Assembly: GCA_038064695.1 (NCBI GenBank)
Contig: JBBTSO010000004.1
Span: forward strand, 114,165 to 178,164
Reading direction: 5' to 3'
Length of the DNA stretch: 64,000 nucleotides
Origin: Patescibacteria group bacterium
Lineage (GTDB): Bacteria; Patescibacteriota; Minisyncoccia; Phycocordibacterales; Phycocordibacteraceae
Shown: in pieces, positions 1-64,000 of the stretch
How positions within the stretch are numbered: position 1 is the first letter of the stretch
Layout: the number at the start of each line of letters is the position of its first letter
Translations under genes and position numbers: made by a program
The notes under the pieces: model-generated
Database searches by the model: none
Seen by the model: the letters and a program-made list of their open reading frames with translations, nothing else
Told to the model about the DNA's origin: nothing

Positions 1-2064
1 TGAGGTGGTGAGGATAGTGTAGAGCGTGTACTGGCGTGACAATTTTGCTTCCGCGTCACTGCCTTGAAGAATTGGTTTTGATTCCTCCAAAATTTTGTCA
101 GCGACTTCACCCCACACGTAGTGATAGGTCTTTTCTGCGGCGAGGTAGAGTTGATACTTTTCAAACTCGCTCGTAATGTCAGCAGTTTGTGTGACGAGGC
201 CATCCAGTATTTCCTGGTCGCGCTTTGTTAGTGCTGGCTGTGTAGAGAGATCAACCCCCTCGGCATTTTCAAGAGCGAAGCGGGTAATGTTCCAGAGCTT
301 GTTAGCAAAGTGTTTGTATCCTTTTACTTTTTGCTCGTCAAAGTTAATGTCGTTTCCAATGGCCACTCCTACCAAAAGTCCCATACGCACGGCGTCAGCG
401 CCGTATTTTTCAATGAGGTCGAGCGGGTCAATGCCGTTGCCGAGCGACTTGCTAAACTTTCTTCCTGACTTGTCGCGCACCAGTCCATGAATCATGACGG
501 TTTTAAAAGGCACTTGGCCAAGGTGGAAAGCGCTCATCAAAATCATACGTGACACCCACAAGGGAAGAATTTCATAGGCAGGGGACATAAAGGCCGTGGG
601 ATGGAAGGTTTTTAGGTCTTTTGTTTTTTCAGGCCAACCCAACGTTGAAAACGTCCAGAGTGCAGACGAAAACCACGTGTCCAACACGTCAGGATCCTGG
701 TTCCAGTCCGCTCCAGGGGATGCAACCTGCACTTTTATCTCGTCACCTTTGTACCAAACAGGAATGCGGTGCCCAAACCAAATTTGGCGAGAAATGCACC
801 AATCGTGGAGATTTTTAATCCAGTTGAAGTATGTTTTTCTGAATCGTTCTTGCGGCATTGAAACTGCACCACTTTCTACTGCGGCAAACATAACCTCTTT
901 CAGGGTGACAGTGGATCCGCTCTCAATCCCTGGAATTTCAGAGTGGGGGATGGTAAATGGTTTATCAACTGCTACAAACCATTGTTCAAGTATTTGAGGC
1001 TCTATGGTCGCTCCCGTTCTTTCTGAAGTGGCGATGTTGTGAACGTACTGTTCATCAATTTTTACCACCAGACCTTTTGCGGCAAGTTTTTCAACGATTT
1101 TTTCGCGCGCTTCAAGAATTTTCATCCCCGCAAATTCTCCGGCAACAGGAAGCAATTTTCCGTATGTATCAATAATCTGTTCTTTGTCTAAGTGATGGCG
1201 CTCCGCAATTTCAAAGTCCACGACTGAGTGCCAGGGAGTAATGGTCATCGCACCAGTGCCTATCTCGGGGTCAGACGCTTCGTCTTTTATTACCGTTGCC
1301 GTGATGGGGCCGTTGATCCACTCCAACTCAATTTGTTGTCCGTGAGAAAACTCTGCGTACCGGGGGTCGGTAGGGTGTACCACAACGTACTTGTCGCCGA
1401 ACTTTGTTTCAGGTCGGGCGGTGCCGATGACAAATGGTCCGTATTGAAAATAGTAAAATTTTGCTTTTTCTTCTTGGTAGACAATTTCATCGTCTGAAAT
1501 GGTGGTTTGTCCTTTGGGATCCCAATTCACAATGCGATGTCCTCGGTAAATGAGCCCCGCTTCATACATTTTTACAAACGCTGTAAAGACCGCGCGGTTT
1601 CGTGTGTCGTCCATCGTGTAGGCGTAGCGCGACCAATCTAAGGATGCACCCATTTTTTTCACCTGATTTAAGATGGTGTTCTCGCTTGCCTTTGCGAATT
1701 CGGATACTCGTAAAACGAGTTCTTCGCGACCAAGGTCGTGACGCGATTTACCTTCTGTTTTTTGAATATCTTTCTCAACGCGTGCCTGTGTGGCAATAGC
1801 AGCGCTGTCGGTACCGGGGATCCAGAGCGTTTTTTTTCCGCGCATGCGTTGGTAGCGTACGACGGCGTCTTGAAGTGAATCTTCGTACGCGTGGCCCATG
1901 TGAAGAATACCGGTGACGTTCGGCGGGGGAAGCACTACGGTGTAGGGCTCAGTTCGTTCACCAGGTAATCTGTCCGGGTTAAAGTACCCACTCTCTTCCC
2001 AGAGTGTGTATATCCGATCTTCGGTCTCGTTAGGGTTGTACGGTTTTAAAAATTTAAGATCCAT
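1..2064 (-). CDS. valS: Valine--tRNA ligase (class I aaRS), 5'-truncated at window edge (start codon at 2064, runs off position 1)
   Basis: Own translation of the minus strand from the ATG at 2062-2064: MDLKFLKPYNPNETEDRIYTLWEE..PPPNVTGILHMGHA (HIGH-type motif) and ..KFSKSLGN (KMSKS motif). Long editing-domain insertion typical of ValRS. Not in the ORF track because no stop lies inside the window. Confidence 0.9.
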   Translation of the reverse strand, partial: MDLKFLKPYNPNETEDRIYTLWEESGYFNPDRLPGERTEPYTVVLPPPNVTGILHMGHAYEDSLQDAVVRYQRMRGKKTLWIPGTDSAAIATQARVEKDIQKTEGKSRHDLGREELVLRVSEFAKASENTILNQVKKMGASLDWSRYAYTMDDTRNRAVFTAFVKMYEAGLIYRGHRIVNWDPKGQTTISDDEIVYQEEKAKFYYFQYGPFVIGTARPETKFGDKYVVVHPTDPRYAEFSHGQQIELEWINGPITATVIKDEASDPEIGTGAMTITPWHSVVDFEIAERHHLDKEQIIDTYGKLLPVAGEFAGMKILEAREKIVEKLAAKGLVVKIDEQYVHNIATSERTGATIEPQILEQWFVAVDKPFTIPHSEIPGIESGSTVTLKEVMFAAVESGAVSMPQERFRKTYFNWIKNLHDWCISRQIWFGHRIPVWYKGDEIKVQVASPGADWNQDPDVLDTWFSSALWTFSTLGWPEKTKDLKTFHPTAFMSPAYEILPLWVSRMILMSAFHLGQVPFKTVMIHGLVRDKSGRKFSKSLGNGIDPLDLIEKYGADAVRMGLLVGVAIGNDINFDEQKVKGYKHFANKLWNITRFALENAEGVDLSTQPALTKRDQEILDGLVTQTADITSEFEKYQLYLAAEKTYHYVWGEVADKILEESKPILQGSDAEAKLSRQYTLYTILTTS

Positions 2065-2127
2065 AGCAAAAAAGTATCAATTCATCATAACACTTATGGC
2101 TTTTTCTAAAAACTCGTGACCGTTGCG

Positions 2128-2155
2128 TTGATTATGAGAGGTGGCGGAGTATACT
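2128..2155 (+). promoter_or_regulatory. Sigma70-like promoter candidate TTGATT-16-TATACT upstream of the 2208 ORF
   Basis: Hexamers read directly from the sequence. Spacing and distance to the start codon are plausible. Confidence 0.3.
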
Positions 2156-2207
2156 GGGAAAGTGTCCGCCCTCAGGACGGGCTTCTCTTACTTCCTAAAA
2201 AACATCT

Positions 2208-2582
2208 ATGATTCATTCAATACGTGCTTTGGGAGTGACCGCTCTTTTCGCGCTCCTTATGTTTGTTCTCTTTGCTTCACCTACGTTTGCAAAGGGTGTA
2301 GTGGGCGAAACCTTTAGCTCGGCAACGCCAGGAACCGTTGGAGGTTTCATTTCAGGTGGCATTTATGGCAATACGTCTAATCCTTCTGGGAACGGAAGCG
2401 GAGTACTCCCTTCGTGGGCTCCGGGACCATGGGTGTGTGACTATAATCCAGGATGTGATGGGCCAACTAACCCCAGAGGATCTATGGGTGACTTTCTTGC
2501 CCCACTTGCCTCAAACGGATCTGCATCTCCTGATTTTGCCAACGGGAATGATCAGGACATAGACTTCTCACTTCACCACTAG
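2208..2582 (+). CDS. Small secreted Gly/Asn/Pro-rich protein of unknown function
   Basis: N-terminal signal peptide (MIHSIRALGVTALFALLMFVLFASPTFA), two Cys residues, followed by an intrinsic terminator. Confidence 0.5.
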   Translation: MIHSIRALGVTALFALLMFVLFASPTFAKGVVGETFSSATPGTVGGFISGGIYGNTSNPSGNGSGVLPSWAPGPWVCDYNPGCDGPTNPRGSMGDFLAPLASNGSASPDFANGNDQDIDFSLHH

Positions 2583-2601
2583 AGTTTCTTTAGTGGAACG
2601 C

Positions 2602-2630
2602 AAAACCCCGCGTATGCGGGGTTTTTGTTT
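2602..2630. terminator. Rho-independent terminator (AAAACCCCGCG-TAT-GCGGGGTTTTT)
   Basis: GC stem flanked by an A-tract and a T-tract, so potentially bidirectional. Confidence 0.6.
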
Positions 2631-2675
2631 GGACGACTTTCTAAAATAAAAGACGATTTTTCCTACAGCACTTTT

Positions 2676-2747
2676 GTCCTTTATAAAGGACAAAATTTTA
2701 AGTTTGTTTTTCTTCACATTCTGACAAAGTTGTCCTTTATAAAAGAC
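2676..2747. promoter_or_regulatory. Two copies of a 16-bp palindrome (GTCCTTTATAAAGGAC at 2676-2691; GTCCTTTATAAAAGAC at 2732-2747) in the AT-rich leader of the giant surface-protein gene
   Basis: Perfect palindrome read directly from the sequence. The first copy extends to a 24-bp palindrome TTTTGTCCTTTATAAAGGACAAAA. The second copy, 56 bp downstream, has one mismatch. Sits 140-210 bp upstream of the ATG at 2886. Confidence 0.45.
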
Positions 2748-2885
2748 ATTTTAATTTTACCTTTTAAAATATGGATTTTCTCTAGAAAAAACTATTGCTT
2801 TTCTGTAACAATCGTGGTACTTTCCGCATTAGAAATGCACCGTCGTCGGAGCTTTCATTACTTAACTACAACTTAATACAAACTC

Positions 2886-5800
2886 ATGAATTCAACAGGT
2901 TTCTATGGAGTCTCAAAGTGGCACAAAGCCCTTTCCGCTTCATTGACCGCGTTCGCGCTTGTTCTCTCAAGTGTGGCGCCTTTACTCGCGTTCCCGCAAG
3001 TTGCACATGCCGTGGCTGATCCGAGTTCGTTCTACGAAGTAACCGGGTCTATAGATTCCATTATCGGACAGACACTCAATATTTCAGGGACTGCAAAAGG
3101 TGATCCACAGAAAGGCGCAGACGGTACTCAACATATGGCAGTCGACTGGGATGAAGATCAAGATGGTGATCCAACCACAGGTTTAAGCCAATGGGGGATT
3201 GATGGTTTGACCTTCACACCAGTGTTCAGTGACTGTTATGACCACAGTACATGTTTTTTAGATAGTCACTGGACTGCTTCACACTTATATAGTGCAGGTG
3301 GTTCGTATACGGTGAGCGTCATTGTTTACCACGGCAATACACCAGGAGAAGATGGTGACGCACTCTCGACTATCACGCTTGATGTCGAGATTCCTTCAAG
3401 TATTGGCGGTCTTATAGTCCAAAAAGTATTGGTTAATGATAACGGCGGAACAGTCGCAACATCTTCTTTTTCATTCCAAATTCCGGGGGTAAATGCTGGT
3501 AATCCTATTTTCTTTGAAGAAGACGGTTCAAACGAGTTTGTGCTCGAGGCCGGCTCTTATTCGGTGACGGAAGTTTCTACCCCTGGATATGGAGTTACCT
3601 ACAGTGCAGGTTGTACGGCGGGAGTTTCTGCAGGAGCAACGACGACGTGTACTATCACCAACAACGACCAGCCAGGTACGTTGATTGTGAAAAAAACGCT
3701 CACAAAAGATAATGGAAGCACTGCTAACTACGAAGATTTCGCGTTCCAAATGACCGGTGGCGCAACAACGACGTTTAATGTGAGTGGTGAAAATAGTATT
3801 TCAGTTGATGCGGGCACGTACTCGGTGGTAGAAGTTCAGGGTACCGAGCCTCTCTCTGGGTACACCACGTCGTACGACAACTGTTCAAACATATCAGTTG
3901 CAAACGGCGAAACTGAAATCTGTACAATCACAAACAACGACCTTCCTGCAAGCATTAAAATCTTTAAGGAAATTACTAATATCGAGGGACGAGGTCTAAA
4001 AACTGATCCTTCAGAATTTAGTTATTTCGTCGATCTTGAGCAGGTAATGCACGACGTTGCCGAGTTCTTTAACTTTAAGAGCACACCCTATGTCGTTACT
4101 GAAGAGGGAGCTGATGGATACAATGTTTCATTTGGCGGAAACTGTGCTTCTGACGGGTCACTCTCGGTGGCACTTGGTGGTTCATACACTTGTACAATCA
4201 CAAACACTCAAAAGGAACCCGGTGTATTGCATGTCATTAAAGTTGTTCAAAACGATAACGCTGAAGGTTTTGAAGGTACAGCCGTATCGGGCGATTTTAA
4301 CCTCAGTGTTTCAGGAGGAAACCCTGTTCCAGCATCATTTGCAGGATCAGCAGAAGGTGTTGATGTGGTCATTGATGCGGGTGCAAGTTACACGGTATCG
4401 GAAGATAGCTTTGCGGGATACCACCAGGTGTCTATGTCTGATGATTGTGAGGGGGTTATGCCTGAAGGAGGAGAGCGCACCTGTACGATCGTAAACAACG
4501 ACAATGTACCAGAGCAGGCGTACCTTACGGTAATGAAAACCATTACCAATGACAACGGTGGGCTAGTTGAAGACCAGGACGCGTGGACACTTACTGCTAC
4601 GAATAGCGAATCAGTAGTCACTCCCTTGTCTCATGGCTCTGCGGTGCTTGTTGATCCTCAGACGTATACGATTGGTGAAACCGGCGGCCCTGACGGGTAC
4701 GAACAAACTTCAGTTACGTGCTCGGTTGATGGGGGTAGCGAAGTAGCAGGAAATTCAGTTGTTGTGGAGGCTGGACACAGTTACGTTTGTACGATTACGA
4801 ACGACGACGTCGCCCCTTCATTGACGGTGGTTAAAGCACTTGATATTCAGTACGGTGGTACTGCTTCGGAATCTGATTGGACAGTTGGAGCTTCTGGTCC
4901 ATCAGTCATTTCAGGCGCAGGCAGCGTATCAAGCGGCGGCACCTTCCAAGCTGGGACTTATACGCTCTCTGAATCTGGCGGACCAGAGTCTGGTTACACC
5001 GCTGGCGAATGGTCTTGTAACAACGAGGTAGCTGTTGATGAAAATAATCAGATCACTCTTGCTCTTGGTGAAGAAACTACTTGTACGATCACAAATTACG
5101 ACCTTCCAGGAACACTCTATGTCATTAAAAATGTCATTAACGACAACGGCGGTGAAGCAGATCCTTCAGACTTCACTATGTATGTTGATGGAACTGACGT
5201 TTCAGATGAGTCGTTCCCAGGAACTGACGAGGAGCCAGGGTATTTGGTTACGTTGGATGCAGGAGCATACAGCGTTTCTGAAGATGGTCCAAGCGGGTAC
5301 GGCATGACCGCTTCTGAAGAATGTTCAGGTGAAATTGCAAACGGTGAAACAAAAGTGTGTACATTGACTAACGACGACGGGAAAGCAACTCTCACAATTG
5401 CAAAATACACTGAAGGCGCTGACGGATCATTCACGATTTCTGTGACGGGCCAGGAAGACATAACTCTTGCCACGGAACAGGGATTTGCTTCAGCATCGCT
5501 CGCGCTTGATGCTGGAACGTATGATGTTACTGAACTTGTTCCAACAGGATGGACACTTTCATCTTCGTACTGTGAGTACGACAATGAAGAGGAGGTTGGT
5601 GAACCAGCACAAAACGGAGAAACAGTTACTCTTGGTGTTGGTGCTGATGTTACCTGTTCGTTCTACAACTACGCAACCGGTGCGGACCTCTCCATTGAAA
5701 AATCAGTTGATGATGCAACGCCTGACGCAGATCAAACATTGCAGTTCACATTGACGGTTACAAACTCCGGTCCTGCCACTGCCAACAACGTGTCAGTACT

Positions 5801-6497
5801 TGATGCGCTACCTTCTGGTTTGACGTACGTTTCTGACGACAGCGAAGGTGAGTACTCAACCACTACGGGCGCGTGGACGGTAGGCTCGCTCCTTGACGGA
5901 GAGTCAGCGACACTAGTCATAACGGCTACCGTGAGTGCTTCAGCCGGGCAAACGGTGGTAAACACTGCTTCCGTATCGTTTGAAGACGAAGGTGTTTCAG
6001 ATTACGTAGAAGAAAATAACGATGACGAAATTTCAGTTACTGTAAACACTCCATCAGGTGGCGGAGGTGGTGGATCAACTCCTCCTCCACCAGTTCTTGG
6101 TGGCGGTATTACGGGCCTCGGTGGCGGCTCAGTACTCGGTGCTTCAACCGTGGGTCAAGTCTTGGGTGAAAGCTGTGGTCTGTTTATGGACCAGTACCTA
6201 CGACGTGGCAATGCTAAAAACCGCGCTGACCAAGTAACGAAACTCCAGGAATTCTTGGTCAAACACGGATACGGAACCTTTACTCCAACAGGATTCTTTG
6301 GTCCATTGACCGAAGGTGCAGTTAAAGCATTCCAAGCTGAGTACGCTCAAAACGTGCTCGCGCCGTGGGGACTTTCAGCTCCAACGGGGCTTGCATACCT
6401 AACGACGCTCCGCCAGTTGAACCTCATTGAATGTCCTGAACTTTCACTCACCATCCCCGAGTTGGTAGAGTGGAGCAGAAACCCTGCAGTTCAGTAA
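2886..6497 (+). CDS. Giant (1203 aa) cell-surface protein: signal peptide, about 9 tandem ~100-aa Ig-like repeats each ending C-T-I-T-N-(N)-D, a DUF11-type repeat, a poly-Gly/Pro linker and a C-terminal peptidoglycan-binding domain
   Basis: Repeats show the recurring pattern PGxL.V.K....DNGG .. AG.YxVxE .. GY .. C .. NGE..CTITNND. DUF11-like segment LQFTLTVTNSGPATANNVSVLDALPSGLTYVSDDS. Linker PSGGGGGGSTPPPPVLGGGITGLGGGS. PG_binding_1-like C-terminus (LQEFLVKHGYGTFTPTGFFGPLTEGAVKAFQ). Confidence 0.85.
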   Translation: MNSTGFYGVSKWHKALSASLTAFALVLSSVAPLLAFPQVAHAVADPSSFYEVTGSIDSIIGQTLNISGTAKGDPQKGADGTQHMAVDWDEDQDGDPTTGLSQWGIDGLTFTPVFSDCYDHSTCFLDSHWTASHLYSAGGSYTVSVIVYHGNTPGEDGDALSTITLDVEIPSSIGGLIVQKVLVNDNGGTVATSSFSFQIPGVNAGNPIFFEEDGSNEFVLEAGSYSVTEVSTPGYGVTYSAGCTAGVSAGATTTCTITNNDQPGTLIVKKTLTKDNGSTANYEDFAFQMTGGATTTFNVSGENSISVDAGTYSVVEVQGTEPLSGYTTSYDNCSNISVANGETEICTITNNDLPASIKIFKEITNIEGRGLKTDPSEFSYFVDLEQVMHDVAEFFNFKSTPYVVTEEGADGYNVSFGGNCASDGSLSVALGGSYTCTITNTQKEPGVLHVIKVVQNDNAEGFEGTAVSGDFNLSVSGGNPVPASFAGSAEGVDVVIDAGASYTVSEDSFAGYHQVSMSDDCEGVMPEGGERTCTIVNNDNVPEQAYLTVMKTITNDNGGLVEDQDAWTLTATNSESVVTPLSHGSAVLVDPQTYTIGETGGPDGYEQTSVTCSVDGGSEVAGNSVVVEAGHSYVCTITNDDVAPSLTVVKALDIQYGGTASESDWTVGASGPSVISGAGSVSSGGTFQAGTYTLSESGGPESGYTAGEWSCNNEVAVDENNQITLALGEETTCTITNYDLPGTLYVIKNVINDNGGEADPSDFTMYVDGTDVSDESFPGTDEEPGYLVTLDAGAYSVSEDGPSGYGMTASEECSGEIANGETKVCTLTNDDGKATLTIAKYTEGADGSFTISVTGQEDITLATEQGFASASLALDAGTYDVTELVPTGWTLSSSYCEYDNEEEVGEPAQNGETVTLGVGADVTCSFYNYATGADLSIEKSVDDATPDADQTLQFTLTVTNSGPATANNVSVLDALPSGLTYVSDDSEGEYSTTTGAWTVGSLLDGESATLVITATVSASAGQTVVNTASVSFEDEGVSDYVEENNDDEISVTVNTPSGGGGGGSTPPPPVLGGGITGLGGGSVLGASTVGQVLGESCGLFMDQYLRRGNAKNRADQVTKLQEFLVKHGYGTFTPTGFFGPLTEGAVKAFQAEYAQNVLAPWGLSAPTGLAYLTTLRQLNLIECPELSLTIPELVEWSRNPAVQ

Positions 6498-6511
6498 ATA
6501 TAAAAGAAGCT

Positions 6512-6545
6512 AAAACACCGCCTACATGGGCGGTGTTTTGTTTTG
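6512..6545. terminator. Rho-independent bidirectional terminator (AAAACACCGCC-TACATG-GGCGGTGTTTTGTTTTG)
   Basis: Stem nearly identical to the terminator at 7890-7923. Confidence 0.7.
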
Positions 6546-6572
6546 TGCAGTTGATGTAGACAACTAGAGTAT

Positions 6573-7436
6573 TTGGACTACACTAAGAGTATTAGTAATC
6601 ATATATTCTATTTCTCTATGTTCTTAAAAACACTCGCTTCTGTCTTTGTCTTCATATTTGTATTTTCTGTCAGCACGGGGGCGCAAGCATCGCACTCGTG
6701 GGGAAATTATCACTGGGCGCGCACCGTAAATCCGTTCACGCTTAAACTTGGAGACAACGTTACCTCCGCGTGGGACGCGTATCTCGCTGAAGCATCAAGT
6801 GATTGGAGCGCGTCATCGGTACTTGATACCACCGTCGTCACTGGTTTAACTAATGCAAAAAATTGTAAAGCGGTTACGGGGCGCGTTGAAGTCTGCAACT
6901 CAAAGTATGGGAATAATGGGTGGCTTGGCATTGCTTCAATTTCAATTAACAGCGCAAAGCACATTACCAAGGGGGTCGCAAAAATGAATGACACCTACTT
7001 CAACACTGCTTCCTACAACACGCCCGCGTGGCGGCACCTCGTGATGTGTCAGGAAATTGCTCACGTGTTTGGGCTTGATCACCAGGATGAAACATTTGAC
7101 AACGCAAACGTTGGGTCATGTATGGACTACACGAACGACCCTGATGGGGGAGCGGGAGGAGCAAGTGCTTCTGATCCATCAAACGAACACCCTAACGCGC
7201 ACGACTTTGCGCAACTTGAAACTATCTACGCGCACCTTGATTCGGGAACTACCATTGGCCAGACATTAATAGGAAAAGAGTTTGGGAAACTTGTTGCTTC
7301 TCTCAAGGGGGTAGAGGCGCACGAAGAGTACGGTGTTCCAGTTGGTTTTGAGCCGAGTGGCCGCGCCAACACCTTTAAGAAAGATTTTGAGGACGGATCG
7401 TCCGAAATCACGCACGTCTTCTGGCTTCCTGAGTAA
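6573..7436 (+). CDS. Secreted protein with a variant metzincin-like zinc-binding motif (QEIAHVFGLDH = xExxHxxGxxH, first His replaced by Gln)
   Basis: N-terminal signal/TM segment, then CQEIAHVFGLDHQDE aligned by eye to matrixin HExxHxxGxxH. Downstream SCMDYT could supply a Met-turn-like residue. The family assignment is tentative. Confidence 0.45.
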   Translation: MDYTKSISNHIFYFSMFLKTLASVFVFIFVFSVSTGAQASHSWGNYHWARTVNPFTLKLGDNVTSAWDAYLAEASSDWSASSVLDTTVVTGLTNAKNCKAVTGRVEVCNSKYGNNGWLGIASISINSAKHITKGVAKMNDTYFNTASYNTPAWRHLVMCQEIAHVFGLDHQDETFDNANVGSCMDYTNDPDGGAGGASASDPSNEHPNAHDFAQLETIYAHLDSGTTIGQTLIGKEFGKLVASLKGVEAHEEYGVPVGFEPSGRANTFKKDFEDGSSEITHVFWLPE

Positions 7437-7503
7437 CTACCACTTTACAAAAACACCTTCCATGCGGAGGGTGATTCCAAGGTATTGAATCATAACGGAA
7501 TAG

Positions 7504-7532
7504 TTGACAAAAAAATATCTATATATTATAAT
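7504..7532 (+). promoter_or_regulatory. Perfect consensus sigma70 promoter TTGACA-17-TATAAT
   Basis: TTGACA at 7504-7509, exactly 17-nt spacer, TATAAT at 7527-7532, about 35 bp upstream of the ORF starting at 7568. Confidence 0.65.
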
Positions 7533-7567
7533 CTTTTTTATTAACCCTTAAACAAGTTTTAAAAAAT

Positions 7568-7870
7568 ATGTCTAAAGATGTTTTTCCTCGCATAGTGGCA
7601 GGTGTGGTGGGTGGTGGTGGTTTATACTACTCTGCTGATAAGGTAGACCTTACTCGTGATTTTCAATTTCGGTTGGGCGCGTATAGAGATTCTGTAGTGA
7701 ATGGTGACATACGCCTCCCTGAAGACGATGCCCTCCAATCCTTACAATCTATGAACGATAGGTTGAATGTAGCAGAAAATGAGGTTTTACTCTACAGTGC
7801 TATGGTACTATTTTCTCTTGTTGCAATCGCATATGCAGTCGGTGTTGGGCGACAACGATCTTTCTCCTAA
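7568..7870 (+). CDS. Small (100 aa) protein with C-terminal transmembrane helix, unknown function
   Basis: ORF preceded by a consensus promoter and followed by a terminator. C-terminal hydrophobic helix LLYSAMVLFSLVAIAYAVGV. Confidence 0.5.
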   Translation: MSKDVFPRIVAGVVGGGGLYYSADKVDLTRDFQFRLGAYRDSVVNGDIRLPEDDALQSLQSMNDRLNVAENEVLLYSAMVLFSLVAIAYAVGVGRQRSFS

Positions 7871-7889
7871 AAAGAACTTTCTCTAAGCC

Positions 7890-7923
7890 AAAACACCGCC
7901 CATGTGGGCGGTGTTTTTGTTTG
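7890..7923. terminator. Rho-independent bidirectional terminator (AAAACACCGCC-CATGTG-GGCGGTGTTTTTGTTTG)
   Basis: Near-identical stem to the terminator at 6512. Member of a recurrent terminator design in this window. Confidence 0.7.
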
Positions 7924-7931
7924 ATAAAAAC

Positions 7932-7960
7932 TTGAAATTATGACGTAAATCTTGTATAGT
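7932..7960 (+). promoter_or_regulatory. Sigma70-like promoter TTGAAA-17-TATAGT upstream of the pilus ATPase gene
   Basis: Hexamers and 17-nt spacer read directly. About 50 bp upstream of the ATG at 8010. Confidence 0.5.
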
Positions 7961-8009
7961 GCTGATGAGAAATAGGAGGGTTTTTCCCCTACGTTGAGCC
8001 ATCAAAATC

Positions 8010-9230
8010 ATGATTGATACCACAGTTGAAAAGGAACTTGAGAAGGGCGCCGCTGCCTCCATCATCAACCTGGTTGATTGTCTTATTCGTCAGGCGCACT
8101 CAATGCGTGCTTCAGACATCCACATTGACCCAACCCAAAAAGAGGTCCGCATTCGCTTTCGCATTGACGGAGCGTTGCAGGAAATGTATGTCCTTCCCAA
8201 AACTATTCATCGTGAAGTGGTGTCGCGCGTAAAAATTATCGCAGGCCTGCGTATTGATGAACACAACGCCACCCAAGATGGTCGCTGTCGGCAAATTGTT
8301 GGCGACAACGAACACGACTGTGTAGACATTCGCATTTCTATTGCCCCTACGTACCATGGAGAAAACGTGGTGATGCGCCTCCTTTCAGACCGTGAGCAAC
8401 ATTTTTCACTAGACGCGCTCGGCTTTAGTGAAGGCGATCAGAAAAAAATAATGAAGGCGATTAAAAAGCCAACCGGAATGATTTTGGCAACCGGCCCCAC
8501 GGGGTCAGGAAAAACCACCACTCTCTACACACTGGTTAAAATGTTGAATGCCAAAGATATTTCTATCGTTACCTTGGAAGACCCCATTGAGTACGCCGTT
8601 GAAGGTATTGAACAAATTCAGGTGAACCCGTTTGTGGGGCTTACCTTTGCCAGCGGGCTTCGCTCACTGTTACGCCAAGATCCCGACATTATTATGGTGG
8701 GAGAAATTCGCGACCTGGAAACCGCCTCTATTGCCGTAAACACGGCGTTGACCGGCCACCTCCTACTTTCAACACTCCACACCAACGACGCGGCGACCAC
8801 GCTGCCACGACTTATGGAAATGCGCATTGAGCCGTACCTCGTTGCCTCCACGGTGTCTATTGCCATTGGCCAGCGCCTCGTTCGCCGACTGTGCGACAAG
8901 TGCAAAACACCGCATGAGTTTACCGAAGCAGAGCAGGTAGCGCTTTCAGATATTGTGACGGGGAGCACGATTCCCGTAGGGGCAAAGTTATTTAAAAGTG
9001 TTGGTTGTGAACACTGCAACAATACCGGCTTCAGAGGCCGTATTGGGGTTAACGAGGTGTTGGTGTCCGACGGGGAAGTGCGTGACGCAATTTTAAAGAA
9101 ATCGTCAGCAAAAGATATCCGCGACATTGCTATTCAAAACGGAATGACCACGATGCTTGAAGACGGATTCCAAAAAGTACAAAAAGGACTCACCACCGTA
9201 ACCGAGGTGCTCCGTGTCGTACATGAATAA
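8010..9230 (+). CDS. pilB: Type IV pilus / type II secretion assembly ATPase (GspE/PilB family), short form without the N-terminal domains
   Basis: Walker A GPTGSGKTT, Asp/His boxes, and a C-terminal tetracysteine motif (CDKC .. CEHC) that is typical of PilB/GspE rather than PilT. Confidence 0.9.
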   Translation: MIDTTVEKELEKGAAASIINLVDCLIRQAHSMRASDIHIDPTQKEVRIRFRIDGALQEMYVLPKTIHREVVSRVKIIAGLRIDEHNATQDGRCRQIVGDNEHDCVDIRISIAPTYHGENVVMRLLSDREQHFSLDALGFSEGDQKKIMKAIKKPTGMILATGPTGSGKTTTLYTLVKMLNAKDISIVTLEDPIEYAVEGIEQIQVNPFVGLTFASGLRSLLRQDPDIIMVGEIRDLETASIAVNTALTGHLLLSTLHTNDAATTLPRLMEMRIEPYLVASTVSIAIGQRLVRRLCDKCKTPHEFTEAEQVALSDIVTGSTIPVGAKLFKSVGCEHCNNTGFRGRIGVNEVLVSDGEVRDAILKKSSAKDIRDIAIQNGMTTMLEDGFQKVQKGLTTVTEVLRVVHE

Positions 9231-10452
9231 AATACTCTCCACCATTAAAAACGCGCGCGTTGCCTTGAACGAGAATGCAAAAAAAGCAGGTGACTCACTT
9301 CGCGCGTTTAAACTTCCTGCACTTTCTAAGAAAGAAAAAACCGTTTCCCCAAAAAAAACTAACAAACCACAAGAACGTGAAGGTGAGAAAAAGCCATTCA
9401 TCATTGGCGGTATTTCTATTCGCGAGCAGAGTCTCTTTGCGCGCCGCTTGGCCTTTCTCATAAACTCAGGAGTGCCGGTGTTGGAGGCGATGCACATCAT
9501 CATTGACCAGACCTCGTCGCGCACCTTAAAAGAAGTATTGACCTACGTTGCGAAGGACATTTCCCACGGCCAGTTTTTGCATACGAGCTTAAAAAAGTTT
9601 CCAAGCGTCTTTAATGGGTTTATGGTGAACATCATTCGTGTCGGGGAAGTGTCCGGTATTCTTTCCAACAACCTCCTCTATCTCTCCGAAGAACTCCGCA
9701 AGCGCGACGTGTTAAAGAAAAAGGTAATTGGCGCCTTGGTGTACCCTGCGTTCATTACGGTCGCGACCCTAGGGGTTACCGGCATGCTCACCGCTTTTAT
9801 TTTCCCTAAAATAATGCCGATTTTTGCCTCGCTCAACGTGAAATTGCCTTTGACGACCATTATTTTGATTGCGGTTTCTGACTACTTGCGCGTGTGGGGT
9901 TTGTGGACCATTTTAGGCATCATTGTGTTTGTTGTCATTGTTATCGTTTTACGTAACACGGTACCCGCGTTCCGAGAGCTTTTGGAAAAAATAATTATCC
10001 GCATTCCCTTGGTGGGGCCAATGGTGCGTACGTACCACGTCGCGAACTTTTCTCGCACATTGGGGATTATGTTAAAGAGCGGCGCGATGGTCACGGACGC
10101 TATTGAAATTACGGGTGACACGTTGGAATTTAAAATTTACCACGACCAGTGTGACAAAATTGTTGATCGCGTGAAGCGCGGAGAGCAAATCGCCACACTA
10201 CTTAAAGAGAAAAAGATTTTGTTTCCCATTATGTTGACGCATATGGTTGCCATAGGGGAGAGGACGGGTAAGTTGTCGGAGACACTCATTTATCTTGGTG
10301 GGTTGTATGAAGAAGAGTTGGACGATCAGTCTAAAAATCTCTCATCCGCTATTGAACCTATTTTGATGGCGGTGATGGGTATTTTGGTTGGCTTTGTCGC
10401 GGTGTCGGTCATCACTCCTATTTACGGCATTACGCAATCTCTTTCCCGCTAA
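9214..10452 (+). CDS. pilC: Type IV pilus inner-membrane platform protein (GspF/PilC family)
   Basis: Two repeated GspF-type domains with three TM segments. Overlaps pilB by 17 nt, an operon-like arrangement. Confidence 0.85.
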   Translation: MSYMNKILSTIKNARVALNENAKKAGDSLRAFKLPALSKKEKTVSPKKTNKPQEREGEKKPFIIGGISIREQSLFARRLAFLINSGVPVLEAMHIIIDQTSSRTLKEVLTYVAKDISHGQFLHTSLKKFPSVFNGFMVNIIRVGEVSGILSNNLLYLSEELRKRDVLKKKVIGALVYPAFITVATLGVTGMLTAFIFPKIMPIFASLNVKLPLTTIILIAVSDYLRVWGLWTILGIIVFVVIVIVLRNTVPAFRELLEKIIIRIPLVGPMVRTYHVANFSRTLGIMLKSGAMVTDAIEITGDTLEFKIYHDQCDKIVDRVKRGEQIATLLKEKKILFPIMLTHMVAIGERTGKLSETLIYLGGLYEEELDDQSKNLSSAIEPILMAVMGILVGFVAVSVITPIYGITQSLSR

Positions 10453-10453
10453 T

Positions 10454-10888
10454 ATGCAACGAGGATTCTCATTATTTGAAGTTTTAATTGTTATCGGCAT
10501 ACTTGGTGTTGTAGCACTTTTCACCGTGGGTATTGATACGCGCTCCATTTCACGAAGCACTGCTTCCGCTGAAAGCACGGTGCTGTTACAAATGCTCATT
10601 CACGCACGCAGTCGGGCTATGAATAACGAGTATCAAATGCCTCACGGTGTGTACGTTGATGCAAACAATTTTGTACTATTTCGTGGTAATTCATATGACC
10701 CGTTGGCAGCAGGAAATGAGCCCACCCCTCGCTCAACACAGGTTTCAATTTCTATTCCACCCGCCGTTCCTTTTGAGGTCGTTTTTACCCAGCTTTCAGG
10801 CACTACGTCGGCTCAGACGGTAAAGCTTGCATCGGGGGTTGATTCGGTAGATATTGATATTAAAGAGACAGGCGCCATTGCTTGGTAA
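10454..10888 (+). CDS. Prepilin-type N-terminal cleavage/methylation domain protein (pseudopilin)
   Basis: MQRGFSLFEVLIVIGILGVVALF gives a class III signal G|FSLFE with Glu at +5. Start moved to the ATG at 10454, 1 nt after the pilC stop. The ORF-track start at 10388 overlaps pilC. Confidence 0.7.
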   Translation: MQRGFSLFEVLIVIGILGVVALFTVGIDTRSISRSTASAESTVLLQMLIHARSRAMNNEYQMPHGVYVDANNFVLFRGNSYDPLAAGNEPTPRSTQVSISIPPAVPFEVVFTQLSGTTSAQTVKLASGVDSVDIDIKETGAIAW

Positions 10889-10891
10889 CGT

Positions 10892-12430
10892 ATGAAAAAA
10901 CACCCTATCCGCGGCTTCAGTATCGTAGAAATTCTCCTCGCGCTCGCTATCGTGTCGGTAGCCATTACGGGTGCCACGGTACTGGCTTTTGGAAGCCAAG
11001 ACGCGGTGCGCGACGCGGGACTTTCGCAAGAAGCGCTCTATAAGGTGGAGCAGGCACTTGAAGAAAAATTTGCTGCTTTGAAATTTGATTGGAACCAGCT
11101 CGCCGCGAGTGCTATTGTTGCCGACAGCATTTACGACAAGCAGGTTATTGTTACCGACATTTCAGAGTGCGTGAAGCAGGTGGAAAGCCGCGCGGACTGG
11201 AGTGTGCCCCAGCGTTCACAAGCGTCGTCACTCATCACCCTTTTCTCTTCTACCTCAACCATCGCCGCGTTAGGGGGTAACTGCAATACCACTCCTACTT
11301 CGAATGATTGGGATTTTCCCAGTTCATACGGCTTCGCTGACTTTGAATCATCGAGTGGTATTCACGGTATGGACATTGATGTAACCTATCGAGGATCTCA
11401 ACGTATTGGATTTCTTGCGGGATCAATTAGTGATGACAACAAAGAAGATTTTGTTATTCTCGATCTTTCGGTCGCCAATACCCCCGCAGTTATTTCTGGT
11501 TCAGAACTAAACCTAGGAGAGTTTATTGAGGCGGGGGGTGGCGCAAACGGGCGAGTAAATGCATTAGTTGCTGCAGACAACTATGTGTATGCACTTTCAC
11601 ACACAAAGAAGAATTCACCTTCAGAAATGATTTTGACGGTTATTGATACTTCGATACTCACTGTTCCGACCGTGGTCGCTACATCAACTTTACCGGGCAA
11701 TGCCAGTGCATATGTCGATGAAGGCGCAATAGCTTATTATGACGGATATGTATACGTTGGAACATGGGATACTGCTGGTCCAGAGTTCCATGTTTTTGAC
11801 GTTTCGCTCCCTACGAATCCGATTGAAGTTGAGTCAGTTGAACTGACTCACTCAATCAAGGAACTCGTGGTGCGCAACAATTATGTATACGCTGCCACTA
11901 CTGCGGAAAACGCTGAATTAATGGTGTTTGATGTATCAAATCCTCTCAGTGTTCCAGACCCAATTTCAGCTGGTACTGTTTACGACGTAAAAAGTACTGA
12001 TGGAACGACCGCGAGTGGTCGTGACGGTACTTCCGTGTACGCTTCTGGCAACAGGGTATATCTAGGGCGCGTTGGCTCAGGGATTAATGAAAGTGATGAA
12101 CATGAATTCTTTATTCTTGACGTTTCAAACCCCGTAAGTATTTCCCTCCTCGGTTCGATGGAACTCGACTTGAAGACTACTGAAGAAGTGGTTGGTTTGA
12201 ACATTGTCGGACCTCTTGCGTTTATTGTTTCAACTGACACAAATGTGGGTTTCCAGGTATGGAATATTACTGATCCAGACAATATAGTGTCACCGTCATC
12301 GTGTAACAATTTATTTAATTATCCCGAAAAGCCAACAGCATTAGACTTTGTAGATAACTTCGGGTTTGTTTCAAATGATGCAAACAAGGCGCTAAGAGTA
12401 ATTTATGATGATCCATCCTGCACGCTATAA
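10892..12430 (+). CDS. Large (512 aa) prepilin-like protein carrying an LVIVD-repeat beta-propeller domain; candidate pilus tip adhesin / minor pilin
   Basis: N-terminus MKKHPIRGFSIVEILLALAIV (G|FSIVE). Five repeats of the LVIVD type: FVILDLSVANTP, FHVFDVSLPTNP, LMVFDVSNPLSVP, FFILDVSNPVSIS, FQVWNITDPDN, interleaved with NYVYA-type strands. Confidence 0.7.
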   Translation: MKKHPIRGFSIVEILLALAIVSVAITGATVLAFGSQDAVRDAGLSQEALYKVEQALEEKFAALKFDWNQLAASAIVADSIYDKQVIVTDISECVKQVESRADWSVPQRSQASSLITLFSSTSTIAALGGNCNTTPTSNDWDFPSSYGFADFESSSGIHGMDIDVTYRGSQRIGFLAGSISDDNKEDFVILDLSVANTPAVISGSELNLGEFIEAGGGANGRVNALVAADNYVYALSHTKKNSPSEMILTVIDTSILTVPTVVATSTLPGNASAYVDEGAIAYYDGYVYVGTWDTAGPEFHVFDVSLPTNPIEVESVELTHSIKELVVRNNYVYAATTAENAELMVFDVSNPLSVPDPISAGTVYDVKSTDGTTASGRDGTSVYASGNRVYLGRVGSGINESDEHEFFILDVSNPVSISLLGSMELDLKTTEEVVGLNIVGPLAFIVSTDTNVGFQVWNITDPDNIVSPSSCNNLFNYPEKPTALDFVDNFGFVSNDANKALRVIYDDPSCTL

Positions 12431-12884
12431 CCCTACTAGGCGAGGCGTTACGCTGTTCGAGACGCTCATCTACATTTTTATTTTCTCACTCTTGATGACG
12501 GGGGCGCTCGCCACGTCGTTTTGGACGGCGGAAACAAGTGCGCGCACCGCGCGTTTAGCGCTGATTGAGTCTGAAGCAGATTTTGTGTTGCGTAAAATTG
12601 ACTGGGCAGCAACGGGCTCCACTATCACAGAACCAGCGCCAGACGACACTGGGGATGTTTTAACTTTCGAGCGAGATGGTGAAGAATATTCTTTTATGCT
12701 CACCGGCAATACCTTGATGTTTCTTTTGAATGGTTTTGAAGCACCACTCACCACTAACAATGTGTCGGTGAGTTCTTTTTCCGCAACGCACGTGGCGGAA
12801 GCCGGGGTTGTACCCGCCGCCGCTTCAACCACAATTATTATGAACGGAAAAACGTACGGACCAAAAATTCACTATGTACGCTAA
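12405..12884 (+). CDS. Prepilin-type pseudopilin (minor pilin)
   Basis: RRGVTLFETLIYIFIFSLLMTG gives G|VTLFE with Glu at +5, with a hydrophobic helix downstream. Confidence 0.6.
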   Translation: MMIHPARYNPTRRGVTLFETLIYIFIFSLLMTGALATSFWTAETSARTARLALIESEADFVLRKIDWAATGSTITEPAPDDTGDVLTFERDGEEYSFMLTGNTLMFLLNGFEAPLTTNNVSVSSFSATHVAEAGVVPAAASTTIIMNGKTYGPKIHYVR

Positions 12885-13344
12885 CCCCCTTAACAAAAAA
12901 ATTATCATATATGGTAATTTTTTTCATATAGGGAAAAGTGAAAGGGGATACATCGCACTTGTGTCTGTACTCATTATTTCGTTGGTGCTTTTAACACTTG
13001 CGGTGTCGGTTAGTTTGACTGGGTTTTATGCACGTTCAAATATTTTGGGGAGCGAAATTAAAGAGCAGAGCATGGCGCTTGCAGAAAGTTGCGTCAGTAA
13101 AGCAGTGGCCGATGTCGCGATAGGGAACCCTACGACGGGCGTGGTTTCGTTTAGCGAAAATCCCTACACGGGAGATGCGTACGAGTGCACCATTCTTTCC
13201 ATTACATCTGACTCACCAAACACAGGAGAAACCACCATAGAAACTCAAGGAATTTTCTACAATTCGTACACCAACCTCGTCGTAACTATTGACAGTAATA
13301 ACCAAAATGTGTTGAAATGGCGAGAGGTTCCAACGCTCCCGTAA
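12874..13344 (+). CDS. PilX/GspK-like pilus-associated protein (hydrophobic N-terminal segment without the +5 Glu); start uncertain
   Basis: ERGYIALVSVLIISLVLLTLAV resembles PilX/GspK N-termini. The N-terminal region carries the 27-bp repeat also found inside tsaD. Confidence 0.4.
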   Translation: MYANPLNKKIIIYGNFFHIGKSERGYIALVSVLIISLVLLTLAVSVSLTGFYARSNILGSEIKEQSMALAESCVSKAVADVAIGNPTTGVVSFSENPYTGDAYECTILSITSDSPNTGETTIETQGIFYNSYTNLVVTIDSNNQNVLKWREVPTLP

Positions 13345-13444
13345 CTATTGATTTTGAGTGCGTTTTGTGGTAGTTTTTAAGCAGGGTACTTCCAAAAATA
13401 CCCTTTAATTAGAACTTATTTTTGGAGATTAGTCTCTTAAAAAA

Positions 13445-13900
13445 ATGAATAAAACTCTTAAATCAGCACGTGGTTTCACATTGATTGAAATCCTCGTCGT
13501 GATTGGTATTATTGCAATCCTCGCCGCAGTGGTGTTGATTGCTATTAACCCCGCTCGCCAGTTCTCACAGGCAAATAACAGTCAGCGTACATCAAACGTT
13601 AACGCTATTCTTAACGCTGTTGGTCAAAAACTTGCGGATGGCAAAGGTGCCTTCAATACAGGCGGTTGTCCAGCTCTTCCAACAACTCTATCAGAAATCA
13701 TTGTTGGTGGTACTGTATCAGGTAACCAAGTTGACCTAGCTTGTTTGACCCCAACCTACCTACCCTCATTCCCATTTGATCCGGCAACAGGAAACACTGC
13801 TTCAACAACAGGATACTTCATCATTGTCGACGGAAACAGTCGAGTAACGGTGAGTGCTCCTGATGCTGAGCTAAGTCAGACCATCTCAGTCACTCGTTAG
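13445..13900 (+). CDS. pilA: Type IV major pilin (PilA-like)
   Basis: MNKTLKSARGFTLIEILVVIGIIAILAAVVLIAINPA: canonical G|FTLIE class III signal, 151 aa, with its own leader and terminator. Confidence 0.8.
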   Translation: MNKTLKSARGFTLIEILVVIGIIAILAAVVLIAINPARQFSQANNSQRTSNVNAILNAVGQKLADGKGAFNTGGCPALPTTLSEIIVGGTVSGNQVDLACLTPTYLPSFPFDPATGNTASTTGYFIIVDGNSRVTVSAPDAELSQTISVTR

Positions 13901-13911
13901 TTTGTCCTCTC

Positions 13912-13944
13912 AAAAACACCCAGCCAACGCTGGGTGTTTTTTTG
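13912..13944. terminator. Rho-independent terminator (AAAAACACCCAGC-CAAC-GCTGGGTGTTTTTTT)
   Basis: GC stem with flanking A- and T-tracts, directly after the major pilin gene. Confidence 0.6.
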
Positions 13945-13970
13945 TCACATTTTCCCTCAAAATCCGTCAT

Positions 13971-14004
13971 ACAACTATATCTGACGGTCGTCAGATATAG
14001 TTGT
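13971..14004. repeat. 34-bp perfect palindrome ACAACTATATCTGACGG|TCGTCAGATATAGTTGT, member of a 3-copy family
   Basis: Reverse complement equals itself. Related copies at 31439-31487 and 40774-40807 share the core TCTGACGGNCGTCAGA. Confidence 0.6.
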
Positions 14005-14061
14005 ATTGATGGAAGGGTGTTTTACCCCTAAAGATAGGGATAACAGGGGAGTGGGGATAAC

Positions 14062-14090
14062 TTGCTTTTTGTAATAATGTATGGTATAAT
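14062..14090 (+). promoter_or_regulatory. Sigma70-like promoter TTGCTT-17-TATAAT upstream of the CAP-domain gene
   Basis: Read directly from the sequence, 52 bp upstream of the ATG at 14142. Confidence 0.55.
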
Positions 14091-14141
14091 ACACAGTACG
14101 TAAAAAGGCGACACATTTTCCTTGATACAATTCCAGTACTT

Positions 14142-15191
14142 ATGTTTCCAACATTCAAAAAATGGTTCATTCCAAGCTCGGAAAACGACTACCTGCCGTA
14201 CTCGGTACGCGTGGTTCCGTTTGTGCTTTTGAGCGCCTTTGTCGGATTTGTGTTCCTCACTTCAGCGTCGGTCCAGAAACTTTTAACTGACCAAGACAGC
14301 TTTCTCGCCGCGGTTGTTGCAAGCGTGCTCGTTGACCTCGCTAATGGCGACCGCGCGGGTGAAGGACTTCACGGGCTTTCAGTGAACCCAACCTTGGTTG
14401 AGGCGGCACAGGCAAAGGCAGATGATATGGCGCGCGCGGGATACTTTTCACACAACTCACCTGATGGGAAAACGCCGTGGTACTGGTTTGGAGAAGCGGG
14501 GTACCAATTTTCATACGCTGGTGAAAATCTCGCTGTCTTTTTTGGTGACTCAGCGGACGTTGAGCGTGCGTGGATGAATTCGCCTTCTCACCGCGCGAAC
14601 ATTTTGAGTTCAAATTTTACTGAAATTGGCATTGCTACTGCTGAAGGATATTATCAAGGTCAGCCAACGGTGTTTGTGGTTCAAATGTTTGGCGCGCCCG
14701 CAACGAAAAAACCACTCGCTACCGTTCAGACGAGTCCAGTATTGGGTGAAAGCGCGGAAACCATTGAAACTGGTTCTGTCGGAGGCGAAACTATTGAAGT
14801 AGTAACTGAAAACGATCCCGTTTCTACTCCTGTCGCCGTCCTGCCAAGCGAGCCTACTGTCATTCACGAAGATGATATGTTCATCGCGGTTAAAAATACC
14901 GACGTCGTGGAAGCGCCCAGCGACTATGCCGTGGAGCGTCAGACCAACATTGCAGAGCGCGTTGCCGCTTCACCACACACTACGCTGACGTATGTCTATG
15001 GTTTGATTGGAACTATTCTCGCACTTGCGGTAGTGTTGTTTGTCTTTTTGGAATTTCACATACAAAAACCAACGCACGTCTTTTTAAGTCTTGCGCTCAT
15101 CCTCTTCATGGGATTGTTACTTTTCTTCACCGACCACCACGTGGCACTTGCTGAGTTGCAAGCATTGAGCTCACTCCTTCCTCACTCATAA
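14142..15191 (+). CDS. Membrane-anchored CAP/SCP (PR-1-like, YkwD-type) domain protein
   Basis: GYFSHNSPDGKTPWYWF .. GENLAV .. AWMNSPSHRANIL matches the CAP-domain signature. N- and C-terminal hydrophobic helices. Confidence 0.7.
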   Translation: MFPTFKKWFIPSSENDYLPYSVRVVPFVLLSAFVGFVFLTSASVQKLLTDQDSFLAAVVASVLVDLANGDRAGEGLHGLSVNPTLVEAAQAKADDMARAGYFSHNSPDGKTPWYWFGEAGYQFSYAGENLAVFFGDSADVERAWMNSPSHRANILSSNFTEIGIATAEGYYQGQPTVFVVQMFGAPATKKPLATVQTSPVLGESAETIETGSVGGETIEVVTENDPVSTPVAVLPSEPTVIHEDDMFIAVKNTDVVEAPSDYAVERQTNIAERVAASPHTTLTYVYGLIGTILALAVVLFVFLEFHIQKPTHVFLSLALILFMGLLLFFTDHHVALAELQALSSLLPHS

Positions 15192-15193
15192 AT

Positions 15194-16357
15194 TCACGTC
15201 AGTGAAAGAGACCCGCGCGCCACGAGTGTTTTTTCCGTGTCTGTTCTTTTGTGGTGCGCGCGAAGTAATCCCGCGATGCCTATCATAATAGCGTTATCGC
15301 CGGTCAGTGATTTTTCAGGGTATCCAAAATAGATCCCAGGGAATTCTTCAACAACGAGCTTGTGCAGTGCTTCACGAATGTTTTGGTTAGCCGACACGCC
15401 ACCGCCAACGGCGAGTGTGCGTGCGCCGGTTTCATCAAGAGCTCGTTTTGTTTTTGAAACGAGCACGTCGCGGACTGCATTTTGAAATTCGTGCGCGATG
15501 TTTTCTTTATCAGATTCCGAAAGAGAGGGAATAGCTTCTACCATATATCGCACCGCGGTTTTAAGACCAGAAAATGAAAAGTCACACGACTGCTCGTGAA
15601 TCATGGGGCGGGGGAGCGTGAAAGGTTTTAGGGTATCGGTTTTAGGTTTTAGCTTTGCGGCGTACGTTTCTATGTGTGGACCGCCGGGGTACGGAAGCCC
15701 CAAAAGGCGCGCTACTTTGTCGTATGCTTCCCCCACGGCGTCGTCTTTCGTGCGCCCCACCAACTCGTAAGAAAACCACTCTTCCATAAGCACGAGTTCA
15801 GTGTGCCCGCCTGAAATAAGGAGACTTAACACCGGAAAGGCAACATCATGCATCGTAAATCGTACATTGTCCTCCGTATCAAGAAGTGCCGAAATAATGT
15901 GGCCTTCTAAGTGATTAACTCCTACCGCAGGAATATTCCATACCGCGCTCAGTGCATTGGCAAACGAGACCCCGCTCCACAGTGCTGGCTCTAACCCAGG
16001 GCCGTACGTTACCGCAATTAAATCAATGTCAGGTTTTTCGGTGTGTGCTAAAAACGCGCGCACGTTGTTTCTAAAATTTTCTTCTTTTATGTCAGAAAAA
16101 TTATCATATATGGTAATTTTTTCTTGAAGCGTTTTTAGTAAACCCGCTTCGGAAAGTGTTTTTGTGGTAAGAGGGACAAGGTTTTCTTGGTGTTCACGTT
16201 TTGCGAGGTTTGGATATACGCCTCCATACTCAGCGTGTTTTGACGCTTGAGAGTAGAGCGCGCTTCCAAGTACCGAGAATGTTTTTCCTACCGTGTCGCT
16301 CTCTATCACCGCGAGGGCGGTTTCGTCGCACGAGGTTTCTATAGCTAATACCTTCAT
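15194..16357 (-). CDS. tsaD: tRNA N6-adenosine threonylcarbamoyltransferase TsaD (Kae1/YgjD family) with an in-frame ~34-aa insertion
   Basis: MKVLAIETSCDETALAV, metal-binding NHLEGHI, GPGLxxAL motif. Insertion LKTLQEKITIYDNFSDIKEENFRNNVRAFLAHTE relative to canonical TsaD contains the 27-bp repeat at 16096-16122. The ORF-track start at 16381 adds 8 aa. Confidence 0.85.
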   Translation of the reverse strand: MKVLAIETSCDETALAVIESDTVGKTFSVLGSALYSQASKHAEYGGVYPNLAKREHQENLVPLTTKTLSEAGLLKTLQEKITIYDNFSDIKEENFRNNVRAFLAHTEKPDIDLIAVTYGPGLEPALWSGVSFANALSAVWNIPAVGVNHLEGHIISALLDTEDNVRFTMHDVAFPVLSLLISGGHTELVLMEEWFSYELVGRTKDDAVGEAYDKVARLLGLPYPGGPHIETYAAKLKPKTDTLKPFTLPRPMIHEQSCDFSFSGLKTAVRYMVEAIPSLSESDKENIAHEFQNAVRDVLVSKTKRALDETGARTLAVGGGVSANQNIREALHKLVVEEFPGIYFGYPEKSLTGDNAIMIGIAGLLRAHHKRTDTEKTLVARGSLSLT

Positions 16358-16389
16358 ACTTTGGTGAAGTAACGGTATCATGTCCTGAT

Positions 16390-17040
16390 ATGTCTGGCGA
16401 ATTTAAAGTAGTGGCGTTTGATGTTGACGGAACCTTGATGGAAAGCAATCTCTGGCCCCGTTTGCACAAAGTTATGGGACTCAACCAAGCGGTTGATACG
16501 GAGTGGATGCGACGCTACCTCAAAGGTGATTTAACGCTACGCGAGTGGTATACCAACATCGGCATTGCGTGGCGGACACATCCAGAGTCACGTTCAGTAT
16601 GTGAGGAAATTTGTAAAGATTTTACTTTATTACCGAATGCAGATCATTTAGTAAAAACAATTATGGGGCGTGGCATACCCGTTGCGCTCATTTCAAGTGG
16701 TTTAGATTTGTACGTGGAAGCGGTAGCGGCGCGCTTCGGAATTAGTCACGTCTATTGCTACACTAAAACCATATTTAATGAACAAGATTTTTTTCACGAT
16801 ATTACGTTCACTTCTCTACAGTCAGAACACAGCGCAAAGGTAGATGGTATTCGTGATTTAGAAAAAATATATGGTGTTAGTCCAGAGGAGGTTTTGTTTG
16901 TGGGGGACTCTATTAACGACTTGGAAGCGTTCCAATATACAAAACGGGGCATTTTATATGGAGAAGGAAACGAGACACTTCGAAGCGCGGCGTGGAAACA
17001 GGTGAACGATTTAAAGGACGTCCTTGCCTTTGTTGAGTAA
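16390..17040 (+). CDS. HAD-superfamily hydrolase (phosphoserine-phosphatase-like subfamily IB)
   Basis: Motif I VAFDVDGTL and motif IV FVGDSINDLEA. Confidence 0.7.
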   Translation: MSGEFKVVAFDVDGTLMESNLWPRLHKVMGLNQAVDTEWMRRYLKGDLTLREWYTNIGIAWRTHPESRSVCEEICKDFTLLPNADHLVKTIMGRGIPVALISSGLDLYVEAVAARFGISHVYCYTKTIFNEQDFFHDITFTSLQSEHSAKVDGIRDLEKIYGVSPEEVLFVGDSINDLEAFQYTKRGILYGEGNETLRSAAWKQVNDLKDVLAFVE

Positions 17041-17862
17041 CTTCCAGGGGGTAGGAGTTCCATAAGGGATTCTGAATGCGGCGGCGTTGGGGTGCCCATT
17101 ACCTCCATATTTTTTTGCGATATCTGAGAGGTCAACGGTACCGTCTCCGCGGAGAGAAACTGAAATGAAGTCACCTTTCGCTCTGGTGACGAGCGCGAGT
17201 GGGCCTTTTTTCTGCGCAAGTTTGTTGCCAACATCTGACTTAAACATATCGTGCGTGCTCACCAGGTAACACTGATATCCCTCAAACTCAACCAGTTCGG
17301 CGCTCTGCATTATTTTTTCAACGAGGAGGTTCCAGTGGCTTTTGTACGATGCCCCTTTATTTTTTATTTCGTTCCGAGTGTTTTCATTTTCTAGAAGCTG
17401 TTCCAAATTATTCCATGATTCAAAGGTGTATGGCTCTAAATACACGTAAGCCAAAATGGAGCGCGCATCCGGTAGGGTAAATGTATACAAGTCGCCATCC
17501 TGGACGTAGTTTAAAAGCTGAGGGCGTTTTTTTTCGGGGTGAAAATAGTCCCAGGCAATACCCGCACCAGAGCGTTTCTCGTCAAATACGAATTCTTGTA
17601 CTGACTCTACGTCACTCTTTGCCCCAAGGTGGTGGTCTAAAATAACCACCCGTTTTGCAATCTTTTGTAAACCAGCTAAGGTCTCTTTTGGATAGCTAAA
17701 GTCAGCAATGTACACTTCCTTTCCTTCAAGTCCTTCTGGGGGTGGTTTTTGGTGTTCTACGGGCAGGTAATCGGCTGTGTCGCCAAACTTCCTCCAGGCT
17801 GCATAGGCAGCGCCAAAACCGTCTGAGCATTGCGCATGGTACAGAATTACGATGTTTTTCAT
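17011..17862 (-). CDS. nrnA: DHH/DHHA1 phosphoesterase (NrnA-like nanoRNase / pAp phosphatase)
   Basis: DHH motif ILDHHLGAK and DHHA1 motif GGNGHPNAAAF. Confidence 0.75.
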   Translation of the reverse strand: MKNIVILYHAQCSDGFGAAYAAWRKFGDTADYLPVEHQKPPPEGLEGKEVYIADFSYPKETLAGLQKIAKRVVILDHHLGAKSDVESVQEFVFDEKRSGAGIAWDYFHPEKKRPQLLNYVQDGDLYTFTLPDARSILAYVYLEPYTFESWNNLEQLLENENTRNEIKNKGASYKSHWNLLVEKIMQSAELVEFEGYQCYLVSTHDMFKSDVGNKLAQKKGPLALVTRAKGDFISVSLRGDGTVDLSDIAKKYGGNGHPNAAAFRIPYGTPTPWKLLNKGKDVL

Positions 17863-18209
17863 ATATAGAAACCTATTATACCTCGCATGTTTTTTGCTGG
17901 AAAAACATGGTCGGGGCTGGTATCAGTGGTCACTCATAAATTTCCTGACGGAAATTTTGCGCGACCCGATAAAAGCGAACAAGAAGCTTTTGTCCGTGAG
18001 AGCGAAGCGATACACGCTCGTGATGTTCGCCTTGCCTACGGCAAACTCACACATGCCTGTGCCTCGCACAAGTGGTCACAGATATTTTGCTCGCCGTCGC
18101 TTGCAAAATTCTGCGACCCCGTCTCGCGTGTTTCTTCTGCTGGAGAAACATCGCTCCGACTCGCACAAAACCAGAAAATGGTCCGCAGGGACCATTATTC
18201 TGTGTTTTG

Positions 18210-18282
18210 TGCGCGACATAGGACTCGAACCTATAACATCCACAACGTCAATGTGGCGCTCTACCAATTGAGCTAGTCGCGC
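18210..18282 (-). tRNA. tRNA-Val (anticodon GAC)
   Basis: Cloverleaf folded by hand: GCGCGAC acceptor, D-arm GCTC/GAGC, anticodon loop TTGACGT, T-loop TTCGAGT. CCA is not encoded. Confidence 0.85.
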
Positions 18283-18464
18283 TTGAACCCTTGCATTATA
18301 GCCTTTAGAGGTATAGAATCAAAAATTATAATAATTAACGATAGAATTATGGGTAGTTTTGATGTATTTAAAGGATTTGTCGGTGTTTCAGAAGAGGCTT
18401 CAAGTCAAGGTAGTCCCTCTCGTCCTCCAAAAAAAGGACCATATCAGGGACCAAAAAAATAGCC

Positions 18465-19016
18465 TTGAAAATTGTTCTCTATCCAACAGATACGCTCTAC
18501 GGTCTTGGGGTTGATGCAACCAACCCCGAGGCCGTTTTGCGTTTACAGGATCTAAAAGGCAGGGGGGAAGAAAAGCCAATTTCTATAGTCGTTTCAGACC
18601 TCGCCATGATGAAAAACTACGCGATAGTGACACCTCTCGCGGAGCGTTTAATTACACAGTTTCTGCCAGGAAAACTAACGCTGGTTTTATGTTCGAAACC
18701 CGGGTTTCAAACACCGGGGGTGGTTGGGGCAGACGGTTCAGTGGGGATTCGCATTCCTAACCACCCTACGCCACTACGGCTTGTACGCGAGTTAGGGAAG
18801 CCCATTACTGCAACGAGCGCGAATGTATCAGGAATGGTGCCCGAGTCAACTCCACAAAAAATCCTCGCGCAGTTTAAAGAAAAAGCGTCGTGGATCACTG
18901 AGGTTTTTGACGAGGGCGCACTTCCTGAAAATGATGCGTCTACCGTCGTTGATGCGCGCGGTGATAAGCCTGTTATCCTACGTGAAGGCGCCATTGCCGT
19001 TTCAGAAATAATGTGA
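18465..19016 (+). CDS. tsaC: L-threonylcarbamoyladenylate synthase (TsaC/YrdC family)
   Basis: (M/L)KIVLYPTDTLYGLGVDATNPEAV, the YrdC fold signature. Apparent TTG start. Confidence 0.8.
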   Translation: MKIVLYPTDTLYGLGVDATNPEAVLRLQDLKGRGEEKPISIVVSDLAMMKNYAIVTPLAERLITQFLPGKLTLVLCSKPGFQTPGVVGADGSVGIRIPNHPTPLRLVRELGKPITATSANVSGMVPESTPQKILAQFKEKASWITEVFDEGALPENDASTVVDARGDKPVILREGAIAVSEIM

Positions 19017-19168
19017 TATTATAAAAAAAGCTGGTACTTGTAACCAAAAGGACAGCCGGAACAAAATGTACGCGAGGGAGCATACTCCCATAGAAAGAAG
19101 TCGCAAACGCCCGTGAGGCGTTTTTTTATGTTCCAGGTATATACTTTTGGTATATCGGCTTAGAACAT

Positions 19169-20950
19169 ATGCATAGAGTAAAAAGTAAAAATCAGTCAAT
19201 TCCTCATAAACCTCTCCGTTACGGGTTGTTCGTGACGCGCCCCTTTGCGCTGTGGGCGGTTCTTTCTATTGTGTTTGTTGTTCTCGCGCAAGGGTTGGAA
19301 ACGAGTACGTACTACGTATTTAAAAAACTCATAGACACGGCAGAACTTTTTTCATCAGGTCAGGATGCCACCAACATGCTCATGGTGTGGATTATTATTT
19401 ACCCTATTGCGGCGGTGGGGCACTCGCTCATGTACCGCGCGAGCGGGCTTACCGCGATGCGCTGGGTTACGGGAGTGCAAAAGTACGGACGAGACGCACT
19501 TTTTGCGTACCTCGTTAAACATAGCCACACCTACTTTTCAAACAAGTTTGCGGGAGCGTTAGGGAACAAAATATGGAACGCTGCCGATGGAGTAGGAGAC
19601 TTAATTGAAAACTTTTTGTGGTCAGGGGTGAACGTGGTCGTCGCGTTCTTGGGTTCGCTGCTTCTCGTCTTTTTAGCAAGCCCAACACTGGCACTCGTCT
19701 ATTCGTTTTGGATGGTGATTTTGATTGTGGTGAGTTACTTCCTATCACGTCGTAACTCGGGTTTGTCTGAGCAGCACTCAAAAGAACGCACGCACGTCAG
19801 CGGTTTAACGGTTGATGTACTTTCAAATATCACCGCGCTTCGTCAGTACGTCATGTGCACTGCTGAAATAGTTCGCGCAGAAGGAGCAACAAAGGCACTG
19901 CGCGACGCGGCGCTTCGCGCGTGGTTTGGACGCGAAGTGCTCCTTATCATTAGTAACGTGGTGATGGGTATGTTCGTGGTTTCCATGCTCTACGGATCTT
20001 TTTCGCTGTGGCGAGGAGGGAGTATGACCACGGGGAGTTTCATTATGATTTTAACGCTGATGAGCGGTTTGGCTGGGTGGTTTTCTCAGATCGGGAATTC
20101 AATGAACGCGTTTGCGCGCGGGTACGGGCTCATTAAGGAAGGTCTTGAGGAGATTCTTTTGCCTCACGACATTACCGACTTCCCCAAAGCGCCCGCGCTC
20201 GCGGTTTCCGACGGCGCTATTGTCTTCAATAAGGTGACCTTTTTGTACGGAACACAGCCAGTATTTTCTGACTTCTCCATATCGCTTGAGGGAGGAAAAC
20301 GCGTAGGGCTAGTGGGGCCTTCAGGGAGCGGAAAAACCACGTTCGTCTCGCTACTTTTGAGACAGCAAGATGTACACGAAGGGGAAATTTGCATTGATGG
20401 GCAGAACCTACGCAAGGTTACTCAGGACTCACTGAACGCGGCTATTTCGGTGGTGCCGCAGGAGTCAGTTCTCTTCCATCGCACGCTCAGAGAAAATATT
20501 GCCTACGGTAAACCAGACGCGACTGACGAAGAAATATTTGAAGCAGCACGCAAAGCTCAGGCGCATGAATTTATTATGATGCTTCCGGAGGGGTATGGAA
20601 CGCTGGTAGGAGAGCGCGGGGTGAAATTGTCAGGCGGGCAGCGTCAGCGTGTTGCCATTGCGCGCGCCATTTTGAAAGCAGCTCCCATTCTCATTTTGGA
20701 CGAAGCAACGAGTTCGCTTGACAGCGAGAGCGAAGTTGAAATTCAGAAAGCACTTCACGAACTGATGCAGGGTAAAACGGTGATTGCCATTGCGCACCGC
20801 CTCTCTACTATTCGTGAAATGGATCGTATTCTCGTTCTTGATGGAGGCACGATTGTGCAAGACGGTTCACACGACGAGCTGGTAAAAGATGAACACGGTG
20901 TGTACGCGCGTTTGTGGAATCACCAAGCGGGAGGATTCTTGCCCGACTAA
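19169..20950 (+). CDS. ABC exporter, fused permease/ATPase (MsbA-like)
   Basis: Six TM helices in the N-terminal half, Walker A GPSGSGKTT, signature LSGGQRQR, Walker B ILILDEATS. Confidence 0.85.
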   Translation: MHRVKSKNQSIPHKPLRYGLFVTRPFALWAVLSIVFVVLAQGLETSTYYVFKKLIDTAELFSSGQDATNMLMVWIIIYPIAAVGHSLMYRASGLTAMRWVTGVQKYGRDALFAYLVKHSHTYFSNKFAGALGNKIWNAADGVGDLIENFLWSGVNVVVAFLGSLLLVFLASPTLALVYSFWMVILIVVSYFLSRRNSGLSEQHSKERTHVSGLTVDVLSNITALRQYVMCTAEIVRAEGATKALRDAALRAWFGREVLLIISNVVMGMFVVSMLYGSFSLWRGGSMTTGSFIMILTLMSGLAGWFSQIGNSMNAFARGYGLIKEGLEEILLPHDITDFPKAPALAVSDGAIVFNKVTFLYGTQPVFSDFSISLEGGKRVGLVGPSGSGKTTFVSLLLRQQDVHEGEICIDGQNLRKVTQDSLNAAISVVPQESVLFHRTLRENIAYGKPDATDEEIFEAARKAQAHEFIMMLPEGYGTLVGERGVKLSGGQRQRVAIARAILKAAPILILDEATSSLDSESEVEIQKALHELMQGKTVIAIAHRLSTIREMDRILVLDGGTIVQDGSHDELVKDEHGVYARLWNHQAGGFLPD

Positions 20951-21471
20951 AACGTTAACGAAAGTTGGGGAAAGGTGTCAGGTTGATGAAAGTTTGGATG
21001 ATCCCCAGGAGTTTGTGCGTATGCTAAAAAGTTTTCACCCACAATAACGAACGCATTCGCGCGAGAAAGTTTTTTAGGAATCATAGAAGGGGGAATAAGA
21101 ATGGACGAACTCCACGAGTGTTCTGTGTGACGTGGGTTGTAGGTGAGTGTGGGTTGAAAGTTCTCATACTCATTTTTTCGTACGCGAGGCGCGCTAAAAT
21201 CAAGCACTAAAAAATGCCCCCCTGCGCCAAGCTCCACTTCAAGGTAGGTATCTTCTCCCACCAAGAAGCACTCCACCACGTCGTGTTCCCAAAGGTTATG
21301 AACGCGTGAACCAGCGGGAGATGCAGGTACGTTAGGTGTTTTTTGATGGGGGAGTGTTGCCGAAATTAGTATTCCACCGTCAGTGGTATTGAGCGTCACT
21401 GAGCCGTGAAGCGACAGTTCTTTGCAGGGTGTGCCGTTCCAAAAGTGGGTGATGGGAAGTGTAAGACTCAT
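20947..21471 (-). CDS. Hypothetical protein (174 aa)
   Basis: ORF with coding-like composition, translationally coupled to the upstream methyltransferase gene (ATGA overlap). No recognisable motif. Confidence 0.4.
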   Translation of the reverse strand: MSLTLPITHFWNGTPCKELSLHGSVTLNTTDGGILISATLPHQKTPNVPASPAGSRVHNLWEHDVVECFLVGEDTYLEVELGAGGHFLVLDFSAPRVRKNEYENFQPTLTYNPRHTEHSWSSSILIPPSMIPKKLSRANAFVIVGENFLAYAQTPGDHPNFHQPDTFPQLSLTF

Positions 21472-22253
21472 TACTGTTTTTGCGCACGGAGCATTAAAAA
21501 GAGTGGAAATTCTTTTCGGGCGGCGTCTTCAGCTTCAGCGCGTGGGCCTTTTTGACTGGTGCGGTGCGAGTGCCACTCTTCTAGCCCCGTGACCACGAGC
21601 CCTGCTTTGGTCACTGCCTTTACGTAGTCTTGGAGTGAACGATGAAATGAAAGCGTATAGATTTTCTTTTTTGAATCAGCGGTTCCAGGAGTCATATCAA
21701 TTTTGGTAGAAAAGGGAAGTGCGTAGCGGTCAACACGGCGGTACTGTGTTTTTGTTGCTTCATCAAACTCCCACGAAGACGAAGTCGGGATACGGAAGGC
21801 GGGATGGTTGAGCACGATAAACAATTCTCCCCCTTGCTTTAAGACACGAGCGGATTCAGCCACGGCTTCGCGGTATTCTTCAATGTTTTGGAGTGATAAA
21901 ACGAACAGAGCGGTGTCAAAGGCGTTGTCGCGAGCAGGAAGTTGGTTTGCAGGCGCGGTATAGAAAGCAACATTTAGTTTGGAATGCTCCTTGGCGTGCG
22001 TGGTGGCAAGCGCAGTTAGTTCTTTTGCAATGTCAAAGCCGGTAACCGTGGCGCCACTTTCGGCAAAAGCGAATGAAAAAAATCCTTGTCCGCACCCGAT
22101 GTCAGCGATGCGCTTTCCTGACTTTGGTGCCACGAGCCGTAGCAGGTGGGGAAGGATGACTTCTTTTTGGTATGTGTCATTTCCTCTGATAAGCGTGTTA
22201 TACCACACCGCTACAGTGCCCCACCCGGTATCTTTTTTGTTATTTTTTTTCAT
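21471..22253 (-). CDS. Class I SAM-dependent methyltransferase
   Basis: Motif I ADIGCGQGFFSFAFA, and post-I/II motifs of Methyltransf_11 type. Confidence 0.7.
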   Translation of the reverse strand: MKKNNKKDTGWGTVAVWYNTLIRGNDTYQKEVILPHLLRLVAPKSGKRIADIGCGQGFFSFAFAESGATVTGFDIAKELTALATTHAKEHSKLNVAFYTAPANQLPARDNAFDTALFVLSLQNIEEYREAVAESARVLKQGGELFIVLNHPAFRIPTSSSWEFDEATKTQYRRVDRYALPFSTKIDMTPGTADSKKKIYTLSFHRSLQDYVKAVTKAGLVVTGLEEWHSHRTSQKGPRAEAEDAARKEFPLFLMLRAQKQ

Positions 22254-22269
22254 ATATAAAAATTGGGTG

Positions 22270-22354
22270 CGGAAACGGCGAGATTCGAACTCGCGGAGGT
22301 GTTACCCTCACTCGCTTTCCAAGCGAGCGCACTAGACCACTATGCGACGTTTCC
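22270..22354 (-). tRNA. tRNA-Ser (anticodon GGA), long variable arm
   Basis: Hand fold: acceptor GGAAACG/CGTTTCC, anticodon loop TTGGAAA, 16-nt variable arm, T-loop TTCGAAT. Confidence 0.8.
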
Positions 22355-22401
22355 TTACGTGGCTTTCCCTATCCTACTGAAGAAGTGCAGTCTACACAAG
22401 G

Positions 22402-23727
22402 TTATGTGGGAAGATGGGTGCGGGTTAGATTTTGAGACCCTCCTTTTGTGACAACCAGGTTATCTTCAATGCGAATTCCTCCATACGGTGTGAGTTCATC
22501 CACCAGACTCCAGTTAATGAGTGGTGAGTGGTCTGAAACACGCAATTTTTCAAGAAGGAGTGGATTGAAGTAGAGACCCGGTTCTATGGTGGTCACCATA
22601 CCCTCAACAAGTGCTCGGTTTGTACGGACTTTCGGATAGTGTTTTTTTAATTCATGTACTTCGCCGTCCGGCGTCGCATTTCCCACGTCGTGAACCTGGA
22701 GCCCCAGCATATGCCCCACGCCGTGAGGAAAAAAGGTGTGGGTGATTTCTTTTTCCACCAACTCTTCTGGAGTAGTTTTTGAGATCCCGTGTCGGGAAAG
22801 TATTTCGGCTATGCCCCGGTGCGCTTCGTGATGTATTTCAATAAATTGTTTTCCAGGGGCTACGAGCGCACAGAGTTTTTGTTGCAATGTTTCAACATCG
22901 TCAAGCAATTTTTTAAACAGTGGGTGCACGTGTGAGTTAGCGGTAGTGCGGGTAATGTCTGATGCATAGCCATTGACGGCATATCCTGCGTCCAGTAGGA
23001 GTACCAAGGCATTTTTTACCCCCTCTCGTTTTCTACGATAGTGGAGTGTAGATGCTTTTTCGTTTAAGGCAATAATTGTTTCGTAGGGAAGTTCATTCTC
23101 AAGCGCGCCGACTGTTTTTAGGTAGTGATAATATAGGTCGCGCTCAGAAGCGCCACCTAGGAACGCTTCGCACGCGGCCTTGTGGCCACGCGCGGCAATT
23201 TCATTTGCTTTTTCTATACAGGCAACTTCATACGGAGTTTTTATGGCACGACTGAAATCAAGTATTGTTGTTGCCCGTCTTGCATCAACGAGTGTTACAC
23301 CCCACGAAGCGACAAGTGCACTACTCGCGGCGTCGCTGATAAGCACACAGGACTTCTTCATTGTTTCTCCTACCACCGCGCGTTTCAGTTCTTCTTCATT
23401 GGTAACGATATGTGATTCAAGATGTTTTCTCCAAAATGGCGCTGAGTCGTCAGTCTGTTCTTCCCAAAAGTCGTCCGGTCGATACTCTATCAGGAGCGCG
23501 GAAGGGCGCGCAGTGCTCACCATAATGTAGTGGTTTGGCCCCGATACTGGTGTAAACCGCTTAAAATGCGCGTGTGCACGGAATGGAATTTCTTGGTCAT
23601 CCGCGTGATAAAAAACAGGTGAACCTGCATGAATCACCGCCACCTCTGCAGACTCTTTTTCTAAAATTTCCTTCGCCTCTTTTATGAGGTGTTCAAGATG
23701 ATTTTTATACAATTGCTCCATCGTCAT
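22402..23727 (-). CDS. pepP: Xaa-Pro aminopeptidase / M24B family metallopeptidase
   Basis: Pita-bread fold metal ligands DAGYAVNGYASDITRT .. HGVGHMLGLQVHD .. E residues, plus an N-terminal creatinase-like domain. Confidence 0.8.
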   Translation of the reverse strand: MTMEQLYKNHLEHLIKEAKEILEKESAEVAVIHAGSPVFYHADDQEIPFRAHAHFKRFTPVSGPNHYIMVSTARPSALLIEYRPDDFWEEQTDDSAPFWRKHLESHIVTNEEELKRAVVGETMKKSCVLISDAASSALVASWGVTLVDARRATTILDFSRAIKTPYEVACIEKANEIAARGHKAACEAFLGGASERDLYYHYLKTVGALENELPYETIIALNEKASTLHYRRKREGVKNALVLLLDAGYAVNGYASDITRTTANSHVHPLFKKLLDDVETLQQKLCALVAPGKQFIEIHHEAHRGIAEILSRHGISKTTPEELVEKEITHTFFPHGVGHMLGLQVHDVGNATPDGEVHELKKHYPKVRTNRALVEGMVTTIEPGLYFNPLLLEKLRVSDHSPLINWSLVDELTPYGGIRIEDNLVVTKGGSQNLTRTHLPT

Positions 23728-23768
23728 AGAGTACCATTCATTGGCTCGTCAGTACCTAACAGTGTTCT

Positions 23769-23856
23769 GCGGAAGAGGAGGGATTTGAACCCTCGATACC
23801 TTTTACAGTATGCCGGTTTTCGAAACCGGTGCAATAAACCACTATGCGACTCTTCC
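23769..23856 (-). tRNA. tRNA-Ser (anticodon CGA), long variable arm
   Basis: Hand fold: acceptor GGAAGAG/CTCTTCC, anticodon loop TTCGAAA, long variable arm, T-loop TTCAAAT. Confidence 0.8.
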
Positions 23857-23906
23857 GTATCGCCAAATCCTAGCATTTTAGGCAAAAAATGCTATATTTT
23901 AGCCAC

Positions 23907-23978
23907 GGCCTCATCGTCTAACGGCTAGGACACATCCCTTTCACGGATGAAATCGGGGTTCGATTCCCCGTGGGGTCA
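23907..23978 (+). tRNA. tRNA-Glu (anticodon TTC)
   Basis: Hand fold: acceptor GGCCTCA/TGGGGTC with two G-U pairs, D-arm GTCT/GGAC, anticodon stem CATCC/GGATG, loop CTTTCAC, T-loop TTCGATT. The overlapping ORF-track start at 23947 is therefore not real. Confidence 0.75.
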
Positions 23979-23982
23979 CCTA

Positions 23983-24777
23983 ATGATACTTTTGCCCACG
24001 CTCAAACGATTCTACTCATTTACTTCACAATGGAACTTGGGTTTGAAATGCCAGAAATTGGGGCTGGCGATTTTGAGCTATCTAAGGGGGATCTTCAAAC
24101 CCCCTAACGATGTTTTGAACCTAGCAGACAACGAAGAGTATAAAAAACGCTTCGCTACTTTATACAGTCATTTACTGGGAACTTCCGCCACTTTTTACTC
24201 ATGGAAAGGTTTACAGAAGAAAGACTACGAGCCCCTGTATGGCAGAGCAAAGTATTTTTGGGGTTCAGTCCTAATTGCGCTTCAGAATGAGTGGGTGATA
24301 AGTATTGCAAAGTGCTTTGAAAAATCGAGCTACAGTAGACGCAATGAGGTTATTTCCGTACATGCGTTACTCAGACATTACCTTCGTAGGCACATAGATT
24401 CCAGCAAAGCAGATAAAGTCAAAGCCCTTCTCAAGAAGCACAAGAAGGTGATTTCAAATATCTACCAGCTACGCCATAAGCTTGCCCATATAGACGCTAA
24501 ATATTTTGATAACCCGTCAGAGTTTTTAAAGAAATACCCAGTTGATTACGGAGAAGTTGAGGATTTATTGGCGGATTTTGCAGATTTACTTTCCTCTCTC
24601 AATCCAGAGTCAGGTGTTGGATACTCGTTGGATAATTACGTAAAAACTCCAGAATGGGAGGCTGGAGACGTTATGGACGAGATCAATTTTTATGTCCAAG
24701 AAGAGAAGAAGCATTTAGATAGGTTCTCTGCTGGCGAGACTGACGACCCGTTTCTTCTCCCAAGAAAAACGCCTTAA
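23983..24777 (+). CDS. HEPN-motif protein resembling abortive-infection (Abi_2/AbiU2-like) proteins; AT-rich gene inserted next to a tRNA cluster
   Basis: Rx4H motif in IYQLRHKLAHIDAKY (R-HKLA-H), about 265 aa, lysine-rich alpha-helical composition. Visibly lower GC than its neighbours. Start placed at the ATG at 23983, just after tRNA-Glu. Confidence 0.5.
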   Translation: MILLPTLKRFYSFTSQWNLGLKCQKLGLAILSYLRGIFKPPNDVLNLADNEEYKKRFATLYSHLLGTSATFYSWKGLQKKDYEPLYGRAKYFWGSVLIALQNEWVISIAKCFEKSSYSRRNEVISVHALLRHYLRRHIDSSKADKVKALLKKHKKVISNIYQLRHKLAHIDAKYFDNPSEFLKKYPVDYGEVEDLLADFADLLSSLNPESGVGYSLDNYVKTPEWEAGDVMDEINFYVQEEKKHLDRFSAGETDDPFLLPRKTP

Positions 24778-24850
24778 ATTCACAGCAATATGCGATATTT
24801 CTTTCAGCAACTCAATAATAGGTTTTGAATTTGCTATCGTTAGGGTCATG

Positions 24851-24889
24851 CCACCAAAAAACACCCATTGCTTGGGTGTTTTTTGGTGG
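24851..24889. terminator. Rho-independent terminator (CCACCAAAAAACACCCA-TTGC-TTGGGTGTTTTTTGGTGG)
   Basis: GC stem with flanking A- and T-tracts, after the HEPN gene. Confidence 0.55.
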
Positions 24890-24929
24890 CACATGAATCG
24901 ATGAAGATAATCGAAAGTCGGACTGAGCG

Positions 24930-25015
24930 AAGCGAGGGAGATGGGGTCGAGGACACTTAGTATTTTGCGAATGCCTGAAGCAAAATACTTAGTGAACCGT
25001 GACCGATTCTCTCAC
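24930..25015 (+). repeat. Copy A of a ~90-bp two-copy element (other copy at 60385-60476) with a 13-bp-stem hairpin; embeds a 60-aa ORF (24941..25123)
   Basis: ACTTAGTATTTTGC-GAATGCCTGAA-GCAAAATACTTAGTGAACCGTGACCG here versus ACTTAGCATTTTAC-GAATTCTTGAA-GTAAAATACTTAGTGACTCGTGACCG in copy B. Both ORFs share the peptide SR(T/A)LSILR..E(A/V)KYLV(N/T)RDR. Confidence 0.5.
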
Positions 25016-25117
25016 GGGTTTCCACGGGGAATCGAAAGATGGAGCGCAGTGAGCATCAGTAGATGCGAAGTGCGAGTCAGGGTCGTAGAAATTTCTGAGT
25101 GGCGACGAAGAAGTTAT

Positions 25118-25726
25118 CTATGACCGATGCGTGCCTGTGTACTCACCGGACATTTCCCCGTGGGGACACAAAAAGAAACTTCTTCGGAAGAAAGTGCGGA
25201 ATGCCTCCAGTCGAAGAAATGGTACGAGGTAGTTTTTTGCCACCCGTACTAACTCTATTACCCCCACTAATCCAACCGTGTACAAAAGGTCACCGAGGAG
25301 CATATTTTTTAGAAACGGAATACCCATTTCATATGCATGCAAGAGCCCGCTTATACTTTTTTCATACCATGGTGAAAATGCCCACACGGCGCCGTTAGTA
25401 ATGAAGAAAAAGAGAAAAGGGGAGAGAATGACTGGGAGTGTCAGAGACCATACCCCCGGTTTTCGCGAAAGCCAACTTAGTACGCCAATTGCAGCAAACG
25501 AACCGTAGACACTCGCCATAATGCGCCAATCGTAGAAACCAATAAATAAATCAGACATGGCGAGCGTTGCAGTTGGCACGACCAGTCCGATTCGTTTTCC
25601 AAAGTAAAGTGATCCGACGATTGCGAGTGCGGTTACAGGAGTCATATTAGGTGTGTGAGGGAGGAGGCGCATCAACGTACCGTACGCTATGAGGAGAAGA
25701 ACAGTAATAAGAGTGGTTCGTGTCAT
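25118..25726 (-). CDS. Polytopic membrane protein (5-6 TM); possibly an ECF-type substrate-capture component (inferred from B12 context)
   Basis: Hydrophobic helices throughout. First gene of the operon with DUF4430, PduO and NrdJ. The C-terminal ~40 aa look non-protein-like, so the true stop may be earlier. Confidence 0.45.
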   Translation of the reverse strand: MTRTTLITVLLLIAYGTLMRLLPHTPNMTPVTALAIVGSLYFGKRIGLVVPTATLAMSDLFIGFYDWRIMASVYGSFAAIGVLSWLSRKPGVWSLTLPVILSPFLFFFITNGAVWAFSPWYEKSISGLLHAYEMGIPFLKNMLLGDLLYTVGLVGVIELVRVAKNYLVPFLRLEAFRTFFRRSFFLCPHGEMSGEYTGTHRS

Positions 25727-25729
25727 AGG

Positions 25730-26206
25730 TTAAAATGACGATATCTCAAAAAACCACTCAACATCATCACCGTTGGAAAGTAGGTATTGGTCGGCGCCAA
25801 CTTGCGGCAATACTCCGTTCACGCGGTACTGCCAGTATTTATCACCCGCTCCATTTTCTTTCCCTGCGAGCCCTGTGATGAGTGTCCCTAAACCTTCATA
25901 TTCTGTAGTGCGCATCATGAGGGCTGGGTCGTTACGGTACTGTTCGGCCAACAGTGTGAGCACTGATGAGTCTTGAGAGATAGTTATATGTTCAGCATCG
26001 TAGAGACCTTCTATACGAAGCGTTACTTCAATCTGGTTTTCGACCTCGTTTGAATATGGTGTACCAGAAACATTGTTTTGAGTGGCAGTGAGTAGTGATA
26101 CGCTGAGCAAAACCGCAAGTCCTACGGCGAGTGTTGCAAGTGTTTTTAATAGTGTTCTATGTTTCATAGAAGAATGATTAGAGATACTGTGGCGCGCGCT
26201 CATCAA
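25730..26206 (-). CDS. Signal-peptide protein with a DUF4430 (transcobalamin-like) domain
   Basis: GAGDKYWQYRVNGVLPQVGADQYLLSNGDDVEWFF matches the DUF4430 pattern (..YW.Y.VNG....G.....L..GD.V.W..). N-terminal TM/signal segment. Confidence 0.6.
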   Translation of the reverse strand: MMSARHSISNHSSMKHRTLLKTLATLAVGLAVLLSVSLLTATQNNVSGTPYSNEVENQIEVTLRIEGLYDAEHITISQDSSVLTLLAEQYRNDPALMMRTTEYEGLGTLITGLAGKENGAGDKYWQYRVNGVLPQVGADQYLLSNGDDVEWFFEISSF

Positions 26207-26726
26207 CTGACGCCAGTTTTGCTGCGGCGCGCGCCAAGATAAAGAACATGCTCGAAAGACGGTTTATAAAAGTCTGAAGGTGTGGGGAAACAGTGTGCTG
26301 TTCGGCGCACACGGCGACTGCGCGCTCGGCACGTCGCGCAACCGTGCGTGCATAGTCGAGCATACCGCTTGCTATCGTGGCTCCGGGAATAATGAAGGAG
26401 TTTGGTTTCTGCACAGCACTCGCGTACGTTTCGATGGTGTTGTTCAACCACACTACGTGGTGTTCCTCGAGGTGCGGTGACGCGCCTGCCAGTTCAGCTT
26501 GTGCGGTAAAGAGATACTCCTGAATCGTTTCGATGGTTTTTCTGAGCGGCGCGGTATATTTTTGCTCAACTACCACTGCGCGGCATACCCCGAGGAGCGA
26601 GTTTAATTCGTCGATGCTTCCGAGCGCCTCAAAACGTACGTCGTTTTTGGGAATGCGATCTTTTGATCCAAACAACGTCGAAGTGCCAGAGTCTCCCTTA
26701 CCTGAGTACCATGGGTGTGTGTTCAT
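26178..26726 (-). CDS. pduO: ATP:cob(I)alamin adenosyltransferase, PduO type
   Basis: SGKGDSGTSTLFGSKDRIPKNDVRFEALGSIDELNSLLG matches the PduO/MMAB N-terminal signature. Confidence 0.8.
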   Translation of the reverse strand: MNTHPWYSGKGDSGTSTLFGSKDRIPKNDVRFEALGSIDELNSLLGVCRAVVVEQKYTAPLRKTIETIQEYLFTAQAELAGASPHLEEHHVVWLNNTIETYASAVQKPNSFIIPGATIASGMLDYARTVARRAERAVAVCAEQHTVSPHLQTFINRLSSMFFILARAAAKLASVDERAPQYL

Positions 26727-29095
26727 ATAGCAAGCGGCGTTTGCGGAGTTATTTCTATTTCACACGTCCCGCCCGCGCAGGCAAGTTCACGTTTCTGTTC
26801 TGTTTCGTCGGTCTGCTCGTATGTGACCAACTTCGCGTAGTCAACCACCGGGAACGCTCGGGCGATTTCCTCGTACCGTTCTTTACTGATTGCCTCATAC
26901 GGCGCGAGTTGGTAGATGTGGTCAAACCTCGGCAAGAATGAAAGTCCGCCGACAATATCCCAATTTTTTTGAATCCAATTTACCACTTCGATCCACTCAT
27001 CTTCTGCAACCGAAATAGTCGCGGAAGGATTATGCTCAGTGTACTCACATTTTACCCGTTTCCAGTACTCGAGCTGTTCGAGCGCAGACAGATCGTCTTT
27101 GAATACCGACCCTTCTGGTGCTTTGACCGGAAACTCTAAGACGTAGGTGGTTGCACGTTCTATCGTTTGTCCCACTTCAGGGACAAACGGCACGCCCTGG
27201 TCTTTGAGGAGCGCAAAGAGGGAATCGGTTGCTGAAATGCGGATACGACGAATGTAGTAGGGCGCGTGGCGCGGGTGGATACCTGACGAGCAGTTGAAAG
27301 TCTGCGACACTGTACCTGATGGCTTCACCGCAGTAACTGCGTGCGATGCAGAGACTCCAAACCGTGCTGCGTATTCAGCGTTTGTTTTGACCGCACACTC
27401 GCGCAGTGCACGGAGTGTCTCAGGATTTCGCGCCTCTTTTGAGTCCCACTGGCCAGTTATGGAGACACCTAACAGACGTTCTTCTTCGCAGTGCTGTTTC
27501 CACTCAGGGGAGAGGTATCGAAACGAGACGAGTGTTGACTGGTAGGTGCCTACTATAGCGGCGATACGAATTTTAGCGAGGAGTGTTTCGCCCGTATCGC
27601 CGCTCCGTGCAATGACTTCAGAGAGGTTACAAAACTGCTTTGACTGTAGGATTATTTCGCCGCACGGGTTCGTGCCGAGTGGGCCGTGAATGACACCATC
27701 CTCGCCTAAAAACCCGCGAGAAGCAAAGTACGGCTTTCGCCTCACGGGGAGTGTTTTACCAAGTGCTCCCCGATTAAAAATGCCGCGTTCGCCGGAGCCT
27801 GATTTCATCAAGGCAATCCACTCGTCCATCAACTCCGTGCTCGACGGTTGGTTGGTGTATACGGCTGAGTTGTTCGCGATAGTTCGGTGAGGTTCGGTGA
27901 GATAGAACTGACCTTTCTTTGCATCACGCATGTCGTAGTCGTCGAGATCAGAGAGTGAAATCATCGCGGTTCGTCGCACGCCACCTGAAACCACGCACTC
28001 GCCGATTTTGCAAATAATGTCGTGGACATCGATAGGGCGCAGACGCCTGCCTTGTCGTGCAAGAATTTTTCGTCGTGCGAACTCGAGAAGTGACCGAAGT
28101 GGTTCGGGACCCGATGCTTTTCCACCCATGGTTTTTAGGCGCGCTCCCGCAGGGCGGATTGCTGAAAAGTCGAAGGTGATGTCGGAACCTCCGTACCAGG
28201 CATTGAGCCCCGCACCGAGTGCATCGCACCACCCTTCTTTTGAATCGAGAACCGTGTAGAGGGGAAGAGTGATTCTTTTCTGTTTTTGTATTTGCGGGAG
28301 TCGCTCCACGTTTTCGCTCTCCACTGAAAATCCGACACCACAGCCCTGCATGGAAAGGTACATAATTTCTGAAAAGTCTTGGAGTGAAGACGGTGCAATA
28401 AACGTACAGTTGTAGGCGCACGTATTACATTTTCGCGCTGGTTCTCCCGCAAACTGCATCAGGCGCATTGAAGGCATTACCGACTGTGTGAGAATTGCAG
28501 TTTTGATTTCAGCATACTCATCAGCGCTTAGCATTTCTTGTAGATTTTCTTGCATAAAATCCATATACCGGTTCACCGTTTCAACCCACGTTTCGCGACG
28601 CTGTTCAGCATCAATCCACCGCGCGTAGGTGCGCAGGTACACCAGCTCGCCCAACGGATTTCCTTCAAAGTATTTTTTACTTTCCTCACTGAGCACACGT
28701 ACTCGATCAGAAACAGGTCGTGCGGTATACCGTGCGCGATTTCTCTCAGCGCGGTAGAGGATGTATACTTTTGCGGTTTTAGGGAAGTTTTGCGCAATGA
28801 GTTCTGCTTCTACATCGTCCTGAACTCCTTCAACTGTTGCAATAAATTGTTCATTTTTTTCTTTTCGAGCCTCAAGTCGTTTCACCACTCCACGAGCAAC
28901 ACAGTGAGGTGATTCAGCATTCCCTTCGTCGGCTGCACGCAAAGCTTTTGCGACCGCGGTTGCGATTTTTGTTTGGTCGAAAGCAACGATACTGCCGTCT
29001 CGTTTAATAATTAACGTAATGGCTGTGGATAGGGGTGTGTTCATAGGGCGGTGGGTGATATATTGATAATGGTCTATGTATAGTAATATAGACAA
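26723..29095 (-). CDS. nrdJ: Adenosylcobalamin-dependent (class II) ribonucleotide reductase with N-terminal ATP-cone
   Basis: ATP-cone ITLIIKRDGSIVAFDQTKIATAV, active-site NPCGEI loop, about 770 aa. Probable true start at the internal Met (MNTPLSTAI, about 29044), which leaves a promoter gap to the divergent arsR-like gene. Confidence 0.85.
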   Translation of the reverse strand: MSILLYIDHYQYITHRPMNTPLSTAITLIIKRDGSIVAFDQTKIATAVAKALRAADEGNAESPHCVARGVVKRLEARKEKNEQFIATVEGVQDDVEAELIAQNFPKTAKVYILYRAERNRARYTARPVSDRVRVLSEESKKYFEGNPLGELVYLRTYARWIDAEQRRETWVETVNRYMDFMQENLQEMLSADEYAEIKTAILTQSVMPSMRLMQFAGEPARKCNTCAYNCTFIAPSSLQDFSEIMYLSMQGCGVGFSVESENVERLPQIQKQKRITLPLYTVLDSKEGWCDALGAGLNAWYGGSDITFDFSAIRPAGARLKTMGGKASGPEPLRSLLEFARRKILARQGRRLRPIDVHDIICKIGECVVSGGVRRTAMISLSDLDDYDMRDAKKGQFYLTEPHRTIANNSAVYTNQPSSTELMDEWIALMKSGSGERGIFNRGALGKTLPVRRKPYFASRGFLGEDGVIHGPLGTNPCGEIILQSKQFCNLSEVIARSGDTGETLLAKIRIAAIVGTYQSTLVSFRYLSPEWKQHCEEERLLGVSITGQWDSKEARNPETLRALRECAVKTNAEYAARFGVSASHAVTAVKPSGTVSQTFNCSSGIHPRHAPYYIRRIRISATDSLFALLKDQGVPFVPEVGQTIERATTYVLEFPVKAPEGSVFKDDLSALEQLEYWKRVKCEYTEHNPSATISVAEDEWIEVVNWIQKNWDIVGGLSFLPRFDHIYQLAPYEAISKERYEEIARAFPVVDYAKLVTYEQTDETEQKRELACAGGTCEIEITPQTPLAI

Positions 29096-29101
29096 TCATC
29101 T

Positions 29102-29479
29102 ATGAGTCAACGGAAGATAAAAAAAGTGGGGAAAAGAAGTAGTGGCACCACAAAAACACTTAAAGTTCAACCGCTTCGCCCTCGTCCGTCATGGGTACCT
29201 CAGACGATGGTTGGCGAAGAACTTCTATGTCCAGACTGTTTTAAAGTAGTTGGTGAGCGAAGTCGATACAACCTTGTGTGTTTGTTAGGAAAGCAAAAAG
29301 AGGGTATGACGGTCACGGAACTCACGGCACACCTCAAGTTACGCCAACCGACGGTAACTCACCATTTACAAACGCTCGCTTCGGTGGACGCGGTGTCGAG
29401 CGTGTCTCGCGGACGTGAACGCGTGTATACACTTAATCGCGATGCTCATTGTTTTGAAGAGTGTAAAATTCCTTACTAA
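29102..29479 (+). CDS. ArsR/SmtB-family transcriptional regulator
   Basis: HTH LKLRQPTVTHHLQTLASV, upstream Cys pair CPDC. The start is possibly the internal Met at 29207. Confidence 0.65.
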   Translation: MSQRKIKKVGKRSSGTTKTLKVQPLRPRPSWVPQTMVGEELLCPDCFKVVGERSRYNLVCLLGKQKEGMTVTELTAHLKLRQPTVTHHLQTLASVDAVSSVSRGRERVYTLNRDAHCFEECKIPY

Positions 29480-29502
29480 TCATTAGTTCATTCACTATAT
29501 TT

Positions 29503-30723
29503 ATGGAGCTTGTATCATACTTGTGGCAATACTTGGTTGAAGCTTTCGGGTTATCAATTGCGTATGTTTTTGCGGCGATTTTTATTTTTCTCGTGCTCCG
29601 CAATTTTAATTCGTGGAAAATTACTACGGCGCTGGTCGCTATTTTTATTGGCGTGTCGATCGCGTTTTATGTGCCGAACGGCATACCGAACGCGTTTCAG
29701 TATCCGTTTGGATTAAAAACCTTTGGTCCCGCAGCCGGCCCCGTGTTGCCGTTTCAAAACATCGTTTCATTTTTTAAACATTTCAACGAATTTGAACGGG
29801 TGGCGTCTATTGCGCGCGACCCGAACGACACTAAACCACAACACGCTGTCAGTGAAGACGGAGTTGTTGAAATTGATGTGGTCGCCAAAGAGGTTGTTGC
29901 TGAAATGGCAGACGGAGTCACGGTGAACTACTGGACCTTTGGCGGAACCGTGCCAGGACCGTTTATGCGCGTGAAAGAAGGTGATACCGTACGCCTCACC
30001 CTTTATAACGACCCTTCGAGTCTTCACCACCACTCTATTGACCTTCACGCAGTAACCGGCCCTGGAGGAGGTGCAGCAGCTACTATGGTTGCGCCTGGCG
30101 AAAGCAAGACCATTACGTTTAAGGCATTGAATGCGGGGCTCTTTATATACCACTGTGCGTACCCGAACGTGGCGAACCATATGGCGCACGGTATGTACGG
30201 ACTTGTTTTAGTGGAACCGGAAGGCGGACTTTCACCGGTTGATAAAGAGTTTTATATAACGCAAGGCGAGTTTTATACCTCCGGCGCGCTTGGCCGGCAA
30301 GGGTTGCAGTTGTTTGACCCACAGGCAATGCTTGATGGAAAACCACAGTACGTGGTGTTTAACGGAAAAGTTGGAGCGCTCTCAAACAATATGACTGCGA
30401 ACGTGGGAGACACGGTTCGTATGTTTGTCGGAAATGGTGGCGTCAATTTAATTTCAAGTTTTCACGTTATTGGAGAAATTTTTGACCGTGTGTACCGCGA
30501 GGGCGATCTAGTAACATCACCGGCAGAGAGTGTCCAAACTACACTCGTTCCCGCGGGGGGTGCGACGATGGTGGAGTTTACCGTAGATTACCCCGGCAAC
30601 TACGTTCTTGTTGACCACGCGCTGTCACGACTTGACCGTGGTGCGTGGGGGGTGCTCCATGTTGACGGCGCCGCTGATCCGACCATATTTGACGGAAACA
30701 TTGAGACAAGCCACGGACACTAG
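29503..30723 (+). CDS. nirK: Copper-containing nitrite reductase-like multicopper oxidase (NirK family) with N-terminal membrane anchor
   Basis: Type-1/type-2 Cu ligands HHHSIDLHAVTGPGGGAA .. FIYHCAYPNVANHMAHGMYGLVLVEP, aligned by eye to NirK (HNIDFHAATG .. YHCAP .. H .. M). Confidence 0.6.
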   Translation: MELVSYLWQYLVEAFGLSIAYVFAAIFIFLVLRNFNSWKITTALVAIFIGVSIAFYVPNGIPNAFQYPFGLKTFGPAAGPVLPFQNIVSFFKHFNEFERVASIARDPNDTKPQHAVSEDGVVEIDVVAKEVVAEMADGVTVNYWTFGGTVPGPFMRVKEGDTVRLTLYNDPSSLHHHSIDLHAVTGPGGGAAATMVAPGESKTITFKALNAGLFIYHCAYPNVANHMAHGMYGLVLVEPEGGLSPVDKEFYITQGEFYTSGALGRQGLQLFDPQAMLDGKPQYVVFNGKVGALSNNMTANVGDTVRMFVGNGGVNLISSFHVIGEIFDRVYREGDLVTSPAESVQTTLVPAGGATMVEFTVDYPGNYVLVDHALSRLDRGAWGVLHVDGAADPTIFDGNIETSHGH

Positions 30724-30757
30724 GCGCATTTTAAACGATTAGTGTTATAGTGCTTCA

Positions 30758-31393
30758 ATGCAAAAAGAAGTCGTCGCAAAAGCACTCTACCAGCTGAAAA
30801 AAGATTCACATCTGAAGGGGCTCATCGCGCGGTTTCCTGAACCCGATTTTGACGGTGGGCAAAAGGGTCTGACGGCCTTCCAGGCGCTTCTTCGGGCCAT
30901 TGTGTTTCAACAACTCTCTGGCAAGGCGGCGCGGACTATTCTTGACCGATTTTTGGAACAATTTCCGAAAGGGCGTTTTCCATCACCGGAAGAAGTAAAA
31001 AAACTACCCGAAAGCGCGTTCCGCTCCGCAGGTATATCTTCTCAAAAAACCAGCTATCTTAAAGACTTAGCAGAAAAGTTTCTTGACGGCACCGTAGTAC
31101 CAAAACATTTTTCAAAAATGACCGATGAAGAAATCCACGAACATGTCGTAGCAGTGAAAGGTGTTGGACCGTGGACGGCGGATATGTTTTTAATGTTTAC
31201 CTTGGGAAGGCCAGACGTGCTGCCGACGGGGGATTTAGGAATTCAAAAAGCAATGCAAAAATTATTTAAACTAAAAACTCTTCCAACTCCTGAAAAAATG
31301 CGCTCGCTTGCTGAAGAGTGGCGTCCCTACCGAACAGTCGCTTGCTGGTACTTATGGCGCCTTTCTGATGAAGGAAACACCAACCGCCCGTAA
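30758..31393 (+). CDS. HhH-GPD DNA glycosylase (AlkA-like 3-methyladenine DNA glycosylase II)
   Basis: VKGVGPWTADMFLMFTLGRPDVLPTGDLGIQKA: helix-hairpin-helix, Gly/Pro loop and catalytic Asp. Confidence 0.75.
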   Translation: MQKEVVAKALYQLKKDSHLKGLIARFPEPDFDGGQKGLTAFQALLRAIVFQQLSGKAARTILDRFLEQFPKGRFPSPEEVKKLPESAFRSAGISSQKTSYLKDLAEKFLDGTVVPKHFSKMTDEEIHEHVVAVKGVGPWTADMFLMFTLGRPDVLPTGDLGIQKAMQKLFKLKTLPTPEKMRSLAEEWRPYRTVACWYLWRLSDEGNTNRP

Positions 31394-31438
31394 CTTTAAT
31401 AATCCATTCTTCTCTTTAAATTATTTTATCAAAAATTG

Positions 31439-31487
31439 CCCCCCAATTATCTCTGACGGTCGTCAGAGATAATTGGGGGGGGGGGGG
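31439..31487. repeat. Palindromic element CCCCCC-AATTATCTCTGACGGTCGTCAGAGATAATT-G13 (member of the 3-copy palindrome family) between convergent genes
   Basis: Perfect 30-bp palindrome with C6/G13 extensions, giving a stem of about 36 bp. Likely a bidirectional terminator/hairpin. Confidence 0.6.
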
Positions 31488-31534
31488 AATAGAGAGAAGG
31501 GTTAGTGAATGTTGAGAATTTGGCCAAAAAGTTT

Positions 31535-32440
31535 TTAGTAAAGGGCTTTGATGTCGGCTAGAGAGAACGTATGGTTTTGGGTTCCTTGGGTTTCAATAGC
31601 ATAGGAAGCGGCTGCTGAGGCAAGTTGAGCACATTCGCGTATAGAAAGGTCCATAGCGAGCCCCTTAATAAGTCCCGCACGGTACGCGTCTCCCGCGCCC
31701 GTGGGGTCGGTTACCACATCAGCAGGAACTTTATCTACTTCAATAACGGACCCTTCTGTGTGAATACGTGACCCTTCCTCTCCGAGAGTAGTAATTACCA
31801 CGGGCACGCGTTGGTACAATTCCTCTTCGGTCCATCCGAGTTTTGCAAGTGAGAGTGCCATTTCATAGTCGTTTGCCACAAAAATCCATGCATTTCCAAC
31901 GCACGTTCGGTACTCCTCAGGCGTAAATGTGGGTGTTTGTTGACCAGGATCAAAAATGTACCGCATGTCGTTAGCTTTACAGTGTTCCGCGAAAGCAAGC
32001 ATTTCTTTTGCGTACGACGGCGCGATGATGGTAATGCTGTCAGAACCAACAGGGAACTCACCAGGGTAAATATCACTTCCTGCGCCTTGGTGGAACCCCG
32101 TAATTTGGTTATTGTCGCGGTCAGACATAATGTGCGCCTGAGGGGTCAATTTCTCTGGTAGAGGTATCACGTGTTCACGCGATATCTTAATGCGAGAAAA
32201 ATATTCAAGGTACCGATTTCCGTCACCCCCCACTACGCTGTAGAGGATAGGGTCTATACCGAGAAGTTTTAAATTGTATGCAATATTGGCACCAGCACCA
32301 CCAAAACTTTCTTCTATAGTTTCAATGGGAAAGCTCACTGAGAGTGCGTGGATTTTGTCAGGCAAAAAGTGGTCTTTGAAACTACCATCAAAGTAAAGGA
32401 TACGGTCGTACGCAGTAGATCCTGTTACATTAATTTTCAT
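31535..32440 (-). CDS. PfkB-family carbohydrate/nucleoside kinase
   Basis: C-terminal DPTGAGDAYRAGLI (PfkB signature 2) and an N-terminal GG motif. Confidence 0.75.
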   Translation of the reverse strand: MKINVTGSTAYDRILYFDGSFKDHFLPDKIHALSVSFPIETIEESFGGAGANIAYNLKLLGIDPILYSVVGGDGNRYLEYFSRIKISREHVIPLPEKLTPQAHIMSDRDNNQITGFHQGAGSDIYPGEFPVGSDSITIIAPSYAKEMLAFAEHCKANDMRYIFDPGQQTPTFTPEEYRTCVGNAWIFVANDYEMALSLAKLGWTEEELYQRVPVVITTLGEEGSRIHTEGSVIEVDKVPADVVTDPTGAGDAYRAGLIKGLAMDLSIRECAQLASAAASYAIETQGTQNHTFSLADIKALY

Positions 32441-32446
32441 AGAGTG

Positions 32447-33370
32447 TTAGTGAGCATTAAGAAAGAGGTAAATATCTTCCAATGCTTTTACGGCATCTCC
32501 CGCGGCGATGTTGTTCTGGTGGTAGAGACCGTTGGTGCAGTCTCCCGCAGCCCAAATGCCGTTTAAATTGGTGCGTTGTGTGCGCGGGTCCACAATGATG
32601 CGGTTGTACTGATCCATATCCACAATGTCTTTCACAAAGTGTGTGTTGGGAATCATGCCAATTTCCACGAAGATGCCGGCAACCGGAAGTGTTTGTTCAA
32701 TGCTGGTTTTTGTATCTTTGTATTTTAATCCTGACACAAATTTGTCTCCCTGTACTTCAGTAGTTTCAGCGTTCGTAATGCCTCGCATGTGGGGGTGGGC
32801 AAGGACTTTGGCAACCGTGGAAGGATCCGCGGTGTACGTGTCGCCGCGCTGCAGGAGTGTCACCGACTTTGCGTAGGCGAGCAGCTGGGATGCGGTTTCA
32901 AATCCTGCGTTGCCACCACCGATGACGGCGACATCCTGACCAGAAAACAGAGGTCCGTCACACGAGGCACAGTACGTAAGGCCTTTATTATCAAACTTTA
33001 GAGCGCCAGGCGCATCTAGTTTACGACGGTTACCACCCGTGGTGACAAGAATCGTTTTGGCATTTAGCACTTCTCCTTTTTTAGTGGTGATAGTGAAGTG
33101 GTTGTCAGTGCACGTTACCTTCTCTACCAGATCTTCTGTTTTTATATCCACCACGTCACCTGCGTATGCACGGACGTGTTTTTCTAAATCTTTTGCAAGT
33201 TGATCCCCTGGAATTGTGGTCGTTCCTATCCAGTTTTGAATGTCAGGAGAAACGACGCTCTGACCTCCAAAGTCGCTAGTTACGAGCACGGTTTTGAGAA
33301 GTTTGCGCGCGGCGTACACTGCTGCGGCCGATCCGCCGGGGCCCGCGCCTATGATTGCTAAGTCGTACAT
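32447..33370 (-). CDS. trxB: Thioredoxin reductase (NADPH)
   Basis: FAD site MYDLAIIGAGPGGSAAAVYAAR, redox-active CASCDG, NADPH site. Start set at MYDL; the ORF-track N-terminal extension would read through the heptad-repeat leader. Confidence 0.85.
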   Translation of the reverse strand: MYDLAIIGAGPGGSAAAVYAARKLLKTVLVTSDFGGQSVVSPDIQNWIGTTTIPGDQLAKDLEKHVRAYAGDVVDIKTEDLVEKVTCTDNHFTITTKKGEVLNAKTILVTTGGNRRKLDAPGALKFDNKGLTYCASCDGPLFSGQDVAVIGGGNAGFETASQLLAYAKSVTLLQRGDTYTADPSTVAKVLAHPHMRGITNAETTEVQGDKFVSGLKYKDTKTSIEQTLPVAGIFVEIGMIPNTHFVKDIVDMDQYNRIIVDPRTQRTNLNGIWAAGDCTNGLYHQNNIAAGDAVKALEDIYLFLNAH

Positions 33371-33374
33371 AAAA

Positions 33375-33397
33375 AGTAATGAGTTATGAGTAATGAG
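33375..33397. repeat. Heptad leader repeat AGTAATG-AGTTATG-AGTAATG immediately upstream of the trxB start
   Basis: 7-bp periodicity read directly. Same flavour as 46837-46871. Confidence 0.5.
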
Positions 33398-33429
33398 AAA
33401 AAACAACTACAGAAATACATTCTAACAAC

Positions 33430-33462
33430 AAACGCCGCGTCTATCTAGTGACGCGGCGTTTA
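33430..33462. terminator. Hairpin terminator AACGCCGCGTC-TATCTAGT-GACGCGGCGTT downstream of ftsZ
   Basis: Perfect 11-bp GC-rich stem. Located between the ftsZ stop and the trxB leader. Confidence 0.5.
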
Positions 33463-33473
33463 ATGGTTTAACC

Positions 33474-34676
33474 CTACTCTTGATTTTTGCGGCTCCGACG
33501 GAGGAATGCGGGTACGGCACCCCAATCGTCGTCTTCGTCACTCGCTTTTGGAGTTGTTTTTTTGGATGACTCTTCAGGAGAAGTTTTTTCAGTAACCTCG
33601 TCTGAAGGGAGAACGGTATTATAAATTCTGCCTGAGCGCTCCTCTTCAACGGTCGCCTCACGACGCTCTTTCTTTCCAGCGCCCATCTGGAAGAGGGGAG
33701 CTCCACGAGACCCACCTGGTTCGTCTGAGAAACCGGTTGCAATAACGGTGACGCGAATTTCACCTCGTTTGAGGCGTTCGTCTTTTGAGGTACCAAAGAT
33801 AACTTTTGCATTCTTATCAATAGTCTCGGTTACAATTTGTGCCGCTGCCTGAACTTCTAAGAGTCCTAGATCTTCGCCTCCCGCAATAGAGAGGAGAACG
33901 CCCTTCGCACCGTTGATAGAAATATCCAAGAGAGGGGAGTTGATTGCAAGGCGTGCTGCTTCTTCCGCGCGTTTGTCGCCTGCGGCAACACCCACACCCA
34001 TCAACGCGCTTCCCGCATCTTCCATGACTGCTTTGATGTCGGCGAAGTCAAGGTTGATAGAACCCGGCGTGGTGATGAGGTCAGAGACGCCTTCAACTGC
34101 TTGACGCAATACTTCGTCACACATAGCGAAGGCGCTTTTTACCGTGGTGTTTTGGTCAACTACCGCAAGGAGGCGGTCGTTAGGAATGACAATGAGCGCG
34201 TCGACTTCTTTACGCAACTCTTCAAGACCGCTCTCAGCAAGGCGCATGCGCTGCTGTCCTTCAAATGAAAATGGTTTGGTAACGACTGCCACGGTCAAGG
34301 CACCAAGGTCACGCGCAATGCGCGCAACTACCGGTGCACTTCCCGTACCCGTTCCTCCTCCTTCTCCGCAGGCGATAAACACCATGTCGGATCCGCGAAG
34401 TGAGTCTTGAATTTCAGCTTGCGTTTCTTCCGCAGCGCGTTTTCCAAGTTCAGGGTTCATGCCGGCACCCAATCCTCTGGTCAAATTTTTTCCAATGTGG
34501 ATTTTTGCTTTCGCGAGTGATTTTTGCAAATCTTGCGCATCAGTGTTGATGACGAGGAAATCTACTCCCTTCACTTTGGAAGCGATCATGTGGTTGATGG
34601 CGTTTCCACCAGAACCTCCTACCCCGACAACGCGTATCCGTGCTGCAGACTCGCTCTCCTGATGAATTTGTGGCAT
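33474..34676 (-). CDS. ftsZ: Cell division GTPase FtsZ
   Basis: Tubulin signature GGGTGTGSAPVVA and T7 loop NLDFAD. Confidence 0.95.
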   Translation of the reverse strand: MPQIHQESESAARIRVVGVGGSGGNAINHMIASKVKGVDFLVINTDAQDLQKSLAKAKIHIGKNLTRGLGAGMNPELGKRAAEETQAEIQDSLRGSDMVFIACGEGGGTGTGSAPVVARIARDLGALTVAVVTKPFSFEGQQRMRLAESGLEELRKEVDALIVIPNDRLLAVVDQNTTVKSAFAMCDEVLRQAVEGVSDLITTPGSINLDFADIKAVMEDAGSALMGVGVAAGDKRAEEAARLAINSPLLDISINGAKGVLLSIAGGEDLGLLEVQAAAQIVTETIDKNAKVIFGTSKDERLKRGEIRVTVIATGFSDEPGGSRGAPLFQMGAGKKERREATVEEERSGRIYNTVLPSDEVTEKTSPEESSKKTTPKASDEDDDWGAVPAFLRRSRKNQE

Positions 34677-34754
34677 GTGTTTTTTTAACCCTAGTAAGTA
34701 GGACTATGATACTCGCTTCAGGGTGTTATGAAAAGCACTTGACTTTTTCTTGCT

Positions 34755-34825
34755 TTTAGTTGCTAGTTGTTAGCGGTTAGTTTCTAGCTAAACACTAGCC
34801 ACCAGTAACTAGCCACTAGTTTAGG
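34755..34825. repeat. TAG-heptad intergenic repeat block (TTTAGTTGCTAGTTGTTAGCGGTTAGTTTCTAGCTAAACACTAGCCACCAGTAACTAGCCACTAGTTTAG) between ftsA and ftsZ
   Basis: Built from the words TAGTTGT, TAGCGGT, TAGTTTC and their complements CTAGCCA/CTAACCA, which recur at at least 9 other intergenic loci. Confidence 0.6.
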
Positions 34826-35993
34826 GCAAAAACTGTTTAAAAAAATGATGAATTGAGGAACCAAACTTTCCTACGGCGTTTTTCATGGCGCTCGTGTCAC
34901 CCGACTCTCCCGTGAGCCCCCACATAGTGAGACCATACGCCACTGCCCACGATGAATCTTTTATTTTCCCTCCCTGCGCGTTGTTGAGTGAGATTGTTTT
35001 TGAAGGGAGCTTGAGCGCGTGCGCGGCGATTTCTTTTATGGGACCAATGCCTGCGCCACCACCAGAGAGAATAATTCCCGCGGGCAACAGTTGATCTTTT
35101 CCTAATTTTTTCAAATGTACATCAATGAGTTCAAAAATGTCAGTGAGGCGCGCGGAGAGAATGTCGTCAAATTTTTTCTTCGGGTAGGTTCCCCCAATGA
35201 CCGCGCCAAGTTTAAGTTGTTCAGCTTCGTCCAAAGAAACACGCAACCCCAACGCGATGTCTTTGGTGATATCCATTGAACCAATTTTCAGCACTTTCAG
35301 TGAAATGGGCGCGCCATTTTCAAATACCACGATGGAAACGGTTTCTGATCCAATGTTGGCAAGCACGCACCCCGCGCGCTTTTCCGCGTTCGTCACCGTG
35401 ACAATAGAGCCCGCGAGTGGGGAAGCCATAACGTCGGCAACTGAAATATCTGCGCCTTCTACTGCTTCAATAAGGTCACGCACGTGTTGCTCTAAACACG
35501 TGACGAAGAGTGCTTCAACGGAAAGTTTTGAACCCTTCATTCCTTGCGGGTGTCCTAAAACTTCCGCACCGTCTATGGAGTAGGTTACGGGAATGGTGTG
35601 AAGCACGCGGCGATTCATTAAACGCCCTTTGGCGTTTTCCTGCGCGCCTTCCAACGCACGCTCTACGTCGAGGTCAGTCACTTCAGCATCGGCGCGCGCA
35701 ATGACCACTTCGCCGCGGCTACGTACTTCGTCAAGCCCAATACCTCCTACCGCAAGGAAGGCGCTTCGCACGCGTACTCCCGCAATTTCTTCTGCCTGCG
35801 CTGTTGCCTGACGTACCGCGCGCGTGACGTCTTGAATGTTCGTAATGTATCCGTGTCGAAGTCCTTTGCTTTCAGCAAAACCAGTACCAATTATTTTAGG
35901 AGTCGTATTTGCCGAGTCTCCCGACTCGCGAGCAATAACCACCCGCACGTGGTAGGTTCCTATATCTATTCCAACTGCAATGCGTTGAGCCAT
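34821..35993 (-). CDS. ftsA: Cell division protein FtsA (actin-like ATPase)
   Basis: N-terminal phosphate-1 motif IAVGIDIGTYHVRVVIA, and the actin-fold adenosine motif. Confidence 0.9.
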   Translation of the reverse strand: MAQRIAVGIDIGTYHVRVVIARESGDSANTTPKIIGTGFAESKGLRHGYITNIQDVTRAVRQATAQAEEIAGVRVRSAFLAVGGIGLDEVRSRGEVVIARADAEVTDLDVERALEGAQENAKGRLMNRRVLHTIPVTYSIDGAEVLGHPQGMKGSKLSVEALFVTCLEQHVRDLIEAVEGADISVADVMASPLAGSIVTVTNAEKRAGCVLANIGSETVSIVVFENGAPISLKVLKIGSMDITKDIALGLRVSLDEAEQLKLGAVIGGTYPKKKFDDILSARLTDIFELIDVHLKKLGKDQLLPAGIILSGGGAGIGPIKEIAAHALKLPSKTISLNNAQGGKIKDSSWAVAYGLTMWGLTGESGDTSAMKNAVGKFGSSIHHFFKQFLP

Positions 35994-36097
35994 GGTATTA
36001 AAATGGTGTGTGGTGCGTGAGCGCCTTTTTATTGTACCTTAGCGCGCGGACTTTCTTGGTACGGGCGCACGCCAACCTGTTAGGAACACTGACGTAC

Positions 36098-36493
36098 TTA
36101 GCGCAGCGGCTTCTGTAGTTTAAACGCGCGTAGCCATCGGTCTTCCAATTTTTCCATTGTACGCCCGTGGGTGTACCCCTTCAAATGTAAACACCCGTGG
36201 ATAAAAACATACGCGAGGTATGCGCGAGGGGAGAGTGAAAAGAGTGATGCTTTTTTGGTCACGCTCCTCATATGGAGTACTATTTCACCGGAGTTTTTTG
36301 AGAGGGGAAATGAAAGAATATCGGTCGGAGTATTTTTTTTTCGATACGTGGCGTTTAAGTCGCGCATTCGTTTTTCACCCACAAAAACCACTGAGAGCGC
36401 GTATGACCCTCCAAGAATTTTTTCTTTAATAACAGAAAACGCCACGCGGGGTAGGGAACTCCGCGTGGCGTTTTTTAGTGAAAAGGTGTCCAT
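36098..36493 (-). CDS. ybeY: Endoribonuclease YbeY (rRNA maturation factor)
   Basis: DILSFP and the zinc-binding motif HGCLHLKGYTH (HxxxHxxGxxH). Confidence 0.85.
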   Translation of the reverse strand: MDTFSLKNATRSSLPRVAFSVIKEKILGGSYALSVVFVGEKRMRDLNATYRKKNTPTDILSFPLSKNSGEIVLHMRSVTKKASLFSLSPRAYLAYVFIHGCLHLKGYTHGRTMEKLEDRWLRAFKLQKPLR

Positions 36494-36496
36494 TGT

Positions 36497-36745
36497 CTAA
36501 CGGCGTCGTCCTCGAACTTGCGGCACAATGAGGCCCAATTTTTCTTTCTCCTCACGCTCTTCAACGCGTTCAATTCTGCGGAGTGCTGAGGCGCGCTTCT
36601 TGGTTTTTGAAAGCGTGCGCGTGTGGTAGCGAATACTCTTCGCGCGACGAACGACGCCCGACCCCTGAACGCGTTTTGAAAAACGTCTAATTAAAGACGG
36701 GGTTGATTCAGACCCGGTTTTCTTTACTGATGCGGTAATTGCCAT
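36497..36745 (-). CDS. rpsU: 30S ribosomal protein S21
   Basis: LIRRFSKRVQGSGVVRRAKSIRYHTRTLSKTKKRASALRR aligned by eye to S21 (ALRRFKR..G....RRR..YEKP...RKRAKA.A.KR). Strongly basic. Confidence 0.65.
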   Translation of the reverse strand: MAITASVKKTGSESTPSLIRRFSKRVQGSGVVRRAKSIRYHTRTLSKTKKRASALRRIERVEEREEKEKLGLIVPQVRGRRR

Positions 36746-36792
36746 AGTTTTTCAATTAAAACACACCATTGGCTTTTCTGCAATGCACCCCC

Positions 36793-37896
36793 TTAGGCGC
36801 GAACGCGTGACATGCGGTTTAGGAGTGTTGAAACGGGGATTGTTTCTTGCATTTGGGTTCCGGTATTTTTAATAATGACCGTGTTGTCCAACGCCTCTCG
36901 CTGTCCAATAATGGCGACGTACTTTGTCTCCGATTCGCGTGCATGGCGCATTTGTTCATCAATAGTTTCGGCAAGCAGCGCTTGGCCGAGCGTAATGTGT
37001 GCTCTCCACAGCGAGTCAAGGAGCGTAAATGCTTTCAGTTTTGCTGCTTCTCCCACGTGGACCACAAAACAAGCAGGGACCTGTTTTGTAGAAGTTCCGC
37101 GTACATCAACCACGTCAGGCATAGACACTGACATTCCCACCAACTCTAGAGCGTCTTTCTTCTTTCCTTGGTATTCAAAGCGTCCGCCCTTGGCAACGTG
37201 CACGCGCGTGCCTTTTTCATCAATACCTGAAATAGCAAATACGAGCTCTTGGTTCACCTCGGGCGTGTAGGGAAGACGCGCGTCCAGTTCGTACTGGATA
37301 CCTAGTTTTTCAAAGAGGGTGATGGTCTCCAACATTATTTTTCGTGATGGTTCCGAAAGATAATCAATGGTGCGGGGCAGTGAGTCGGTGAGAGGGTGTC
37401 CTGACTCAACAATCGTCGTAGCGGCTGCCTCTGGGTGTTTGAGCGCGAGTGAAAGGATGTCATCAGGGAGTTCTTTTCCATACTTTTTGAAAAAGTTTCC
37501 GAGCTCACGCAAGTAGCGGCGTCTACTCTCGGCATCCCCCACGGAAGAAATGAGCACCACGGTTTCGGCAAACCCTGCTGCTTCCACGACACTGAGCGCG
37601 GCCTTTACCACAAACGCTTGAGCGATGGCAATTTTTGCGCTGAGTGCGGTGAACACTACCGCGGTACCGTTTCCTTTTCGCGCGGTTCCCCACGCCTGCG
37701 TGGTTTGGGTAACCGGTCCCATTTTTCCGGCAACGGTAGCAATGAAGCCAGTGTCTTTGTCCAGCCCTTCAGGAATATCATTCGCGTCTTTGCGCGTTAC
37801 GGACACCGGGGGGTTCGTAAATCCGTATGCGCGTGCAACTGAAATAATTTGTGCATCCAGTGATTCTCTCTCTCGGCCTCGTTCAAATGATTTCAT
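36793..37896 (-). CDS. Histidyl-tRNA synthetase-like protein (HisS/HisZ family) that appears to lack the canonical class II motif 2/His-binding region
   Basis: Motif-3 region AKGGRFEYQGKK..LVGMSVSM, HisRS insertion domain and a class II anticodon-binding C-terminus align to HisRS, but no FRxERPQ.GRxREF motif is found. Only 367 aa and directly abutting lepB, so there is no room for a longer N-terminus. Confidence 0.55.
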   Translation of the reverse strand: MKSFERGRERESLDAQIISVARAYGFTNPPVSVTRKDANDIPEGLDKDTGFIATVAGKMGPVTQTTQAWGTARKGNGTAVVFTALSAKIAIAQAFVVKAALSVVEAAGFAETVVLISSVGDAESRRRYLRELGNFFKKYGKELPDDILSLALKHPEAAATTIVESGHPLTDSLPRTIDYLSEPSRKIMLETITLFEKLGIQYELDARLPYTPEVNQELVFAISGIDEKGTRVHVAKGGRFEYQGKKKDALELVGMSVSMPDVVDVRGTSTKQVPACFVVHVGEAAKLKAFTLLDSLWRAHITLGQALLAETIDEQMRHARESETKYVAIIGQREALDNTVIIKNTGTQMQETIPVSTLLNRMSRVRA

Positions 37897-37899
37897 ATA

Positions 37900-38463
37900 T
37901 TATTGTCCCTGCGTGTACGCACCAGGAAACATATCAACGCGCGTTACTGGAAGGAGTCGCAAAAACGCGCGTCCCACTACTTCATTTCGTTTCAATACAC
38001 CCCACGAACGCGAGTCTGAACTTTCTCTTCGATTGTCACCCATCACGAAGTACTCGTTGTCGCCGAGCACGTACACGCCGTACTCATCTTGCAGTCGGTC
38101 TTCAGCAATGTACGGTTCGTCTAACGTAATGACGGGGAGATTGTTACCACGTTCTATCACGATGCGTTTCCCAATAATTTCCACCGTTTCTCCGGGGAGG
38201 CCAATGACCCGCTTAATGAAGAAAATAGATTCGTCTTTTGGATATTTCAAAATGATGACGTCACCACGTTCTGGATCGCCAAGGCGGTAGGAGATTTGGT
38301 CAACAATGAGGTATTCGCCACCGAGAAAGGTTGGTTCCATAGATGCGCCACGCACAATGTATGGCTGCGCGATGAACATACGTATAGGAAGTACGATCAG
38401 GAGCGCAATGAGAGCAAATTTCACTAGGTCATCCACCAGAGTGTCGTGACGTTCGTGTTCCAT
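37900..38463 (-). CDS. lepB: Signal peptidase I
   Basis: S26 boxes GASMEPTF (catalytic Ser), KRVIGLPGE (Lys), GDNRRESSDSR. Confidence 0.85.
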   Translation of the reverse strand: MEHERHDTLVDDLVKFALIALLIVLPIRMFIAQPYIVRGASMEPTFLGGEYLIVDQISYRLGDPERGDVIILKYPKDESIFFIKRVIGLPGETVEIIGKRIVIERGNNLPVITLDEPYIAEDRLQDEYGVYVLGDNEYFVMGDNRRESSDSRSWGVLKRNEVVGRAFLRLLPVTRVDMFPGAYTQGQ

Positions 38464-38657
38464 TCACCACATTGTACGCACCTGCACACGTCGGTCAACT
38501 ATATTTTTAAAAAAAGCGTTGTAGAAACTTTTTTTTCGGAGATTGGGTTGGCACAAAGTCCTTTTCTTCAGAGAGATAAACGCTACAAGCTCTTGCGAAA
38601 AGGCTTTTGTGCGGCGTCGTTGTACTTTCTGATACACTATATGTGTGTTTCTGGGGA

Positions 38658-38690
38658 CTAGAAACTAACCGCTAGCCACTAGCACCTATT
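38658..38690. repeat. TAG-heptad repeat CTAGAAACTAACCGCTAGCCACTAGCACCTATT ending 3 bp before the pth start codon
   Basis: Reverse complement of words in the 34755 block. The CACTAGCACCTA motif also occurs twice at 41595-41625. Confidence 0.6.
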
Positions 38691-38693
38691 TTT

Positions 38694-39299
38694 ATGTACA
38701 CCATTGTTGGTTTGGGTAATCCTGGAGGGGAATATAATTACACGCGTCACAATACAGGAAGAATGATTGTTGAAAAAATGGCTTCCGAGGGCGCTGTTTC
38801 TCTAAAACAAAAGAAAAAACCCGATCTTTGGGTTGGCACGGGAGATGTAGTGGGTGAGCAGGTGCGCCTCGTACTGCCGGATACGTTTATGAATAATTCA
38901 GGGAAAGCGGTGGCGTTCTATATAAAGAGTGTCAGCGCGGCAAAGAAGCTTGTGGTGGTGTATGACGACATAGATTTGCCATTGGGCGTGGTGCGCGTGG
39001 CGTTCGGTTCAAGTTCAGGTGGCCACAATGGGGTAAAAAGTGTGGAGCGTGCTCTTAAAACAAAGGATTTTATTAAAGTACGCGTGGGCGTTGCTAAAGC
39101 GGCGCGCGGAAAAGCAAAAAAACCAGTAGGGGAGAAGGCAGTGCTCGCGCACCTTCTTTCTAAATTTTCTAAAAAAGAGCATGAGCTGGTGGTGGGTGGC
39201 GTGTACGAGCGCGTCTTGGTCGCGCTCGCTGCTATTTTTGAAAGTGGTGACCCTGTGAAAGGGATGAATGCGGTTAATGGTCTCCCACTTGCATCGTAA
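38694..39299 (+). CDS. pth: Peptidyl-tRNA hydrolase
   Basis: MYTIVGLGNPGGEYNYTRHNTG and the catalytic His/Asp motifs. Confidence 0.9.
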   Translation: MYTIVGLGNPGGEYNYTRHNTGRMIVEKMASEGAVSLKQKKKPDLWVGTGDVVGEQVRLVLPDTFMNNSGKAVAFYIKSVSAAKKLVVVYDDIDLPLGVVRVAFGSSSGGHNGVKSVERALKTKDFIKVRVGVAKAARGKAKKPVGEKAVLAHLLSKFSKKEHELVVGGVYERVLVALAAIFESGDPVKGMNAVNGLPLAS

Positions 39300-39300
39300 C

Positions 39301-39337
39301 AAAAACACCCCCGCGTACGCGGGGGTGTTTTTGTTTA
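39301..39337. terminator. Bidirectional rho-independent terminator (AAAAACACCCCCGCG-TAC-GCGGGGGTGTTTTTGTTT) between convergent pth and rpsA
   Basis: Perfect GC stem with flanking A- and T-tracts. Confidence 0.65.
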
Positions 39338-39341
39338 AGAA

Positions 39342-40421
39342 CTATTTCGCCTTTGTGTATGAGAGGGTCATCTTGTGCTCTTTTGGATCAAAGAGCGTAA
39401 TTTTGAATTTGTAGACTTTTCCCAAGCCAAGCTCATTTTTGAGTGCTGCTTCGCTTTCAAATTCAGAAACGTGTACCAAGCCCGCAACGCCTTCTTCAAT
39501 TGAGGCGAGCGCGCCGTACTTGTTGTATTTAATGACGGCTGCCTCCACGAGGTCATCTTTTTTGTATTTTTTCGCCGCGGTAGTCCATGGGTCGTCACCA
39601 AGTTGTTTGATTGAGAGGGAAATTTTTCCGTCTTTCACGTCAATCACTTTCACTTTCACCTTATCTCCGACTTTTGCAAAGGTGCGTGGATCTTCTACCA
39701 AACCCCAGTCAATTTCTGAAATGTGAACTAAGCCCTCAAGTCCGCCGTCAACTTTAACAAAGATACCAAAGTCAACGATGCCGGTGACTTCGCCTGAAAG
39801 AACATCGCCAACCGCGTACTGGTCAACGTTTGTTGAAACAGGAGTTTCTTCGCTGGTGTCACGTTCAGAGAAAATAAGTTTTCCTTCGCGTGGGTCCGCG
39901 GTAATGATACGCACCGAGAGCGTTGTTCCAATCAATTTTTTCAACTCATCAAGAATGAGTTGTTTCTCACCGTTAGCGACGCGTGGGTAGTGTTCTGTTC
40001 GCAATTGACTTGCGGGCAAAAAGCCGTTAATACCTTGCCACCCGATAATGAGTCCGCCTTTGTTTGCGTCTTTCACCGTGAGTTCAAAGACATTGCCTCC
40101 GGCGATAGCGCGTTCAGCATCAGACCAAATCATTGCTTGGCGAGCTTCTTTGAGTGAGAGTTCAATGTATCCGTCTTTGTTTTCAGTTTCTACAATTTTT
40201 GCAGAAATGATGTCGCCGAGCGCAACTTTTTTAAGAATGTCGCGTGCGGCTAGGTATTCTCTTCCGTAAATAATTCCGGTGCCGTAGGGAGGGAGGTCAA
40301 TGTAAACTTTACCGCTTGAAAGGGCGACCACCGGGCCCTCAATAGTTTCTCCTACGCTCGGAAGTGTTGTTGTTTCTTCTAGGAGAGTGTTCATCACACT
40401 CTCAGTATTGTGTTGATTCAT
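39342..40421 (-). CDS. rpsA: 30S ribosomal protein S1 (four S1 domains)
   Basis: Four repeats of the S1 fold pattern (G.V.G.V..I..FG.FV.....GL.H.SE). Confidence 0.85.
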   Translation of the reverse strand: MNQHNTESVMNTLLEETTTLPSVGETIEGPVVALSSGKVYIDLPPYGTGIIYGREYLAARDILKKVALGDIISAKIVETENKDGYIELSLKEARQAMIWSDAERAIAGGNVFELTVKDANKGGLIIGWQGINGFLPASQLRTEHYPRVANGEKQLILDELKKLIGTTLSVRIITADPREGKLIFSERDTSEETPVSTNVDQYAVGDVLSGEVTGIVDFGIFVKVDGGLEGLVHISEIDWGLVEDPRTFAKVGDKVKVKVIDVKDGKISLSIKQLGDDPWTTAAKKYKKDDLVEAAVIKYNKYGALASIEEGVAGLVHVSEFESEAALKNELGLGKVYKFKITLFDPKEHKMTLSYTKAK

Positions 40422-40456
40422 GAGTAGTAGACAGTAATCGGATTGGTACTTCGTAA

Positions 40457-40488
40457 GTTTCTAGCGGTTAGTGGCTAGTTGCTAGGAA
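40457..40488. repeat. TAG-heptad repeat GTTTCTAGCGGTTAGTGGCTAGTTGCTAGG, 35-65 bp upstream of the rpsA start
   Basis: Same words as the 34755 and 38658 blocks. Confidence 0.6.
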
Positions 40489-40633
40489 GGGTTAACCGGA
40501 TCCAAAGTGGCTAAATCCTTCATTAAATAGAGGGATTTACTAAAAGAGGATAACATACTTGCGTTCAAAAATAAAGGGAGTAGTATGCTCCCAAGCCAAC
40601 GACTTTAAAGCCATTGGCGGCTTAGCAGCTTTA

Positions 40634-40732
40634 ATGTCAAAAGATACTATGATTTCAGGACACGATGGTCTTGATCACCACATGAGTGGAGGTCATCACG
40701 ACGATGACGATGATCACAAAAAGCATCATTAG
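40634..40732 (+). CDS. Candidate 32-aa His/Asp-rich micro-protein MSKDTMISGHDGLDHHMSGGHHDDDDDHKKHH
   Basis: Preceded by AAAGGGAG (Shine-Dalgarno-like) about 45 nt upstream and an AT-rich leader. Followed within 7 nt by a strong intrinsic terminator. Absent from the ORF track only because it is under 60 aa. Confidence 0.3.
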   Translation: MSKDTMISGHDGLDHHMSGGHHDDDDDHKKHH

Positions 40733-40738
40733 TTAGCA

Positions 40739-40770
40739 AAAAACCACCCGCTCTATCGGGTGGTTTTTTT
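40739..40770. terminator. Rho-independent terminator (AAAAACCACCCG-CTCTAT-CGGGTGGTTTTTTT)
   Basis: Perfect GC stem plus T7 tract. Confidence 0.6.
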
Positions 40771-40773
40771 AAT

Positions 40774-40807
40774 ACAATTATCTCTGACGGCCGTCAGAGA
40801 TAATTGT
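40774..40807. repeat. 34-bp perfect palindrome ACAATTATCTCTGACGG|CCGTCAGAGATAATTGT (member of the 3-copy family)
   Basis: Self-complementary. Core shared with 13971 and 31439. Confidence 0.6.
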
Positions 40808-40874
40808 ATGGGGTACAGAAAACCACACTCATTCTTTTTTGTGCTCGTTACATTTCTCCGTTATAATCAAGGCA

Positions 40875-41498
40875 ATGGTTATTTCATACATAGGAGGGCA
40901 CTGTTTTAAATTGTCATCAGGCGACACGACCATCGCTATTAATCCACCGAGGAGTACGAGCGAGTTTAAGGTTTCAAAATTTGGCGCAGATGTTGTTTTG
41001 ATTTCTGCCGCCGACCCCGAGTGGGATGGAGAAGAAACAGCATCACACGGGGGAAAGGAACCGTTTGTTATACGCGGTCCCGGCGCGTATGAAGTGGGGG
41101 ATGTGGTGGTAACAGGGTATGCCTCAGAAGGTGCACTCGGAAAAGAAACGAGTGAATTTGGTAACACCGTGTACGTGGTTGAGTTTGACGGTATGAAGGT
41201 GCTTCTCCTCGGCGCGCTCTCTTCAACAAAACTTTCTCCCGAACTACGCGCTGACTTGGATGAAATAAATATAGTGTTTGTTCCGGTGGGGGGTAAAACG
41301 CTTGACCCGAAAGGCGCGCATGAGTTAGTTGTGTCGCTTGAACCGAACGTCATTATTCCGTACGCGGTAGACGGCGATGCTGACATAAAGTCGTTTGTAA
41401 AAACAGCAGGCGCGCACGAGGTAAAGCCCGTTGATAAATTGACGCTCCGCGCAAAAGAGGTTGCGTTGATGAGTGGGGAGGTGGTGTTGTTAAAGTAG
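40875..41498 (+). CDS. Metallo-beta-lactamase-fold metal-dependent hydrolase (UPF0173/YtkL-like)
   Basis: MVISYIGGHCFKLSSGDTTIAINP is the typical N-terminus of this family. Start set at the internal Met. The opposite-strand ORF 40829..41386 is rejected. Confidence 0.6.
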   Translation: MVISYIGGHCFKLSSGDTTIAINPPRSTSEFKVSKFGADVVLISAADPEWDGEETASHGGKEPFVIRGPGAYEVGDVVVTGYASEGALGKETSEFGNTVYVVEFDGMKVLLLGALSSTKLSPELRADLDEINIVFVPVGGKTLDPKGAHELVVSLEPNVIIPYAVDGDADIKSFVKTAGAHEVKPVDKLTLRAKEVALMSGEVVLLK

Positions 41499-41632
41499 GT
41501 GTTAGTGGTTAGTGGATAGTTTTTAGCGGTATAGAAAGTGTTAAACTAGCGATTAGTGGCTAGTTGTTAGTGGTTAGCTGTTGTTTGGGCTATCCACTAG
41601 CACCTATCTACTAGCACCTAGTCTCATGTTTT
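41499..41632. repeat. Long TAG-heptad repeat block (GTTAGTGGTTAGTGGATAG...TAGTGGCTAGTTGTTAGTGGTTAGCTGTTG...CCACTAGCACCTATCTACTAGCACCTAG) with internal inverted repeats
   Basis: Read directly from the sequence. Ends at the ATG of the small ORF at 41626. Confidence 0.6.
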
Positions 41633-41820
41633 CGTATATTGATAAATTACGTAAAGCACCGATTGAAAAACGGCGAGAGGCGGCGGTTACATTTACTTTA
41701 GTTTTGGTCGCGATAATTCTTGTCCTTTCTTTTTTTATTGGGTGGATTCGTTCATTTATTTTAGAACAGGCCGTTGGCGATACTCCGGAAACCGTTCAAG
41801 GCATTGTGGCACCGTATTGA
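41626..41820 (+). CDS. Small single-TM membrane protein (about 64 aa)
   Basis: MFSYIDKLRKAPIEKRREAAVTFTLVLVAIILVLSFFIGW. The start is placed after the repeat block. Confidence 0.35.
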   Translation: MFSYIDKLRKAPIEKRREAAVTFTLVLVAIILVLSFFIGWIRSFILEQAVGDTPETVQGIVAPY

Positions 41821-41936
41821 ATTAGTTGTTAGTGACTAGCGGTTAGTTTCTAGCAATAAGCAAACCCACAAACTTCGCACTATAGCGTGAGGGTCCGATG
41901 CTAGCCACTAACAACTAAAAACTATCCACTAGGTGC
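41821..41936. repeat. TAG-heptad repeat block arranged as a long inverted repeat (TTAGTTGTTAGTGACTAGCGGTTAGTTTCTAGC ... GCTAGCCACTAACAACTAA ... CCACTAGGTGCT) upstream of gyrA
   Basis: The arms are reverse complements of each other with a few mismatches. Ends 27 bp before the gyrA ATG. Confidence 0.6.
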
Positions 41937-41962
41937 TCCTTTTGCTATACTAAACGATATCT

Positions 41963-44440
41963 ATGCCTCGTAAAAAAGTCGTTTCTGCCTCCACTAGTGG
42001 TGACACCCCCGATACTCCAACGCCTCACACAGGCGTTATTGATCGCTCTATCGTTGAAGAAATGCGCGAGAGTTATTTGGACTACGCGATGAGCGTCATT
42101 ACCAGCCGTGCGCTTCCCGACGTGCGTGACGGGTTAAAGCCAGTGCACCGACGCATCCTTTTTGCCATGCATCGCATGGGGTTGACCTCAAACTCTAAAC
42201 CAAGAAAAAGCGCCTCGGTTGTTGGAGACGTGCTCGCAAAATTTCACCCCCACGGCGATTCATCAGTGTATGAGGCGATGGTGAAAATGGCACAGAGTTT
42301 CACTATGCGGTATCCCTTGGTCATTGGTCAGGGAAACTTTGGTTCTATTGATGGCGATGCCGCCGCCGCGTACCGTTACACTGAGGCAAAAATGGCAGCG
42401 CTCGCCAGCGAATTAGTGCGCGACTTAGAAAAAGAGACGGTGGATTGGCGTCCTAACTACGACGGACGAGAAAAAGAACCAACCGTGCTTCCAGCCGCCG
42501 TGCCAAACCTACTTCTAAACGGAACACTTGGTATCGCTGTGGGTATGGCAACGAACATTCCGCCACATAACTTGGGTGAACTGGTAAGCGCAACGGTACA
42601 TTTAATAGACAATCCCAAAGCATCTACCGAAGATTTGCTTGAGTTCGTGAAAGGGCCCGACTTTCCTGTGGGCGGCATTGCGTTTAATCAGAAAGACATT
42701 GCGCACGCCTACGCAACGGGTAGGGGTCCTGTTATTGTTCGTGGCGATGCTGAAATTACTGAAGATAAAAAAGGCAACGCGCAAATTATCATTACCTCCA
42801 TTCCGTACCGCGTAAACAAAGCAGATTTGATTGTAAAAATTGCCGATTTAGTGCGCGAGAAAAAACTGGACGGCATTCGTGACCTTCGCGATGAATCAAC
42901 AAAAGACATTCGCGTGGTGGTTGACCTTAAAAACAACGCGCAACCACAGGCAGTTTTGAATTACCTGTATAAACACACACAGCTTGAAGAGGCGTTCCAC
43001 TACAACATGGTGATGCTGGTTGATGGTGTTCCGCAAACACTTTCATTAGGCGCAGTTCTGTTTCATTTTATTGAACATCGCAAAGAGGTAGTAAAACGCC
43101 GCACGGAGTTTGACTTAGGAAAAGCAAAAGACCGTGAGCACATTCTCCTCGGACTCACCAAGGCGTTGGATCACATCGATGAAATTATTGCTCTTATAAA
43201 AAAAGCAAAAGACGTTCCAACCGCGCATGCGGAGTTGATGAAGCGGTTCAAGTTTTCTGAACGTCAGGCGAGCGCCATTCTTGAAATGAAGTTGTCGCGC
43301 CTCGCGGGGTTGGAGCGCAAGAAAATTGAAGACGAACTCAAAGAAATCCAAACGCTCATTAAAGAGCTGGAGAGCATTTTGGGAAGCGAAAAGAAAATGC
43401 TCGCGGTGGTGAAGTCAGAATTGATTGCAACGGGAGAAAAGTACAGCGATGAACGCCGTACCAAGATAGTGAAAGGTGGAGTAAAAAATATGTCGGCGGA
43501 GGATTTGGTTCCCGACGAGGCGGCGATGCTCACGTTGACGAATGCCGGCTACGTAAAACGTACCAACCCCGCCGAGTATAAAAAACAAAACCGAGGCGGC
43601 GTCGGTGTCATTGACCTTTCAACCAAAGATGAAGATTTCGTGACGCGTTTCTTGGAAGGGTCAACGCACGACGCTATCCTTTTCTTCTCGGATCGTGGAA
43701 AAGTGTACCGCACGCGTATGTATGAAATTCCTGAAGGGCGGCGCGCCACAAAAGGAAAGAGCATTATGAACGTGCTCCCACTTTCCTCCGAGGAACAGGT
43801 GACGAGTGTTGTTTCAATACCAAAGTCAGGGGGCGCCGAGTCGTTTATGCTCGTCACTGAAAAAGGAGTAGTGAAAAAAGTGGCTGCAGACCAATTTGAA
43901 GACGTGAGAAAGAGCGGCATCATTGCCATTTCACTTTCACCTGACGACCGCCTCATTGCGGCGCTCCCTGTTTCAGCAAAACAATCAGTTTCGCTGGTGA
44001 CTCAAAAAGGACAGTCTATTCACTTTAGAGAGTCTGACGTTCGTACCATGGGAAGAACCGCCGCGGGTGTGTCTGGAATGAAACTTGCTAAAGGAGACGC
44101 TATTGTCGGAGCGGACGTCGTTAAAGACATTAAAAAGGTACACCTCTTAGTAGTGACTGACCGCGGGTACGGTAAACGAACGCCGATGGACGAGTATAAA
44201 ATTCAGAAGCGAGCGGGGAGCGGAATAAAGACAGCGAATGTTACTGAAAAAACGGGGCGTGTCATTGCAGCACTCGTTGTTACGGAAGAGGAAATGGGTG
44301 AGATTATTGTCGCAAGCAAGAAGGGGCAAGTGATTCGCACCGAACTAAATCAGGTACCAATTCTTGGGCGTGCCACCCAAGGCGTGCGTGTGATGAAACT
44401 CCGCGACGGCGACGCTATTGCGGCCTTCACAGCGTTTTAG
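41963..44440 (+). CDS. gyrA: DNA gyrase subunit A
   Basis: AMSVITSRALPDVRDGLKPVHRRILFAM with active-site Tyr region, and a C-terminal beta-pinwheel. Confidence 0.95.
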   Translation: MPRKKVVSASTSGDTPDTPTPHTGVIDRSIVEEMRESYLDYAMSVITSRALPDVRDGLKPVHRRILFAMHRMGLTSNSKPRKSASVVGDVLAKFHPHGDSSVYEAMVKMAQSFTMRYPLVIGQGNFGSIDGDAAAAYRYTEAKMAALASELVRDLEKETVDWRPNYDGREKEPTVLPAAVPNLLLNGTLGIAVGMATNIPPHNLGELVSATVHLIDNPKASTEDLLEFVKGPDFPVGGIAFNQKDIAHAYATGRGPVIVRGDAEITEDKKGNAQIIITSIPYRVNKADLIVKIADLVREKKLDGIRDLRDESTKDIRVVVDLKNNAQPQAVLNYLYKHTQLEEAFHYNMVMLVDGVPQTLSLGAVLFHFIEHRKEVVKRRTEFDLGKAKDREHILLGLTKALDHIDEIIALIKKAKDVPTAHAELMKRFKFSERQASAILEMKLSRLAGLERKKIEDELKEIQTLIKELESILGSEKKMLAVVKSELIATGEKYSDERRTKIVKGGVKNMSAEDLVPDEAAMLTLTNAGYVKRTNPAEYKKQNRGGVGVIDLSTKDEDFVTRFLEGSTHDAILFFSDRGKVYRTRMYEIPEGRRATKGKSIMNVLPLSSEEQVTSVVSIPKSGGAESFMLVTEKGVVKKVAADQFEDVRKSGIIAISLSPDDRLIAALPVSAKQSVSLVTQKGQSIHFRESDVRTMGRTAAGVSGMKLAKGDAIVGADVVKDIKKVHLLVVTDRGYGKRTPMDEYKIQKRAGSGIKTANVTEKTGRVIAALVVTEEEMGEIIVASKKGQVIRTELNQVPILGRATQGVRVMKLRDGDAIAAFTAF

Positions 44441-44479
44441 TGAAAATATTGACTTTTTCAAAAAAACATATATTATTTT

Positions 44480-44887
44480 TTGATGATTGATAGTAGAGCT
44501 GAAGCGTTTTCGTCGTCTCCCACTCTGCCAACGTATGCCCTGGCGGGTTTTTTTGCGACTGTTGCTGCTGGGCTGGTCGCTGTGACAATGAGTGGCGAGC
44601 AAACCTTTGAAGGATTAGTTAATTTTTACAAAACAGTAGTGAAAGATGATTTGATTGAGCACTGTCCTGATGGATATGAAAAAGAATGGTTGCAAATGGC
44701 GTTTGAAAAAATTCTCCATTGGCAAAAAGATACTGAAGAAGCTTTAAAAACATGCCCTGACGAAAGTCATGAACTAGGTCAAAGTGCTTTAAATGATATT
44801 TTGGCGAGAAGAATTGCAATGAAAGTTACGCTGGTCTCTCTTTTTATTGGCGGTGCTGCAGCAATTGGTTTACGAAGAAGGAAGTAA
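44480..44887 (+). CDS. Hypothetical protein with N- and C-terminal hydrophobic segments
   Basis: ORF only. AT-richer than its neighbours. Confidence 0.4.
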   Translation: MMIDSRAEAFSSSPTLPTYALAGFFATVAAGLVAVTMSGEQTFEGLVNFYKTVVKDDLIEHCPDGYEKEWLQMAFEKILHWQKDTEEALKTCPDESHELGQSALNDILARRIAMKVTLVSLFIGGAAAIGLRRRK

Positions 44888-44957
44888 TAAAATAAAATTT
44901 ATTTCACATACACACAGGACTGTATCAACGTGCAGTATTCTCGTTTACAATGGAGGT

Positions 44958-45479
44958 ATGTTTTTGAAACCATCAGAAGTGGTAAAACACCTTGCGCTCC
45001 GAAGTGGACTCAAGGTAGGAGACTTTGGCGCGGGGGGAGGAGAGTACGCTCCCTTGGTACTCGCCGAGTTGCAGAACGAAGGCGCGTTGTACGCGTTTGA
45101 CGTGGTGCCTGAAATGGTAGAACGACTTCATCGAAAAAAAGTGAGCGCGCAGGCAGATAATTTCTTTACTATCCATGCTGATTTAAACACCGCGCTTCCC
45201 CTTAAAGGTGAGCTTCTTGATCGCGCGCTAGTTATTAACACGCTCTACGCGCTTCGTGAACGAGCACGTTTTTTAAGTGAACTTAACCGCGTTCTTGCGC
45301 GCGGAGGGCAAACACTCTTTGTTGACTGGACATCGTCGTTTAAAAATATGGGTCCTCGTGAAGAAGAAGTAGTCTCTCCAGGAGAAGCGGTACGTCTGTT
45401 TCAATCGCACGGCTTTTCGGTAGGTACTATGCTTCCGGCAGGCAGTCACCACTACGCGTTTGTGGCGAGGAAACAGTGA
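44958..45479 (+). CDS. Class I SAM-dependent methyltransferase (small)
   Basis: Motif I VGDFGAGGGEY. Start set at the ATG at 44958 to avoid the overlap of the ORF-track start. Confidence 0.6.
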   Translation: MFLKPSEVVKHLALRSGLKVGDFGAGGGEYAPLVLAELQNEGALYAFDVVPEMVERLHRKKVSAQADNFFTIHADLNTALPLKGELLDRALVINTLYALRERARFLSELNRVLARGGQTLFVDWTSSFKNMGPREEEVVSPGEAVRLFQSHGFSVGTMLPAGSHHYAFVARKQ

Positions 45480-45535
45480 AAAGTCTTGTTGATTGTTGCC
45501 GAATGCTCCTTTCTCGATGCTGTATGCTGTAATAT

Positions 45536-46819
45536 ATGAAACCCTTTCATATTGCGGTTCTCGTTTTTTTTGGCGCGCTCGCGATGTTCGCGGTATTTAT
45601 TTTTGCCAGCTTTTCTTCGCAAAACCGTGACGCGGTTGGTGAGGTAGTTATATGGGGGACGCTCCCTGAAAACACGGTTGATGAGGTGCTGTCGGCGTTG
45701 TTTCTTGTTTCAGACGGTTACGAGGAAGTATCGTATCGGCAACTCGCGGAATCAACGTTTGTTGCAACACTTGTTGAAGCAATCGCTGCTGACCGTGGCC
45801 CTGACCTCATCCTGCTTCCTCATGACGCGGTGTTGAGTGAACGTGACAAAGTTATAACCATCCCGTACCGTTCCATTTCACGCCGGTCGTTCCAAGACAC
45901 CTTTGTTGAAGCGGGGGAAGCGTTCCTCACTGACGAAGGGATGTTAGGACTACCATTTTATATTGACCCATTCGTGCTTTATTGGAACCGCACGCTCTTC
46001 TCTAATGCGGGAATTGCCCGTGTCCCTCGCTTCTGGGATGAGTTTGTTGATATTGCGCCTGTACTTTCAAAGCACACTCAAGGAGGCACACTAACGCAAA
46101 GCGCGGTGAGTTTAGGCGAGTGGGGGAACATCACTCACGCAAAAGAAGTTTTTACCTCACTCATTATTGGGCTCGGCAATCCCATTACTCAGTTTGCTGA
46201 CGACGGAGAACTGCGGGTGGTGTTAAACGGAGATCAAAACGCCGCAGTGTCGCCGGCTGAGTCAGCGCTCCGTTTCTACACCGACTTTGCTGATCCGGTA
46301 AAAACAACGTACTCATGGAATCGTTCCCTCTCACCTTCACGAGATGCTTTTACGGCGGGTTTTTTGGCGACGTACTTTGGTAAGGCAAGCGAGCTACTCC
46401 CTATTCGCGCACAAAATCCTAATCTCAATTTTGATGTTGCCGCGTATCCCCGCGTGCGTGACGGAGTGCTCGCGGTGCCCGCGGACGTGTACGCGCTCGC
46501 CATTCCGCGTGGCTCAAAAAACCAGAGCGGAGCATTGAAAGTGGCAGTCGCATTCTCAGGAATTGATGTTCAGAAATCTCTCATGGCTCAAACAGGACTC
46601 CCGTCAGTGCGGAGAGACGTTTTGAGCGCGTCTCCAGAAAACCCTTTTGAGTCCATATTCCGCGATGCTGCTTTAAATGCGTACGTGTGGTTTGACCCGG
46701 ATCCGGAAGGTACTGAAAAGATTTTTGAACGAATGGTTGAAGAAACATCATCAGGGAAATTGCGTATTCCTGAGGCGGTGAGTCAAGCACAGGAGGAGCT
46801 TTCTACTCTTGCGCGGTAG
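45536..46819 (+). CDS. Membrane-anchored extracellular solute-binding-like protein
   Basis: N-terminal TM anchor, then about 400 aa of periplasmic-binding-protein-like composition (VIWGTLPEN...). No cognate permease is adjacent, so the assignment is weak. Confidence 0.4.
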   Translation: MKPFHIAVLVFFGALAMFAVFIFASFSSQNRDAVGEVVIWGTLPENTVDEVLSALFLVSDGYEEVSYRQLAESTFVATLVEAIAADRGPDLILLPHDAVLSERDKVITIPYRSISRRSFQDTFVEAGEAFLTDEGMLGLPFYIDPFVLYWNRTLFSNAGIARVPRFWDEFVDIAPVLSKHTQGGTLTQSAVSLGEWGNITHAKEVFTSLIIGLGNPITQFADDGELRVVLNGDQNAAVSPAESALRFYTDFADPVKTTYSWNRSLSPSRDAFTAGFLATYFGKASELLPIRAQNPNLNFDVAAYPRVRDGVLAVPADVYALAIPRGSKNQSGALKVAVAFSGIDVQKSLMAQTGLPSVRRDVLSASPENPFESIFRDAALNAYVWFDPDPEGTEKIFERMVEETSSGKLRIPEAVSQAQEELSTLAR

Positions 46820-46836
46820 GGTACAATAGAAAAGGA

Positions 46837-46871
46837 AGTAATGAGATATCAGTAACGAGTAATCAGTAAAA
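46837..46871. repeat. Heptad leader repeat AGTAATG-AGATATC-AGTAACG-AGTAATC-AGTAAAA upstream of the first pilin-like gene
   Basis: 7-bp periodicity read directly from the sequence. Confidence 0.5.
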
Positions 46872-46875
46872 ATAA

Positions 46876-47253
46876 ATGAAAAAGTTTTTTAATTATATTT
46901 CGTATCTTGCTGTTTTTGCGCTCGTCTCCATTCCGCGCGTGTCGTACGCTGCAACGTGTGGTGAGGGGAGTGGGGGGCTTCAGAATCCACTCCAGTTCTG
47001 TACATTGACCGACTTCCTCTCCGCACTTCTAGGCGCGGTCATTCAGATCGCGTTTCCTATTATTGTGCTCTTTATTGTGTTCATTGGTTTTAGATTTGTG
47101 CAGGAATCAGCAGCGGGCAACGCGGAAAAAATGAAAGAGCTCCGTGGTTTGTTGTTTTGGGCTATTGTGGGCGCGCTCCTTATTCTTGGTGCGCAGGTCC
47201 TCTCCTACGCCATTGACGCTACGGTGCAGCAGCTAGGAAGTGGAATTCGTTAA
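46876..47253 (+). CDS. Small pilin-like protein 1 (signal peptide + two TM helices; VirB2/TrbC-like topology)
   Basis: Signal peptide ..SYA|ATCGEG, then LSALLGAVIQIAFPIIVLFIVFIGF .. LLFWAIVGALLILGAQVLS. Paralogous to the next three genes and to the N-terminus of 58870. Confidence 0.55.
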   Translation: MKKFFNYISYLAVFALVSIPRVSYAATCGEGSGGLQNPLQFCTLTDFLSALLGAVIQIAFPIIVLFIVFIGFRFVQESAAGNAEKMKELRGLLFWAIVGALLILGAQVLSYAIDATVQQLGSGIR

Positions 47254-47268
47254 TATATAACGGGAGGT

Positions 47269-47700
47269 ATGACACTGACTGACATCATCAATATCATTAC
47301 CAATCTCGCGCAGCTTGTTGTTCCTATTTTAGTGGCACTTGCGCTCCTATTTTTCCTGTGGGGTCTCGCTACTTTTATTTTGAATGCAGGCGAAACTGAT
47401 AAGCAAAAAGTGGGGAAGGATCGTATGCTCTGGGGGCTCGTCGCGCTTTTCTTCATTATTTCCATTGGTGGGTTGTTGGTTATTCTTCAAGGAACCTTTT
47501 TCCCTGACCAGGGGCTCCATAACACCCCTTCAGGGTTCACCGCTAACCAATTTCCAACTTCAGGTGGTGCAGGCGGGGGAGGCGGAGAGGGTAGTTTGCT
47601 TGACGGTGGCTCAGCAGATAGACCATTTCGATTTGGTGGGTTTGCCTGCTTTTTTGGGAACTGCGAAGGAGAAACTGAAGGATTCCGACGTATACGGTAG
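47269..47700 (+). CDS. Small pilin-like protein 2 with Gly-rich C-terminal tail
   Basis: Shared family motif PILVALALLFFLWGLATFILNAGETDKQKVGKDRMLWGLVALFFIISIGG. C-terminal GGAGGGGGEGS and CFFGNC. Confidence 0.55.
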   Translation: MTLTDIINIITNLAQLVVPILVALALLFFLWGLATFILNAGETDKQKVGKDRMLWGLVALFFIISIGGLLVILQGTFFPDQGLHNTPSGFTANQFPTSGGAGGGGGEGSLLDGGSADRPFRFGGFACFFGNCEGETEGFRRIR

Positions 47701-47802
47701 TTTTTTAGTATCCACACCCAACTTTTTGGTGTCTTGTGGGTGTGTGTAGAGTGATATACTGGAAGGGTAGTATTAATAAATTATTGAAACTCTCGTACAA
47801 TT

Positions 47803-48108
47803 ATGGACGGTATTGAAAACATTTTAAGAATTATCGGCGAATTAATTAACCTTGCTACGCCGATTGTTGTCGCGCTCGCGCTTCTCTACTTCTTTTGGGG
47901 TCTTGCCAGTTACATTTTGAAGGCAGGTGAAGAGGATGGAAGAAAGAAGGCAAAAGACACCATGATCTGGGGTATTCTTGCTCTTTTCGTGATGGTTTCG
48001 GTATGGGGCATTATCAACGTCGTTCGTGATACGTTTGAAATTGATAATAACAACCAGATTGACATCCCTATTGTTGATATAGATCAGAGTGGCGGTTCTG
48101 CACGTTAG
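47803..48108 (+). CDS. Small pilin-like protein 3
   Basis: PIVVALALLYFFWGLASYILKAGEEDGRKKAKDTMIWGILALFVMVSVWG. Confidence 0.55.
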   Translation: MDGIENILRIIGELINLATPIVVALALLYFFWGLASYILKAGEEDGRKKAKDTMIWGILALFVMVSVWGIINVVRDTFEIDNNNQIDIPIVDIDQSGGSAR

Positions 48109-48346
48109 TGTGAAAGAAGAACGCGAACCACATACTTCGCCCGTAAAACCCGCGGACGCGCTTGGAACTCTCTCCAATCGCACGCGGGTTTCGCGTTACT
48201 CGGGATTGTTAGTTGCCGTGGTCGGTTTTTTCGTCATCGCCTTTTTTATTGGCTTGCTCTTTCGGTTTGTGTTTGACGAGTCAAACACACCCGACATTCC
48301 CACTGTTGATTTAAAGCAGGACTCGTTTTAAGGGTATACTTTTAGT

Positions 48347-48592
48347 ATGAATAATTTTGATATTTTTGTCGGGAACCTCGTTGAGTTCCTTATTCAACCA
48401 CTCATCAACTTACTTTTCGCGCTCGCGTTAGTGTACTTTTTATGGGGGCTTACTATGTTTATTTTAAACGCGGGTGACCCTGAAGGTCAGAAAAAAGGAA
48501 AGACCGCGCTCATTTGGGGGATTATCGGGCTTTTCATTATGACTTCGGTCTTAGGCATTCTTGCCGTTGCTCAAAATACGTTTGGGATTTAA
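48347..48592 (+). CDS. Small pilin-like protein 4
   Basis: LINLLFALALVYFLWGLTMFILNAGDPEGQKKGKTALIWGIIGLFIMTSVLG. Confidence 0.55.
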   Translation: MNNFDIFVGNLVEFLIQPLINLLFALALVYFLWGLTMFILNAGDPEGQKKGKTALIWGIIGLFIMTSVLGILAVAQNTFGI

Positions 48593-48638
48593 ACCAGTTC
48601 GTGCAGAGACAATTTTTTTCTGGTATTGTAGGAAAACT

Positions 48639-48723
48639 GCTGGGATGGCGAAATTGGTAGACGCACTTGCCTTAGGAGCAAGCGGGGTGACCCATGGAGG
48701 TTCGAGTCCTCTTCCCAGCACCA
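48639..48723 (+). tRNA. tRNA-Leu (anticodon TAG), CCA encoded
   Basis: Hand fold: acceptor GCTGGGA/TCCCAGC, anticodon loop CTTAGGA, long variable arm, T-loop TTCGAGT, then ACCA. Confidence 0.85.
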
Positions 48724-48762
48724 GTTCAAAAATTAAGAATAATTTGTTACAGTGGGGAGCAT

Positions 48763-48835
48763 CCGCCCTTAGCTCAGTTGGTAGAGCAACTCCCTCTTAA
48801 GGAGATGGTCCTTGGTTCAAATCCAAGAGGGCGGA
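48763..48835 (+). tRNA. tRNA-Lys (anticodon CTT)
   Basis: Hand fold: acceptor CCGCCCT/AGGGCGG (C1-G72), D-arm GCTCAGTTGGTAGAGC, anticodon loop CTCTTAA, T-loop TTCAAAT. Confidence 0.7.
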
Positions 48836-48952
48836 CAGCGAATCGAAACAAAACCCCTACGGGCTTTTTTCGTTTACGTTGTCCGGGTCGAAAAGGTGGT
48901 ACGTTTCGAGTGCAACTCTTTACTTTGACACTTTTTCTATACTAACCTGCAC

Positions 48953-49255
48953 ATGGCAGAAATCGCAGCGGCAGAGTCATCATTAATCCCCGGTTGGGTG
49001 CTACCATCGGGAATCGCGGTTGCCCTCCTTATTGGAATTTTCAAAATGACTGTTGAAGGTGATATCGATATTGATTCAGATAGTAAAAATGAAGACACAG
49101 AAGAAGAAAGTAAAGAATGTGAAAATTGCGGTGGCAGTAGGTTTGTGACCTGCGGTAGGTGTGAAGGTGATGGAGATGATCCTGAATTTTTTAATGAAGA
49201 GTGTTGGTGGTGTGATGGTAGTGGAAAAGTACCTTGTTGGGAATGTAATTCATAA
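48953..49255 (+). CDS. Membrane-anchored mini-protein with a DnaJ-type cysteine-rich zinc-finger (4 x CxxCxGxG) and an acidic linker
   Basis: TM helix WVLPSGIAVALLIGIF, linker DIDIDSDSKNEDTEEESKE, then CENCGGSRFVTCGRCEGDG and CWWCDGSGKVPCWEC. Confidence 0.55.
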   Translation: MAEIAAAESSLIPGWVLPSGIAVALLIGIFKMTVEGDIDIDSDSKNEDTEEESKECENCGGSRFVTCGRCEGDGDDPEFFNEECWWCDGSGKVPCWECNS

Positions 49256-49326
49256 CAACTCCAACATTACCCCACGGGGCGGGCATTCTTTGTTGTTCTC
49301 TTATATCGTAGTATCCTTTATAAATC

Positions 49327-49398
49327 GGCCACGTCGTCAAGTGGTAAGACAAGGGACTGCAAATCCCTTATACGCGAGTTCGATTCTCGCCGTGGCCT
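49327..49398 (+). tRNA. tRNA-Cys (anticodon GCA)
   Basis: Hand fold: acceptor GGCCACG/CGTGGCC, anticodon loop CTGCAAA, T-loop TTCGATT, discriminator U. Confidence 0.85.
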
Positions 49399-49496
49399 CA
49401 AGTATGGTAAAAATAAGAAATCGCTCGGGTAAGCAGAGCTTGCCCGAGCGTCGCTCGGAGACAGTGCATATATAATATTCACTGTCCTCCTCACTC

Positions 49497-49580
49497 GCCC
49501 GGGTGGCGAAATTGGTAGACGCGCAAGACTTAAAATTTTGTAACCGAAAGGTTATGCGGGTTCGATTCCCGCCCCGGGCA
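49497..49580 (+). tRNA. tRNA-Leu (anticodon TAA)
   Basis: Hand fold: acceptor GCCCGGG/CCCGGGC, anticodon loop CTTAAAA, long variable arm, T-loop TTCGATT. Confidence 0.85.
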
Positions 49581-49674
49581 CTTTTTAAATAATCTAGAAT
49601 TCTAGATTATTTTGGCAAGGGAATCAGATAGAGTGAGTGCGCGCAACGACCCGGCTCTGAGTCGGAGCGAAGAG

Positions 49675-49693
49675 GATTCCCGCCCCGGGCACT
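49675..49693 (+). repeat. 19-bp direct duplicate of the tRNA-Leu(TAA) 3' end (GATTCCCGCCCCGGGCACT), 92 bp downstream of the tRNA; att-like scar
   Basis: Identical to 49564-49582. The intervening 92 bp contains the perfect 26-bp palindrome AAATAATCTAGAATTCTAGATTATTT (49587-49612). Confidence 0.6.
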
Positions 49694-50006
49694 ACTTTTT
49701 CTCTGTTGTTTCAACCGGCTCTATGGTCCCCCCGACCACAGGGTCGGCAAGGAAGGTAACGTGGGGGAGTGCGCGTACACGGAGGCGTGATTTTAAGTAA
49801 TCGCTAAAGTTACTGCGTTGTCGGTTCAAAAAGTCAGTCGCCGCGTGCGTTTCTTTTTCTGGGAAAACACTCACAAAAATGTCGGCGCGCATACCCCTGC
49901 GATCCAATACCACCTTGGTCACCGTAATCATAGACCGACGGTTACTTTCTCGGTTTATAAATTCAGACGCTGCTTGCTGAAGTGCCTCAATAAGTCGTTC
50001 CCTCAT
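49692..50006 (-). CDS. rbfA: Ribosome-binding factor A
   Basis: SMITVTKVVLDRRGMRADIFVSV .. LRVRALPHVTFLAD aligned by eye to RbfA. Immediately downstream of infB, the classic infB-rbfA order. Confidence 0.7.
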   Translation of the reverse strand: MRERLIEALQQAASEFINRESNRRSMITVTKVVLDRRGMRADIFVSVFPEKETHAATDFLNRQRSNFSDYLKSRLRVRALPHVTFLADPVVGGTIEPVETTEKK

Positions 50007-51485
50007 TTACATACTTCGAATTTCTATTTGATCGCCACCAATAATGTCTGCCTTTGTTTCTATCTGCGCGCCAAATTCTTTTCCCTCTGAGAGTGAATCT
50101 ACATCTGCGCGTTGTGCCTGCAAGTTAGTTATTTTGCCGTTGGCCACTTCAATGCCGCGACGAATAATGGTGACGGTAGCGTTACGTTTTATAATTCCCA
50201 TTTCTACTTTACCTCCCACGACGTGTTTATTGCCTGTAGTTGAAAAATGTTTAAGAATTTTTGCGCGCCCTTCAATGGTTGCCACGGTGGGAGCGGGAGC
50301 ACGGGTTGCGACTTGTTTTTCCAACCACTCGGTGAGTTCGTAAATAATAGAACGAGTTTCAATGACGACGCCTTGTCGGTCGGCGAGGTCTTTGGCAGAC
50401 GCATCCACCTTCACATTGAAGCCAAGAATAATAGCGTCGGGGAAGCCAATTAAGAGCTTCACATCATTTTCTGAAACTGCGCCAACGGTTTTTTGAACCA
50501 CCACCAGCTGTGCGTTCTCACCGGAAATTTTCTTTAATTCAAATTCAAGCGCCTCAATAGAACCAAGAGTGTCGGCCTTGAGCACCAACCGAATTGGTTT
50601 TTTACTTTCATCGTATACCTCCTGTTCACGAAGTGGTGCTTCGCCGAGTTTTGCCATACTCTCGGCTTCTTTTTTCGTCGCAACGACGCGTAGCTCGCTT
50701 CCCACCCGTGGTTCTTTAGAAAAACCAGTAATACGTGCCGGTTTACCACACGCAAGCGCTTTTACCTTTTCTCCAAGTGCGTTTTCAACGATACGGAGCG
50801 GAGCCCACGCATCGTCAGCAACGGCGAATGATCCGACCTCTAAAGTTCCTTCACGCACAATAACCGTTGCAGAAACACCAGCGCGTGGGTCGCGAGAGGA
50901 CTCAATCACGATAGCGCGAGCACTGGCGGATGAATCGCAGGTTATTTCCTCTAGGTCAGCAACGAGGGCAATGAGGTCAAGAAGCTCTGACACACCCTCG
51001 CCTTTCTTTGAAGAGACACCCACCCATGGCACGGTGCCCCCAAGCCCTTCAAGGTAGATTCCTTCTTTCAATACGCTCTCTTTTGCGCGGTCAATGTTCG
51101 CGGTGTCTTTGTCTATTTTGGTGAAGGCGACAATATAGGGAATTCCTGCGGCAGTTATTGCATTCCACGCTTCTTTCGTTTGGGGTTTTACCCCGTCGTC
51201 CGCGGCAATAACTAAAATAGCAATGTCAGCTGCGGAGGCACCACGGCGGCGCATTTCCTGAAACGCCTCGTGTCCAGGGGTGTCTATGAAAGTAATGGGG
51301 CGCGTGACGCCCTCATTGGTTGTGTGTTCAATTTCATACGCCGAAATACGCTGGGTGATGCCACCCACTTCACGGTCGGCAACCTTACTTTTGCGGATGT
51401 AGTCCAAAAGGGAAGTCTTGCCGTGGTCAATGTGGCCGACGACCGCCACGACGGGCTGGGAGTGAGATTTACTAGGAGTTGTCAT
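50007..51485 (-). CDS. infB: Translation initiation factor IF-2 (short form: G domain + C-terminal domains)
   Basis: G1 VAVVGHIDHGKTSLLD, G3 DTPGHEAF, G4 NKID. Confidence 0.9.
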   Translation of the reverse strand: MTTPSKSHSQPVVAVVGHIDHGKTSLLDYIRKSKVADREVGGITQRISAYEIEHTTNEGVTRPITFIDTPGHEAFQEMRRRGASAADIAILVIAADDGVKPQTKEAWNAITAAGIPYIVAFTKIDKDTANIDRAKESVLKEGIYLEGLGGTVPWVGVSSKKGEGVSELLDLIALVADLEEITCDSSASARAIVIESSRDPRAGVSATVIVREGTLEVGSFAVADDAWAPLRIVENALGEKVKALACGKPARITGFSKEPRVGSELRVVATKKEAESMAKLGEAPLREQEVYDESKKPIRLVLKADTLGSIEALEFELKKISGENAQLVVVQKTVGAVSENDVKLLIGFPDAIILGFNVKVDASAKDLADRQGVVIETRSIIYELTEWLEKQVATRAPAPTVATIEGRAKILKHFSTTGNKHVVGGKVEMGIIKRNATVTIIRRGIEVANGKITNLQAQRADVDSLSEGKEFGAQIETKADIIGGDQIEIRSM

Positions 51486-51554
51486 ACGTCCTTATAGGAA
51501 ACCACAAAAAACCCTTTAAATCAATGTTCTTTTTCAGATGCCTTGAAAAATACT

Positions 51555-51583
51555 TGACAAAATGTTTAATTTAGTTTAATATT
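51555..51583 (+). promoter_or_regulatory. Sigma70 promoter TTGACA-16/17-TAATAT in an AT-rich leader
   Basis: Consensus -35 hexamer read directly. About 40 bp upstream of the ATG at 51620. Confidence 0.5.
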
Positions 51584-51619
51584 AAATAGTACGTTTTAAA
51601 AATTAAATTATAAAAAGAT

Positions 51620-52042
51620 ATGGAATTTAAACTAGGATCATTTGTAGGAACAGCAGGATCGGCTCTTGCATACTATTCAGCGGATATACTCGGTAAGCAA
51701 CACAATGTTTCTAATAATGAAATGTTAGGTGTTCTTTACGAAAAATTACATCCCGGAGTTGAACCAACCTCAGATGCACTTTCAGATCTTGAATATGTTA
51801 TTCAAAATAGTTTAGGAAGGGAAGAAGCACTTTTTTCTGAACAGTACGATGAAATTCGTGCAGCACTCGTTGGACTTGGCTATGCTACTGACGCAGAATC
51901 AGCTCTCGCTTCAAATTCAATTCTTTCGGAGCTTAATTTGGAAGATTTTTTTGAAAGTGCTTCTTACGGTGCGTTAGGTGCAGCAGGAGTTGCGGCCATT
52001 AGCTTTGTTGCTGGTTTATTTGACAGACGTGAACGTTGGTAA
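51620..52042 (+). CDS. AT-rich orphan hypothetical protein (140 aa) with C-terminal hydrophobic helix
   Basis: ORF bracketed by a consensus promoter and a strong terminator. GC visibly lower than its neighbours. Confidence 0.45.
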   Translation: MEFKLGSFVGTAGSALAYYSADILGKQHNVSNNEMLGVLYEKLHPGVEPTSDALSDLEYVIQNSLGREEALFSEQYDEIRAALVGLGYATDAESALASNSILSELNLEDFFESASYGALGAAGVAAISFVAGLFDRRERW

Positions 52043-52062
52043 TTGCTAAAAATCACCAATAG

Positions 52063-52095
52063 AAAAACCCTCGCTTAGGCGAGGGTTTTTTGTGA
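52063..52095. terminator. Bidirectional rho-independent terminator (GAAAAACCCTCGC-TTAG-GCGAGGGTTTTTTGTG)
   Basis: Perfect GC stem with A/T tracts. Serves the convergent genes on both sides. Confidence 0.6.
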
Positions 52096-52593
52096 GTGGG
52101 CGACTGCCTTTGCTTCTTCTTCCGAAAGTTCACGCTCTGACTTAAATTGTTTTATTTCTTTTGCGTAGACACGAACGCCGTCACGAGAATGGATACCGGA
52201 GAGAACCACACCATCGCCTTTTTCATTTAAGAGCGCTGTCGCAAAACTTTGTTGTCCCGAGTTTCCAAACGGGTCAAAACGTTCAACCGCAACGCCTCGT
52301 ACTGCGCCCTGAAGGCGCTCGTCAACATTTTCCAGTGCTACTTCAGTTGTTTTAGCGTGAGTTTCAAGCGCCGTTGTTCGGTCGCCTAATTTTTTTATGG
52401 TTCCTTCTAGTGTTTTTCCGTCACCGCCCTTGGTGAGTTTGGTGAGTCGGCGAGAGAGGAGCGATGTGCGAATGAGCGAGTAGAGAAGAAGCACCGCGAG
52501 CCCTGAAAGAATAGGTTCGTAGCGGATGAGGTTGAGCACCATCAGTGTGTATTCAGAAACTATCTCCATAGATATATAATAACAGGGAAGCAA
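52075..52593 (-). CDS. DUF4446-like membrane-anchored protein
   Basis: N-terminal TM helix, then ERFDPFGNSGQQSFATALLNEKGDGVVLSGIHSRDGVRVYAKEI, which resembles the DUF4446 core. The assignment is from memory of that family. Confidence 0.4.
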   Translation of the reverse strand: MLPCYYISMEIVSEYTLMVLNLIRYEPILSGLAVLLLYSLIRTSLLSRRLTKLTKGGDGKTLEGTIKKLGDRTTALETHAKTTEVALENVDERLQGAVRGVAVERFDPFGNSGQQSFATALLNEKGDGVVLSGIHSRDGVRVYAKEIKQFKSERELSEEEAKAVAHSQKTLA

Positions 52594-52599
52594 GAAGTG

Positions 52600-52667
52600 T
52601 TTAGTTGATGGTGGATAGTTTCTAGCCAGAGGATGCTAACCACTAACCACTAACCACTAGCAACTAA
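52600..52667. repeat. TAG-heptad repeat block including three tandem CTAACCA units (GTTTAGTTGATGGTGGATAGTTTCTAGCC...GCTAACCACTAACCACTAACCACTAGCAACTAAC) in the divergent promoter region upstream of iscS
   Basis: Read directly from the sequence. Ends 2 bp before the ORF-track start of iscS. Confidence 0.6.
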
Positions 52668-52692
52668 CATGCTATTCAAAAAACACCTCTAT

Positions 52693-53880
52693 ATGGACTA
52701 TGCGTCTTCCACTCCACTGACGAGGGAAGTGCGTCGCGCTATGCGCCGCGCGCTGTCTGCGTACGGGAACCCCTCGGCGCCCCACGAAGAGGGGCGCCGA
52801 GCAAAGAAGCTCATCGAAGACGCGCGTGCAGCCATTGCACGAGCGCTCACCGTGCGACCCGAAACAGTGTATTTCACTGGGAGTGGTACGGAGTCAAATG
52901 GAATGGCCATTTTTGGATTTATTGAAGCACTCGTTGAACGAGGAGCCACTTATTCCGATCTTCACATAGTTGTTTCTGAATTTGAGCATCCGTCAGTGTT
53001 GGAACCTATCGCGTACTTTATTAAAAAAGGAGTCGCCGTGTCCTATGTTCGCCCCACTGAGGACGGCATTATAACTCCCGAGGCAGTACATGCAGAAATT
53101 AAACCGGAAACAGTGTTCGTTTCCGTGGTTTCCGTGCAGAGCGAATTAGGCCAGATACAACCACTCAAAGACATTTCTCGTATTGTTGAAAAAATTCAAG
53201 GTGCGCGCACTCAAAAAAATCAACATCGTGTGCCCGAATGTCCGCTTCCCATTCTTCACACCGACGCAAGTCAGGGTTTGATGTACGTTGATGTATCGCC
53301 TGAGCGACTCGGAGTAGACATGGCGAGTTATGACGCGCAAAAAATAGGTGGACCAAAAGGAGTGGGGGTGCTCTACAAACACTCACGCGTTCCCTTGGTT
53401 CCGCTTATTCGTGGAGGGTCGCAAGAAAGAAAGTTGCGCGCGGGTACTGAAAATGTAGTGGGGATTGTGGGAATGGCGGTTGCGTTTGTGGGCGCAGAGC
53501 AGGGAAGAAAAGAGCGTAGCGCGCGCGTGAGTGCCGTGCGAGAGTACATGCGCGCATTGCTCCAAAAAATAGTGCCCGATGTAGAAGTGAATGGAGGAAT
53601 GAAGCATCGCATTGCGAACAATCTTCACGTTTCTGTACCCGCATCTGACGGAGATTATCTCGCGGTACTCATGGATCGTGAGGGAGTTTCGGTTTCGCCC
53701 CGCTCTGCCTGCATCGCTTCAGGCACTTCTTCAAAAGCGGTATCACTGCTTGGAAAAAGTGAAGAGGCCGCGCGAGGCACGCTCCGCTTTACCTTTTCTC
53801 CCCACGTGAGCAAACGTGATGTGCGTAGGGCAGTACGCGCGCTGGCACGCGCCCGGAGAATTATTGACACAAAAAAGTAG
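52693..53880 (+). CDS. Cysteine desulfurase / class V aminotransferase (IscS/NifS family)
   Basis: MDYASSTPL, PLP-lysine region (HTDASQG .. D .. AQKIGGPKGVG), and the conserved active-site Cys region SACIASGTS. Confidence 0.85.
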   Translation: MDYASSTPLTREVRRAMRRALSAYGNPSAPHEEGRRAKKLIEDARAAIARALTVRPETVYFTGSGTESNGMAIFGFIEALVERGATYSDLHIVVSEFEHPSVLEPIAYFIKKGVAVSYVRPTEDGIITPEAVHAEIKPETVFVSVVSVQSELGQIQPLKDISRIVEKIQGARTQKNQHRVPECPLPILHTDASQGLMYVDVSPERLGVDMASYDAQKIGGPKGVGVLYKHSRVPLVPLIRGGSQERKLRAGTENVVGIVGMAVAFVGAEQGRKERSARVSAVREYMRALLQKIVPDVEVNGGMKHRIANNLHVSVPASDGDYLAVLMDREGVSVSPRSACIASGTSSKAVSLLGKSEEAARGTLRFTFSPHVSKRDVRRAVRALARARRIIDTKK

Positions 53881-53967
53881 TGTTGTATAATTAAACCCTA
53901 GTAAGGATGTGCAGAACATCCAGTCTCTCTTATAGAGAGATACGATACAATATAAACAAGCGTTGTT

Positions 53968-54798
53968 ATGGAAATTGAAGAACTAACTAAATCACAAATT
54001 ATTCTCCTCGTGCTCTTGGTGTCTTTCGTGACCTCAATTGCAACCGGCATTGTTACCGTGTCGCTTTTGGCGCAAGCTCCCCCGGCTATTACGCAAACCG
54101 TAAACCGTGTTATTGAGCGTACCGTGGAAACGGTGGTGCCGGCTGAGAACCAAACCGCAGCGGTGGTCACCAAAGAAACTACCGTCGTGGTTAAAGAAGA
54201 CGACCTCATCACTCAATCAATTACCAACTCTTTTGGTATAGTTGCGCGTATTCACGAAACAACCTCTACCTCATCGCCCATCCTTGCGCTTGGTGCGGTA
54301 GTGGGACAGGGTACATTGGTAACTGACGCGTCTATGGTTTCAGGCGAACACGCGGTGGTAATCGGCGGTGATACGTTTCGCTTCGTTGTGTCTGCAAAAA
54401 TTCCTGAGGCGGGGATCGCGCTTTTAACGGCAACGGGAACGGTGCCAAGCGTCTCTTCGTTCAAGTCAGTTGACGCGGGTTCTATAAAACTGGGACAAAC
54501 ACTGATTGGACTCTATGGCGCACGCAGTGATCGGGTGGCTATGAGCACGCTTTCAGGTGTGGGTGAGTTGGTGAAGGTGGGGAAAGGAGACGCGGCCAGT
54601 TCAGTGCGCGCCCTTGCAACAACCGTTGATGCCACCCTAACCCCCGGTACGCCACTCATTACTATTTTCGGAGAACTTGCGGGAATTTCAACAAATGTTT
54701 CAAGAAGTGATAGCCGCGGCTCTTTTGTTGCGTATAGCGACATCGCGAGCTACCTTTCAAAACCGGTCGCACCAACCGCTACCACTACACCACAATAA
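53968..54798 (+). CDS. Hypothetical membrane-anchored extracellular protein (276 aa)
   Basis: N-terminal TM helix, then a Thr/Val/Ser-rich beta-type composition. Confidence 0.4.
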   Translation: MEIEELTKSQIILLVLLVSFVTSIATGIVTVSLLAQAPPAITQTVNRVIERTVETVVPAENQTAAVVTKETTVVVKEDDLITQSITNSFGIVARIHETTSTSSPILALGAVVGQGTLVTDASMVSGEHAVVIGGDTFRFVVSAKIPEAGIALLTATGTVPSVSSFKSVDAGSIKLGQTLIGLYGARSDRVAMSTLSGVGELVKVGKGDAASSVRALATTVDATLTPGTPLITIFGELAGISTNVSRSDSRGSFVAYSDIASYLSKPVAPTATTTPQ

Positions 54799-54858
54799 GA
54801 AATAAAAATGTGGTGTAGTTTTTTTCACAATTAATTTGTTTTGGTATACACTGGATGT

Positions 54859-57552
54859 ATGCCACCTTTCAATAATTTCACGACGAAAGCAAAAGAAGCA
54901 GTTCGCAAAGCGCACGAACTTGCCATTGAGCGCGGGCAGAATCAAGTGACATCACTTCACATGGTGTTGGCGCTCATTTTGCAAGAAGAGTCACTCATTC
55001 TCTCTATTTTAGAGCGTCTCGACGTTGATACGGTGCTCCTTACGGACTCGCTCATTGAACTTTTAGAAATGCCACCCGCAGGTGGGACACTCTCACCGAG
55101 TTACCAACTCTACTTAACACCTGATCTCGCGCAAGCACTTGAAGGATCGGTAAAAATCGCGGCATCACTCGGCGAATCCTTCGTATCGGTAGAGCACATT
55201 TTCCTTGGCGCGCTGCAACACCCAGGTCCCGCAGCAGAAGTATTTAGTCGTTTCCGCATTGACCGCAACGCGGTGATGTCAGTTATGCAAGAGTTTAAGG
55301 CAGGACACACCACCGAGGTTGAAGCACCGAAAAAATTTCGCGCGTTGCCTAAATACACGAGGAATCTCACTAAACTTGCGAGTGAAAATAAATTAGACCC
55401 GGTTATTGGGCGCGATCCCGAAATTGCTCGCATCATACAAATTTTGTCTCGCCGCACTAAAAATAACCCAATGTTAATTGGTGAAGCAGGGGTGGGAAAA
55501 ACCGCCATTGCAGAAGGCCTCGCGCAGCGAATGGCAAGTAACGATGTCCCTGAGTCGTTAAAGAATAAAGAGTTGTTGACGCTTGACCTAGGGCTCTTGA
55601 TTGCGGGAACAAAGTATCGCGGAGAATTTGAAGAGCGTCTCAAAGCAATTATGAAAGAGGTAGAGAAGTCAGACGGGAAAGTCATTCTTTTTATTGATGA
55701 AATCCATACGTTGGTTGGCGCGGGAGCCGCTGAGGGCGCGATGGACGCATCAAATATGTTAAAGCCAGCGCTCGCGCGTGGCGACTTGCGCGTCATTGGT
55801 GCAACAACCTTGAAGGAGTATCAGCAACACATTGAGCGCGACCCTGCGCTCACGCGTCGCTTTCAACCCGTCCACGTGCAAGAACCATCAACGGAAGACG
55901 CGGTAGCTATTTTACGTGGGTTACGAGAAAAGTATGAACTTTACCACGGTGTCAGAATTACTGACGATGCTATCGTCGGCGCGGTAGAACTTTCCAGCCG
56001 CTACATTAGCGATCGGTTCCTTCCTGATAAAGCGGTCGATTTGATTGATGAAGCGGCGTCGGCACTTCGTATCGCGCTTGAAAATAAACCGGCAGCACTT
56101 GAAGAAACCGATCGAAAAATCCGTCGACTCGAAATTGAACTTGCCGCGCTCAAAAAAGACGAAGCGGAAGACTTAGGTAAAAATACTAAAACGCGGATTA
56201 AAGATATAGAAAAGGAAATTGTTGAGGTGCGTGAAAAAACCGCGGAGCTTGAAGTGAAGTGGAAAAATGAAAAAGAGGTTTTGAATGCGATAGGAAAGTT
56301 AAAGAAAGAAATTGATCAACTAAAAGCGGAGGCAGATGGCGCTGAGGCGAGGGCTGACTTGGCTCGTACAGCCGAAATTCGGTATGGGAAGTTGCCCGAC
56401 CTAGAAAAAGAACTTGAAAAAGAGTTAGGACGGTTAAAGCGTTTCCACCGTTCACGTCGCGTACTTAAAGAAGAGGTGACCGAGATTGATATTGCGGAAG
56501 TGGTGTCACGTTGGACGGGTGTTCCCGTATCACGCATGTTGGAAGCCGAAGCGCAAAAGCTGGCCCGCATGGAAGAGGAATTAAAAACTCAGGTGGTGGG
56601 GCAAGAGGACGCGGTACGACTCGTGTCAGACGCGGTGAAACGTTCTCGCGTTGGTATTGCAGACCCTAACAAACCCATTGGTTCGTTCCTTTTCCTAGGT
56701 CCTACGGGAGTGGGGAAGACAGAACTTTCAAAATCACTCGCGCGGTTTATGTTTGACGATGAGAACGCCATCATCCGTGTTGATATGTCTGAGTTTATGG
56801 AGAAGCATTCCGTGTCAAAAATGATTGGTTCGCCGCCCGGGTACGTAGGGCATGAAGAGGGAGGATCTTTGACTGAAAAAGTACGTCATCGACCGTACTC
56901 CGTTATTCTTTTTGACGAAATTGAAAAAGCGCACCCAGAAATATTCAACATTTTGTTGCAGGTTTTGGATAACGGCCAGTTAACTGACGCTAAGGGGCGA
57001 AGGGTGAACTTCAAAAATTCTATTGTTATCTTAACGAGCAACATCGGCGCGGAATTCATAGATAAAATGTCGTCGTTTGGTTTCTCGTCAGCACAAGGTG
57101 GAGACCATGGCGAATACGAGTTAGTGAAAGAAAAGGTGATGAGTAAACTCAAAGATTACTTTAGGCCGGAGTTCCTCAACCGCCTTGACGAAATTATTCT
57201 CTTCAACATTCTCTCGGAAGCAGCTATTCGTGACATTGTACAAATGCAAATTGAGATTGTAAAAAGTCGGCTTAAGGCAAAAGACATTGCGCTTGAGGTT
57301 ACGCCCGAAGTCTACGACTTTCTTGCAAAAGAAGGCTACAACCCACAGTACGGCGCGCGACCGCTGAAACGCCTCATTCAATCAAAAATCTTAACCCCCG
57401 TCGCCTCGTTTATGATTAGCCGCGGGGTAATGGAAGGTGGCGGCGTTACTGTCGGACTCCAGGGTAAAGAGTTTGTGTTTGATGTCGTCAAAAGCGCGCG
57501 TGCAAGTAAGCCACGTCGTCAGAAAACGGTCGCTGCTTCAAAAGCGGTCTAA
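54859..57552 (+). CDS. clpB: ATP-dependent chaperone ClpB (two AAA+ modules with a long coiled-coil M-domain)
   Basis: N-terminal Clp_N repeats, Walker A GEAGVGKT and GPTGVGKT, long coiled coil between NBD1 and NBD2, about 900 aa. Confidence 0.9.
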
Positions 57553-57562
57553 ATAGTGTTAT

Positions 57563-57600
57563 TCTAGCTTTTAGTTGTTAGGTTTCTTTAGCAACTAGAC
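57563..57600. repeat. TAG-heptad repeat TTCTAGCTTTTAGTTGTTAGGTTTCTTTAGCAACTAGACC between clpB and tRNA-Tyr
   Basis: Contains the inverted pair TTAGTTGTTAG / CTTTAGCAACTAG. Confidence 0.55.
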
Positions 57601-57611
57601 CTATACGTAAT

Positions 57612-57695
57612 GCGTCGATGGCGGAGTGGTCAATCGCAACAGACTGTAAATCTGTCGCCCTACGGGCTACGGAGGTTCGAATCCTCCTCGGCGCA
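57612..57695 (+). tRNA. tRNA-Tyr (anticodon GTA), long variable arm
   Basis: Hand fold: acceptor GCGTCGA/TCGGCGC, anticodon loop CTGTAAA, T-loop TTCGAAT. Confidence 0.85.
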
Positions 57696-57857
57696 CAAAT
57701 TAAAAATCTGAACTCCCGTTCGGTATTTTAATTTGTGCCACACGAAGAAAGGTATTTGCATACCTTTCGTGGAGGATTCGAAGGTGGTTGAGCATATGAG
57801 CGAACGTAAGTGAAGCGAATGCGAAACCCGTACCGTTCCCGTAGGGAAGAAATCCTT

Positions 57858-58514
57858 CTACTTTGTTTTATATCGCCATGTGACTTCCGACACCGCGTCT
57901 CCTGATTTAAATGCAACAAGCACTTTTGGTTTAATACCCGTCTCTTTTTCTATCCGTTCGCTCCCGTCGTAATCTTCCTTTCGAGCAACGGCGAAAATAT
58001 CAAGAATTTCTACGCTTGCTTCTCGGAGGAGATGCACCATCGCAATAATGGTGCCACCGGTGTCTATCATATCTTCCACAATAACTGCCTTCTTTAGCTC
58101 CGGGGTAATGCCGTTTAAGTACAAACTACCCTTAGTGTAGGCGTTTCTAAAATCAACGTGGAGTTCGCCTTCAAACCCACTTGGGTTCCACTTGGTTAAG
58201 GTAAATGGTTTCTGCCACGGCACCGAAAAGAGGGAACAGATGTACCCACCACGATCTTCTTCACCAATCAAAAAGTCCGCATCAGCGTGATTTATAAGGT
58301 GCGATGCTTCATCAATAATTTGAGAAAGGAGTTCAGGGCGTGTAATAGGCACGTGGTCGGTGAGCGGGTTTACACAGTATTTTTTTCCCGAAACTACCTG
58401 AATCTGCCTGTTATGAAATGCATCGTGAATATGGTCTGTCGTGTTCATACAAATTCCATTGATAGTAACAGAGGAGTACCCTTTTTCAAAGGAATGATAT
58501 AGGATAGGAGACAC
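57858..58514 (-). CDS. Type I phosphoribosyltransferase (purine/pyrimidine PRT family)
   Basis: PRPP-binding motif VIVEDMIDTGGTII. Confidence 0.7.
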   Translation of the reverse strand: MSPILYHSFEKGYSSVTINGICMNTTDHIHDAFHNRQIQVVSGKKYCVNPLTDHVPITRPELLSQIIDEASHLINHADADFLIGEEDRGGYICSLFSVPWQKPFTLTKWNPSGFEGELHVDFRNAYTKGSLYLNGITPELKKAVIVEDMIDTGGTIIAMVHLLREASVEILDIFAVARKEDYDGSERIEKETGIKPKVLVAFKSGDAVSEVTWRYKTK

Positions 58515-58515
58515 T

Positions 58516-58800
58516 ATGGGACTTGCTCATGCGTATGAGAGAAAGAGTTTTTTACCAGCATTTAATTCTCCTGCAGGTCTTTTACTGATTTTTGGTGGAG
58601 CGTACATTGCGCTCAGTGCAGTATTAATGGGGATAGCAGAGTTTACCGAAAACCAGTCAGCGTTAGAGGAGATGGGGTATCATCGTTGTGCTTGCGAAAA
58701 TGAATATCACGATTGCTACGTTATTTTGACACCAATTTACCCGTTTCCAACCTGCGCTACATGCACCTTTGGACAATGCTATTTAAAATACCACGCGTAG
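58516..58800 (+). CDS. Hypothetical small membrane protein with a Cys/His-rich tail
   Basis: TM helix LLLIFGGAYIALSAVLMGIA. C-terminal HRCACENEYHDC .. CATCTFGQC. Weakly supported. Confidence 0.25.
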   Translation: MGLAHAYERKSFLPAFNSPAGLLLIFGGAYIALSAVLMGIAEFTENQSALEEMGYHRCACENEYHDCYVILTPIYPFPTCATCTFGQCYLKYHA

Positions 58801-58869
58801 TCCTACCTACTTTTTCATCTTCCACTTTAAACACGGGAAGGGAGTATTTGACAGGGTATACTGGACACT

Positions 58870-59814
58870 ATGAAAAAGGCACTTATTTTCTTAGGGGTGT
58901 TTCTGTTCCTTTTAGCTCCTGGAGTTGTGTTTGCAGAATCATTTTTAGGTCCGATTGTTCCCGTTGAAATCCAGGAAGGGGGTCCGTATCTACAGGGGTG
59001 TGATTTAGTTAAACTTTTTGACAGTGCTCTAAAATTTGCTGTTGGTTTCGCCACTATGGTTGCGACGTTGATGTTTGCCTACGCAGGGTTTCTGTATGTG
59101 ACGGCTGCATCAAAGCCGGAAAATTTAAATCAAGCTAAAAGTGTTTTTGGTAACGTCTTTACGGGATTCATCATCATTCTCATCGCGTGGCTCGTTGTTG
59201 ATCTTATTATGTCGGTGTTCGTTGATGAGAAAAAAATAGGACCGTGGAATCAAATTTCCTGCGTTGAAAGACCAGCTCAGCCATACTACCCAGACTCTGG
59301 AACAATAGATTCAAGTTTGCCAGGAGATCAAACGCAGTGGACTTTAGAGGATCAACAGCGCGCGAAACTTGCTGCCGCGGGCGTTCAATGGAATAACTCT
59401 CCTTGTACTGGTGGTGCTACGACTGGTTGCACCAATCTCGCTAGAACAAGTTCGGATACTATTGACTACGTCATTGAAACTAAAAAACAGTGTGACAGTG
59501 CAACCGGAAGTTCTTGTCAGGTGGTAGTTTCCGGTGGGAGCGAGGGCGGACACGCTGGGGGGTCTAACCCCGGTTCACATGGCGCGGGCGACAAGGTAGA
59601 TTTGCGGGCAACGCCAGATTTAAATAGCTACGTTGATAAACAAATTACCGCAGGGACATTCACGAAAGTAGAAGATCCAAAATTTGGAGAGAGTCAGTAC
59701 ATTGATACGAAAACGGGATCCGTGTGGACCTATGAAAAAGGTGATTCTGGCGAATATGATCACTACGATATCTGCACTTCAAACTGTGCTGCCCCCGCGG
59801 CTCAAGGGAGTTGA
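58870..59814 (+). CDS. Pilin-like protein 5: N-terminal module homologous to the 46876-48592 family fused to a about 200-aa extracellular Cys/Gly-rich domain
   Basis: Signal peptide ..VFA|[27 protein letters not shown] .. [22 protein letters not shown] parallels LLGAVIQIAFPIIVLFIVFIGF .. LLFWAIVGALLILGAQVLS of 46876. Confidence 0.5.
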
Positions 59815-59846
59815 TTTTTGAACCTCTTTCAGGTAATATTGCTCAC

Positions 59847-60005
59847 ATGTCACAAGATAACCTCACTAAACTCAAATCTTCCGCTACGGGCCGGATTATC
59901 TGGACCCGTAAGAATAAGAAGAAACTTGCCAATCACAAATTGGAGCTAAAGAAGTACGACCCTGTTACTCGAAAACACGTTACCTATAAAGAGGTGAAGA
60001 AGTAA
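59847..60005 (+). CDS. rpmG: 50S ribosomal protein L33
   Basis: [52 protein letters not shown] aligned to L33 (..KLELKKFDPVVRQHVIYKE.K). Start at the ATG at 59847 rather than the ORF-track start at 59811. Confidence 0.8.
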
Positions 60006-60203
60006 GAAATCCTCGATTTCTTGCCTGCATCCTCGGCTCGGAAATAGAAATTATTCTATTTCTCTCGCCCTATGTCGCAGGTAGAAGCCCTTTGAAAAGG
60101 ACTTTTTTTAACGTACACTCATACATATTGGGCCTGATAGGCAAAGCTTGTAGGCCCATCGTTCGGGAAAAATGAAAATAAATTTTCATTTTCTTCCTCT
60201 CTC

Positions 60204-60276
60204 GGGCCTATAGTTCAATGGTAGAATTACGGTCTCCAAAACCGTCGATCATGGTTCGAATCCATGTGGGCCCGCC
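60204..60276 (+). tRNA. tRNA-Trp (anticodon CCA)
   Basis: Hand fold: acceptor GGGCCTA/TGGGCCC, anticodon loop CTCCAAA, T-loop TTCGAAT, 3' GCC. Confidence 0.85.
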
Positions 60277-60280
60277 TGAC

Positions 60281-60312
60281 TAAAAGCAGCACCTACGTGC
60301 TGTTTTTTTGTA
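60281..60312. terminator. Rho-independent terminator (AAAAGCAGCAC-CTA-CGTGCTGTTTTTTTG) after tRNA-Trp
   Basis: Perfect stem plus T7 tract. Confidence 0.6.
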
Positions 60313-60384
60313 CAGGCGGGGGTCGGAGCGATGTCGTCCATTTTGGACGAAACCTTCACCTGTCTATGCAGGGACGTATGCTAC

Positions 60385-60476
60385 CTGCTGTCGCATACGT
60401 CGGGTCGCGAGCACTTAGCATTTTACGAATTCTTGAAGTAAAATACTTAGTGACTCGTGACCGCCGACTAACGTAA
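60385..60476 (+). repeat. Copy B of the two-copy hairpin element (see 24930-25015); embeds a possible 36-aa ORF (60366..60476) MQGRMLPAVAYVGSRALSILRILEVKYLVTRDRRLT
   Basis: About 85% identity to copy A over about 60 bp, including the hairpin and the CGTGACCG tail. One compensatory G-C to A-T change in the stem. Confidence 0.5.
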
Positions 60477-60487
60477 AATATACAACT

Positions 60488-60874
60488 ATGGCAAAACCAA
60501 AATCAAAGGGAGGGTTCGGGCACATTATGGACGCGTTTGGCTACTCTCTCCAGGGGGTGACTGCCATGTGGAAGCGTGAGGAGTCTTTTCGCCTTGAAAT
60601 TATTATCTACTCTCCTTTCATTCTTGTCGCGTTGTTTCTTGGAGAAACGTACGTGGAAAAAGCGTTACTTATTGGCTCTGTGTTCTTTATTTTTTTTGCG
60701 GAACTTACTAACTCAGCAATTGAAGCGATTGTGGACCGCATAGGAGATGACATTCACCCGCTGTCTCGCATTGCAAAAGATTCTGGCTCGGCAGTGGTAA
60801 TGAGCGCGATGGTTATTTTTTGGCTTCTGTGGGTTGCGACTTTTGCAGACCGCTTTCTTCCTCGCTTTTTTTAA
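60488..60874 (+). CDS. dgkA: Diacylglycerol kinase / undecaprenol kinase family membrane protein
   Basis: ELTNSAIEAIVDRIG matches the DgkA signature. Three TM helices. The 3' end overlaps the miaA 3' end by about 60 nt. Confidence 0.8.
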   Translation: MAKPKSKGGFGHIMDAFGYSLQGVTAMWKREESFRLEIIIYSPFILVALFLGETYVEKALLIGSVFFIFFAELTNSAIEAIVDRIGDDIHPLSRIAKDSGSAVVMSAMVIFWLLWVATFADRFLPRFF

Positions 60875-61781
60875 GGAACGTCTCACATTCTTTGTATATG
60901 CGCGAGTAGTCTTCTTTCGGGTGAAACCACTGTATGTCTTTGTTTTTCTTAAACCACGTCATTTGCCTTTTTGCGTATCGGTAAATGTCTCGGCGAAGAT
61001 TTTCTTCCATTTCTTTCTCAGTAATTTCTCCTTTCAGTAGTTTTGCAAGGGCACGATATTCAAGTCCCAACGTTTCCATACGTTCATACGAAAGCCCACC
61101 CTGGTGGAGCGTATGCGCTTCTTTAACCATACCGTCGTTCATTCGTTCACGAAGCCGCTCAGCAATATTTTTTTTCAATTCCTCTCGAGGGAGTGTTAGC
61201 CCTATCCACAGTAAGTTGTAAGTTGTAGGTTGTAGGGTAGAGGCTTTGGGAGACAGTTTTCTGTGTGTAGGCGATGCATGAGCGATTTCAAGAGCGCGAA
61301 CGAGTCGGCGAGGGTTTTTTTGATCTACCGTTTCAAAGCGTGCAGGATTCATTTTTCTTAGCATTTTTTGTAGTACTTCCAGTGGTTGTTGTTCTAATTC
61401 AGCCCTCAGTTCTTGATTAGGGACAACTGATGCAAGCAATAGACGCCCCAGGAGCGCATCAATGTAGAAACCACTTCCGCCAACCACGAAAGGAATGTGA
61501 CTTCGCTCACGTATGTCGCGAAGTGCGCGTCCTCCGTCCTCAATAAAATCAGAGGCGGTGTACACCACTTTGGGATCGGCAACGTCAGTCAGGTGGTGGG
61601 GAATTCCCCTCGTTTCATTGGGTTTAATTTTCCCCGTTCCTAAATCCAGTCCGCGATAGACTTGTCGCGCGTCTCCCGAAACAACTTCACCGTGGAATGC
61701 CTCGGCAAGGTCAAGGGAAAGACCCGTTTTTCCTGATGACGTGGGGCCTACAATGCAGATCACATTCTCTAGTGGTACCAT
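60813..61781 (-). CDS. miaA: tRNA dimethylallyltransferase
   Basis: P-loop IVGPTSSGKTGLSLDLA, and the DSRQVYRGLDIGT-type motif (DARQVYRGLDLGT). Confidence 0.85.
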   Translation of the reverse strand: MVPLENVICIVGPTSSGKTGLSLDLAEAFHGEVVSGDARQVYRGLDLGTGKIKPNETRGIPHHLTDVADPKVVYTASDFIEDGGRALRDIRERSHIPFVVGGSGFYIDALLGRLLLASVVPNQELRAELEQQPLEVLQKMLRKMNPARFETVDQKNPRRLVRALEIAHASPTHRKLSPKASTLQPTTYNLLWIGLTLPREELKKNIAERLRERMNDGMVKEAHTLHQGGLSYERMETLGLEYRALAKLLKGEITEKEMEENLRRDIYRYAKRQMTWFKKNKDIQWFHPKEDYSRIYKECETFLKKSEEESGLQKSQPTEAKK

Positions 61782-61822
61782 GTAGTGATAGTATAGACGT
61801 ATATTAAAAATCACAAAGACCT

Positions 61823-62464
61823 ATGGCGAAACACGATGACGTACACGAGGAGGAAATGAGCGGCTTTGTTAGCTTAATAAAAGTGGGGCACCCAGTCCCT
61901 GATTTTGAATTTGAAGTATTTCACAAAGAAAAAGTATCGTCCATGCGCTTTTCAGACTTGAAAGGGAAGTGGGTTATTCTCTTTTTCTACCCCGCCGATT
62001 TCACTTTCGTGTGTCCTACGGAGTTGGAAGAACTCGCAAACTGTTATGAGGAGTGCACGGGACTTGACGCAGAAATTGTTTCTGTATCAACTGATACGGT
62101 GTTTACACACAAAGCGTGGCACGACACCTCACCCGCAATTAAGAAAATTAATTTCCCTATGGCTGCGGATCCTTCAGGAAAACTCTCTATTGCTTTTGGT
62201 ACGTACATTGAAAGTGAATCACTGAATCACGTAGAGGATGAGGGACTCTCACTTCGTGGGACATTTATTATTGACCCTGACGGTATTCTTCGCGCTATGG
62301 AGGTCAATGACAACTCCATCGGTCGCTCAGCGCGCGAGTTGGTGCGAAAACTGAAAGCCGCTCAGTACGTACGCGCGCACGGTGGTCAGGTATGTCCTGC
62401 AAGTTGGGAAGAGGGTGATGATACTTTGAAGGGTGGCGACCTTTCACTCGTGGGGAAGATATAA
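61823..62464 (+). CDS. Peroxiredoxin (AhpC/TSA family, 2-Cys type)
   Basis: Peroxidatic Cys motif FTFVCPTEL. Resolving Cys near the C-terminus (VCPASW). Confidence 0.85.
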   Translation: MAKHDDVHEEEMSGFVSLIKVGHPVPDFEFEVFHKEKVSSMRFSDLKGKWVILFFYPADFTFVCPTELEELANCYEECTGLDAEIVSVSTDTVFTHKAWHDTSPAIKKINFPMAADPSGKLSIAFGTYIESESLNHVEDEGLSLRGTFIIDPDGILRAMEVNDNSIGRSARELVRKLKAAQYVRAHGGQVCPASWEEGDDTLKGGDLSLVGKI

Positions 62465-62504
62465 GGGGACAGCATTCAGCAATGAGCATTCAGTCTTCCT
62501 GGAG

Positions 62505-62532
62505 AGTGGCTAGTTGTTAGTTTTTAGTGTAG
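62505..62532. repeat. TAG-heptad repeat GAGTGGCTAGTTGTTAGTTTTTAGTGTAGC between convergent prx and pyrF
   Basis: Same word family (TGGCTAG, TTGTTAG, TTTTTAG). Confidence 0.5.
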
Positions 62533-63175
62533 CAAGAATATCCTCAAGCGCCTGACGTGGGTCAGGTGCTTTTGTTATGGGGCGACCAATCACTAGTAGG
62601 TTGGCGCCTTCTACGACTGCTTCGCGCGCGGTCATGGTGCGTTTCTGATCGTCAGTTGTTTTTACTTCTCGGATACCAGGAGTGATAACGTTGAGTGTGG
62701 AGTTTACTTGTTTCACTATGTTAATTTCATGAGGAGAACATACTATGTTTTTTACACCAGCCTCAGAGGCAAGGGTGCTGAGTCGGCGAACCATCTCTTC
62801 CGCGGACGCGTTATAGGTGTGCGCAACCTCTTGCTCATCTAACGAAGTGAGAATGGTAATAGCGGTGATTTTGTCGCCTCCCTGCTTTACGGCCTCTTTC
62901 AACATTTCAACTCCTCCTGACGCGTGTACGGTAATTAAATCAGCGCCTTTTTCAACGAGCGCGTGAACCTCAGCACCTACGGTGGTGGGAGTATCGTGAA
63001 ATTTGAAATCAACAAATACTTTGCCGAATTTTTTAAACTCTTGAATAAGTCCAAAGCCCTCTCGAAGAATATGTTCGTGTATTTTATACCCCCACACTAG
63101 TCCTTGTGTTTCTTCAGCGAGTGACAACGCTTCCTTAGTGGTTAATCCGTCAAGCGCAATAATTATGTTTTTCAT
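62510..63175 (-). CDS. pyrF: Orotidine 5'-phosphate decarboxylase
   Basis: IIALDGL .. KIHEHI .. DFKFHDTPTTV .. ILTSL .. ITPGIR .. LVIGRPI, matching the ODCase active-site motifs. Confidence 0.8.
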   Translation of the reverse strand: MKNIIIALDGLTTKEALSLAEETQGLVWGYKIHEHILREGFGLIQEFKKFGKVFVDFKFHDTPTTVGAEVHALVEKGADLITVHASGGVEMLKEAVKQGGDKITAITILTSLDEQEVAHTYNASAEEMVRRLSTLASEAGVKNIVCSPHEINIVKQVNSTLNVITPGIREVKTTDDQKRTMTAREAVVEGANLLVIGRPITKAPDPRQALEDILATLKTNN

Positions 63176-63195
63176 AGTGCCCAGGGAGGGAATCG
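63176..63195 (-). repeat. 20-bp direct duplicate of the tRNA-Leu(CAA) 3' end (plus strand AGTGCCCAGGGAGGGAATCG), 149 bp from the tRNA; att-like scar
   Basis: Identical to 63345-63364, which overlaps the tRNA 3' end. Begins 1 nt upstream of the pyrF start codon. Confidence 0.6.
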
Positions 63196-63346
63196 GTCAC
63201 TGATAATTTTACTACGTAAAATTTCATCGACCCCGCCTCGACAGCGTCCCGATAACGGGACGGCTTTGCGTCTCCGGCTTTCTCCTCCCCCTATGGTAGC
63301 AAAATAATAGTCGCCGAACACGTTCGTGTCCGGCTCGTTTATTTAG

Positions 63347-63430
63347 TGCCCAGGGAGGGAATCGAACCCTCATGACCTTGCGATCGCAGGATTTTGAGTC
63401 CTGTGCGTCTACCAATTCCGCCACCTGGGC
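63347..63430 (-). tRNA. tRNA-Leu (anticodon CAA)
   Basis: Hand fold: acceptor GCCCAGG/CCTGGGC, D-arm GCGGAATTGGTAGACGC, anticodon loop CTCAAAA, long variable arm, T-loop TTCGATT. Confidence 0.8.
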
Positions 63431-63490
63431 GCGGATTTCACTATCGTACTTTGGATTTTGTTTGCTGTCTATCGTGGTACAATTTTCTCT

Positions 63491-64000
63491 ATGACGTATT
63501 TTGAAAGTGATGCTATTTTTTGGGTTGAAATTGATAAAATTCGCCCCAACCCCTATCAACCGCGCACCGAGTTTGATGAATCAAAATTGCGCGATTTGGC
63601 GGACTCTATTCGTCAGTATGGCGTTCTTCAGCCGTTGGTGGTAACGCGTCATGAAGAAGAAAAACCAGACGGAGGTATCGCCACATTTTACGAATTGATT
63701 GCGGGGGAACGCCGGTTGCGCGCTTCAAAACTCGCAGGATTACTCCAGATTCCGGTCATCATTCGCTCTTCTGAAGAGCATGATCGTATGAAGCTGGAGT
63801 TGGCAATTATTGAAAACTTACAGCGAGAAGATTTAAATGCCATCGACCGCGCGCGCGCGTTTGAACGGCTGCAAAAAGAGTTCAAACTTAATAATACTGA
63901 CATTGCTAAAAAGGTGGGGAAGAGCCGCGAGTACGTTTCAAACTCGCTCCGTCTATTAAATTTGCCGCAGGAAATTCAAGACGCGGTGACGGGGGGTAAA
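63491..64000 (+). CDS. parB: Chromosome partitioning protein ParB/Spo0J, 3'-truncated at window end
   Basis: Own translation: MTYFESDAIFWVEIDKIRPNPYQPRTEFDE..LADSIRQYGVLQPLVV..ELIAGERRLRASKLAG (ParB box II GERRxRA). Absent from the ORF track because no stop lies in the window. Confidence 0.8.
   Translation, partial: MTYFESDAIFWVEIDKIRPNPYQPRTEFDESKLRDLADSIRQYGVLQPLVVTRHEEEKPDGGIATFYELIAGERRLRASKLAGLLQIPVIIRSSEEHDRMKLELAIIENLQREDLNAIDRARAFERLQKEFKLNNTDIAKKVGKSREYVSNSLRLLNLPQEIQDAVTGGK

Follow-up and report, generated by a model that had tools for sequence, protein, structure and literature searches.

Fibrillar adhesins or MSCRAMMs of Gram-positive bacteria, such as Cna of S. aureus, have in common a signal peptide, an N-terminal tip, a stalk of CnaB-type domains and a C-terminal wall anchor. 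Monzon et al. 2021 (PMC8286594) created PF19403 as a stalk family of fibrillar adhesins and listed PG_binding_1 among their anchor models. For the SpaA_2 and SpaA_4 domains, a structure-based survey published in 2025 in Protein Sci (PMC12617251) has already predicted an isopeptide bond with a K/E/N triad together with a disulfide, the latter in 95.5% and 99.5% of the domains, respectively; neither family has an experimental structure. The phyla it names as the principal ones are Actinomycetota, Acidobacteriota, Pseudomonadota and Chloroflexota; Patescibacteria is a word that does not appear in the text and supplement searched. The survey also includes a solved Lys-Asn bond in a DUF11/CLIPPER domain (PDB 9IFR). 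Kuroda et al. 2024 (PMC10936435) found that in host-attached Paceibacteria the genes for PGBD/Ig-like proteins rank with those of the highest expression.

The gene analyzed here lies in a DNA stretch of 64,000 nucleotides, referred to below as the window. It is a single open reading frame with an ATG start, and the mature protein has a mass of about 120 kDa and a pI of 4.05 as computed from its sequence. In NCBI it carries the name "peptidoglycan-binding protein". From the N- to the C-terminus it consists of a signal peptide, a tip, eight stalk repeats, a DUF11 domain, a Gly/Pro linker and a PG_binding_1 anchor (Table 1). The reading frame and essentially this domain order had been proposed in a preliminary description; the frame is real, and the order was confirmed by Pfam searches judged against the curated gathering cut-offs. 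The families it had named (prealbumin/CnaB-like stalk, DUF11, PG_binding_1) all exceed these thresholds. We consider it likely that this is a Sec-exported, cell-wall-associated fibrillar adhesin-like protein which would act as a rod with the tip pointing outwards; its source is a metagenome-assembled genome of the Patescibacteria, probably of the Paceibacteria type. With regard to the features used by Monzon et al. 2021 for fibrillar adhesin-like proteins, an extracellular location follows from the signal peptide read from the sequence, the tandem-domain stalk is formed by the SpaA_2/SpaA_4 repeats plus DUF11, and a surface-anchoring domain is present in the form of the C-terminal PG_binding_1. 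The candidate for the adhesive terminal domain is the tip sandwich, which matches generic Ig-like folds.

Table 1. Features of the adhesin-like gene and its surroundings (positions in the window; aa, residues of the protein).
Feature	Position	Strand	Basis or remark
Weak sigma-70-like promoter match, AAGACA-16-TAAAAT	2743..2770	+	9/12, consensus match only
Whole gene, adhesin-like surface protein, 1203 aa	2886..6497	+	NCBI MEK7613719.1
Signal peptide, aa 1-42	2886..3011	+	Read from sequence, hydropathy scan
N-terminal tip domain, aa 43-171, six-strand beta-sandwich	3012..3398	+	AF2, Foldseek
Stalk, eight tandem CnaB-like repeats (SpaA_2 x7, SpaA_4 x1), aa 172-931	3399..5678	+	Pfam, repeat alignment
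Stalk repeat DNA boundaries	3399, 3672, 3945, 4221, 4521, 4815, 5106, 5385	+	
Repeat 1			Predicted isopeptide triad K180/E229/N259; Cys pair 243/255
Repeat 2			Predicted isopeptide triad K270/E316/N350; Cys pair 333/346
Repeat 3			Predicted isopeptide triad K361/E406/N440; Cys pair 420/436
Repeat 4			Predicted isopeptide triad K452/E506/N537; Cys pair 521/533
Repeat 5			Predicted isopeptide triad K551/E598/N639; Cys pair 612/635
Repeat 6			Predicted isopeptide triad K650/E696/N737; Cys pair 711/733
Repeat 7			Predicted isopeptide triad K748/E799/N829; Cys pair 813/825
Repeat 8			Predicted isopeptide triad K840/E883/N928; Cys pair 896/924
DUF11/CLIPPER, aa 932-1052, CnaA-type triad K939/D973/N1026	5679..6041	+	Pfam, triad alignment
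Gly/Pro-rich linker, roughly aa 1053-1089, SGGGGGGSTPPPPVLGGGITGLGGGSVLGASTV	6042..6152	+	Read from sequence
Duplicated V-L-G motif, VLGAST (aa 1083-1088) and VLGESC (aa 1092-1097)	6132..6176	+	Candidate processing/recognition site
PG_binding_1-type anchor, aa 1090-1203 (114 residues)	6153..6494	+	Pfam, AF2, Foldseek
Strong intrinsic-terminator-like hairpin	6511..6540	+	13 bp past gene end (6497)
Type IV pilus cluster	8010..13900	+	
T2SSE ATPase	8010-9230	+	Type IV pilus cluster
PilC	9214-10452	+	Type IV pilus cluster
Pilins	10388-10888, 10892-12430, 12405-12884, 13445-13900	+	Type IV pilus cluster
Further ORF, no family given	12874-13344	+	Type IV pilus cluster
CAP (YkwD/DalA-like) 3-TM membrane protein	14142..15191	+	SPVLGESA in extracellular linker

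In the stalk, SpaA_2 (PF19403) matches seven stretches (E 1.3e-59, 199.2 bits against a cut-off of 25) and SpaA_4 (PF24514) matches aa 836-928 (54.1 bits against 27.3). The homologous repeat array seen in the preliminary description is thus present, but it comprises eight rather than about nine repeats; a ninth Cys pair (C117/C123) does exist, but it lies in the non-homologous N-terminal beta-sandwich and not in a stalk repeat. An invariant C-x(7-8)-C-T-I-T-N-N-D ending had also been described. This does not agree with the actual Cys spacing of 11, 12, 15, 11, 22, 21, 11 and 27 residues, and all that the eight repeats share is C-[TS]-x-x-N, the last one reading CSFYN. It had been overlooked that the first strand contains a Lys, and Y-x-V-x-E a Glu, that never varies.

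A triad of Lys in the first strand, Glu, and Asn in the last strand is the isopeptide signature of CnaB domains, and it occurs in 8/8 repeats. Among 119 homologous proteins with 1100 repeats in all, the three columns are kept in 1095 repeats, a degree of conservation that is far beyond chance. Exactly two Cys residues are found in 1072 of the 1100, and the three homologous repeats without the second Cys all lack the first one as well. Furthermore, CnaB domains of Gram-positive pilins and adhesins (4bug/2xi9, 2ww8) match the stalk at the profile level, with the Y-x-x-x-E...GY motif aligned. The suggestion that the repeats are stabilized by a disulfide or an isopeptide bond can therefore be extended to both, since every repeat has the K/E/N triad as well as the Cys pair: each would form a Lys-Asn isopeptide bond, with a predicted disulfide adjoining the isopeptide Asn.

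The stalk is followed by a DUF11 domain (PF01345, aa 934-1051, E 3.5e-31, 108.3 bits with the cut-off at 24.6); the protein is also matched by TIGR01451. Of 60 homologous DUF11 domains, 51 have the K-D-N triad, and the triad here is spaced similarly to K715/D748/N806 of the solved 9IFR. A sequence search gave no direct match to 9IFR.

Owing to an insertion in the module, the match to PG_binding_1 (PF01471, aa 1114-1153, 32.3 bits with the cut-off at 23) is limited to profile positions 2-41 of 57. In the AF2 model (pLDDT 87.4), helices 25-37, 51-68 and 83-93 form the three-helix fold. The top Foldseek matches are all PG_binding_1 domains, with a probability of 1.00 and modest E-values (7e-3); the best solved ones are the SleB N-domain, a C. 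difficile PG-binding protein, CtpB and endolysins, and the target-normalised TM-score against the 73-residue SleB domain is 0.84. The module also contains an invariant Cys pair (C1097/C1183), which probably forms a disulfide clamping it, and a conserved tail, PELVxWSxNP. It is widespread on Patescibacteria surface proteins. In 96 proteins it forms the very C-terminus, and in all of them (96/96) a G/P/S/T-rich linker stands before it; their other domains belong to stalk and adhesive families, among them VWA, PA14, cadherin-like, Big_9 and DUF642. Its C-terminal position on many proteins of the fibrillar adhesin type is what one would expect of an anchor close to the cell from which the stalk is directed outwards. 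The modelled fold and the position of the module hence support the C-terminal tether and outward stalk envisaged in the preliminary description, and the module is predicted to bind the cell's own peptidoglycan non-covalently. Neither a Dsb nor a sortase gene was found in the window, an observation that concerns these 64 kb and not the whole genome.

A V-L-G motif directly precedes the module in 96/96 proteins with a single C-terminal copy and is duplicated in 71 of them, as opposed to only 7 of 100 tandem or internal modules and a background of 0.58 per 1000 aa elsewhere in module-bearing proteins. Within the window it is confined to the adhesin and a CAP protein. In most relatives the CAP gene is located directly downstream of the adhesin, and the pairing is conserved in both directions. 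Among the linkers of 17 CAP partners, 9 contain [VI]LG, where 0.48 would be expected, and 15 contain V[LAK]G, where 1.5 would be expected; these values were reached in 0/20,000 shuffles each. The CAP domain matches Pfam (E 5.6e-18) and the NCBIfam families YkwD (6e-31) and DalA (4.5e-13), both below the NCBIfam cut-offs, so that by curated thresholds the partner belongs to neither family.

These patterns raise the possibility that proteins are processed or anchored at the V-L-G motif. They would fit a rather unlikely alternative to stable anchoring, namely that V-L-G is recognized by a dedicated protease or transpeptidase, possibly with participation of the CAP protein, and that the module, serving for targeting or retention, is cleaved off and the stalk shed or covalently attached. 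V-x-G/A agrees with the -3/-1 rule of type I signal peptidases, which also speaks for cleavage. However, both the candidate enzyme and the cleavage event are purely hypothetical, bacterial members of the CAP superfamily are not known to act as proteases or transpeptidases, and V-L-G, which AF2 leaves disordered, could instead be a structural or interaction element. As a tentative and, in our estimate, low-probability proposal, the linker, the duplicated V-L-G, the Cys-clamped module with its tail (PELVPWSxNP) and the CAP protein might constitute a hitherto undescribed system by which Patescibacteria at large sort, anchor or release large surface proteins. If so, its function would parallel that of the sortase/LPXTG or S-layer-homology systems, and in the adhesin's lineage it would be physically coupled to a type IV pilus locus.

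The signal peptide (n-region with K11/K14, h-region aa 15-37 of about 22 residues, A-H-A cleavage motif) is the sole hydrophobic segment of the protein in the hydropathy scan. It is nearly identical in the orthologue P0002, whose first domain differs. The tip contains the C117/C123 loop and weak PKD-like motifs (WDEDQDGD, SHLYSAGGSYTVSV) with sub-threshold PKD matches. Its AF2 model is only moderately confident (pLDDT 70.5), Foldseek returned generic Ig-like/E-set matches only, and no recognized adhesive family was found by a Pfam search of this domain, which is shared by five other proteins including P0002. Identity to P0002, which has an extra head domain, declines from 94% in the anchor to 70% in DUF11, 61% in the stalk and 55% in the tip. 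Among close orthologues the N-terminal heads are swapped and the anchor is conserved, a pattern typical of exposed binding tips. Contact with a host cell or surface would most likely be made by the tip, and it is from architecture and context that we infer an adhesive role and a ligand.

The plain Ig-like sandwich at the tip would also be compatible with a non-adhesive fibre, that is, a surface coat or spacer that keeps distance, protects the wall or serves as a pilus scaffold, instead of a ligand-specific host adhesin. This view gains from the occurrence of the module and CAP pair over many Patescibacteria lineages irrespective of cargo, and from the CAP protein DalA being a peptidoglycan-binding envelope or divisome factor. 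We nevertheless judge it unlikely, as sister proteins with the same anchor bear classical adhesive heads such as VWA, PA14, CBM96 and DUF642, and head swapping occurs beside the conserved anchor.

An inverted orientation, with PG_binding_1 gripping host peptidoglycan and an uncleaved N-terminal hydrophobic segment holding the symbiont end, seems improbable to us. It would make use of the long h-region, and a possible participation of Paceibacteria PGBD proteins in host attachment was suggested by Kuroda et al. (PMC10936435). However, a canonical A-x-A site follows the h-region, the module always stands C-terminally behind a G/P linker of the wall-spanning type with adhesive domains N-terminal, and conservation within the protein is highest in the anchor and lowest at the N-terminus. 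Moreover, archaea do not have bacterial murein, which also counts against this orientation. The hosts in Kuroda et al. are methanogenic archaea (PMC10936435).

A terminator-like hairpin (2672-2695) separates the adhesin gene from an upstream small ORF, and the hairpin behind the gene has a near-identical copy at 7890-7917. Judging from the strong terminator behind it, the gene is apparently transcribed as a unit of its own outside the pilus operon, and its position beside the pilus genes does not imply that it is expressed together with them. The distance of 1.5 kb to the type IV pilus cluster given in the preliminary description is correct, the ATPase gene starting downstream of the adhesin. 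This linkage recurs in five further loci, and the adhesin, the pilus genes and the CAP protein probably form one surface-attachment locus. That the protein is itself a subunit of a sortase-assembled pilus or a component of the type IV pilus, as CnaB-type isopeptide domains typical of sortase pilins and the adjoining cluster might suggest, is effectively refuted, as the C-terminus is a modelled folded PG-binding domain, regex and hydropathy scans of the protein revealed no LPXTG-like motif, C-terminal TM, charged tail or YPKN pilin motif, and neither a G-F/M-T/S-L-x-E prepilin motif (regex) nor an N_methyl match (Pfam) was found, in which the neighbouring pilin genes differ.

For the fibrillar adhesin-like protein that we favor, the following course can be proposed. 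After removal of the signal peptide at the putative A-H-A site, the PG_binding_1 module, held by the C1097-C1183 clamp, would bind the cell's own peptidoglycan, and the Gly/Pro linker would cross the wall. The DUF11/CLIPPER domain and the eight SpaA_2/SpaA_4 domains would form a rigid rod of several tens of nanometres, each domain being locked by a spontaneous Lys-Asn isopeptide bond with Glu, or Asp in DUF11, as the presumed catalyst. Each SpaA repeat would in addition be disulfide-bonded through the observed Cys residues. The rod would finally display the small, variable beta-sandwich at its tip.

When compared with known systems, the SpaA_2/SpaA_4 domains of the survey have the same triad positions and predicted disulfide as all eight repeats, and nothing essential differs. 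Acinetobacter silvestris B9T28_05395, the source of 9IFR, shares the Lys-Asp-Asn triad of DUF11 in the stalk and a non-covalent peptidoglycan-binding anchor. However, it is a Gram-negative protein with many CLIPPER repeats and an OmpA-like anchor, whereas the protein described here has one DUF11, eight CnaB-like repeats and PG_binding_1. The three-helix fold is shared with the SleB N-domain (6tci), the C. difficile protein (5tv7), CtpB (4c2g), endolysins (5nm7/7rum) and a Zn DD-peptidase (1lbu). In these cell-wall enzymes it is carried by a hydrolase, in our case by a non-enzymatic fibre, and the module differs by the insertion between helices 2 and 3, the flanking Cys pair, the C-terminal tail and the upstream VLG. 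DalA, which binds peptidoglycan non-covalently, and YkwD share the CAP domain with the partner protein, which is a 3-TM membrane protein and not a lipoprotein. The proteins of Kuroda et al. (PMC10936435) come from the same phylum and combine PG-binding with Ig-like/PKD-like domains, a likeness of domain content; they were termed extracellular enzymes, and the PGBD itself was suggested to bind the host. In contrast to Gram-positive MSCRAMMs, the protein has a non-covalent PG_binding_1 module in place of LPXTG/sortase, its tip matches no known adhesive family, and the organism is an ultrasmall Patescibacteria cell. Overall, a protein of such a cell is built like a Gram-positive fibrillar adhesin, a class that is already known.

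The adhesin is encoded by a single ATG-initiated ORF of 1203 aa, and an identical protein is publicly available as MEK7613719.1 ('MAG: peptidoglycan-binding protein [Patescibacteria group bacterium]'), encoded on a 199,690-bp contig. SpaA_2, SpaA_4, DUF11 and PG_binding_1 were all assigned above the Pfam cut-offs, and the NCBIfam entry TIGR01451 for DUF11-type repeats was matched as well. Therefore, the domain order given in the preliminary description is correct. Its details of the stalk had to be revised: instead of about nine homologous repeats there are eight (aa 172-931), the ninth cysteine pair (C117/C123) being located in a different, N-terminal domain; the two cysteines of a repeat lie 11 to 27 residues from each other and do not follow the proposed C-x(7-8)-C spacing; and of the supposedly invariant C-T-I-T-N-N-D only C-[TS]-x-x-N recurs in all eight repeats. 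All domain families of the adhesin are already known, and the protein has already been named by NCBI. With the whole adhesin as query, neither a match among PDB sequences nor a related locus among genome contigs was obtained.

Features of the adhesin region (nucleotide positions in the window) and domain matches of the adhesin (aa)
Feature	Position	Strand	Remarks
valS	1-2076	-	runs off left window end, divergent from adhesin gene
Small secreted ORF	2208-2582	+	124 aa, signal peptide, Gly/Ser/Asn-rich, between valS and adhesin gene
Adhesin gene	2886..6497	+	
SpaA_2 (PF19403)			seven matched stretches, E 1.3e-59; Pfam-A, above curated cut-off
SpaA_4 (PF24514)	aa 836-928		Pfam-A, above curated cut-off
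DUF11 (PF01345)	aa 934-1051		E 3.5e-31; Pfam-A, above curated cut-off
PG_binding_1 (PF01471)	aa 1114-1153		32.3 bits vs cut-off 23; Pfam-A
V-L-G copies, adhesin linker	6132-6176		VLGAST / VLGESC
Terminator-like hairpin, strong	6511-6540		13 bp past adhesin end
287-aa secreted protein gene	6573-7436		
100-aa protein gene	7568-7870		
Type IV pilus cluster	ATPase at 8010, PilC at 9214, pilin genes up to 13900		
CAP-domain protein gene	14142-15191		after pilus cluster
V-L-G copy, CAP linker	about 14730-14750		PVLGESA

The C-terminal anchor module (aa 1090-1203) aligns with the C-termini of 24 of the 120 homologues retrieved. C1097 and C1183 are invariant in this alignment, and the tail PELVxWSxNP is conserved. 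A model calculated with AlphaFold2 on the anchor alignment (pLDDT 87.4) consists of three main helices, and its top Foldseek matches in the PDB are PG_binding_1 domains only, with a probability of 1.00. These include the N-domain of SleB (6tci, target-normalised TM 0.84), 5tv7 from C. difficile, CtpB, phage endolysins, SltB3, SleC and the Zn DD-peptidase 1lbu. A word-indexed homologue search with the 114-aa anchor returned six matches only; an exhaustive HMMER profile search returned 18,812 cluster representatives at E<=1e-3, 591 of them at E<=1e-30. In the collected sequence set, a complete module lies at most 12 residues from the C-terminus in 96 proteins, which are 174-1958 aa long. Its companions in a Pfam scan (59 of the 96 proteins) are SpaA_2/4 (19), Big_9 and cadherin-like domains (12), DUF11 (12), VWA (10), Bact_surface_Ig-like (9) and DUF642 (8), as well as PA14, CshA and CBM96. 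Species-representative genomes were searched with a seven-sequence anchor alignment, and the module was found overwhelmingly in Patescibacteria, namely in Paceibacterota, Saccharibacteria, Zambryskibacteria, Kaiserbacteria, Gracilibacteria and other lineages, with a Paceibacterota MAG as the best match (73% identity). The module is therefore a general C-terminal unit of Patescibacteria surface proteins. In some relatives (P0008, P0011, P0035) an extra low-complexity stretch follows the PG_binding_1 module; in P0008 and P0035 the last part of this stretch looks amphipathic (e.g. GGILKSIGNFFKKLF, GGFWSGIKSFFSNLFHH) and may serve as a further element for membrane association.

V-L-G stands directly before the first cysteine in 96/96 single C-terminal modules, and 71 of these have a second copy 4-13 residues further upstream (consensus GG-x-VLGAST...G-Q-VLG-x-SC). 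In tandem-module proteins it precedes only 7 of 100 modules, so it is not part of the module fold. The same motif is found in the CAP-domain partner of the module. At 18 distinct genome loci a CAP-domain gene lies downstream of a module-ending gene on the same strand, usually after a gap of 5-180 bp. Pairs are present in the window, L002, L005-L013, L031, L032, L041, L043, L044, L046, L057, L082 and L086. In the reverse direction, a module-bearing ORF ends just upstream in 39 of the 66 independent metagenome CAP loci (from L088-L167) whose upstream sequence covers at least 400 bp. The two genes of the window are separated by the type IV pilus cluster. The CAP proteins have a common architecture: a single TM helix follows a short cytoplasmic N-terminus and precedes the CAP domain, after which come a variable linker and, at the C-terminus, two more TM helices. 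They resemble YkwD and DalA with scores below the NCBIfam cut-offs. Their linkers contain [VI]LG in 9/17 cases (0.48 expected from shuffles) and V[LAK]G in 15/17 (1.5 expected), and neither count was reached by any of 20,000 shuffles. The 64-kb window contains [VI]LG[AEQTVS][ST] at three places, two of which lie in the adhesin linker and the third in the CAP linker. Type I signal peptidases follow a -3/-1 rule, which is fitted by V-x-G/A and suggests that V-L-G may be a processing site. Processing or covalent sorting of the adhesin at its V-L-G motifs is a rival reading that would agree with this fit and appears rather unlikely. PG_binding_1 is among the published adhesin anchors (PMC8286594). 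Nothing on a phylum-wide anchor unit with V-L-G motif and CAP partner was found in the searchable literature, and this unit may be new.

Seven positions are invariant across the eight aligned stalk repeats: the first-strand Lys (L-x-V-x-K), Tyr and Glu of Y-x-V-x-E, two Gly, the second Cys and the Asn four residues past it. In CnaB-type intramolecular isopeptide domains, Lys, Glu and Asn at these positions form the catalytic triad. When the 120 homologues were scanned with an HMM of the repeats, 1100 complete repeats were detected in 119 proteins, with K-E-N kept in 1095 and exactly two Cys in 1072 of them, spaced by 10 to 35 residues. The second Cys is missing in three repeats, and there the first is missing too. 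When the profile of the eight repeats was compared with the PDB, only weak matches were obtained, all to CnaB domains of Gram-positive pilus or adhesin proteins (4bug/2xi9, RrgA 2ww8, T-antigens) and aligned via a G-x-Y-x-x-x-E...GY motif. PF19403 was created as a stalk family of fibrillar adhesins (PMC8286594). SpaA_2 and SpaA_4 were listed as predicted Lys/Glu/Asn isopeptide domains in a 2025 structure-based survey, with a disulfide also present in 95.5% and 99.5% of them, respectively, and a DUF11 ('CLIPPER') domain was solved with a Lys-Asn bond and a catalytic Asp (PMC12617251). The isopeptide-plus-disulfide design of SpaA_2/4 is already published. DUF11 of the adhesin has the corresponding K939/D973/N1026, positions conserved in 51/60 homologous DUF11 domains; the assignment is based on Pfam and this triad conservation, and comparison of the DUF11 region with PDB sequences gave no match to 9IFR. 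From the triads and cysteine pairs of the repeats, the DUF11 triad and the literature we infer a rod with a predicted nine isopeptide locks and eight stalk disulfides. Metal binding by the cysteine pairs was rejected because they are lost together and are placed as disulfides by structure-based surveys. Repeats that combine isopeptide and disulfide may interest protein engineers seeking very stable modules. At the locus of the relative P0033 (L002), two DsbA-like thioredoxins and a DsbB (4508-5200, 8651-9430, 17036-17596) flank the adhesin-CAP pair, which agrees with disulfides being formed outside the cytoplasm in these organisms. The 64-kb window, searched with DsbA/DsbB of L002 and the TLxTC motif, contains no Dsb or sortase genes; the sole motif match was dismissed, as it lies on a spurious antisense ORF.

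The tip (aa 43-171) recurs in five relatives, always directly before the first stalk repeat. It was modelled with moderate confidence (pLDDT 70.5) as a beta-sandwich of six strands, with structural matches to generic Ig-like/E-set folds (TM about 0.4); Pfam gave sub-threshold PKD matches only, and no family was assigned. A non-adhesive structural fibre could carry such a generic domain, and is nonetheless a quite improbable reading of a protein family with exchanged heads, such as a VWA head in P0007 and an extra N-terminal domain of ~160 residues in the orthologue P0002. The signal peptide of P0002 is almost identical to that of the adhesin, and identity amounts to 94% in the anchor, 61% in the stalk and 55% in the tip. 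A conserved foot and a variable head would be expected of a protein whose C-terminus touches the wall of its own cell and whose N-terminus points outward. Binding of host peptidoglycan by the C-terminal domain of the adhesin is very improbable in the light of this gradient. For the adhesin, encoded close to a pilus cluster, the reading as a subunit of a sortase or type IV pilus is refuted, since none of the motifs that define such subunits is present: LPXTG-like, pilin and prepilin motifs are absent, and the signal peptide is the only hydrophobic segment. The closest relatives (P0002, P0004, P0005, P0067, P0097, P0170, P0192, P0210, P0212 and P0225) share with the adhesin an extended signal peptide (window 2886-3011) with the aromatic n-region motif W-[YF]-x-x-P-x-W-x-K (F-Y-G-V-S-K-W-H-K in the adhesin) and ...L-T-I-x-A-L...P-Q-x-A-x-A, conserved even where the first mature domain differs.

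Overall, the protein probably belongs to the fibrillar adhesins as defined by Monzon et al., and a Sec-exported, peptidoglycan-held fibre is the best-supported reading. After export by Sec, the Cys-clamped PG_binding_1 foot would hold the fibre on the cell's own peptidoglycan, the G/P linker would span the wall, and nine isopeptide-locked rod domains, eight of them also disulfide-bonded, would present the variable tip. For Paceibacteria attached to hosts, high expression of PGBD/Ig-like proteins has been reported (PMC10936435). In cultivated Saccharibacteria, attachment is known to require type IV pili and 'multiple adhesins'. To our knowledge, little is known about host attachment of the much larger Paceibacteria-type groups.

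The divergent arrangement of valS and the adhesin gene is also present in the genome of P0002 (L001) and in L085; the 124-aa ORF between them in the window received no family assignment. The adhesin gene is followed by a pilus cluster in L001, L085 and L087, and the order pilus cluster, adhesin, CAP is found in L086 and L046; L002 and most other loci have no pilus cluster within 10 kb. Four pilin genes of the window cluster carry the N_methyl motif. The cluster also encodes an unusually large pilin-like protein (10892-12430, 512 aa, N_methyl signal) with LVIVD / beta-propeller / choice-of-anchor-B-like matches. This protein, also conserved in the clusters at L001, L085 and L086, may be an adhesin of the pilus tip. 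The hairpin past the adhesin gene and a near-identical one at 7890-7917 (AAAACACCGCC...GGCGGTGTTTT) flank the genes of the 287-aa and 100-aa proteins, neither of which received a family assignment. Since L001 has a single hairpin and neither of these genes between adhesin and pilus ATPase, the 1.3-kb segment 6546-7889 appears to have been inserted, with duplication of the terminator. It contains a perfect sigma-70 consensus, TTGACA-17-TATAAT (7504-7532). The 287-aa protein, a 63% identical homologue of which is encoded upstream of the adhesin gene in L087, contains the metzincin-like (HExxHxxGxxH) motif QEIAHVFGLDH with Gln replacing the first His; with a sub-threshold Reprolysin_2 match (E 0.26) and no PDB match, metalloprotease function was left as a hint. 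Between window positions 1-10455 and L001, amino-acid identity is 52% for ValS, 95% for the pilus ATPase (PilB) and 92% for PilC. Recent horizontal transfer of the adhesin-pilus island was considered in view of ValS versus PilB. The pilus genes are only 82.6% identical at the DNA level, so that strong purifying selection is an adequate alternative; the uneven conservation may be due either to such selection or to recombination of the island.

With its rod of predicted cross-links, variable tip and defined wall anchor, the adhesin is a concrete and well-delimited candidate for host attachment of ultrasmall Patescibacteria. The CAP partnership and the common V-L-G motif provide a testable lead on large-protein display in cells with a Gram-positive-like envelope. 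Since the anchor module is common to many surface proteins of the phylum, it could be used for an inventory of Patescibacteria surface proteomes. When compared with known systems, the CAP partner is a 3-TM membrane protein, whereas DalA is a CAP lipoprotein that binds peptidoglycan non-covalently (PMC10470522). The module itself holds the same place in Patescibacteria surface proteins as LPXTG does in those of Firmicutes, while the adhesin is without an LPXTG-like motif.

What the first reader, a model, noticed from the sequence alone, without database searches (positions are those of the whole stretch)
13971..40807. Family of three ~34-bp perfect palindromes with compensatory variation (core TCTGACGGNCGTCAGA)
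- Copies: 13971-14004 (ACAACTATATCTGACGGTCGTCAGATATAGTTGT), 31439-31487 (C6-AATTATCTCTGACGGTCGTCAGAGATAATT-G13) and 40774-40807 (ACAATTATCTCTGACGGCCGTCAGAGATAATTGT).
- Each copy is individually a perfect palindrome even where the copies differ (CTATA/TATAG versus TTATC/GATAA; central GGTCG versus GGCCG). Substitutions have been matched on both arms, which implies selection for dyad symmetry or hairpin formation.
- All three lie in intergenic DNA just downstream of a terminator or between convergent genes.
- Candidates: a REP-like extragenic palindrome, a binding site for a dimeric nucleoid/partition/recombination protein, or an RNA hairpin.
Basis: seen in the sequence. Interest (0 to 1): 0.55.

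Follow-up and report, generated by a model that had tools for sequence, protein, structure and literature searches.

The report
Dispersed palindromes tied to mini-PaaX gene
The three palindromes are real: they are stray copies of a roughly 38-bp palindromic DNA repeat found across the tiny-celled "candidate phyla radiation" bacteria, and in every case checked the repeat also brackets the gene for a small DNA-binding protein with a Cas2-like domain, a pairing I found no description of.

Summary
Three palindromes share the core TCTGACGGYCGTCAGA, and their arm differences are mirrored. True extents are 13969-14006, 31439-31480 (plus a G-run) and 40772-40809. Two copies have a non-self-complementary GT centre, so they are not strictly perfect.

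The palindromes belong to a large family in Patescibacteria. Public scans gave 83 copies. The core is constant, the 11-bp arms vary but stay Watson-Crick mirrored, and the unit ends sharply at about 38 bp.

- **Location.** Copies avoid divergent promoter regions and often start within 20 nt of a stop codon.
- **Coding insertions.** Some copies sit in frame inside tsaD and murF.
- **Linked gene.** A ~190-aa mini-PaaX protein (winged helix plus Cas2-like domain) is bracketed by two such palindromes. This held in 7 of 7 protein-selected loci and 11 palindrome-selected ones.
- **Same genome.** The same MAG as the window (GCA_964357335.1) encodes this protein elsewhere, flanked by the same ATACA...TCTGACGGCCGTCAGA...TGTAT palindromes.

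Best reading: these are solo copies of a REP-like insertional repeat that serves as the dyad site of that dimeric protein. E. coli PaaX binds a dyad of the same span, TGATTC-N27-GAATCA. Binding and the spreading mechanism are inferred, not shown. DNA-uptake signal, chance and an RNA-only hairpin are rejected or disfavoured.

The parts
13969..14006 (.). Copy c1: ATACAACTATA-TCTGACGGTCGTCAGA-TATAGTTGTAT. This is a 38-bp dyad with a GT centre. It is a solo copy lying between the pilin gene (13445-13900, +) and the CAP/SCP-domain gene (14142-15191, +).
   Evidence: As single-stranded DNA it folds into a hairpin with a 4-nt loop, -14.9 kcal/mol, z = -7.2. The copy is identical in five other assemblies of the same population.
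31439..31487 (.). Copy c2: C6-AATTATC-TCTGACGGTCGTCAGA-GATAATT-G13. The dyad spans 31439-31480 (20+GT+20). The outer ATA of the arm is replaced by CCC and mirrored as GGG. It is followed by seven surplus G. It lies between the convergent HhH-GPD glycosylase gene (30758-31393, +) and the PfkB kinase gene (31535-32440, -).
   Evidence: On the minus strand it scores as terminator-like, with the hairpin followed by CAATTTTTGA. Other assemblies of the same population break at the G-run.
40772..40809 (.). Copy c3: ATACAATTATC-TCTGACGGCCGTCAGA-GATAATTGTAT. This is a perfect 38-bp palindrome with a GC centre. It is a solo copy lying between a 57-aa ORF with its terminator and the metallo-beta-lactamase-fold gene (ATG near 40876, +).
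13912..13941 (+). Terminator-like hairpin of the pilin gene (AAAAACACCCAGC-CAAC-GCTGGGTGTTTTT). It is not part of the repeat family. It shows that c1 is not needed as that gene's terminator.
   Evidence: (I21).
40738..40769 (+). Terminator-like hairpin (AAAAAACCACCCG-N6-CGGGTGGTTTTTT) immediately 5' of c3. It is not part of the repeat family.
   Evidence: (I19).

Best explanation
The three palindromes are solo copies of a family of about 38-bp palindromic repeats centred on CGGYCG and found across Patescibacteria.

**The unit.** Each unit has three parts:
- a central hexamer, CGGYCG;
- a lineage-specific inner core (here TCTGAC / GTCAGA);
- 11-bp arms that vary from copy to copy but stay mirrored, with genome-specific outer ends (here ATACA...TGTAT).

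**The partner.** The family partner is a mini-PaaX protein of about 190 aa: an N-terminal winged helix plus a Cas2-like dimerisation or nuclease-fold domain, without the PaaX ligand domain. Its gene is bracketed by two copies. One overlaps or abuts its start codon and the other lies just after its stop codon.

**Inferred mechanism.**
- The protein dimer binds the dyad. The span matches the E. coli PaaX operator TGATTC-N27-GAATCA. The winged helices would sit on the outer arms and the Cas2-like dimer over the conserved centre.
- The upstream copy gives autoregulation of the gene.
- Further copies arise by insertion. They survive where they do little harm, namely at gene 3' ends and in tolerant protein loops.
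- There they may add hairpin or roadblock termination.
- Arm symmetry and centre flips are maintained at the DNA level, by binding-site symmetry, by intrastrand template switching in the hairpin or cruciform, or by both.

**Shown versus inferred.** Shown: family membership, anatomy, genomic distribution, the gene linkage, and the presence of the cognate gene in the same MAG. Inferred: protein binding, any nuclease or mobilising activity, and any function of the solo copies.
For: **Family.**
- A strict pattern found 9 loci in Saccharibacteria, Azambacteria, Colwellbacteria and Taylorbacteria MAGs.
- The same core gave at least 118 metagenome loci.
- The exact symmetric extension beyond the core is bimodal. 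It is 8-32 nt on contigs of 34-50% GC and 0-4 nt on high-GC contigs, and 0-1 nt on all 23 viral contigs.

**Anatomy.**
- Arm offsets 7-11, which were not used to select the family, pair in 81-97% of copies while carrying only 0.1-0.5 bit of sequence information.
- Pairing falls to 52% at offset 12 and to about 30% beyond.
- 93.5% of cells pair, against 66% in shuffles. The covariation score is 0.664 against 0.144, with 0 of 500 shuffles as high.

**Orthologs.**
- L086 and L141 have 99.3% identical flanks yet two mirrored changes in the palindrome.
- L074 and L093 (about 91% identical) show several mirrored substitutions plus a mirrored 1-bp indel.

**Gene link.**
- 13 of 63 palindrome-selected loci carry the same PF20803 (PaaX_M) protein within 0-56 nt in most cases.
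- That gene has a second, variant palindrome just upstream.
- 7 of 7 independent protein-selected loci have CGRYCG-centred dyads on both sides: L156-L159, L165, L167 and L169. The dyads in L157 and L167 are imperfect, and those in L159 fell below the automated palindrome threshold and were read by eye.

**Same genome.**
- The window is 99.7% identical to contig 4 of GCA_964357335.1.
- Contig 3 of that MAG encodes mini-PaaX P0122. It is flanked by cccATACAATTATGTCTGACGGCCGTCAGACATAATTGTATggg, which covers its ATG, and by cccATACATCTATCTCTGACGGCCGTCAAAGATAGATGTATggg.
- A third, solo copy lies 5.4 kb away.

**Protein.** The AlphaFold model has pLDDT 82.6. The best PDB match is E. coli PaaX (8A39), followed by Cas2 structures. 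The Cas2 motif FDIPE..R..R...Q.SVW is invariant in the family.

**PaaX operator.** TGATTC(N27)GAATCA is a 39-bp dyad (PMC9493321).

**Insertional behaviour.**
- In-frame copies occur in tsaD at two different sites and in murF.
- The gene cassette sits inside the atp operon and inside an r-protein operon.

**Placement.** 26 tandem, 13 convergent and 1 divergent, against about 7.6 divergent expected (p = 0.002). Counting c3 as divergent, as first called, p = 0.011.
Against: - No binding, cleavage or transposition has been shown.
- The window itself has no mini-PaaX gene. The link to P0122 rests on MAG binning.
- No target-site duplication or clear empty site was recovered, so insertion is inferred from in-frame copies and operon interruptions only.
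- My scans required TCTGACGG...CGTCAGA, so family statistics describe one subfamily.
- The family definition (at least 6 symmetric bases) forces pairing at offsets 1-6.
- The most conserved part of the repeat is the centre, whereas in the E. coli PaaX operator the centre is an unconserved spacer. The binding geometry may therefore differ.
- Copies at 3' ends and inside essential genes are odd places for a repressor site.
- The centre flips could in principle be assembler choices at a palindrome.
Confidence: 0.55

Rival explanations
1. Pure regulon operators. The palindromes are ordinary repressor sites of the mini-PaaX protein and control the genes downstream of them (here the CAP-domain and MBL-fold genes). 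They are not mobile and have no hairpin role.
For: - The PaaX family are repressors that bind a dyad of similar span and autoregulate.
- The gene's upstream copy overlaps its own start codon or promoter zone.
- c1 and c3 lie 135 and about 65 nt upstream of genes.
- In the window's subfamily the arm reads GATAAT outward, which is -10-like.
Against: - Copies are depleted in divergent (promoter-rich) spacers and enriched in convergent ones.
- c2 and many others face only 3' ends.
- A second copy always follows the regulator's own stop codon.
- In-frame copies occur inside tsaD and murF.
- Uncontacted arm positions would not need to stay mirrored under this model.
Confidence: 0.15
2. Protein-independent hairpins. 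The elements act at the RNA level as terminators or 3' stabilisers, as many REP or SPRITE-type repeats do. The adjacent gene is a passenger.
For: - Copies sit at gene 3' ends, often 0-20 nt after a stop codon.
- c2 is terminator-like on the minus strand.
- Some relatives are embedded between A-runs and T-runs, for example L057.
- The predicted hairpins are strong.
Against: - c1 and c3 directly follow a canonical terminator and have no T-run.
- Pairs are strictly Watson-Crick. Only 6 G.U-type cells occur against 21 other mismatches in the variable arm pairs, so there is no RNA-type tolerance.
- A structure-only role does not explain a 16-nt core kept across distant lineages.
- It also does not explain the constant bracketing of one gene family.
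Confidence: 0.1
3. Recombination sites. The palindromes are crossover sites for a host tyrosine or serine recombinase (dif/pdif-like or attC-like). The mini-PaaX gene is a cassette that moves between them, and solo copies are empty sites.
For: - The gene is bracketed by two sites, like a pdif module or an integron cassette.
- The cassette is found inside conserved operons.
- A symmetric site with an asymmetric central dinucleotide that flips between orthologs resembles a crossover core.
- One copy lies 20 nt from a Xer-like gene in L008.
Against: - Exchange between different copies would create hybrid, non-mirrored arms, yet more than 85% of arm pairs are mirrored.
- No recombinase is consistently nearby.
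- The two copies flanking a gene show no consistent relative orientation of the centre.
- Integration into pre-existing sites does not explain in-frame copies in coding loops.
Confidence: 0.1
4. DNA-uptake signal sequences for the type IV pilus competence system, paired as inverted repeats as with the Neisseria DUS.
For: - The core resembles an inverted DUS pair in form.
- CPR bacteria rely on DNA uptake (own knowledge).
- c1 lies next to a pilin operon.
Against: - The half-site TCTGACGG is not enriched outside the palindromes. It occurs 11 times in 370 kb against a mean of 6.9 for permuted 8-mers.
- Density is only about 1 per 20 kb.
- The motif never occurs as a single unit in the window.
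Confidence: 0.01
5. Chance resemblance or an assembly artefact.
For: Contigs break at c2's G-run. Palindromes can confuse assemblers.
Against: - Only 0.12 matches are expected by chance.
- The sequence is identical in five independent assemblies.
- There are dozens of related copies in unrelated samples.
Confidence: 0.01

Closest known systems
REP / REPIN elements with their RAYT gene (Proteobacteria)
   Same: - Short extragenic palindromes dispersed through a genome.
- Genome-specific sequence.
- Preference for gene 3' ends.
- A single-copy associated gene that is itself flanked by copies of the repeat.
   Different: - The associated protein is a winged-helix plus Cas2-like (PaaX_M) protein, not a Y1 HUH transposase.
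- The repeats are near-perfect 38-bp dyads with an invariant centre, rather than imperfect hairpins with a 5' GTAG.
- The core is conserved across distant lineages.
- Copy density is modest, about 1 per 14-20 kb in this genome.
E. coli PaaX repressor and its operator TGATTC-N27-GAATCA
   Same: - The protein shares the winged helix and the central Cas2-like domain.
- The operator is a dyad of about 39 bp.
- The regulator gene carries a site at its own promoter.
   Different: - The CPR protein lacks the C-terminal ligand-binding domain.
- It keeps the Cas2 FDIPE/R/R/Q.SVW motif that E. coli PaaX has lost.
- The conserved part of the DNA site is the centre, not only the outer hexamers.
- Sites are dispersed at 3' ends and inside genes, and there is no paa catabolic operon.
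Rickettsia palindromic elements (RPEs) and other MITEs
   Same: Palindromic repeats that are found in frame inside essential protein-coding genes and are translated (PMC10969869).
   Different: - RPEs are about 100-150 bp, are restricted to Rickettsia and have no known partner gene.
- Here the element is 32-46 bp, no terminal inverted repeat plus target duplication was seen, and a partner gene exists.
Cas2 of CRISPR-Cas adaptation modules
   Same: The same fold and the same conserved motif. Many family members are auto-annotated as 'CRISPR-associated endonuclease Cas2'.
   Different: - There is no Cas1 and no repeat-spacer array.
- The palindromes are solitary and 9-17 kb apart.
- The Cas2-like domain is fused to a DNA-binding winged helix.
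Neisseria DUS inverted pairs, and matS / parS-type chromosomal dyads
   Same: A short conserved dyad at moderate density, often at gene ends.
   Different: - Half-sites are not enriched.
- Arms beyond the core are mirrored.
- Copies are linked to one flanked gene.

Membership tests
REP/REPIN-RAYT system | Short palindromic repeats, mostly extragenic, in many copies per genome | tested here: met
   There are 3 copies in the 64-kb window and 3 more in 20 kb of another contig of the same MAG. Copies are intergenic and biased to 3' ends.
REP/REPIN-RAYT system | Associated gene encodes a RAYT (Y1 HUH, IS200-like transposase) | tested here: not met
   The linked gene is PF20803 PaaX_M / Cas2-like with a winged helix. 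A Y1_Tnp gene seen in L156 has its own, different palindromes.
REP/REPIN-RAYT system | The associated gene is flanked by copies of the repeat | tested here: met
   This held in 11 palindrome-selected and 7 of 7 protein-selected loci.
MITE | Terminal inverted repeats with flanking target-site duplication, and a parent IS encoding a transposase | tested here: not met
   There are no direct repeats flanking c1-c3. The outer ends are the least conserved part of the element. No transposase is among the recurrent neighbours. No empty site was recovered, so the target-duplication test is weak.
Rickettsia palindromic elements | In-frame insertion into protein-coding genes | tested here: met
   Relatives lie in tsaD (L087, L170) and murF (L081). 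None of the three window copies is inside a gene.
Rickettsia palindromic elements | About 100-150 bp element of Rickettsia with a conserved peptide | tested here: not met
   The elements here are 32-46 bp and occur in Patescibacteria.
Intrinsic (rho-independent) terminator | G+C-rich stem directly followed by a T-run on the transcribed strand | tested here: inconclusive
   c2 qualifies on the minus strand. c1 and c3 have no T-run and follow a separate canonical terminator. No transcript data are available.
PaaX-type operator | Dyad of about 39 bp recognised by a PaaX-family dimer, present at the regulator's own promoter | tested here: met
   The dyads are 38-44 bp. In L165 and L169 the upstream copy lies 0-2 nt from, or overlaps, the start codon. 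The operator span is from PMC9493321.
PaaX-type operator | Physical binding by the protein, relieved by an effector | not testable with these tools
   This needs EMSA or footprinting. The ligand-binding C-terminal domain is absent.
DNA uptake sequence (DUS/USS) | Single short motif strongly over-represented genome-wide, in both orientations and inside genes | tested here: not met
   The half-site is not enriched outside the palindromes.
CRISPR array / Cas2 adaptation module | Tandem direct repeats separated by spacers, with Cas1 next to Cas2 | tested here: not met
   Copies are solitary and 9-17 kb apart. No Cas1 appears in any of the gene neighbourhoods.
Known RNA families (Rfam) | Match to a curated covariance model | tested here: not met
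   Only 11 tRNAs reach gathering score in the window.

The most novel reading that the evidence does not exclude
A previously unrecognised selfish or domesticated element class in CPR bacteria. A Cas2-fold protein fused to a winged helix recognises a 38-bp palindrome and also acts on it at the conserved CGGYCG centre, by nicking, hairpin formation or inversion. In doing so it spreads and homogenises its own sites. This would be a functional analogue of REP-RAYT built on a Cas2 scaffold, and it would bear on where the CRISPR adaptation protein Cas2 came from.
Probability: 0.25. Interest if true: 0.85.

Novelty: new variant of a known kind. Interest (0 to 1): 0.7.

Why it matters
- **Repeat biology of CPR bacteria.** These bacteria make up a large share of bacterial diversity and have tiny genomes thought to be poor in repeats. 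Here a dispersed repeat with a conserved core spans distant lineages, enters essential genes in frame, and travels with one protein family of more than 1,400 members.
- **Annotation.** Members of that protein family are currently mislabelled 'Cas2' or 'PaaX'. This work gives them a concrete, testable DNA partner.
- **A second route to REP-like repeats.** If the protein proves to act on the sites, dispersed palindromes would have a partner other than HUH transposases. The Cas2 fold would also gain a role outside CRISPR.
- **Assembly.** The palindromes, and the G-run at c2, are assembly break points in these MAGs.

Tried and rejected
- **DNA-uptake signal.** Rejected, because the half-site is not enriched.
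- **Chance.** Rejected.
- **Known RNA family.** None matches.
- **Further or degenerate copies in the window.** None found.
- **A mini-PaaX homolog inside the window.** None found by profile search of all six frames.
- **Enterobacter and Cedecea matches.** These have the same 16-nt core with a GG centre and lie downstream of rcsA. They are absent from E. coli and are treated as a coincidental hairpin.
- **Alphaproteobacterial and Chloroflexi matches.** They lack flank symmetry, so they are chance hits.
- **parS, matS, dif and NrdR-box resemblances.** These were recalled from memory. They were dropped because the sequences or spacing differ and the mirrored arms do not fit.
- **Hybrid-arm test of the recombination model on L168.** Inconclusive.
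- **Outward -10-like GATAAT in the arms.** It is present only in one subfamily, 14-18 of 56 copies, so it is not a family feature.
- **Literature.** Searches for the motif, for PaaX with Patescibacteria, and for PaaX with Cas2 found nothing.
- **Strain variation at the window's own sites.** Look-ups returned only identical copies from the same aquifer population. Presence/absence at these three sites therefore could not be tested.

Full report
**1. Observation**

The three elements are in the sequence as described. The 16-nt core TCTGACGGNCGTCAGA occurs only at these three places in 64 kb, against 0.12 expected from shuffles. Looser searches add nothing above chance.

- c1 is 13969-14006, ATACAACTATA|TCTGACGGTCGTCAGA|TATAGTTGTAT.
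- c2 is 31439-31480, with C6/G6 replacing the outer bases and seven surplus G.
- c3 is 40772-40809, ATACAATTATC|TCTGACGGCCGTCAGA|GATAATTGTAT.

One correction is needed. In c1 and c2 the central dinucleotide is GT, which is not self-complementary. Only c3 is a perfect palindrome.

The arm differences between copies are all mirrored: two between c1 and c3, and three between c2 and c3. c1 and c3 each follow a canonical terminator-like hairpin. c2 sits between convergent genes. Rfam finds only tRNAs in the window.

**2. A large family outside the window**

A strict 20-base pattern scanned over one genome per species returned 14 loci. Nine were from Saccharibacteria, Azambacteria, Colwellbacteria and Taylorbacteria MAGs. 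In every one of those the flanks beyond the pattern differ in sequence but are mirrored for 7-19 nt.

The exact symmetric extension beyond the core is bimodal:
- 8-32 nt on contigs of 34-50% G+C;
- 0-4 nt on high-G+C contigs;
- 0-1 nt on all 23 viral contigs that match the bare core, which serves as a chance control.

This gives 83 family instances, 69 of them unique.

**3. Anatomy of the unit**

Across the unique copies, the arm positions that played no part in selecting the family (offsets 7-11 from the core) are paired in 81-97% of copies. They carry only 0.1-0.5 bit of sequence information. Pairing then drops to 52% at offset 12 and to about 30% beyond. The unit is therefore a discrete dyad of about 38 bp.

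A formal count on 56 distinct copies gives 93.5% of cells paired, against 66% in shuffles. The covariation score is 0.664 against 0.144, with 0 of 500 shuffles as high, and slid controls give 34-52% paired.

The pairs are strictly Watson-Crick. Among the variable arm pairs there are only 6 G.U-type cells against 21 other mismatches. The constraint therefore acts on DNA symmetry or on both strands, not on an RNA from one strand.

The centre is GC in 42 copies, GT/AC in 37 and something else in 4, three of which are the Enterobacter/Cedecea hits. The 5' arm almost never contains G, and the 3' arm almost never contains C.

**4. Where the copies sit**

With a crude gene map of the loci, the copies fall as follows: 25 between tandem genes, 13 between convergent genes and 2 between divergent genes. 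One of the two divergent cases is c3, which really follows a small ORF and its terminator.

Against the intergenic space of the same loci, divergent spacers are depleted: 1-2 observed against about 7.6 expected, p = 0.002-0.011. Convergent spacers are enriched: 13 against 7.5. Many copies begin 0-20 nt after a stop codon.

The half-site TCTGACGG is not enriched outside the palindromes, which excludes a DUS-like signal.

Some of the copies my gene map placed inside ORFs are real coding insertions:
- In L087 a 42-bp copy lies in frame in a loop of tsaD (…FLDKQLSPFSDGRQKKGIMFPA…).
- In L081 a 40-bp copy lies in frame in a murF-like gene (…HTTFLTAVRNVVW…).
- Among tsaD orthologs the basal loop is short (E-NPK-IE).
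- Other orthologs carry a palindrome-encoded peptide at a second site. For P0246 the DNA there is a perfect dyad, CTTACAAACCTCACGGTCGTGAGGTTTGTAAG.

This is the behaviour known for Rickettsia palindromic elements (PMC10969869).

**5. Evolution at orthologous sites**

Fifteen groups of orthologous loci keep the element in place.
- L086 and L141 are 99.3% identical in 2 kb of flank, yet they differ by two substitutions in the palindrome, each mirrored on the other arm.
- L074 and L093 (about 91% identical) differ by several substitutions and a 1-bp indel per arm, all mirrored.
- In three groups the asymmetric centre is inverted between orthologs (GT against AC in L005/L007, L149/L057 and L125/L138). 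BLAST aligns the whole 38 bp at 100% on the opposite strand.

Mirrored change plus centre inversion is what intrastrand template switching at a palindrome produces (established mutational mechanism, own knowledge). Mirrored arms alone therefore do not prove selection. An assembler artefact cannot be fully excluded for the flips.

**6. The linked gene**

I clustered all neighbouring ORFs of the family loci. One protein family stood out: 13 loci, 27-98% identical, about 185-197 aa, mostly 0-56 nt from the palindrome.

Pfam assigns it to PF20803, the 'PaaX central Cas2-like domain' (E = 1e-12 to 1e-23), with weak Cas2 hits. NCBIfam gives sub-threshold PaaX and borderline Cas2 hits.

The gene is bracketed. 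The canonical palindrome follows its stop codon. A variant palindrome lies just upstream of its start, with cores such as TTTGACGGCCGTCAAA, AACTGACGGCCGTCAGTT, AAATGACGGCCGTCATTT and TCCGACGGCCGTCGGA.

A profile search finds 1,413 relatives, essentially all from Patescibacteria. They are often auto-named 'CRISPR-associated endonuclease Cas2' or 'PaaX'.

I then chose loci by protein rather than by palindrome. All 7 independent loci (L156, L157, L158, L159, L165, L167, L169) have dyads on both sides of the gene, though those in L157 and L167 are imperfect and those in L159 fell below the automated palindrome threshold and were read by eye. The inner cores are lineage-specific (CTACGATCGTAG, GATACGRYCGTATC, GTGCGGTCGCAC and others), but the centre CGRYCG is common to all.

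The cassette is found inside an r-protein operon (between L5 and S8) and inside the atp operon (between atpB and atpE, on the opposite strand).

**7. The window's own genome**

The window is 99.7% identical to contig 4 of MAG GCA_964357335.1. The same genes occur in Hainich H41 groundwater assemblies.

Contig 3 of the same MAG, and a contig from the same sample, encode mini-PaaX P0122 (187 aa). On one side it is flanked by cccATACAATTATGTCTGACGGCCGTCAGACATAATTGTATggg, whose right arm contains the ATG. On the other side, 21 nt after the stop, it is flanked by cccATACATCTATCTCTGACGGCCGTCAAAGATAGATGTATggg. A solo copy lies 5.4 kb away.

Across the six copies known in this genome:
- the outer ATACA/TGTAT and the 16-nt core are kept;
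- c2 has CCCCA/TGGGG in place of the outer ATACA/TGTAT;
- positions -1, -5 and -6 vary in mirrored fashion.

No homolog of the protein is encoded in the window itself.

**8. The protein, and how the element probably works**

The AlphaFold model of P0122 has mean pLDDT 82.6. It shows an N-terminal winged helix and a C-terminal ferredoxin-like domain. Its best PDB match is E. coli PaaX (8A39), followed by many Cas2 structures (by sequence).

The family keeps the Cas2 motif (F-D-I-P-E, two or three Arg, Q-x-S-V-W) as invariant or nearly invariant columns. E. coli PaaX has lost this motif. The C-terminal ligand domain of PaaX is absent.

E. coli PaaX binds TGATTC(N27)GAATCA, a 39-bp dyad, and represses its own promoter (PMC9493321). 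The CPR unit has the same span.

I therefore infer the following:
- A mini-PaaX dimer binds the dyad, with the winged helices on the genome-specific outer arms and the Cas2-like dimer near the conserved centre.
- The upstream copy gives autoregulation.
- The solo copies, including c1-c3, are further cognate sites that arose by insertion and persist where they are tolerated.

Whether the protein also nicks, inverts or spreads the sites is open. Whether the solo copies serve the cell as auxiliary hairpin or roadblock terminators is also open.

**9. Comparison and novelty**

The element works most like a REP/RAYT pair: dispersed extragenic palindromes plus a partner gene flanked by them. It fails the defining RAYT test, because the partner is not an HUH transposase.

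It shares the dyad span and the protein family with the PaaX operator. It differs in which part of the site is conserved, in where the sites lie, and in lacking the effector domain.

It shares in-frame insertion with RPEs, but not size, host or the partner gene.

It is not a CRISPR array, a DUS or an Rfam family.

I found no description of this pairing in the searchable literature. I rate it a new variant of a known kind. There is a minority reading, of about one in four, that a Cas2-fold protein actively propagates its own palindromic sites.

**10. Limits**

- All functional statements are inferred from sequence.
- The scans were restricted to the TCTGACGG subfamily.
- The link between the window and P0122 depends on MAG binning.
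- No empty site or target duplication was recovered.
- The window's three sites showed no variation in the available assemblies.

Noticed in passing
window 39298-39335: A perfect 38-bp palindrome, AACAAAAACACCCCCGCGTACGCGGGGGTGTTTTTGTT, lies between the convergent pth and S1-domain genes. It looks like an ordinary bidirectional terminator and is unrelated to the family. Similar A-run/T-run hairpins occur at 24849-24891, 7885-7922 and 36436-36474.
   Followed up: partly
window 31475-31487 (G-run after c2): Four of five other assemblies of the same population end at this G-run. Contig 4 of GCA_964357335.1 ends here in poly-G junk. The run length (12-13 or more) is therefore uncertain, and the site is an assembly break point.
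   Followed up: yes
L156 6415-7405: A Y1_Tnp (IS200/RAYT-like) gene is preceded by its own, different palindromes (TATCTGTGGGATATCCGATATCCCACAGATA). This is a separate REP/RAYT-like pair in a Patescibacteria genome, 2.6 kb from the mini-PaaX cassette.
   Followed up: no
tsaD orthologs P0241-P0280 (window tsaD is 15194-16381, minus strand): The loop between NHIEAHILVNFL and FPAISLVVSGG is an insertion hot spot in CPR TsaD. The basal form is E-NPK-IE, and many orthologs carry 8-30 extra residues (for example KINGNSKSEILNPK). Some of these look as if they are encoded by other palindromic DNA.
   Followed up: partly
L158 9957-17100 and L168 1031-2227: The mini-PaaX cassette interrupts conserved operons. 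In one case it lies between the ribosomal protein L5 and S8 genes, together with about 6 kb of hypothetical genes. In the other it lies between atpB and atpE on the opposite strand.
   Followed up: partly
L003, L004, L009 (Enterobacter, Cedecea): A 36-bp dyad, gtatttaATCTCTGACGGGCGTCAGAGATtaaatac, has the same 16-nt core but a GG centre. It lies downstream of rcsA, is conserved in three species and is absent from E. coli genomes. It is probably a coincidental hairpin.
   Followed up: partly
window 40559-40732: A 57-aa ORF ends in a His/Asp-rich tail (HHMSGGHHDDDDDHKKHH) and has its own terminator just before c3. It may be a metal-binding peptide.
   Followed up: no
window 13996-14001 and 40799-40804, and the mirror positions: In the window's subfamily the arm next to the core reads TATAGT or GATAAT outward on both strands, which is -10-like. 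This holds for 14-18 of 56 family members only.
   Followed up: partly
window 10892-13900: An operon of type IV pilin-like genes lies upstream of c1. An Azambacteria locus (L002) has a similar pilin operon with a family palindrome one gene further downstream.
   Followed up: no

Follow-up and report, generated by a model that had tools for sequence, protein, structure and literature searches.

A divergent HEPN_AbiU2-family gene in a small islet at the 3' end of tRNA-Glu in a Patescibacteria genome

The window analyzed here is a 64,000-nucleotide stretch of a contig from a Patescibacteria group bacterium (JBBTSO010000004.1). It contains a divergently oriented tRNA-Ser/tRNA-Glu pair followed by a gene for a HEPN-type protein and, further downstream, by a series of repeats and non-coding elements (Table 1). 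The flanks are formed by core genes, with PepQ on one side and DUF6580, DUF4430, cobalamin adenosyltransferase and class II-type RNR on the other. The stop-to-stop frame of the HEPN open reading frame (ORF) extends from 23929 to 24774, with the stop codon at 24775-24777, and the ATG at 23983 is its first outside tRNA-Glu. This ATG lies 2 nt past the tRNA end called by ARAGORN and 5 nt past the discriminator base, the latter distance matching that in the original prediction, which had placed the ORF start 5 nt after tRNA-Glu. The ORF described there as 265 aa is present, with a corrected length of 264 aa. Gene calls in the public records of identical contigs instead use an ATG within the tRNA, which yields 276 aa. 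On the distal side, the DUF6580 ORF has a tail of about 35 codons beyond its Pfam domain that reaches into the right-hand repeat.

Table 1. Features of the tRNA-Glu locus, in positions of the window.
Feature	Position	Strand	Evidence or remark
tRNA-Ser(CGA)	23769..23856	-	ARAGORN; Rfam 57.3 bits; divergent partner of tRNA-Glu
tRNA-Glu(UUC)	23907..23980 (ARAGORN); 23907-23978 (Rfam, 58.5 bits)	+	ARAGORN, Rfam
Left direct repeat TTCCCCGTGGGGTCAC, 16 nt	23964..23979	+	T-loop to 3' end of tRNA-Glu; attL-like
AbiU2-family HEPN ORF	23983..24777	+	264 aa, maximum extent
Conserved HEPN_AbiU2 domain, residues 50-246	24130..24720	+	Local HMM 181 bits; PF18734 in 53/55; AF2 pLDDT 84.3
Rx4H catalytic-type motif, R164-H-K-L-A-H169	24472..24489	+	R and H invariant in 55 sequences
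Conserved 71-nt cassette tail	24778..24848	+	Ends in TTAGGGTCA (24840-24848)
Terminator-like hairpin, ~20 bp, with internal A and T tracts	24849..24891	.	Sequence; MFE structure
Structured non-coding mini-element	24892..25153	.	Fold z-score -10
Right direct repeat TTCCCCGTGGGGACAC, 15/16	25154..25169	+	attR-like islet boundary
Flanking core gene (DUF6580)	25118..25726	-	Belongs to B12-related cluster

Comparison with its homologues makes membership of the window protein in the HEPN_AbiU2 family (PF18734) secure. Pfam hmmscan yielded no PF18734 match at E<=10, either for the full-length protein or for four trimmed versions (the gathering threshold of the family is 26.8 bits), and nothing scored above threshold in Pfam, PADLOC, NCBIfam or PHROGs; PADLOC has no model that matches the protein. 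The sub-threshold matches (Cas13c, HEPN_Swt1, Abi_C, CARF-HEPN) are all to HEPN families and all centred on the motif. As direct scans remained sub-threshold, membership was established by way of homologues and a profile built locally. Among 5.8 billion proteins searched, only eight homologues with 33-91% identity were recovered, and seven of them match PF18734 at 35-50 bits. The set grew to 230 relatives at E <= 1e-3, mostly 180-220 aa in length, when 1.84 billion cluster representatives were searched with a profile, and PF18734 is matched by 53 of the 55 family members aligned. When an HMM was built from 47 distant members only, the window protein scored 181 bits over residues 50-246 with filters off. 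The failure of the direct PF18734 scan is probably an artefact of the HMMER speed filters, given that the 91% identical homologue (P0001) reaches 45.7 bits. The HEPN/Abi assignment of the original prediction was therefore right at family level; in the Pfam check that it proposed, the window protein itself found no match and seven of its eight close homologues did. Based on sequence, the subfamily is a divergent HEPN_AbiU2 branch so far seen only in Paceibacterota-type (CPR) contigs. Plasmid and phage collections hold no BLAST-level relative of the window protein, and no viral, phage or plasmid links of the protein were found.

The catalytic-type motif is supported by conservation rather than by the pattern itself. 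The LRHKLAH string noticed in the original prediction occupies residues 163-169; the protein contains four matches to R-x4-6-H, and the occurrence of the bare pattern is within chance. Across the 55 aligned homologues, however, R164 (codon 24472-24474) and H169 (codon 24487-24489) are the sole invariant columns. The position of E113, upstream of the motif, is occupied by E or D in 53 of the 55 sequences, and the residue that follows the arginine is H165 in the window protein and N, D or H in most relatives. HEPN domains are recognized by Rx4-6H with a polar residue (N/D/H) following the arginine (PMC3710099); the window protein has this arrangement together with the conserved upstream acidic residue. 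An AlphaFold2 (AF2) model of the trimmed query with 12 sequences is all-helical, with pLDDT 84.3 and pTM 0.81; an earlier run of the full-length protein with nine sequences gave pLDDT 54. The model places the arginine at the C-terminal end of a helix and the histidine in the next loop, as has been described for HEPN domains (PMC3710099). A Foldseek search with the model returned no match. Between the window gene and four relatives, dN/dS is 0.065-0.093 at dS 0.7-1.3, which points to strong purifying selection on the protein.

As the original prediction had observed, the gene is AT-richer than its surroundings. Its GC content is 41.6% compared with 47.4% for the window (z = -2.2), the lowest value among 60 ORFs of >=150 aa, and just 1.3% of sliding windows of the same size have a GC content as low. 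Since GC3 of the ORF (46.8%) equals the host mean (46.9%), this AT-richness stems from the amino-acid content of the product, which is rich in Lys (10%), Leu and Tyr, and not from foreign codon usage. The host-like GC3, together with a dS of ~0.7 to the closest relatives, argues that the gene is no recent arrival.

The start codon is less clear. The first ~45 codons are leader-like and the conserved domain starts near residue 50. In the comparison with the closest homologue (L001), dN/dS in these 45 codons is 0.28 and dS, at 0.33, is unusually low; the remainder of the gene has 0.045 and 0.80, respectively. Three relatives (L010, L002, L071) share a conserved in-frame ATGTGGAATTTG start ~75 nt past the tRNA, which is absent from both the window and L001. 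On this evidence, the true start is either the ATG at 23983 or one of the TTG codons at ~24058-24075.

The gene lies in an islet at a tRNA-Glu integration site that runs from the T-loop to the 3' end of the tRNA. The TTCCCCGTGGGGTCAC repeat has two matches in the window, compared with 0.03 expected by chance, and the two direct repeats bracket 1.19 kb (~1.2 kb). They were found with the 16-nt core; a search with 24 nt of the tRNA end, allowing <=3 mismatches, missed the pair. The bracketed segment contains no integrase, and the AbiU2 ORF is its only convincing protein gene. Within the islet, the AbiU2 cassette has a distal boundary of its own in TTAGGGTCA, a degenerate copy (8/10) of the tRNA end GTGGGGTCA. 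In line with this, DNA homology with three relatives (L001, L010, L071) extends from the last tRNA bases up to 24848. The 71-nt tail that precedes this point has no conserved or covarying RNA structure on either strand. The analysis also considered a small ORF on the minus strand that starts at 24851; it is open in 4/4 close relatives, but was rejected as part of the locus at a pN/pS of 0.63.

Distal to the hairpin, the mini-element (24892-25153) matches no Rfam family. It includes a repeat module at 24944-25005, of which a second copy with 84% identity is located at 60402-60463, as well as an inverted partial copy of the tRNA-Glu T-arm at 25022-25036. The repeat that the original prediction had reported directly downstream of the gene is thus real, with its position corrected from 24930. 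Repeats similar to those at the tRNA-Glu integration site flank tRNA-Leu genes that have no AbiU2 gene. The surroundings look like the scars of elements, and the tRNA 3' flanks emerge as integration hotspots that gather small elements in these reduced genomes.

The close relatives of the gene are all encoded on Paceibacterota-type contigs, behind either tRNA-Glu(UUC) or tRNA-Glu(CUC). Among the few relatives known, the position behind tRNA-Glu is conserved. Across 185,579 species-representative genomes, the gene was found at one locus, in a Candidatus Paceibacterota metagenome-assembled genome (L010; 85% protein identity), where it follows the same tRNA-Ser/tRNA-Glu(UUC) pair and has an in-frame TAG. 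The pair also precedes the gene in L006, where the AbiU2 protein is 54% identical to that of the window and an upstream ABC transporter is 49% identical to its window counterpart. In this relative, the tRNA and the gene are separated by two non-coding elements (215 and 413 nt), both of which terminate in a perfect 16-nt copy of the tRNA end. The same tRNA-end repeat occurs upstream of the gene in L007 and L071. In two further pairs of loci (L002/L004, 82%; L068/L069, 75%), the gene follows at a distance of 43-80 nt from tRNA-Glu(CUC), which is a separate tRNA gene and has other flanks. Occupation of both the UUC and the CUC site argues for mobility. The landing-pad insertion at the tRNA 3' end envisaged in the original prediction is supported by the 15/16 repeat 1.19 kb downstream, by the two anticodons occupied and by the mini-elements of L006.

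Whether the cassette follows its host can be gauged from the tRNAs themselves. tRNA-Glu is 79% identical to that of the window in L010 and 90% in L006, and tRNA-Ser is ~83-84% identical in both. As the tRNAs do not put L010 nearer to the window than L006, the AbiU2 identities of 85% and 54% argue mildly against a cassette that merely follows its host. Contigs that share the flanks were limited to 100% identical assemblies from Hainich groundwater, and a metagenome scan with the PepQ neighbour yielded only relatives at <=40% identity. An empty tRNA-Glu site was recovered neither from species-representative contigs nor from the metagenome scan with PepQ or exact-protein look-ups.

A larger element seems to occupy the same junction in one relative. 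At the 91% identical copy (L001), the tRNA sequence shared with the window is limited to the final ~10 nt; a degenerate tRNA upstream of this copy was sought with ARAGORN and Rfam and not found. Directly upstream of this copy lie a type III restriction-modification (R-M)-like Mod/Res pair, an OLD-TOPRIM ATPase, an Ltp lipoprotein and an HTH_17 protein, which fits a larger R-M/OLD-nuclease element of ~10 kb at this junction. In Nomurabacteria, the gene of a distant relative (P0076) occupies the final position in a C5-MTase/HinP1I/Vsr R-M operon. Associations of HEPN_AbiU2 relatives with R-M operons have been noted previously by Anantharaman et al. 2013 (PMC3710099). No partner gene is conserved across the homologue contexts examined, and neither MNT nor another conserved protein neighbour is found in the window or at any homologue locus.

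The arrangement of signals around the cassette bears on its expression. A likely promoter with an extended -10 element (TGcTATATT) is located just upstream of tRNA-Glu, and a scan for sigma-70-type promoters between the tRNA and the conserved domain detected none. Unlike the other inspected tRNAs of the window, tRNA-Glu has no terminator directly behind it; in the inspected flanks of tRNA-Trp and two tRNA-Leu genes, a hairpin follows within ~20 nt of the tRNA. Counting from the tRNA-Glu promoter, the first terminator-like structure is the hairpin at 24849-24891, behind the AbiU2 cassette, and analogous hairpins elsewhere lie directly behind tRNA ends or repeats. Because the cassette sits between tRNA-Glu and this first hairpin and no promoter of its own was detected, read-through is probable, which suggests that the gene may be transcribed from the tRNA-Glu promoter. 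Processing of the tRNA 3' end would then separate the AbiU2 transcript from tRNA-Glu.

The locus resembles several known systems in part. The type protein of PF18734 is AbiU2 of the AbiU abortive-infection locus of Lactococcus lactis. The window protein shares with this family a single all-helical domain of ~190-220 aa and a motif of the type R-[NDH]-x-x-x-[AM]-H with an upstream acidic residue. It differs in that a one-residue deletion, common to its clade, converts the usual Rx5H to Rx4H, in its variable N-terminal extension of ~45 residues, and in lacking an AbiU1-like or Sel1 partner. Likewise, the HEPN toxins of HEPN-MNT type II/VII toxin-antitoxin systems are RNases with an Rx4-6H motif, but the window gene has no minimal nucleotidyltransferase or conserved neighbour in the contexts examined. 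Islands of tRNA-targeting tyrosine integrases, for which attB spans the T-loop to the 3' end, also abut the tRNA 3' end, and the direct repeat at their boundaries covers the tRNA from its T-loop to its terminus. The tandem accretion in L006 and the larger HTH_17/R-M/OLD element at the L001 junction add to this likeness. In contrast to such islands, the window islet spans just 1.19 kb, lacks an integrase and holds a single protein gene, and at its distal boundary the AbiU2 cassette has no more than a degenerate (8/10) copy of the tRNA terminus.

Experimentally, the nearest precedent for a stand-alone defence role is a Vibrio mimicus integron cassette, HNPBCG_15845, which encodes a dimeric protein with an AbiU2-type HEPN domain and confers resistance to phages T4 and T7 (bioRxiv 10.64898/2026.03.17.712381). 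Both are single-gene, promoter-poor cassettes with a lone AbiU2-type HEPN protein at a site of site-specific recombination, which is a likeness of organization. The recombination site is an integron attC in Vibrio, whereas the window has repeats spanning the tRNA T-loop to 3' end.

On the basis of these comparisons, the gene, carried on a tRNA-flank islet, probably encodes a stand-alone HEPN RNase with a defence role of the abortive-infection or toxin type. By analogy with HEPN biochemistry, two copies of the protein would dimerize, and their Rx4H motifs would together form a metal-independent endoribonuclease site. Phage infection would unleash RNA cleavage and the cell would arrest, resulting in abortive infection. 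A caution comes from the eponymous abiU2 of L. lactis, which showed no toxicity in E. coli (PMC3985639). According to one paper, the defence systems recognized so far in Patescibacteria (CPR) genomes are very few (PMC12366544). The locus contributes a lineage-restricted HEPN_AbiU2 subfamily that the defence catalogues PADLOC and NCBIfam miss. The Pfam family and the classical kind of location are known; the divergent CPR-restricted branch is new. If expression is indeed driven by the tRNA, the locus would represent a compact case of a defence gene riding on a housekeeping tRNA promoter; otherwise, the finding amounts to a sound, if ordinary, annotation for an uncharacterized gene.

Other explanations account for parts of this evidence. 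HEPN domains are frequent as toxins of toxin-antitoxin systems (PMC3710099), and the RNase may mainly stabilize its own islet through post-segregational killing, with no dedicated anti-phage role and restrained by a putative RNA or small-peptide antitoxin. The conserved 71-nt tail behind the stop codon and the minus-strand frame from 24851, the only one open in all four close relatives, speak for such a selfish toxin. Its probability is nevertheless low, as the gene has no MNT or other conserved protein neighbour, the pN/pS of the small ORF is high enough to count against a peptide, and the tail is devoid of conserved RNA structure on both strands. Toxin and defence roles are not mutually exclusive.

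Vertical inheritance would be expected if the protein were a housekeeping RNA-processing enzyme, co-transcribed with tRNA-Glu and acting in tRNA, rRNA or mRNA maturation. Las1 and Swt1 are HEPN proteins of eukaryotic RNA processing. The place behind tRNA-Glu is kept in every informative relative, and macro-synteny with L006, namely the tRNA pair and the ABC transporter (49%), accompanies a comparably diverged AbiU2 (54%); host-like GC3, strong purifying selection and the lack of a detected promoter of its own also agree with such a role. We regard this as very unlikely given the extreme patchiness of the gene (one locus in 185,579 species-representative genomes, 9 proteins in 5.8 billion), the pseudogenized copy in L010 and the att-like repeats that bound it. 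Two non-orthologous tRNA-Glu genes are occupied, protein identity is 85% to L010 and 54% to L006 although the tRNAs do not favour L010, and family relatives reside in R-M and defence contexts. It is highly improbable that the gene is an inactive relic, that is, decaying cargo of an integrative element with no current function. The missing integrase, the scar-like surroundings, the premature stop in L010 and the ill-defined start codon would suit a relic, but all 264 codons remain open, both catalytic residues (R and H) are kept, and the low dN/dS (0.065-0.093) over dS 0.7-1.3 reflects long-term selection on the protein.

The defence reading can be extended to the cassette as a mobile unit, although we consider this extension unlikely as a whole. 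The segment from ~23981 to 24848 would be a promoter-less, integrase-less mini-cassette specialized for the junction between tRNA-Glu and terminator in Paceibacterota. It would be mobilized in trans by a T-loop-targeting recombinase, and its companions would be non-coding mini-elements of 90-400 nt at the flanks of tRNA-Glu, tRNA-Leu and tRNA-Trp. Expression would proceed through a tRNA-mRNA co-transcript, with the 5' end of the message generated by tRNA 3' processing; in the window, this would leave an almost leaderless AUG 5 nt past the discriminator base.

It is less likely that tRNA-Glu itself is a sensor or substrate of the RNase. The HEPN anticodon nucleases PrrC and RloC do combine an RNase role in anti-phage suicide with a tRNA substrate; they differ, however, in being large ATPase-fused proteins tied to type I R-M or DNA-damage sensing. 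At this locus, the linkage to the tRNA is explained by the integration-site repeats, with similar repeats at tRNA-Leu genes without AbiU2, and is therefore no indication that tRNA-Glu is the substrate.

The beginning of the HEPN_AbiU2-family gene behind tRNA-Glu(UUC), hereafter the AbiU2 gene, is conserved in an unusual manner. When the window is compared with L001, the contig that encodes the 91%-identical homologue, dS is 0.33 in the first 45 codons versus 0.80 in the remainder, and protein constraint is relaxed over the same codons (dN/dS 0.28). Together, these values suggest that the segment functions at the nucleotide level, for example as a leader or an att arm, and not through its coding content.

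The 3' end of the gene is overlapped by a small minus-strand ORF, which is the only frame open across all four relatives. It starts with ATG in the window and with TTG or GTG in the homologous loci (L001, L010, L071). Since its pN/pS is 0.63 and no conserved RNA structure was found there, this ORF would make a weak candidate for a gene or antitoxin. At the right edge of the islet, the tRNA-Glu repeat-bracketed segment, the C-terminal extension of the DUF6580 ORF reaches into the right-hand repeat. The insertion has probably produced the annotated C-terminus by read-through.

Two relatives provide further detail. In L010, a Candidatus Paceibacterota MAG, the near-invariant W93 codon of the AbiU2 copy (85% identity) is replaced by TAG; the copy is a pseudogene, or else the stop stems from an assembly or sequencing error. 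The public protein record of this copy (P0009) is a 119-aa fragment. In L001, a LOOT RNA with an HTH_17 gene on one side and an Ltp lipoprotein gene on the other lies within an R-M/OLD-nuclease element upstream of the AbiU2 homologue.

Short inserts are also present downstream of further tRNAs, their edges formed by a repeat of each tRNA's own T-loop-to-3'-end. A terminator-like hairpin opens the inserts, and a GGGTCGA-hairpin-GTGACCGATTC module is common to several of them; this module also occurs behind tRNA-Trp and the AbiU2 gene. No Rfam family matches them. The inserts resemble scars left by integrative elements that target the T-loop, or miniature forms derived from such elements.

Two other repeat types are summarized in the table: a family of scattered 33-nt repeats rich in TAG (TTAGTTGCTAGTTGTTAGCGGTTAGTTTCTAGC-like; at least seven direct and several inverted copies) and a perfect palindrome, CAATTATCTCTGACGG(T/C)CGTCAGAGATAATTG, which is found three times in the window and is a possible operator or terminator.

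Coordinates of the features (window positions unless a contig is named)
Feature	Position	Strand	Detail
First 45 AbiU2 codons	23983-24117; L001 10001-10135		
Small ORF	24715-24894	-	conserved part 24779-24851; start exactly at cassette boundary (24848, end of DNA homology)
DUF6580 ORF	25118-25225	-	C-terminal extension of the ORF, ~35 codons past Pfam domain end (residue 161 of 202)
W93 TAG	L010 503-511		
LOOT RNA (RF03000)	L001 6142-6263		81 bits (cutoff 46.4)
tRNA-flank inserts	49581-49690, 63179-63345, 60277-60487; L006 (54% homologue) 4218-4846		
tRNA-Leu(UAA) repeat	49673-49690		2/18 mismatches
tRNA-Leu(CAA) repeat	63179-63196		1 mismatch
TAG-rich repeats, direct	34756-34788, 40454, 41495, 41553, 41822, 52594, 62496		
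TAG-rich repeats, inverted	38658, 52635		
Palindrome	13957-14003, 31429-31475, 40760-40806
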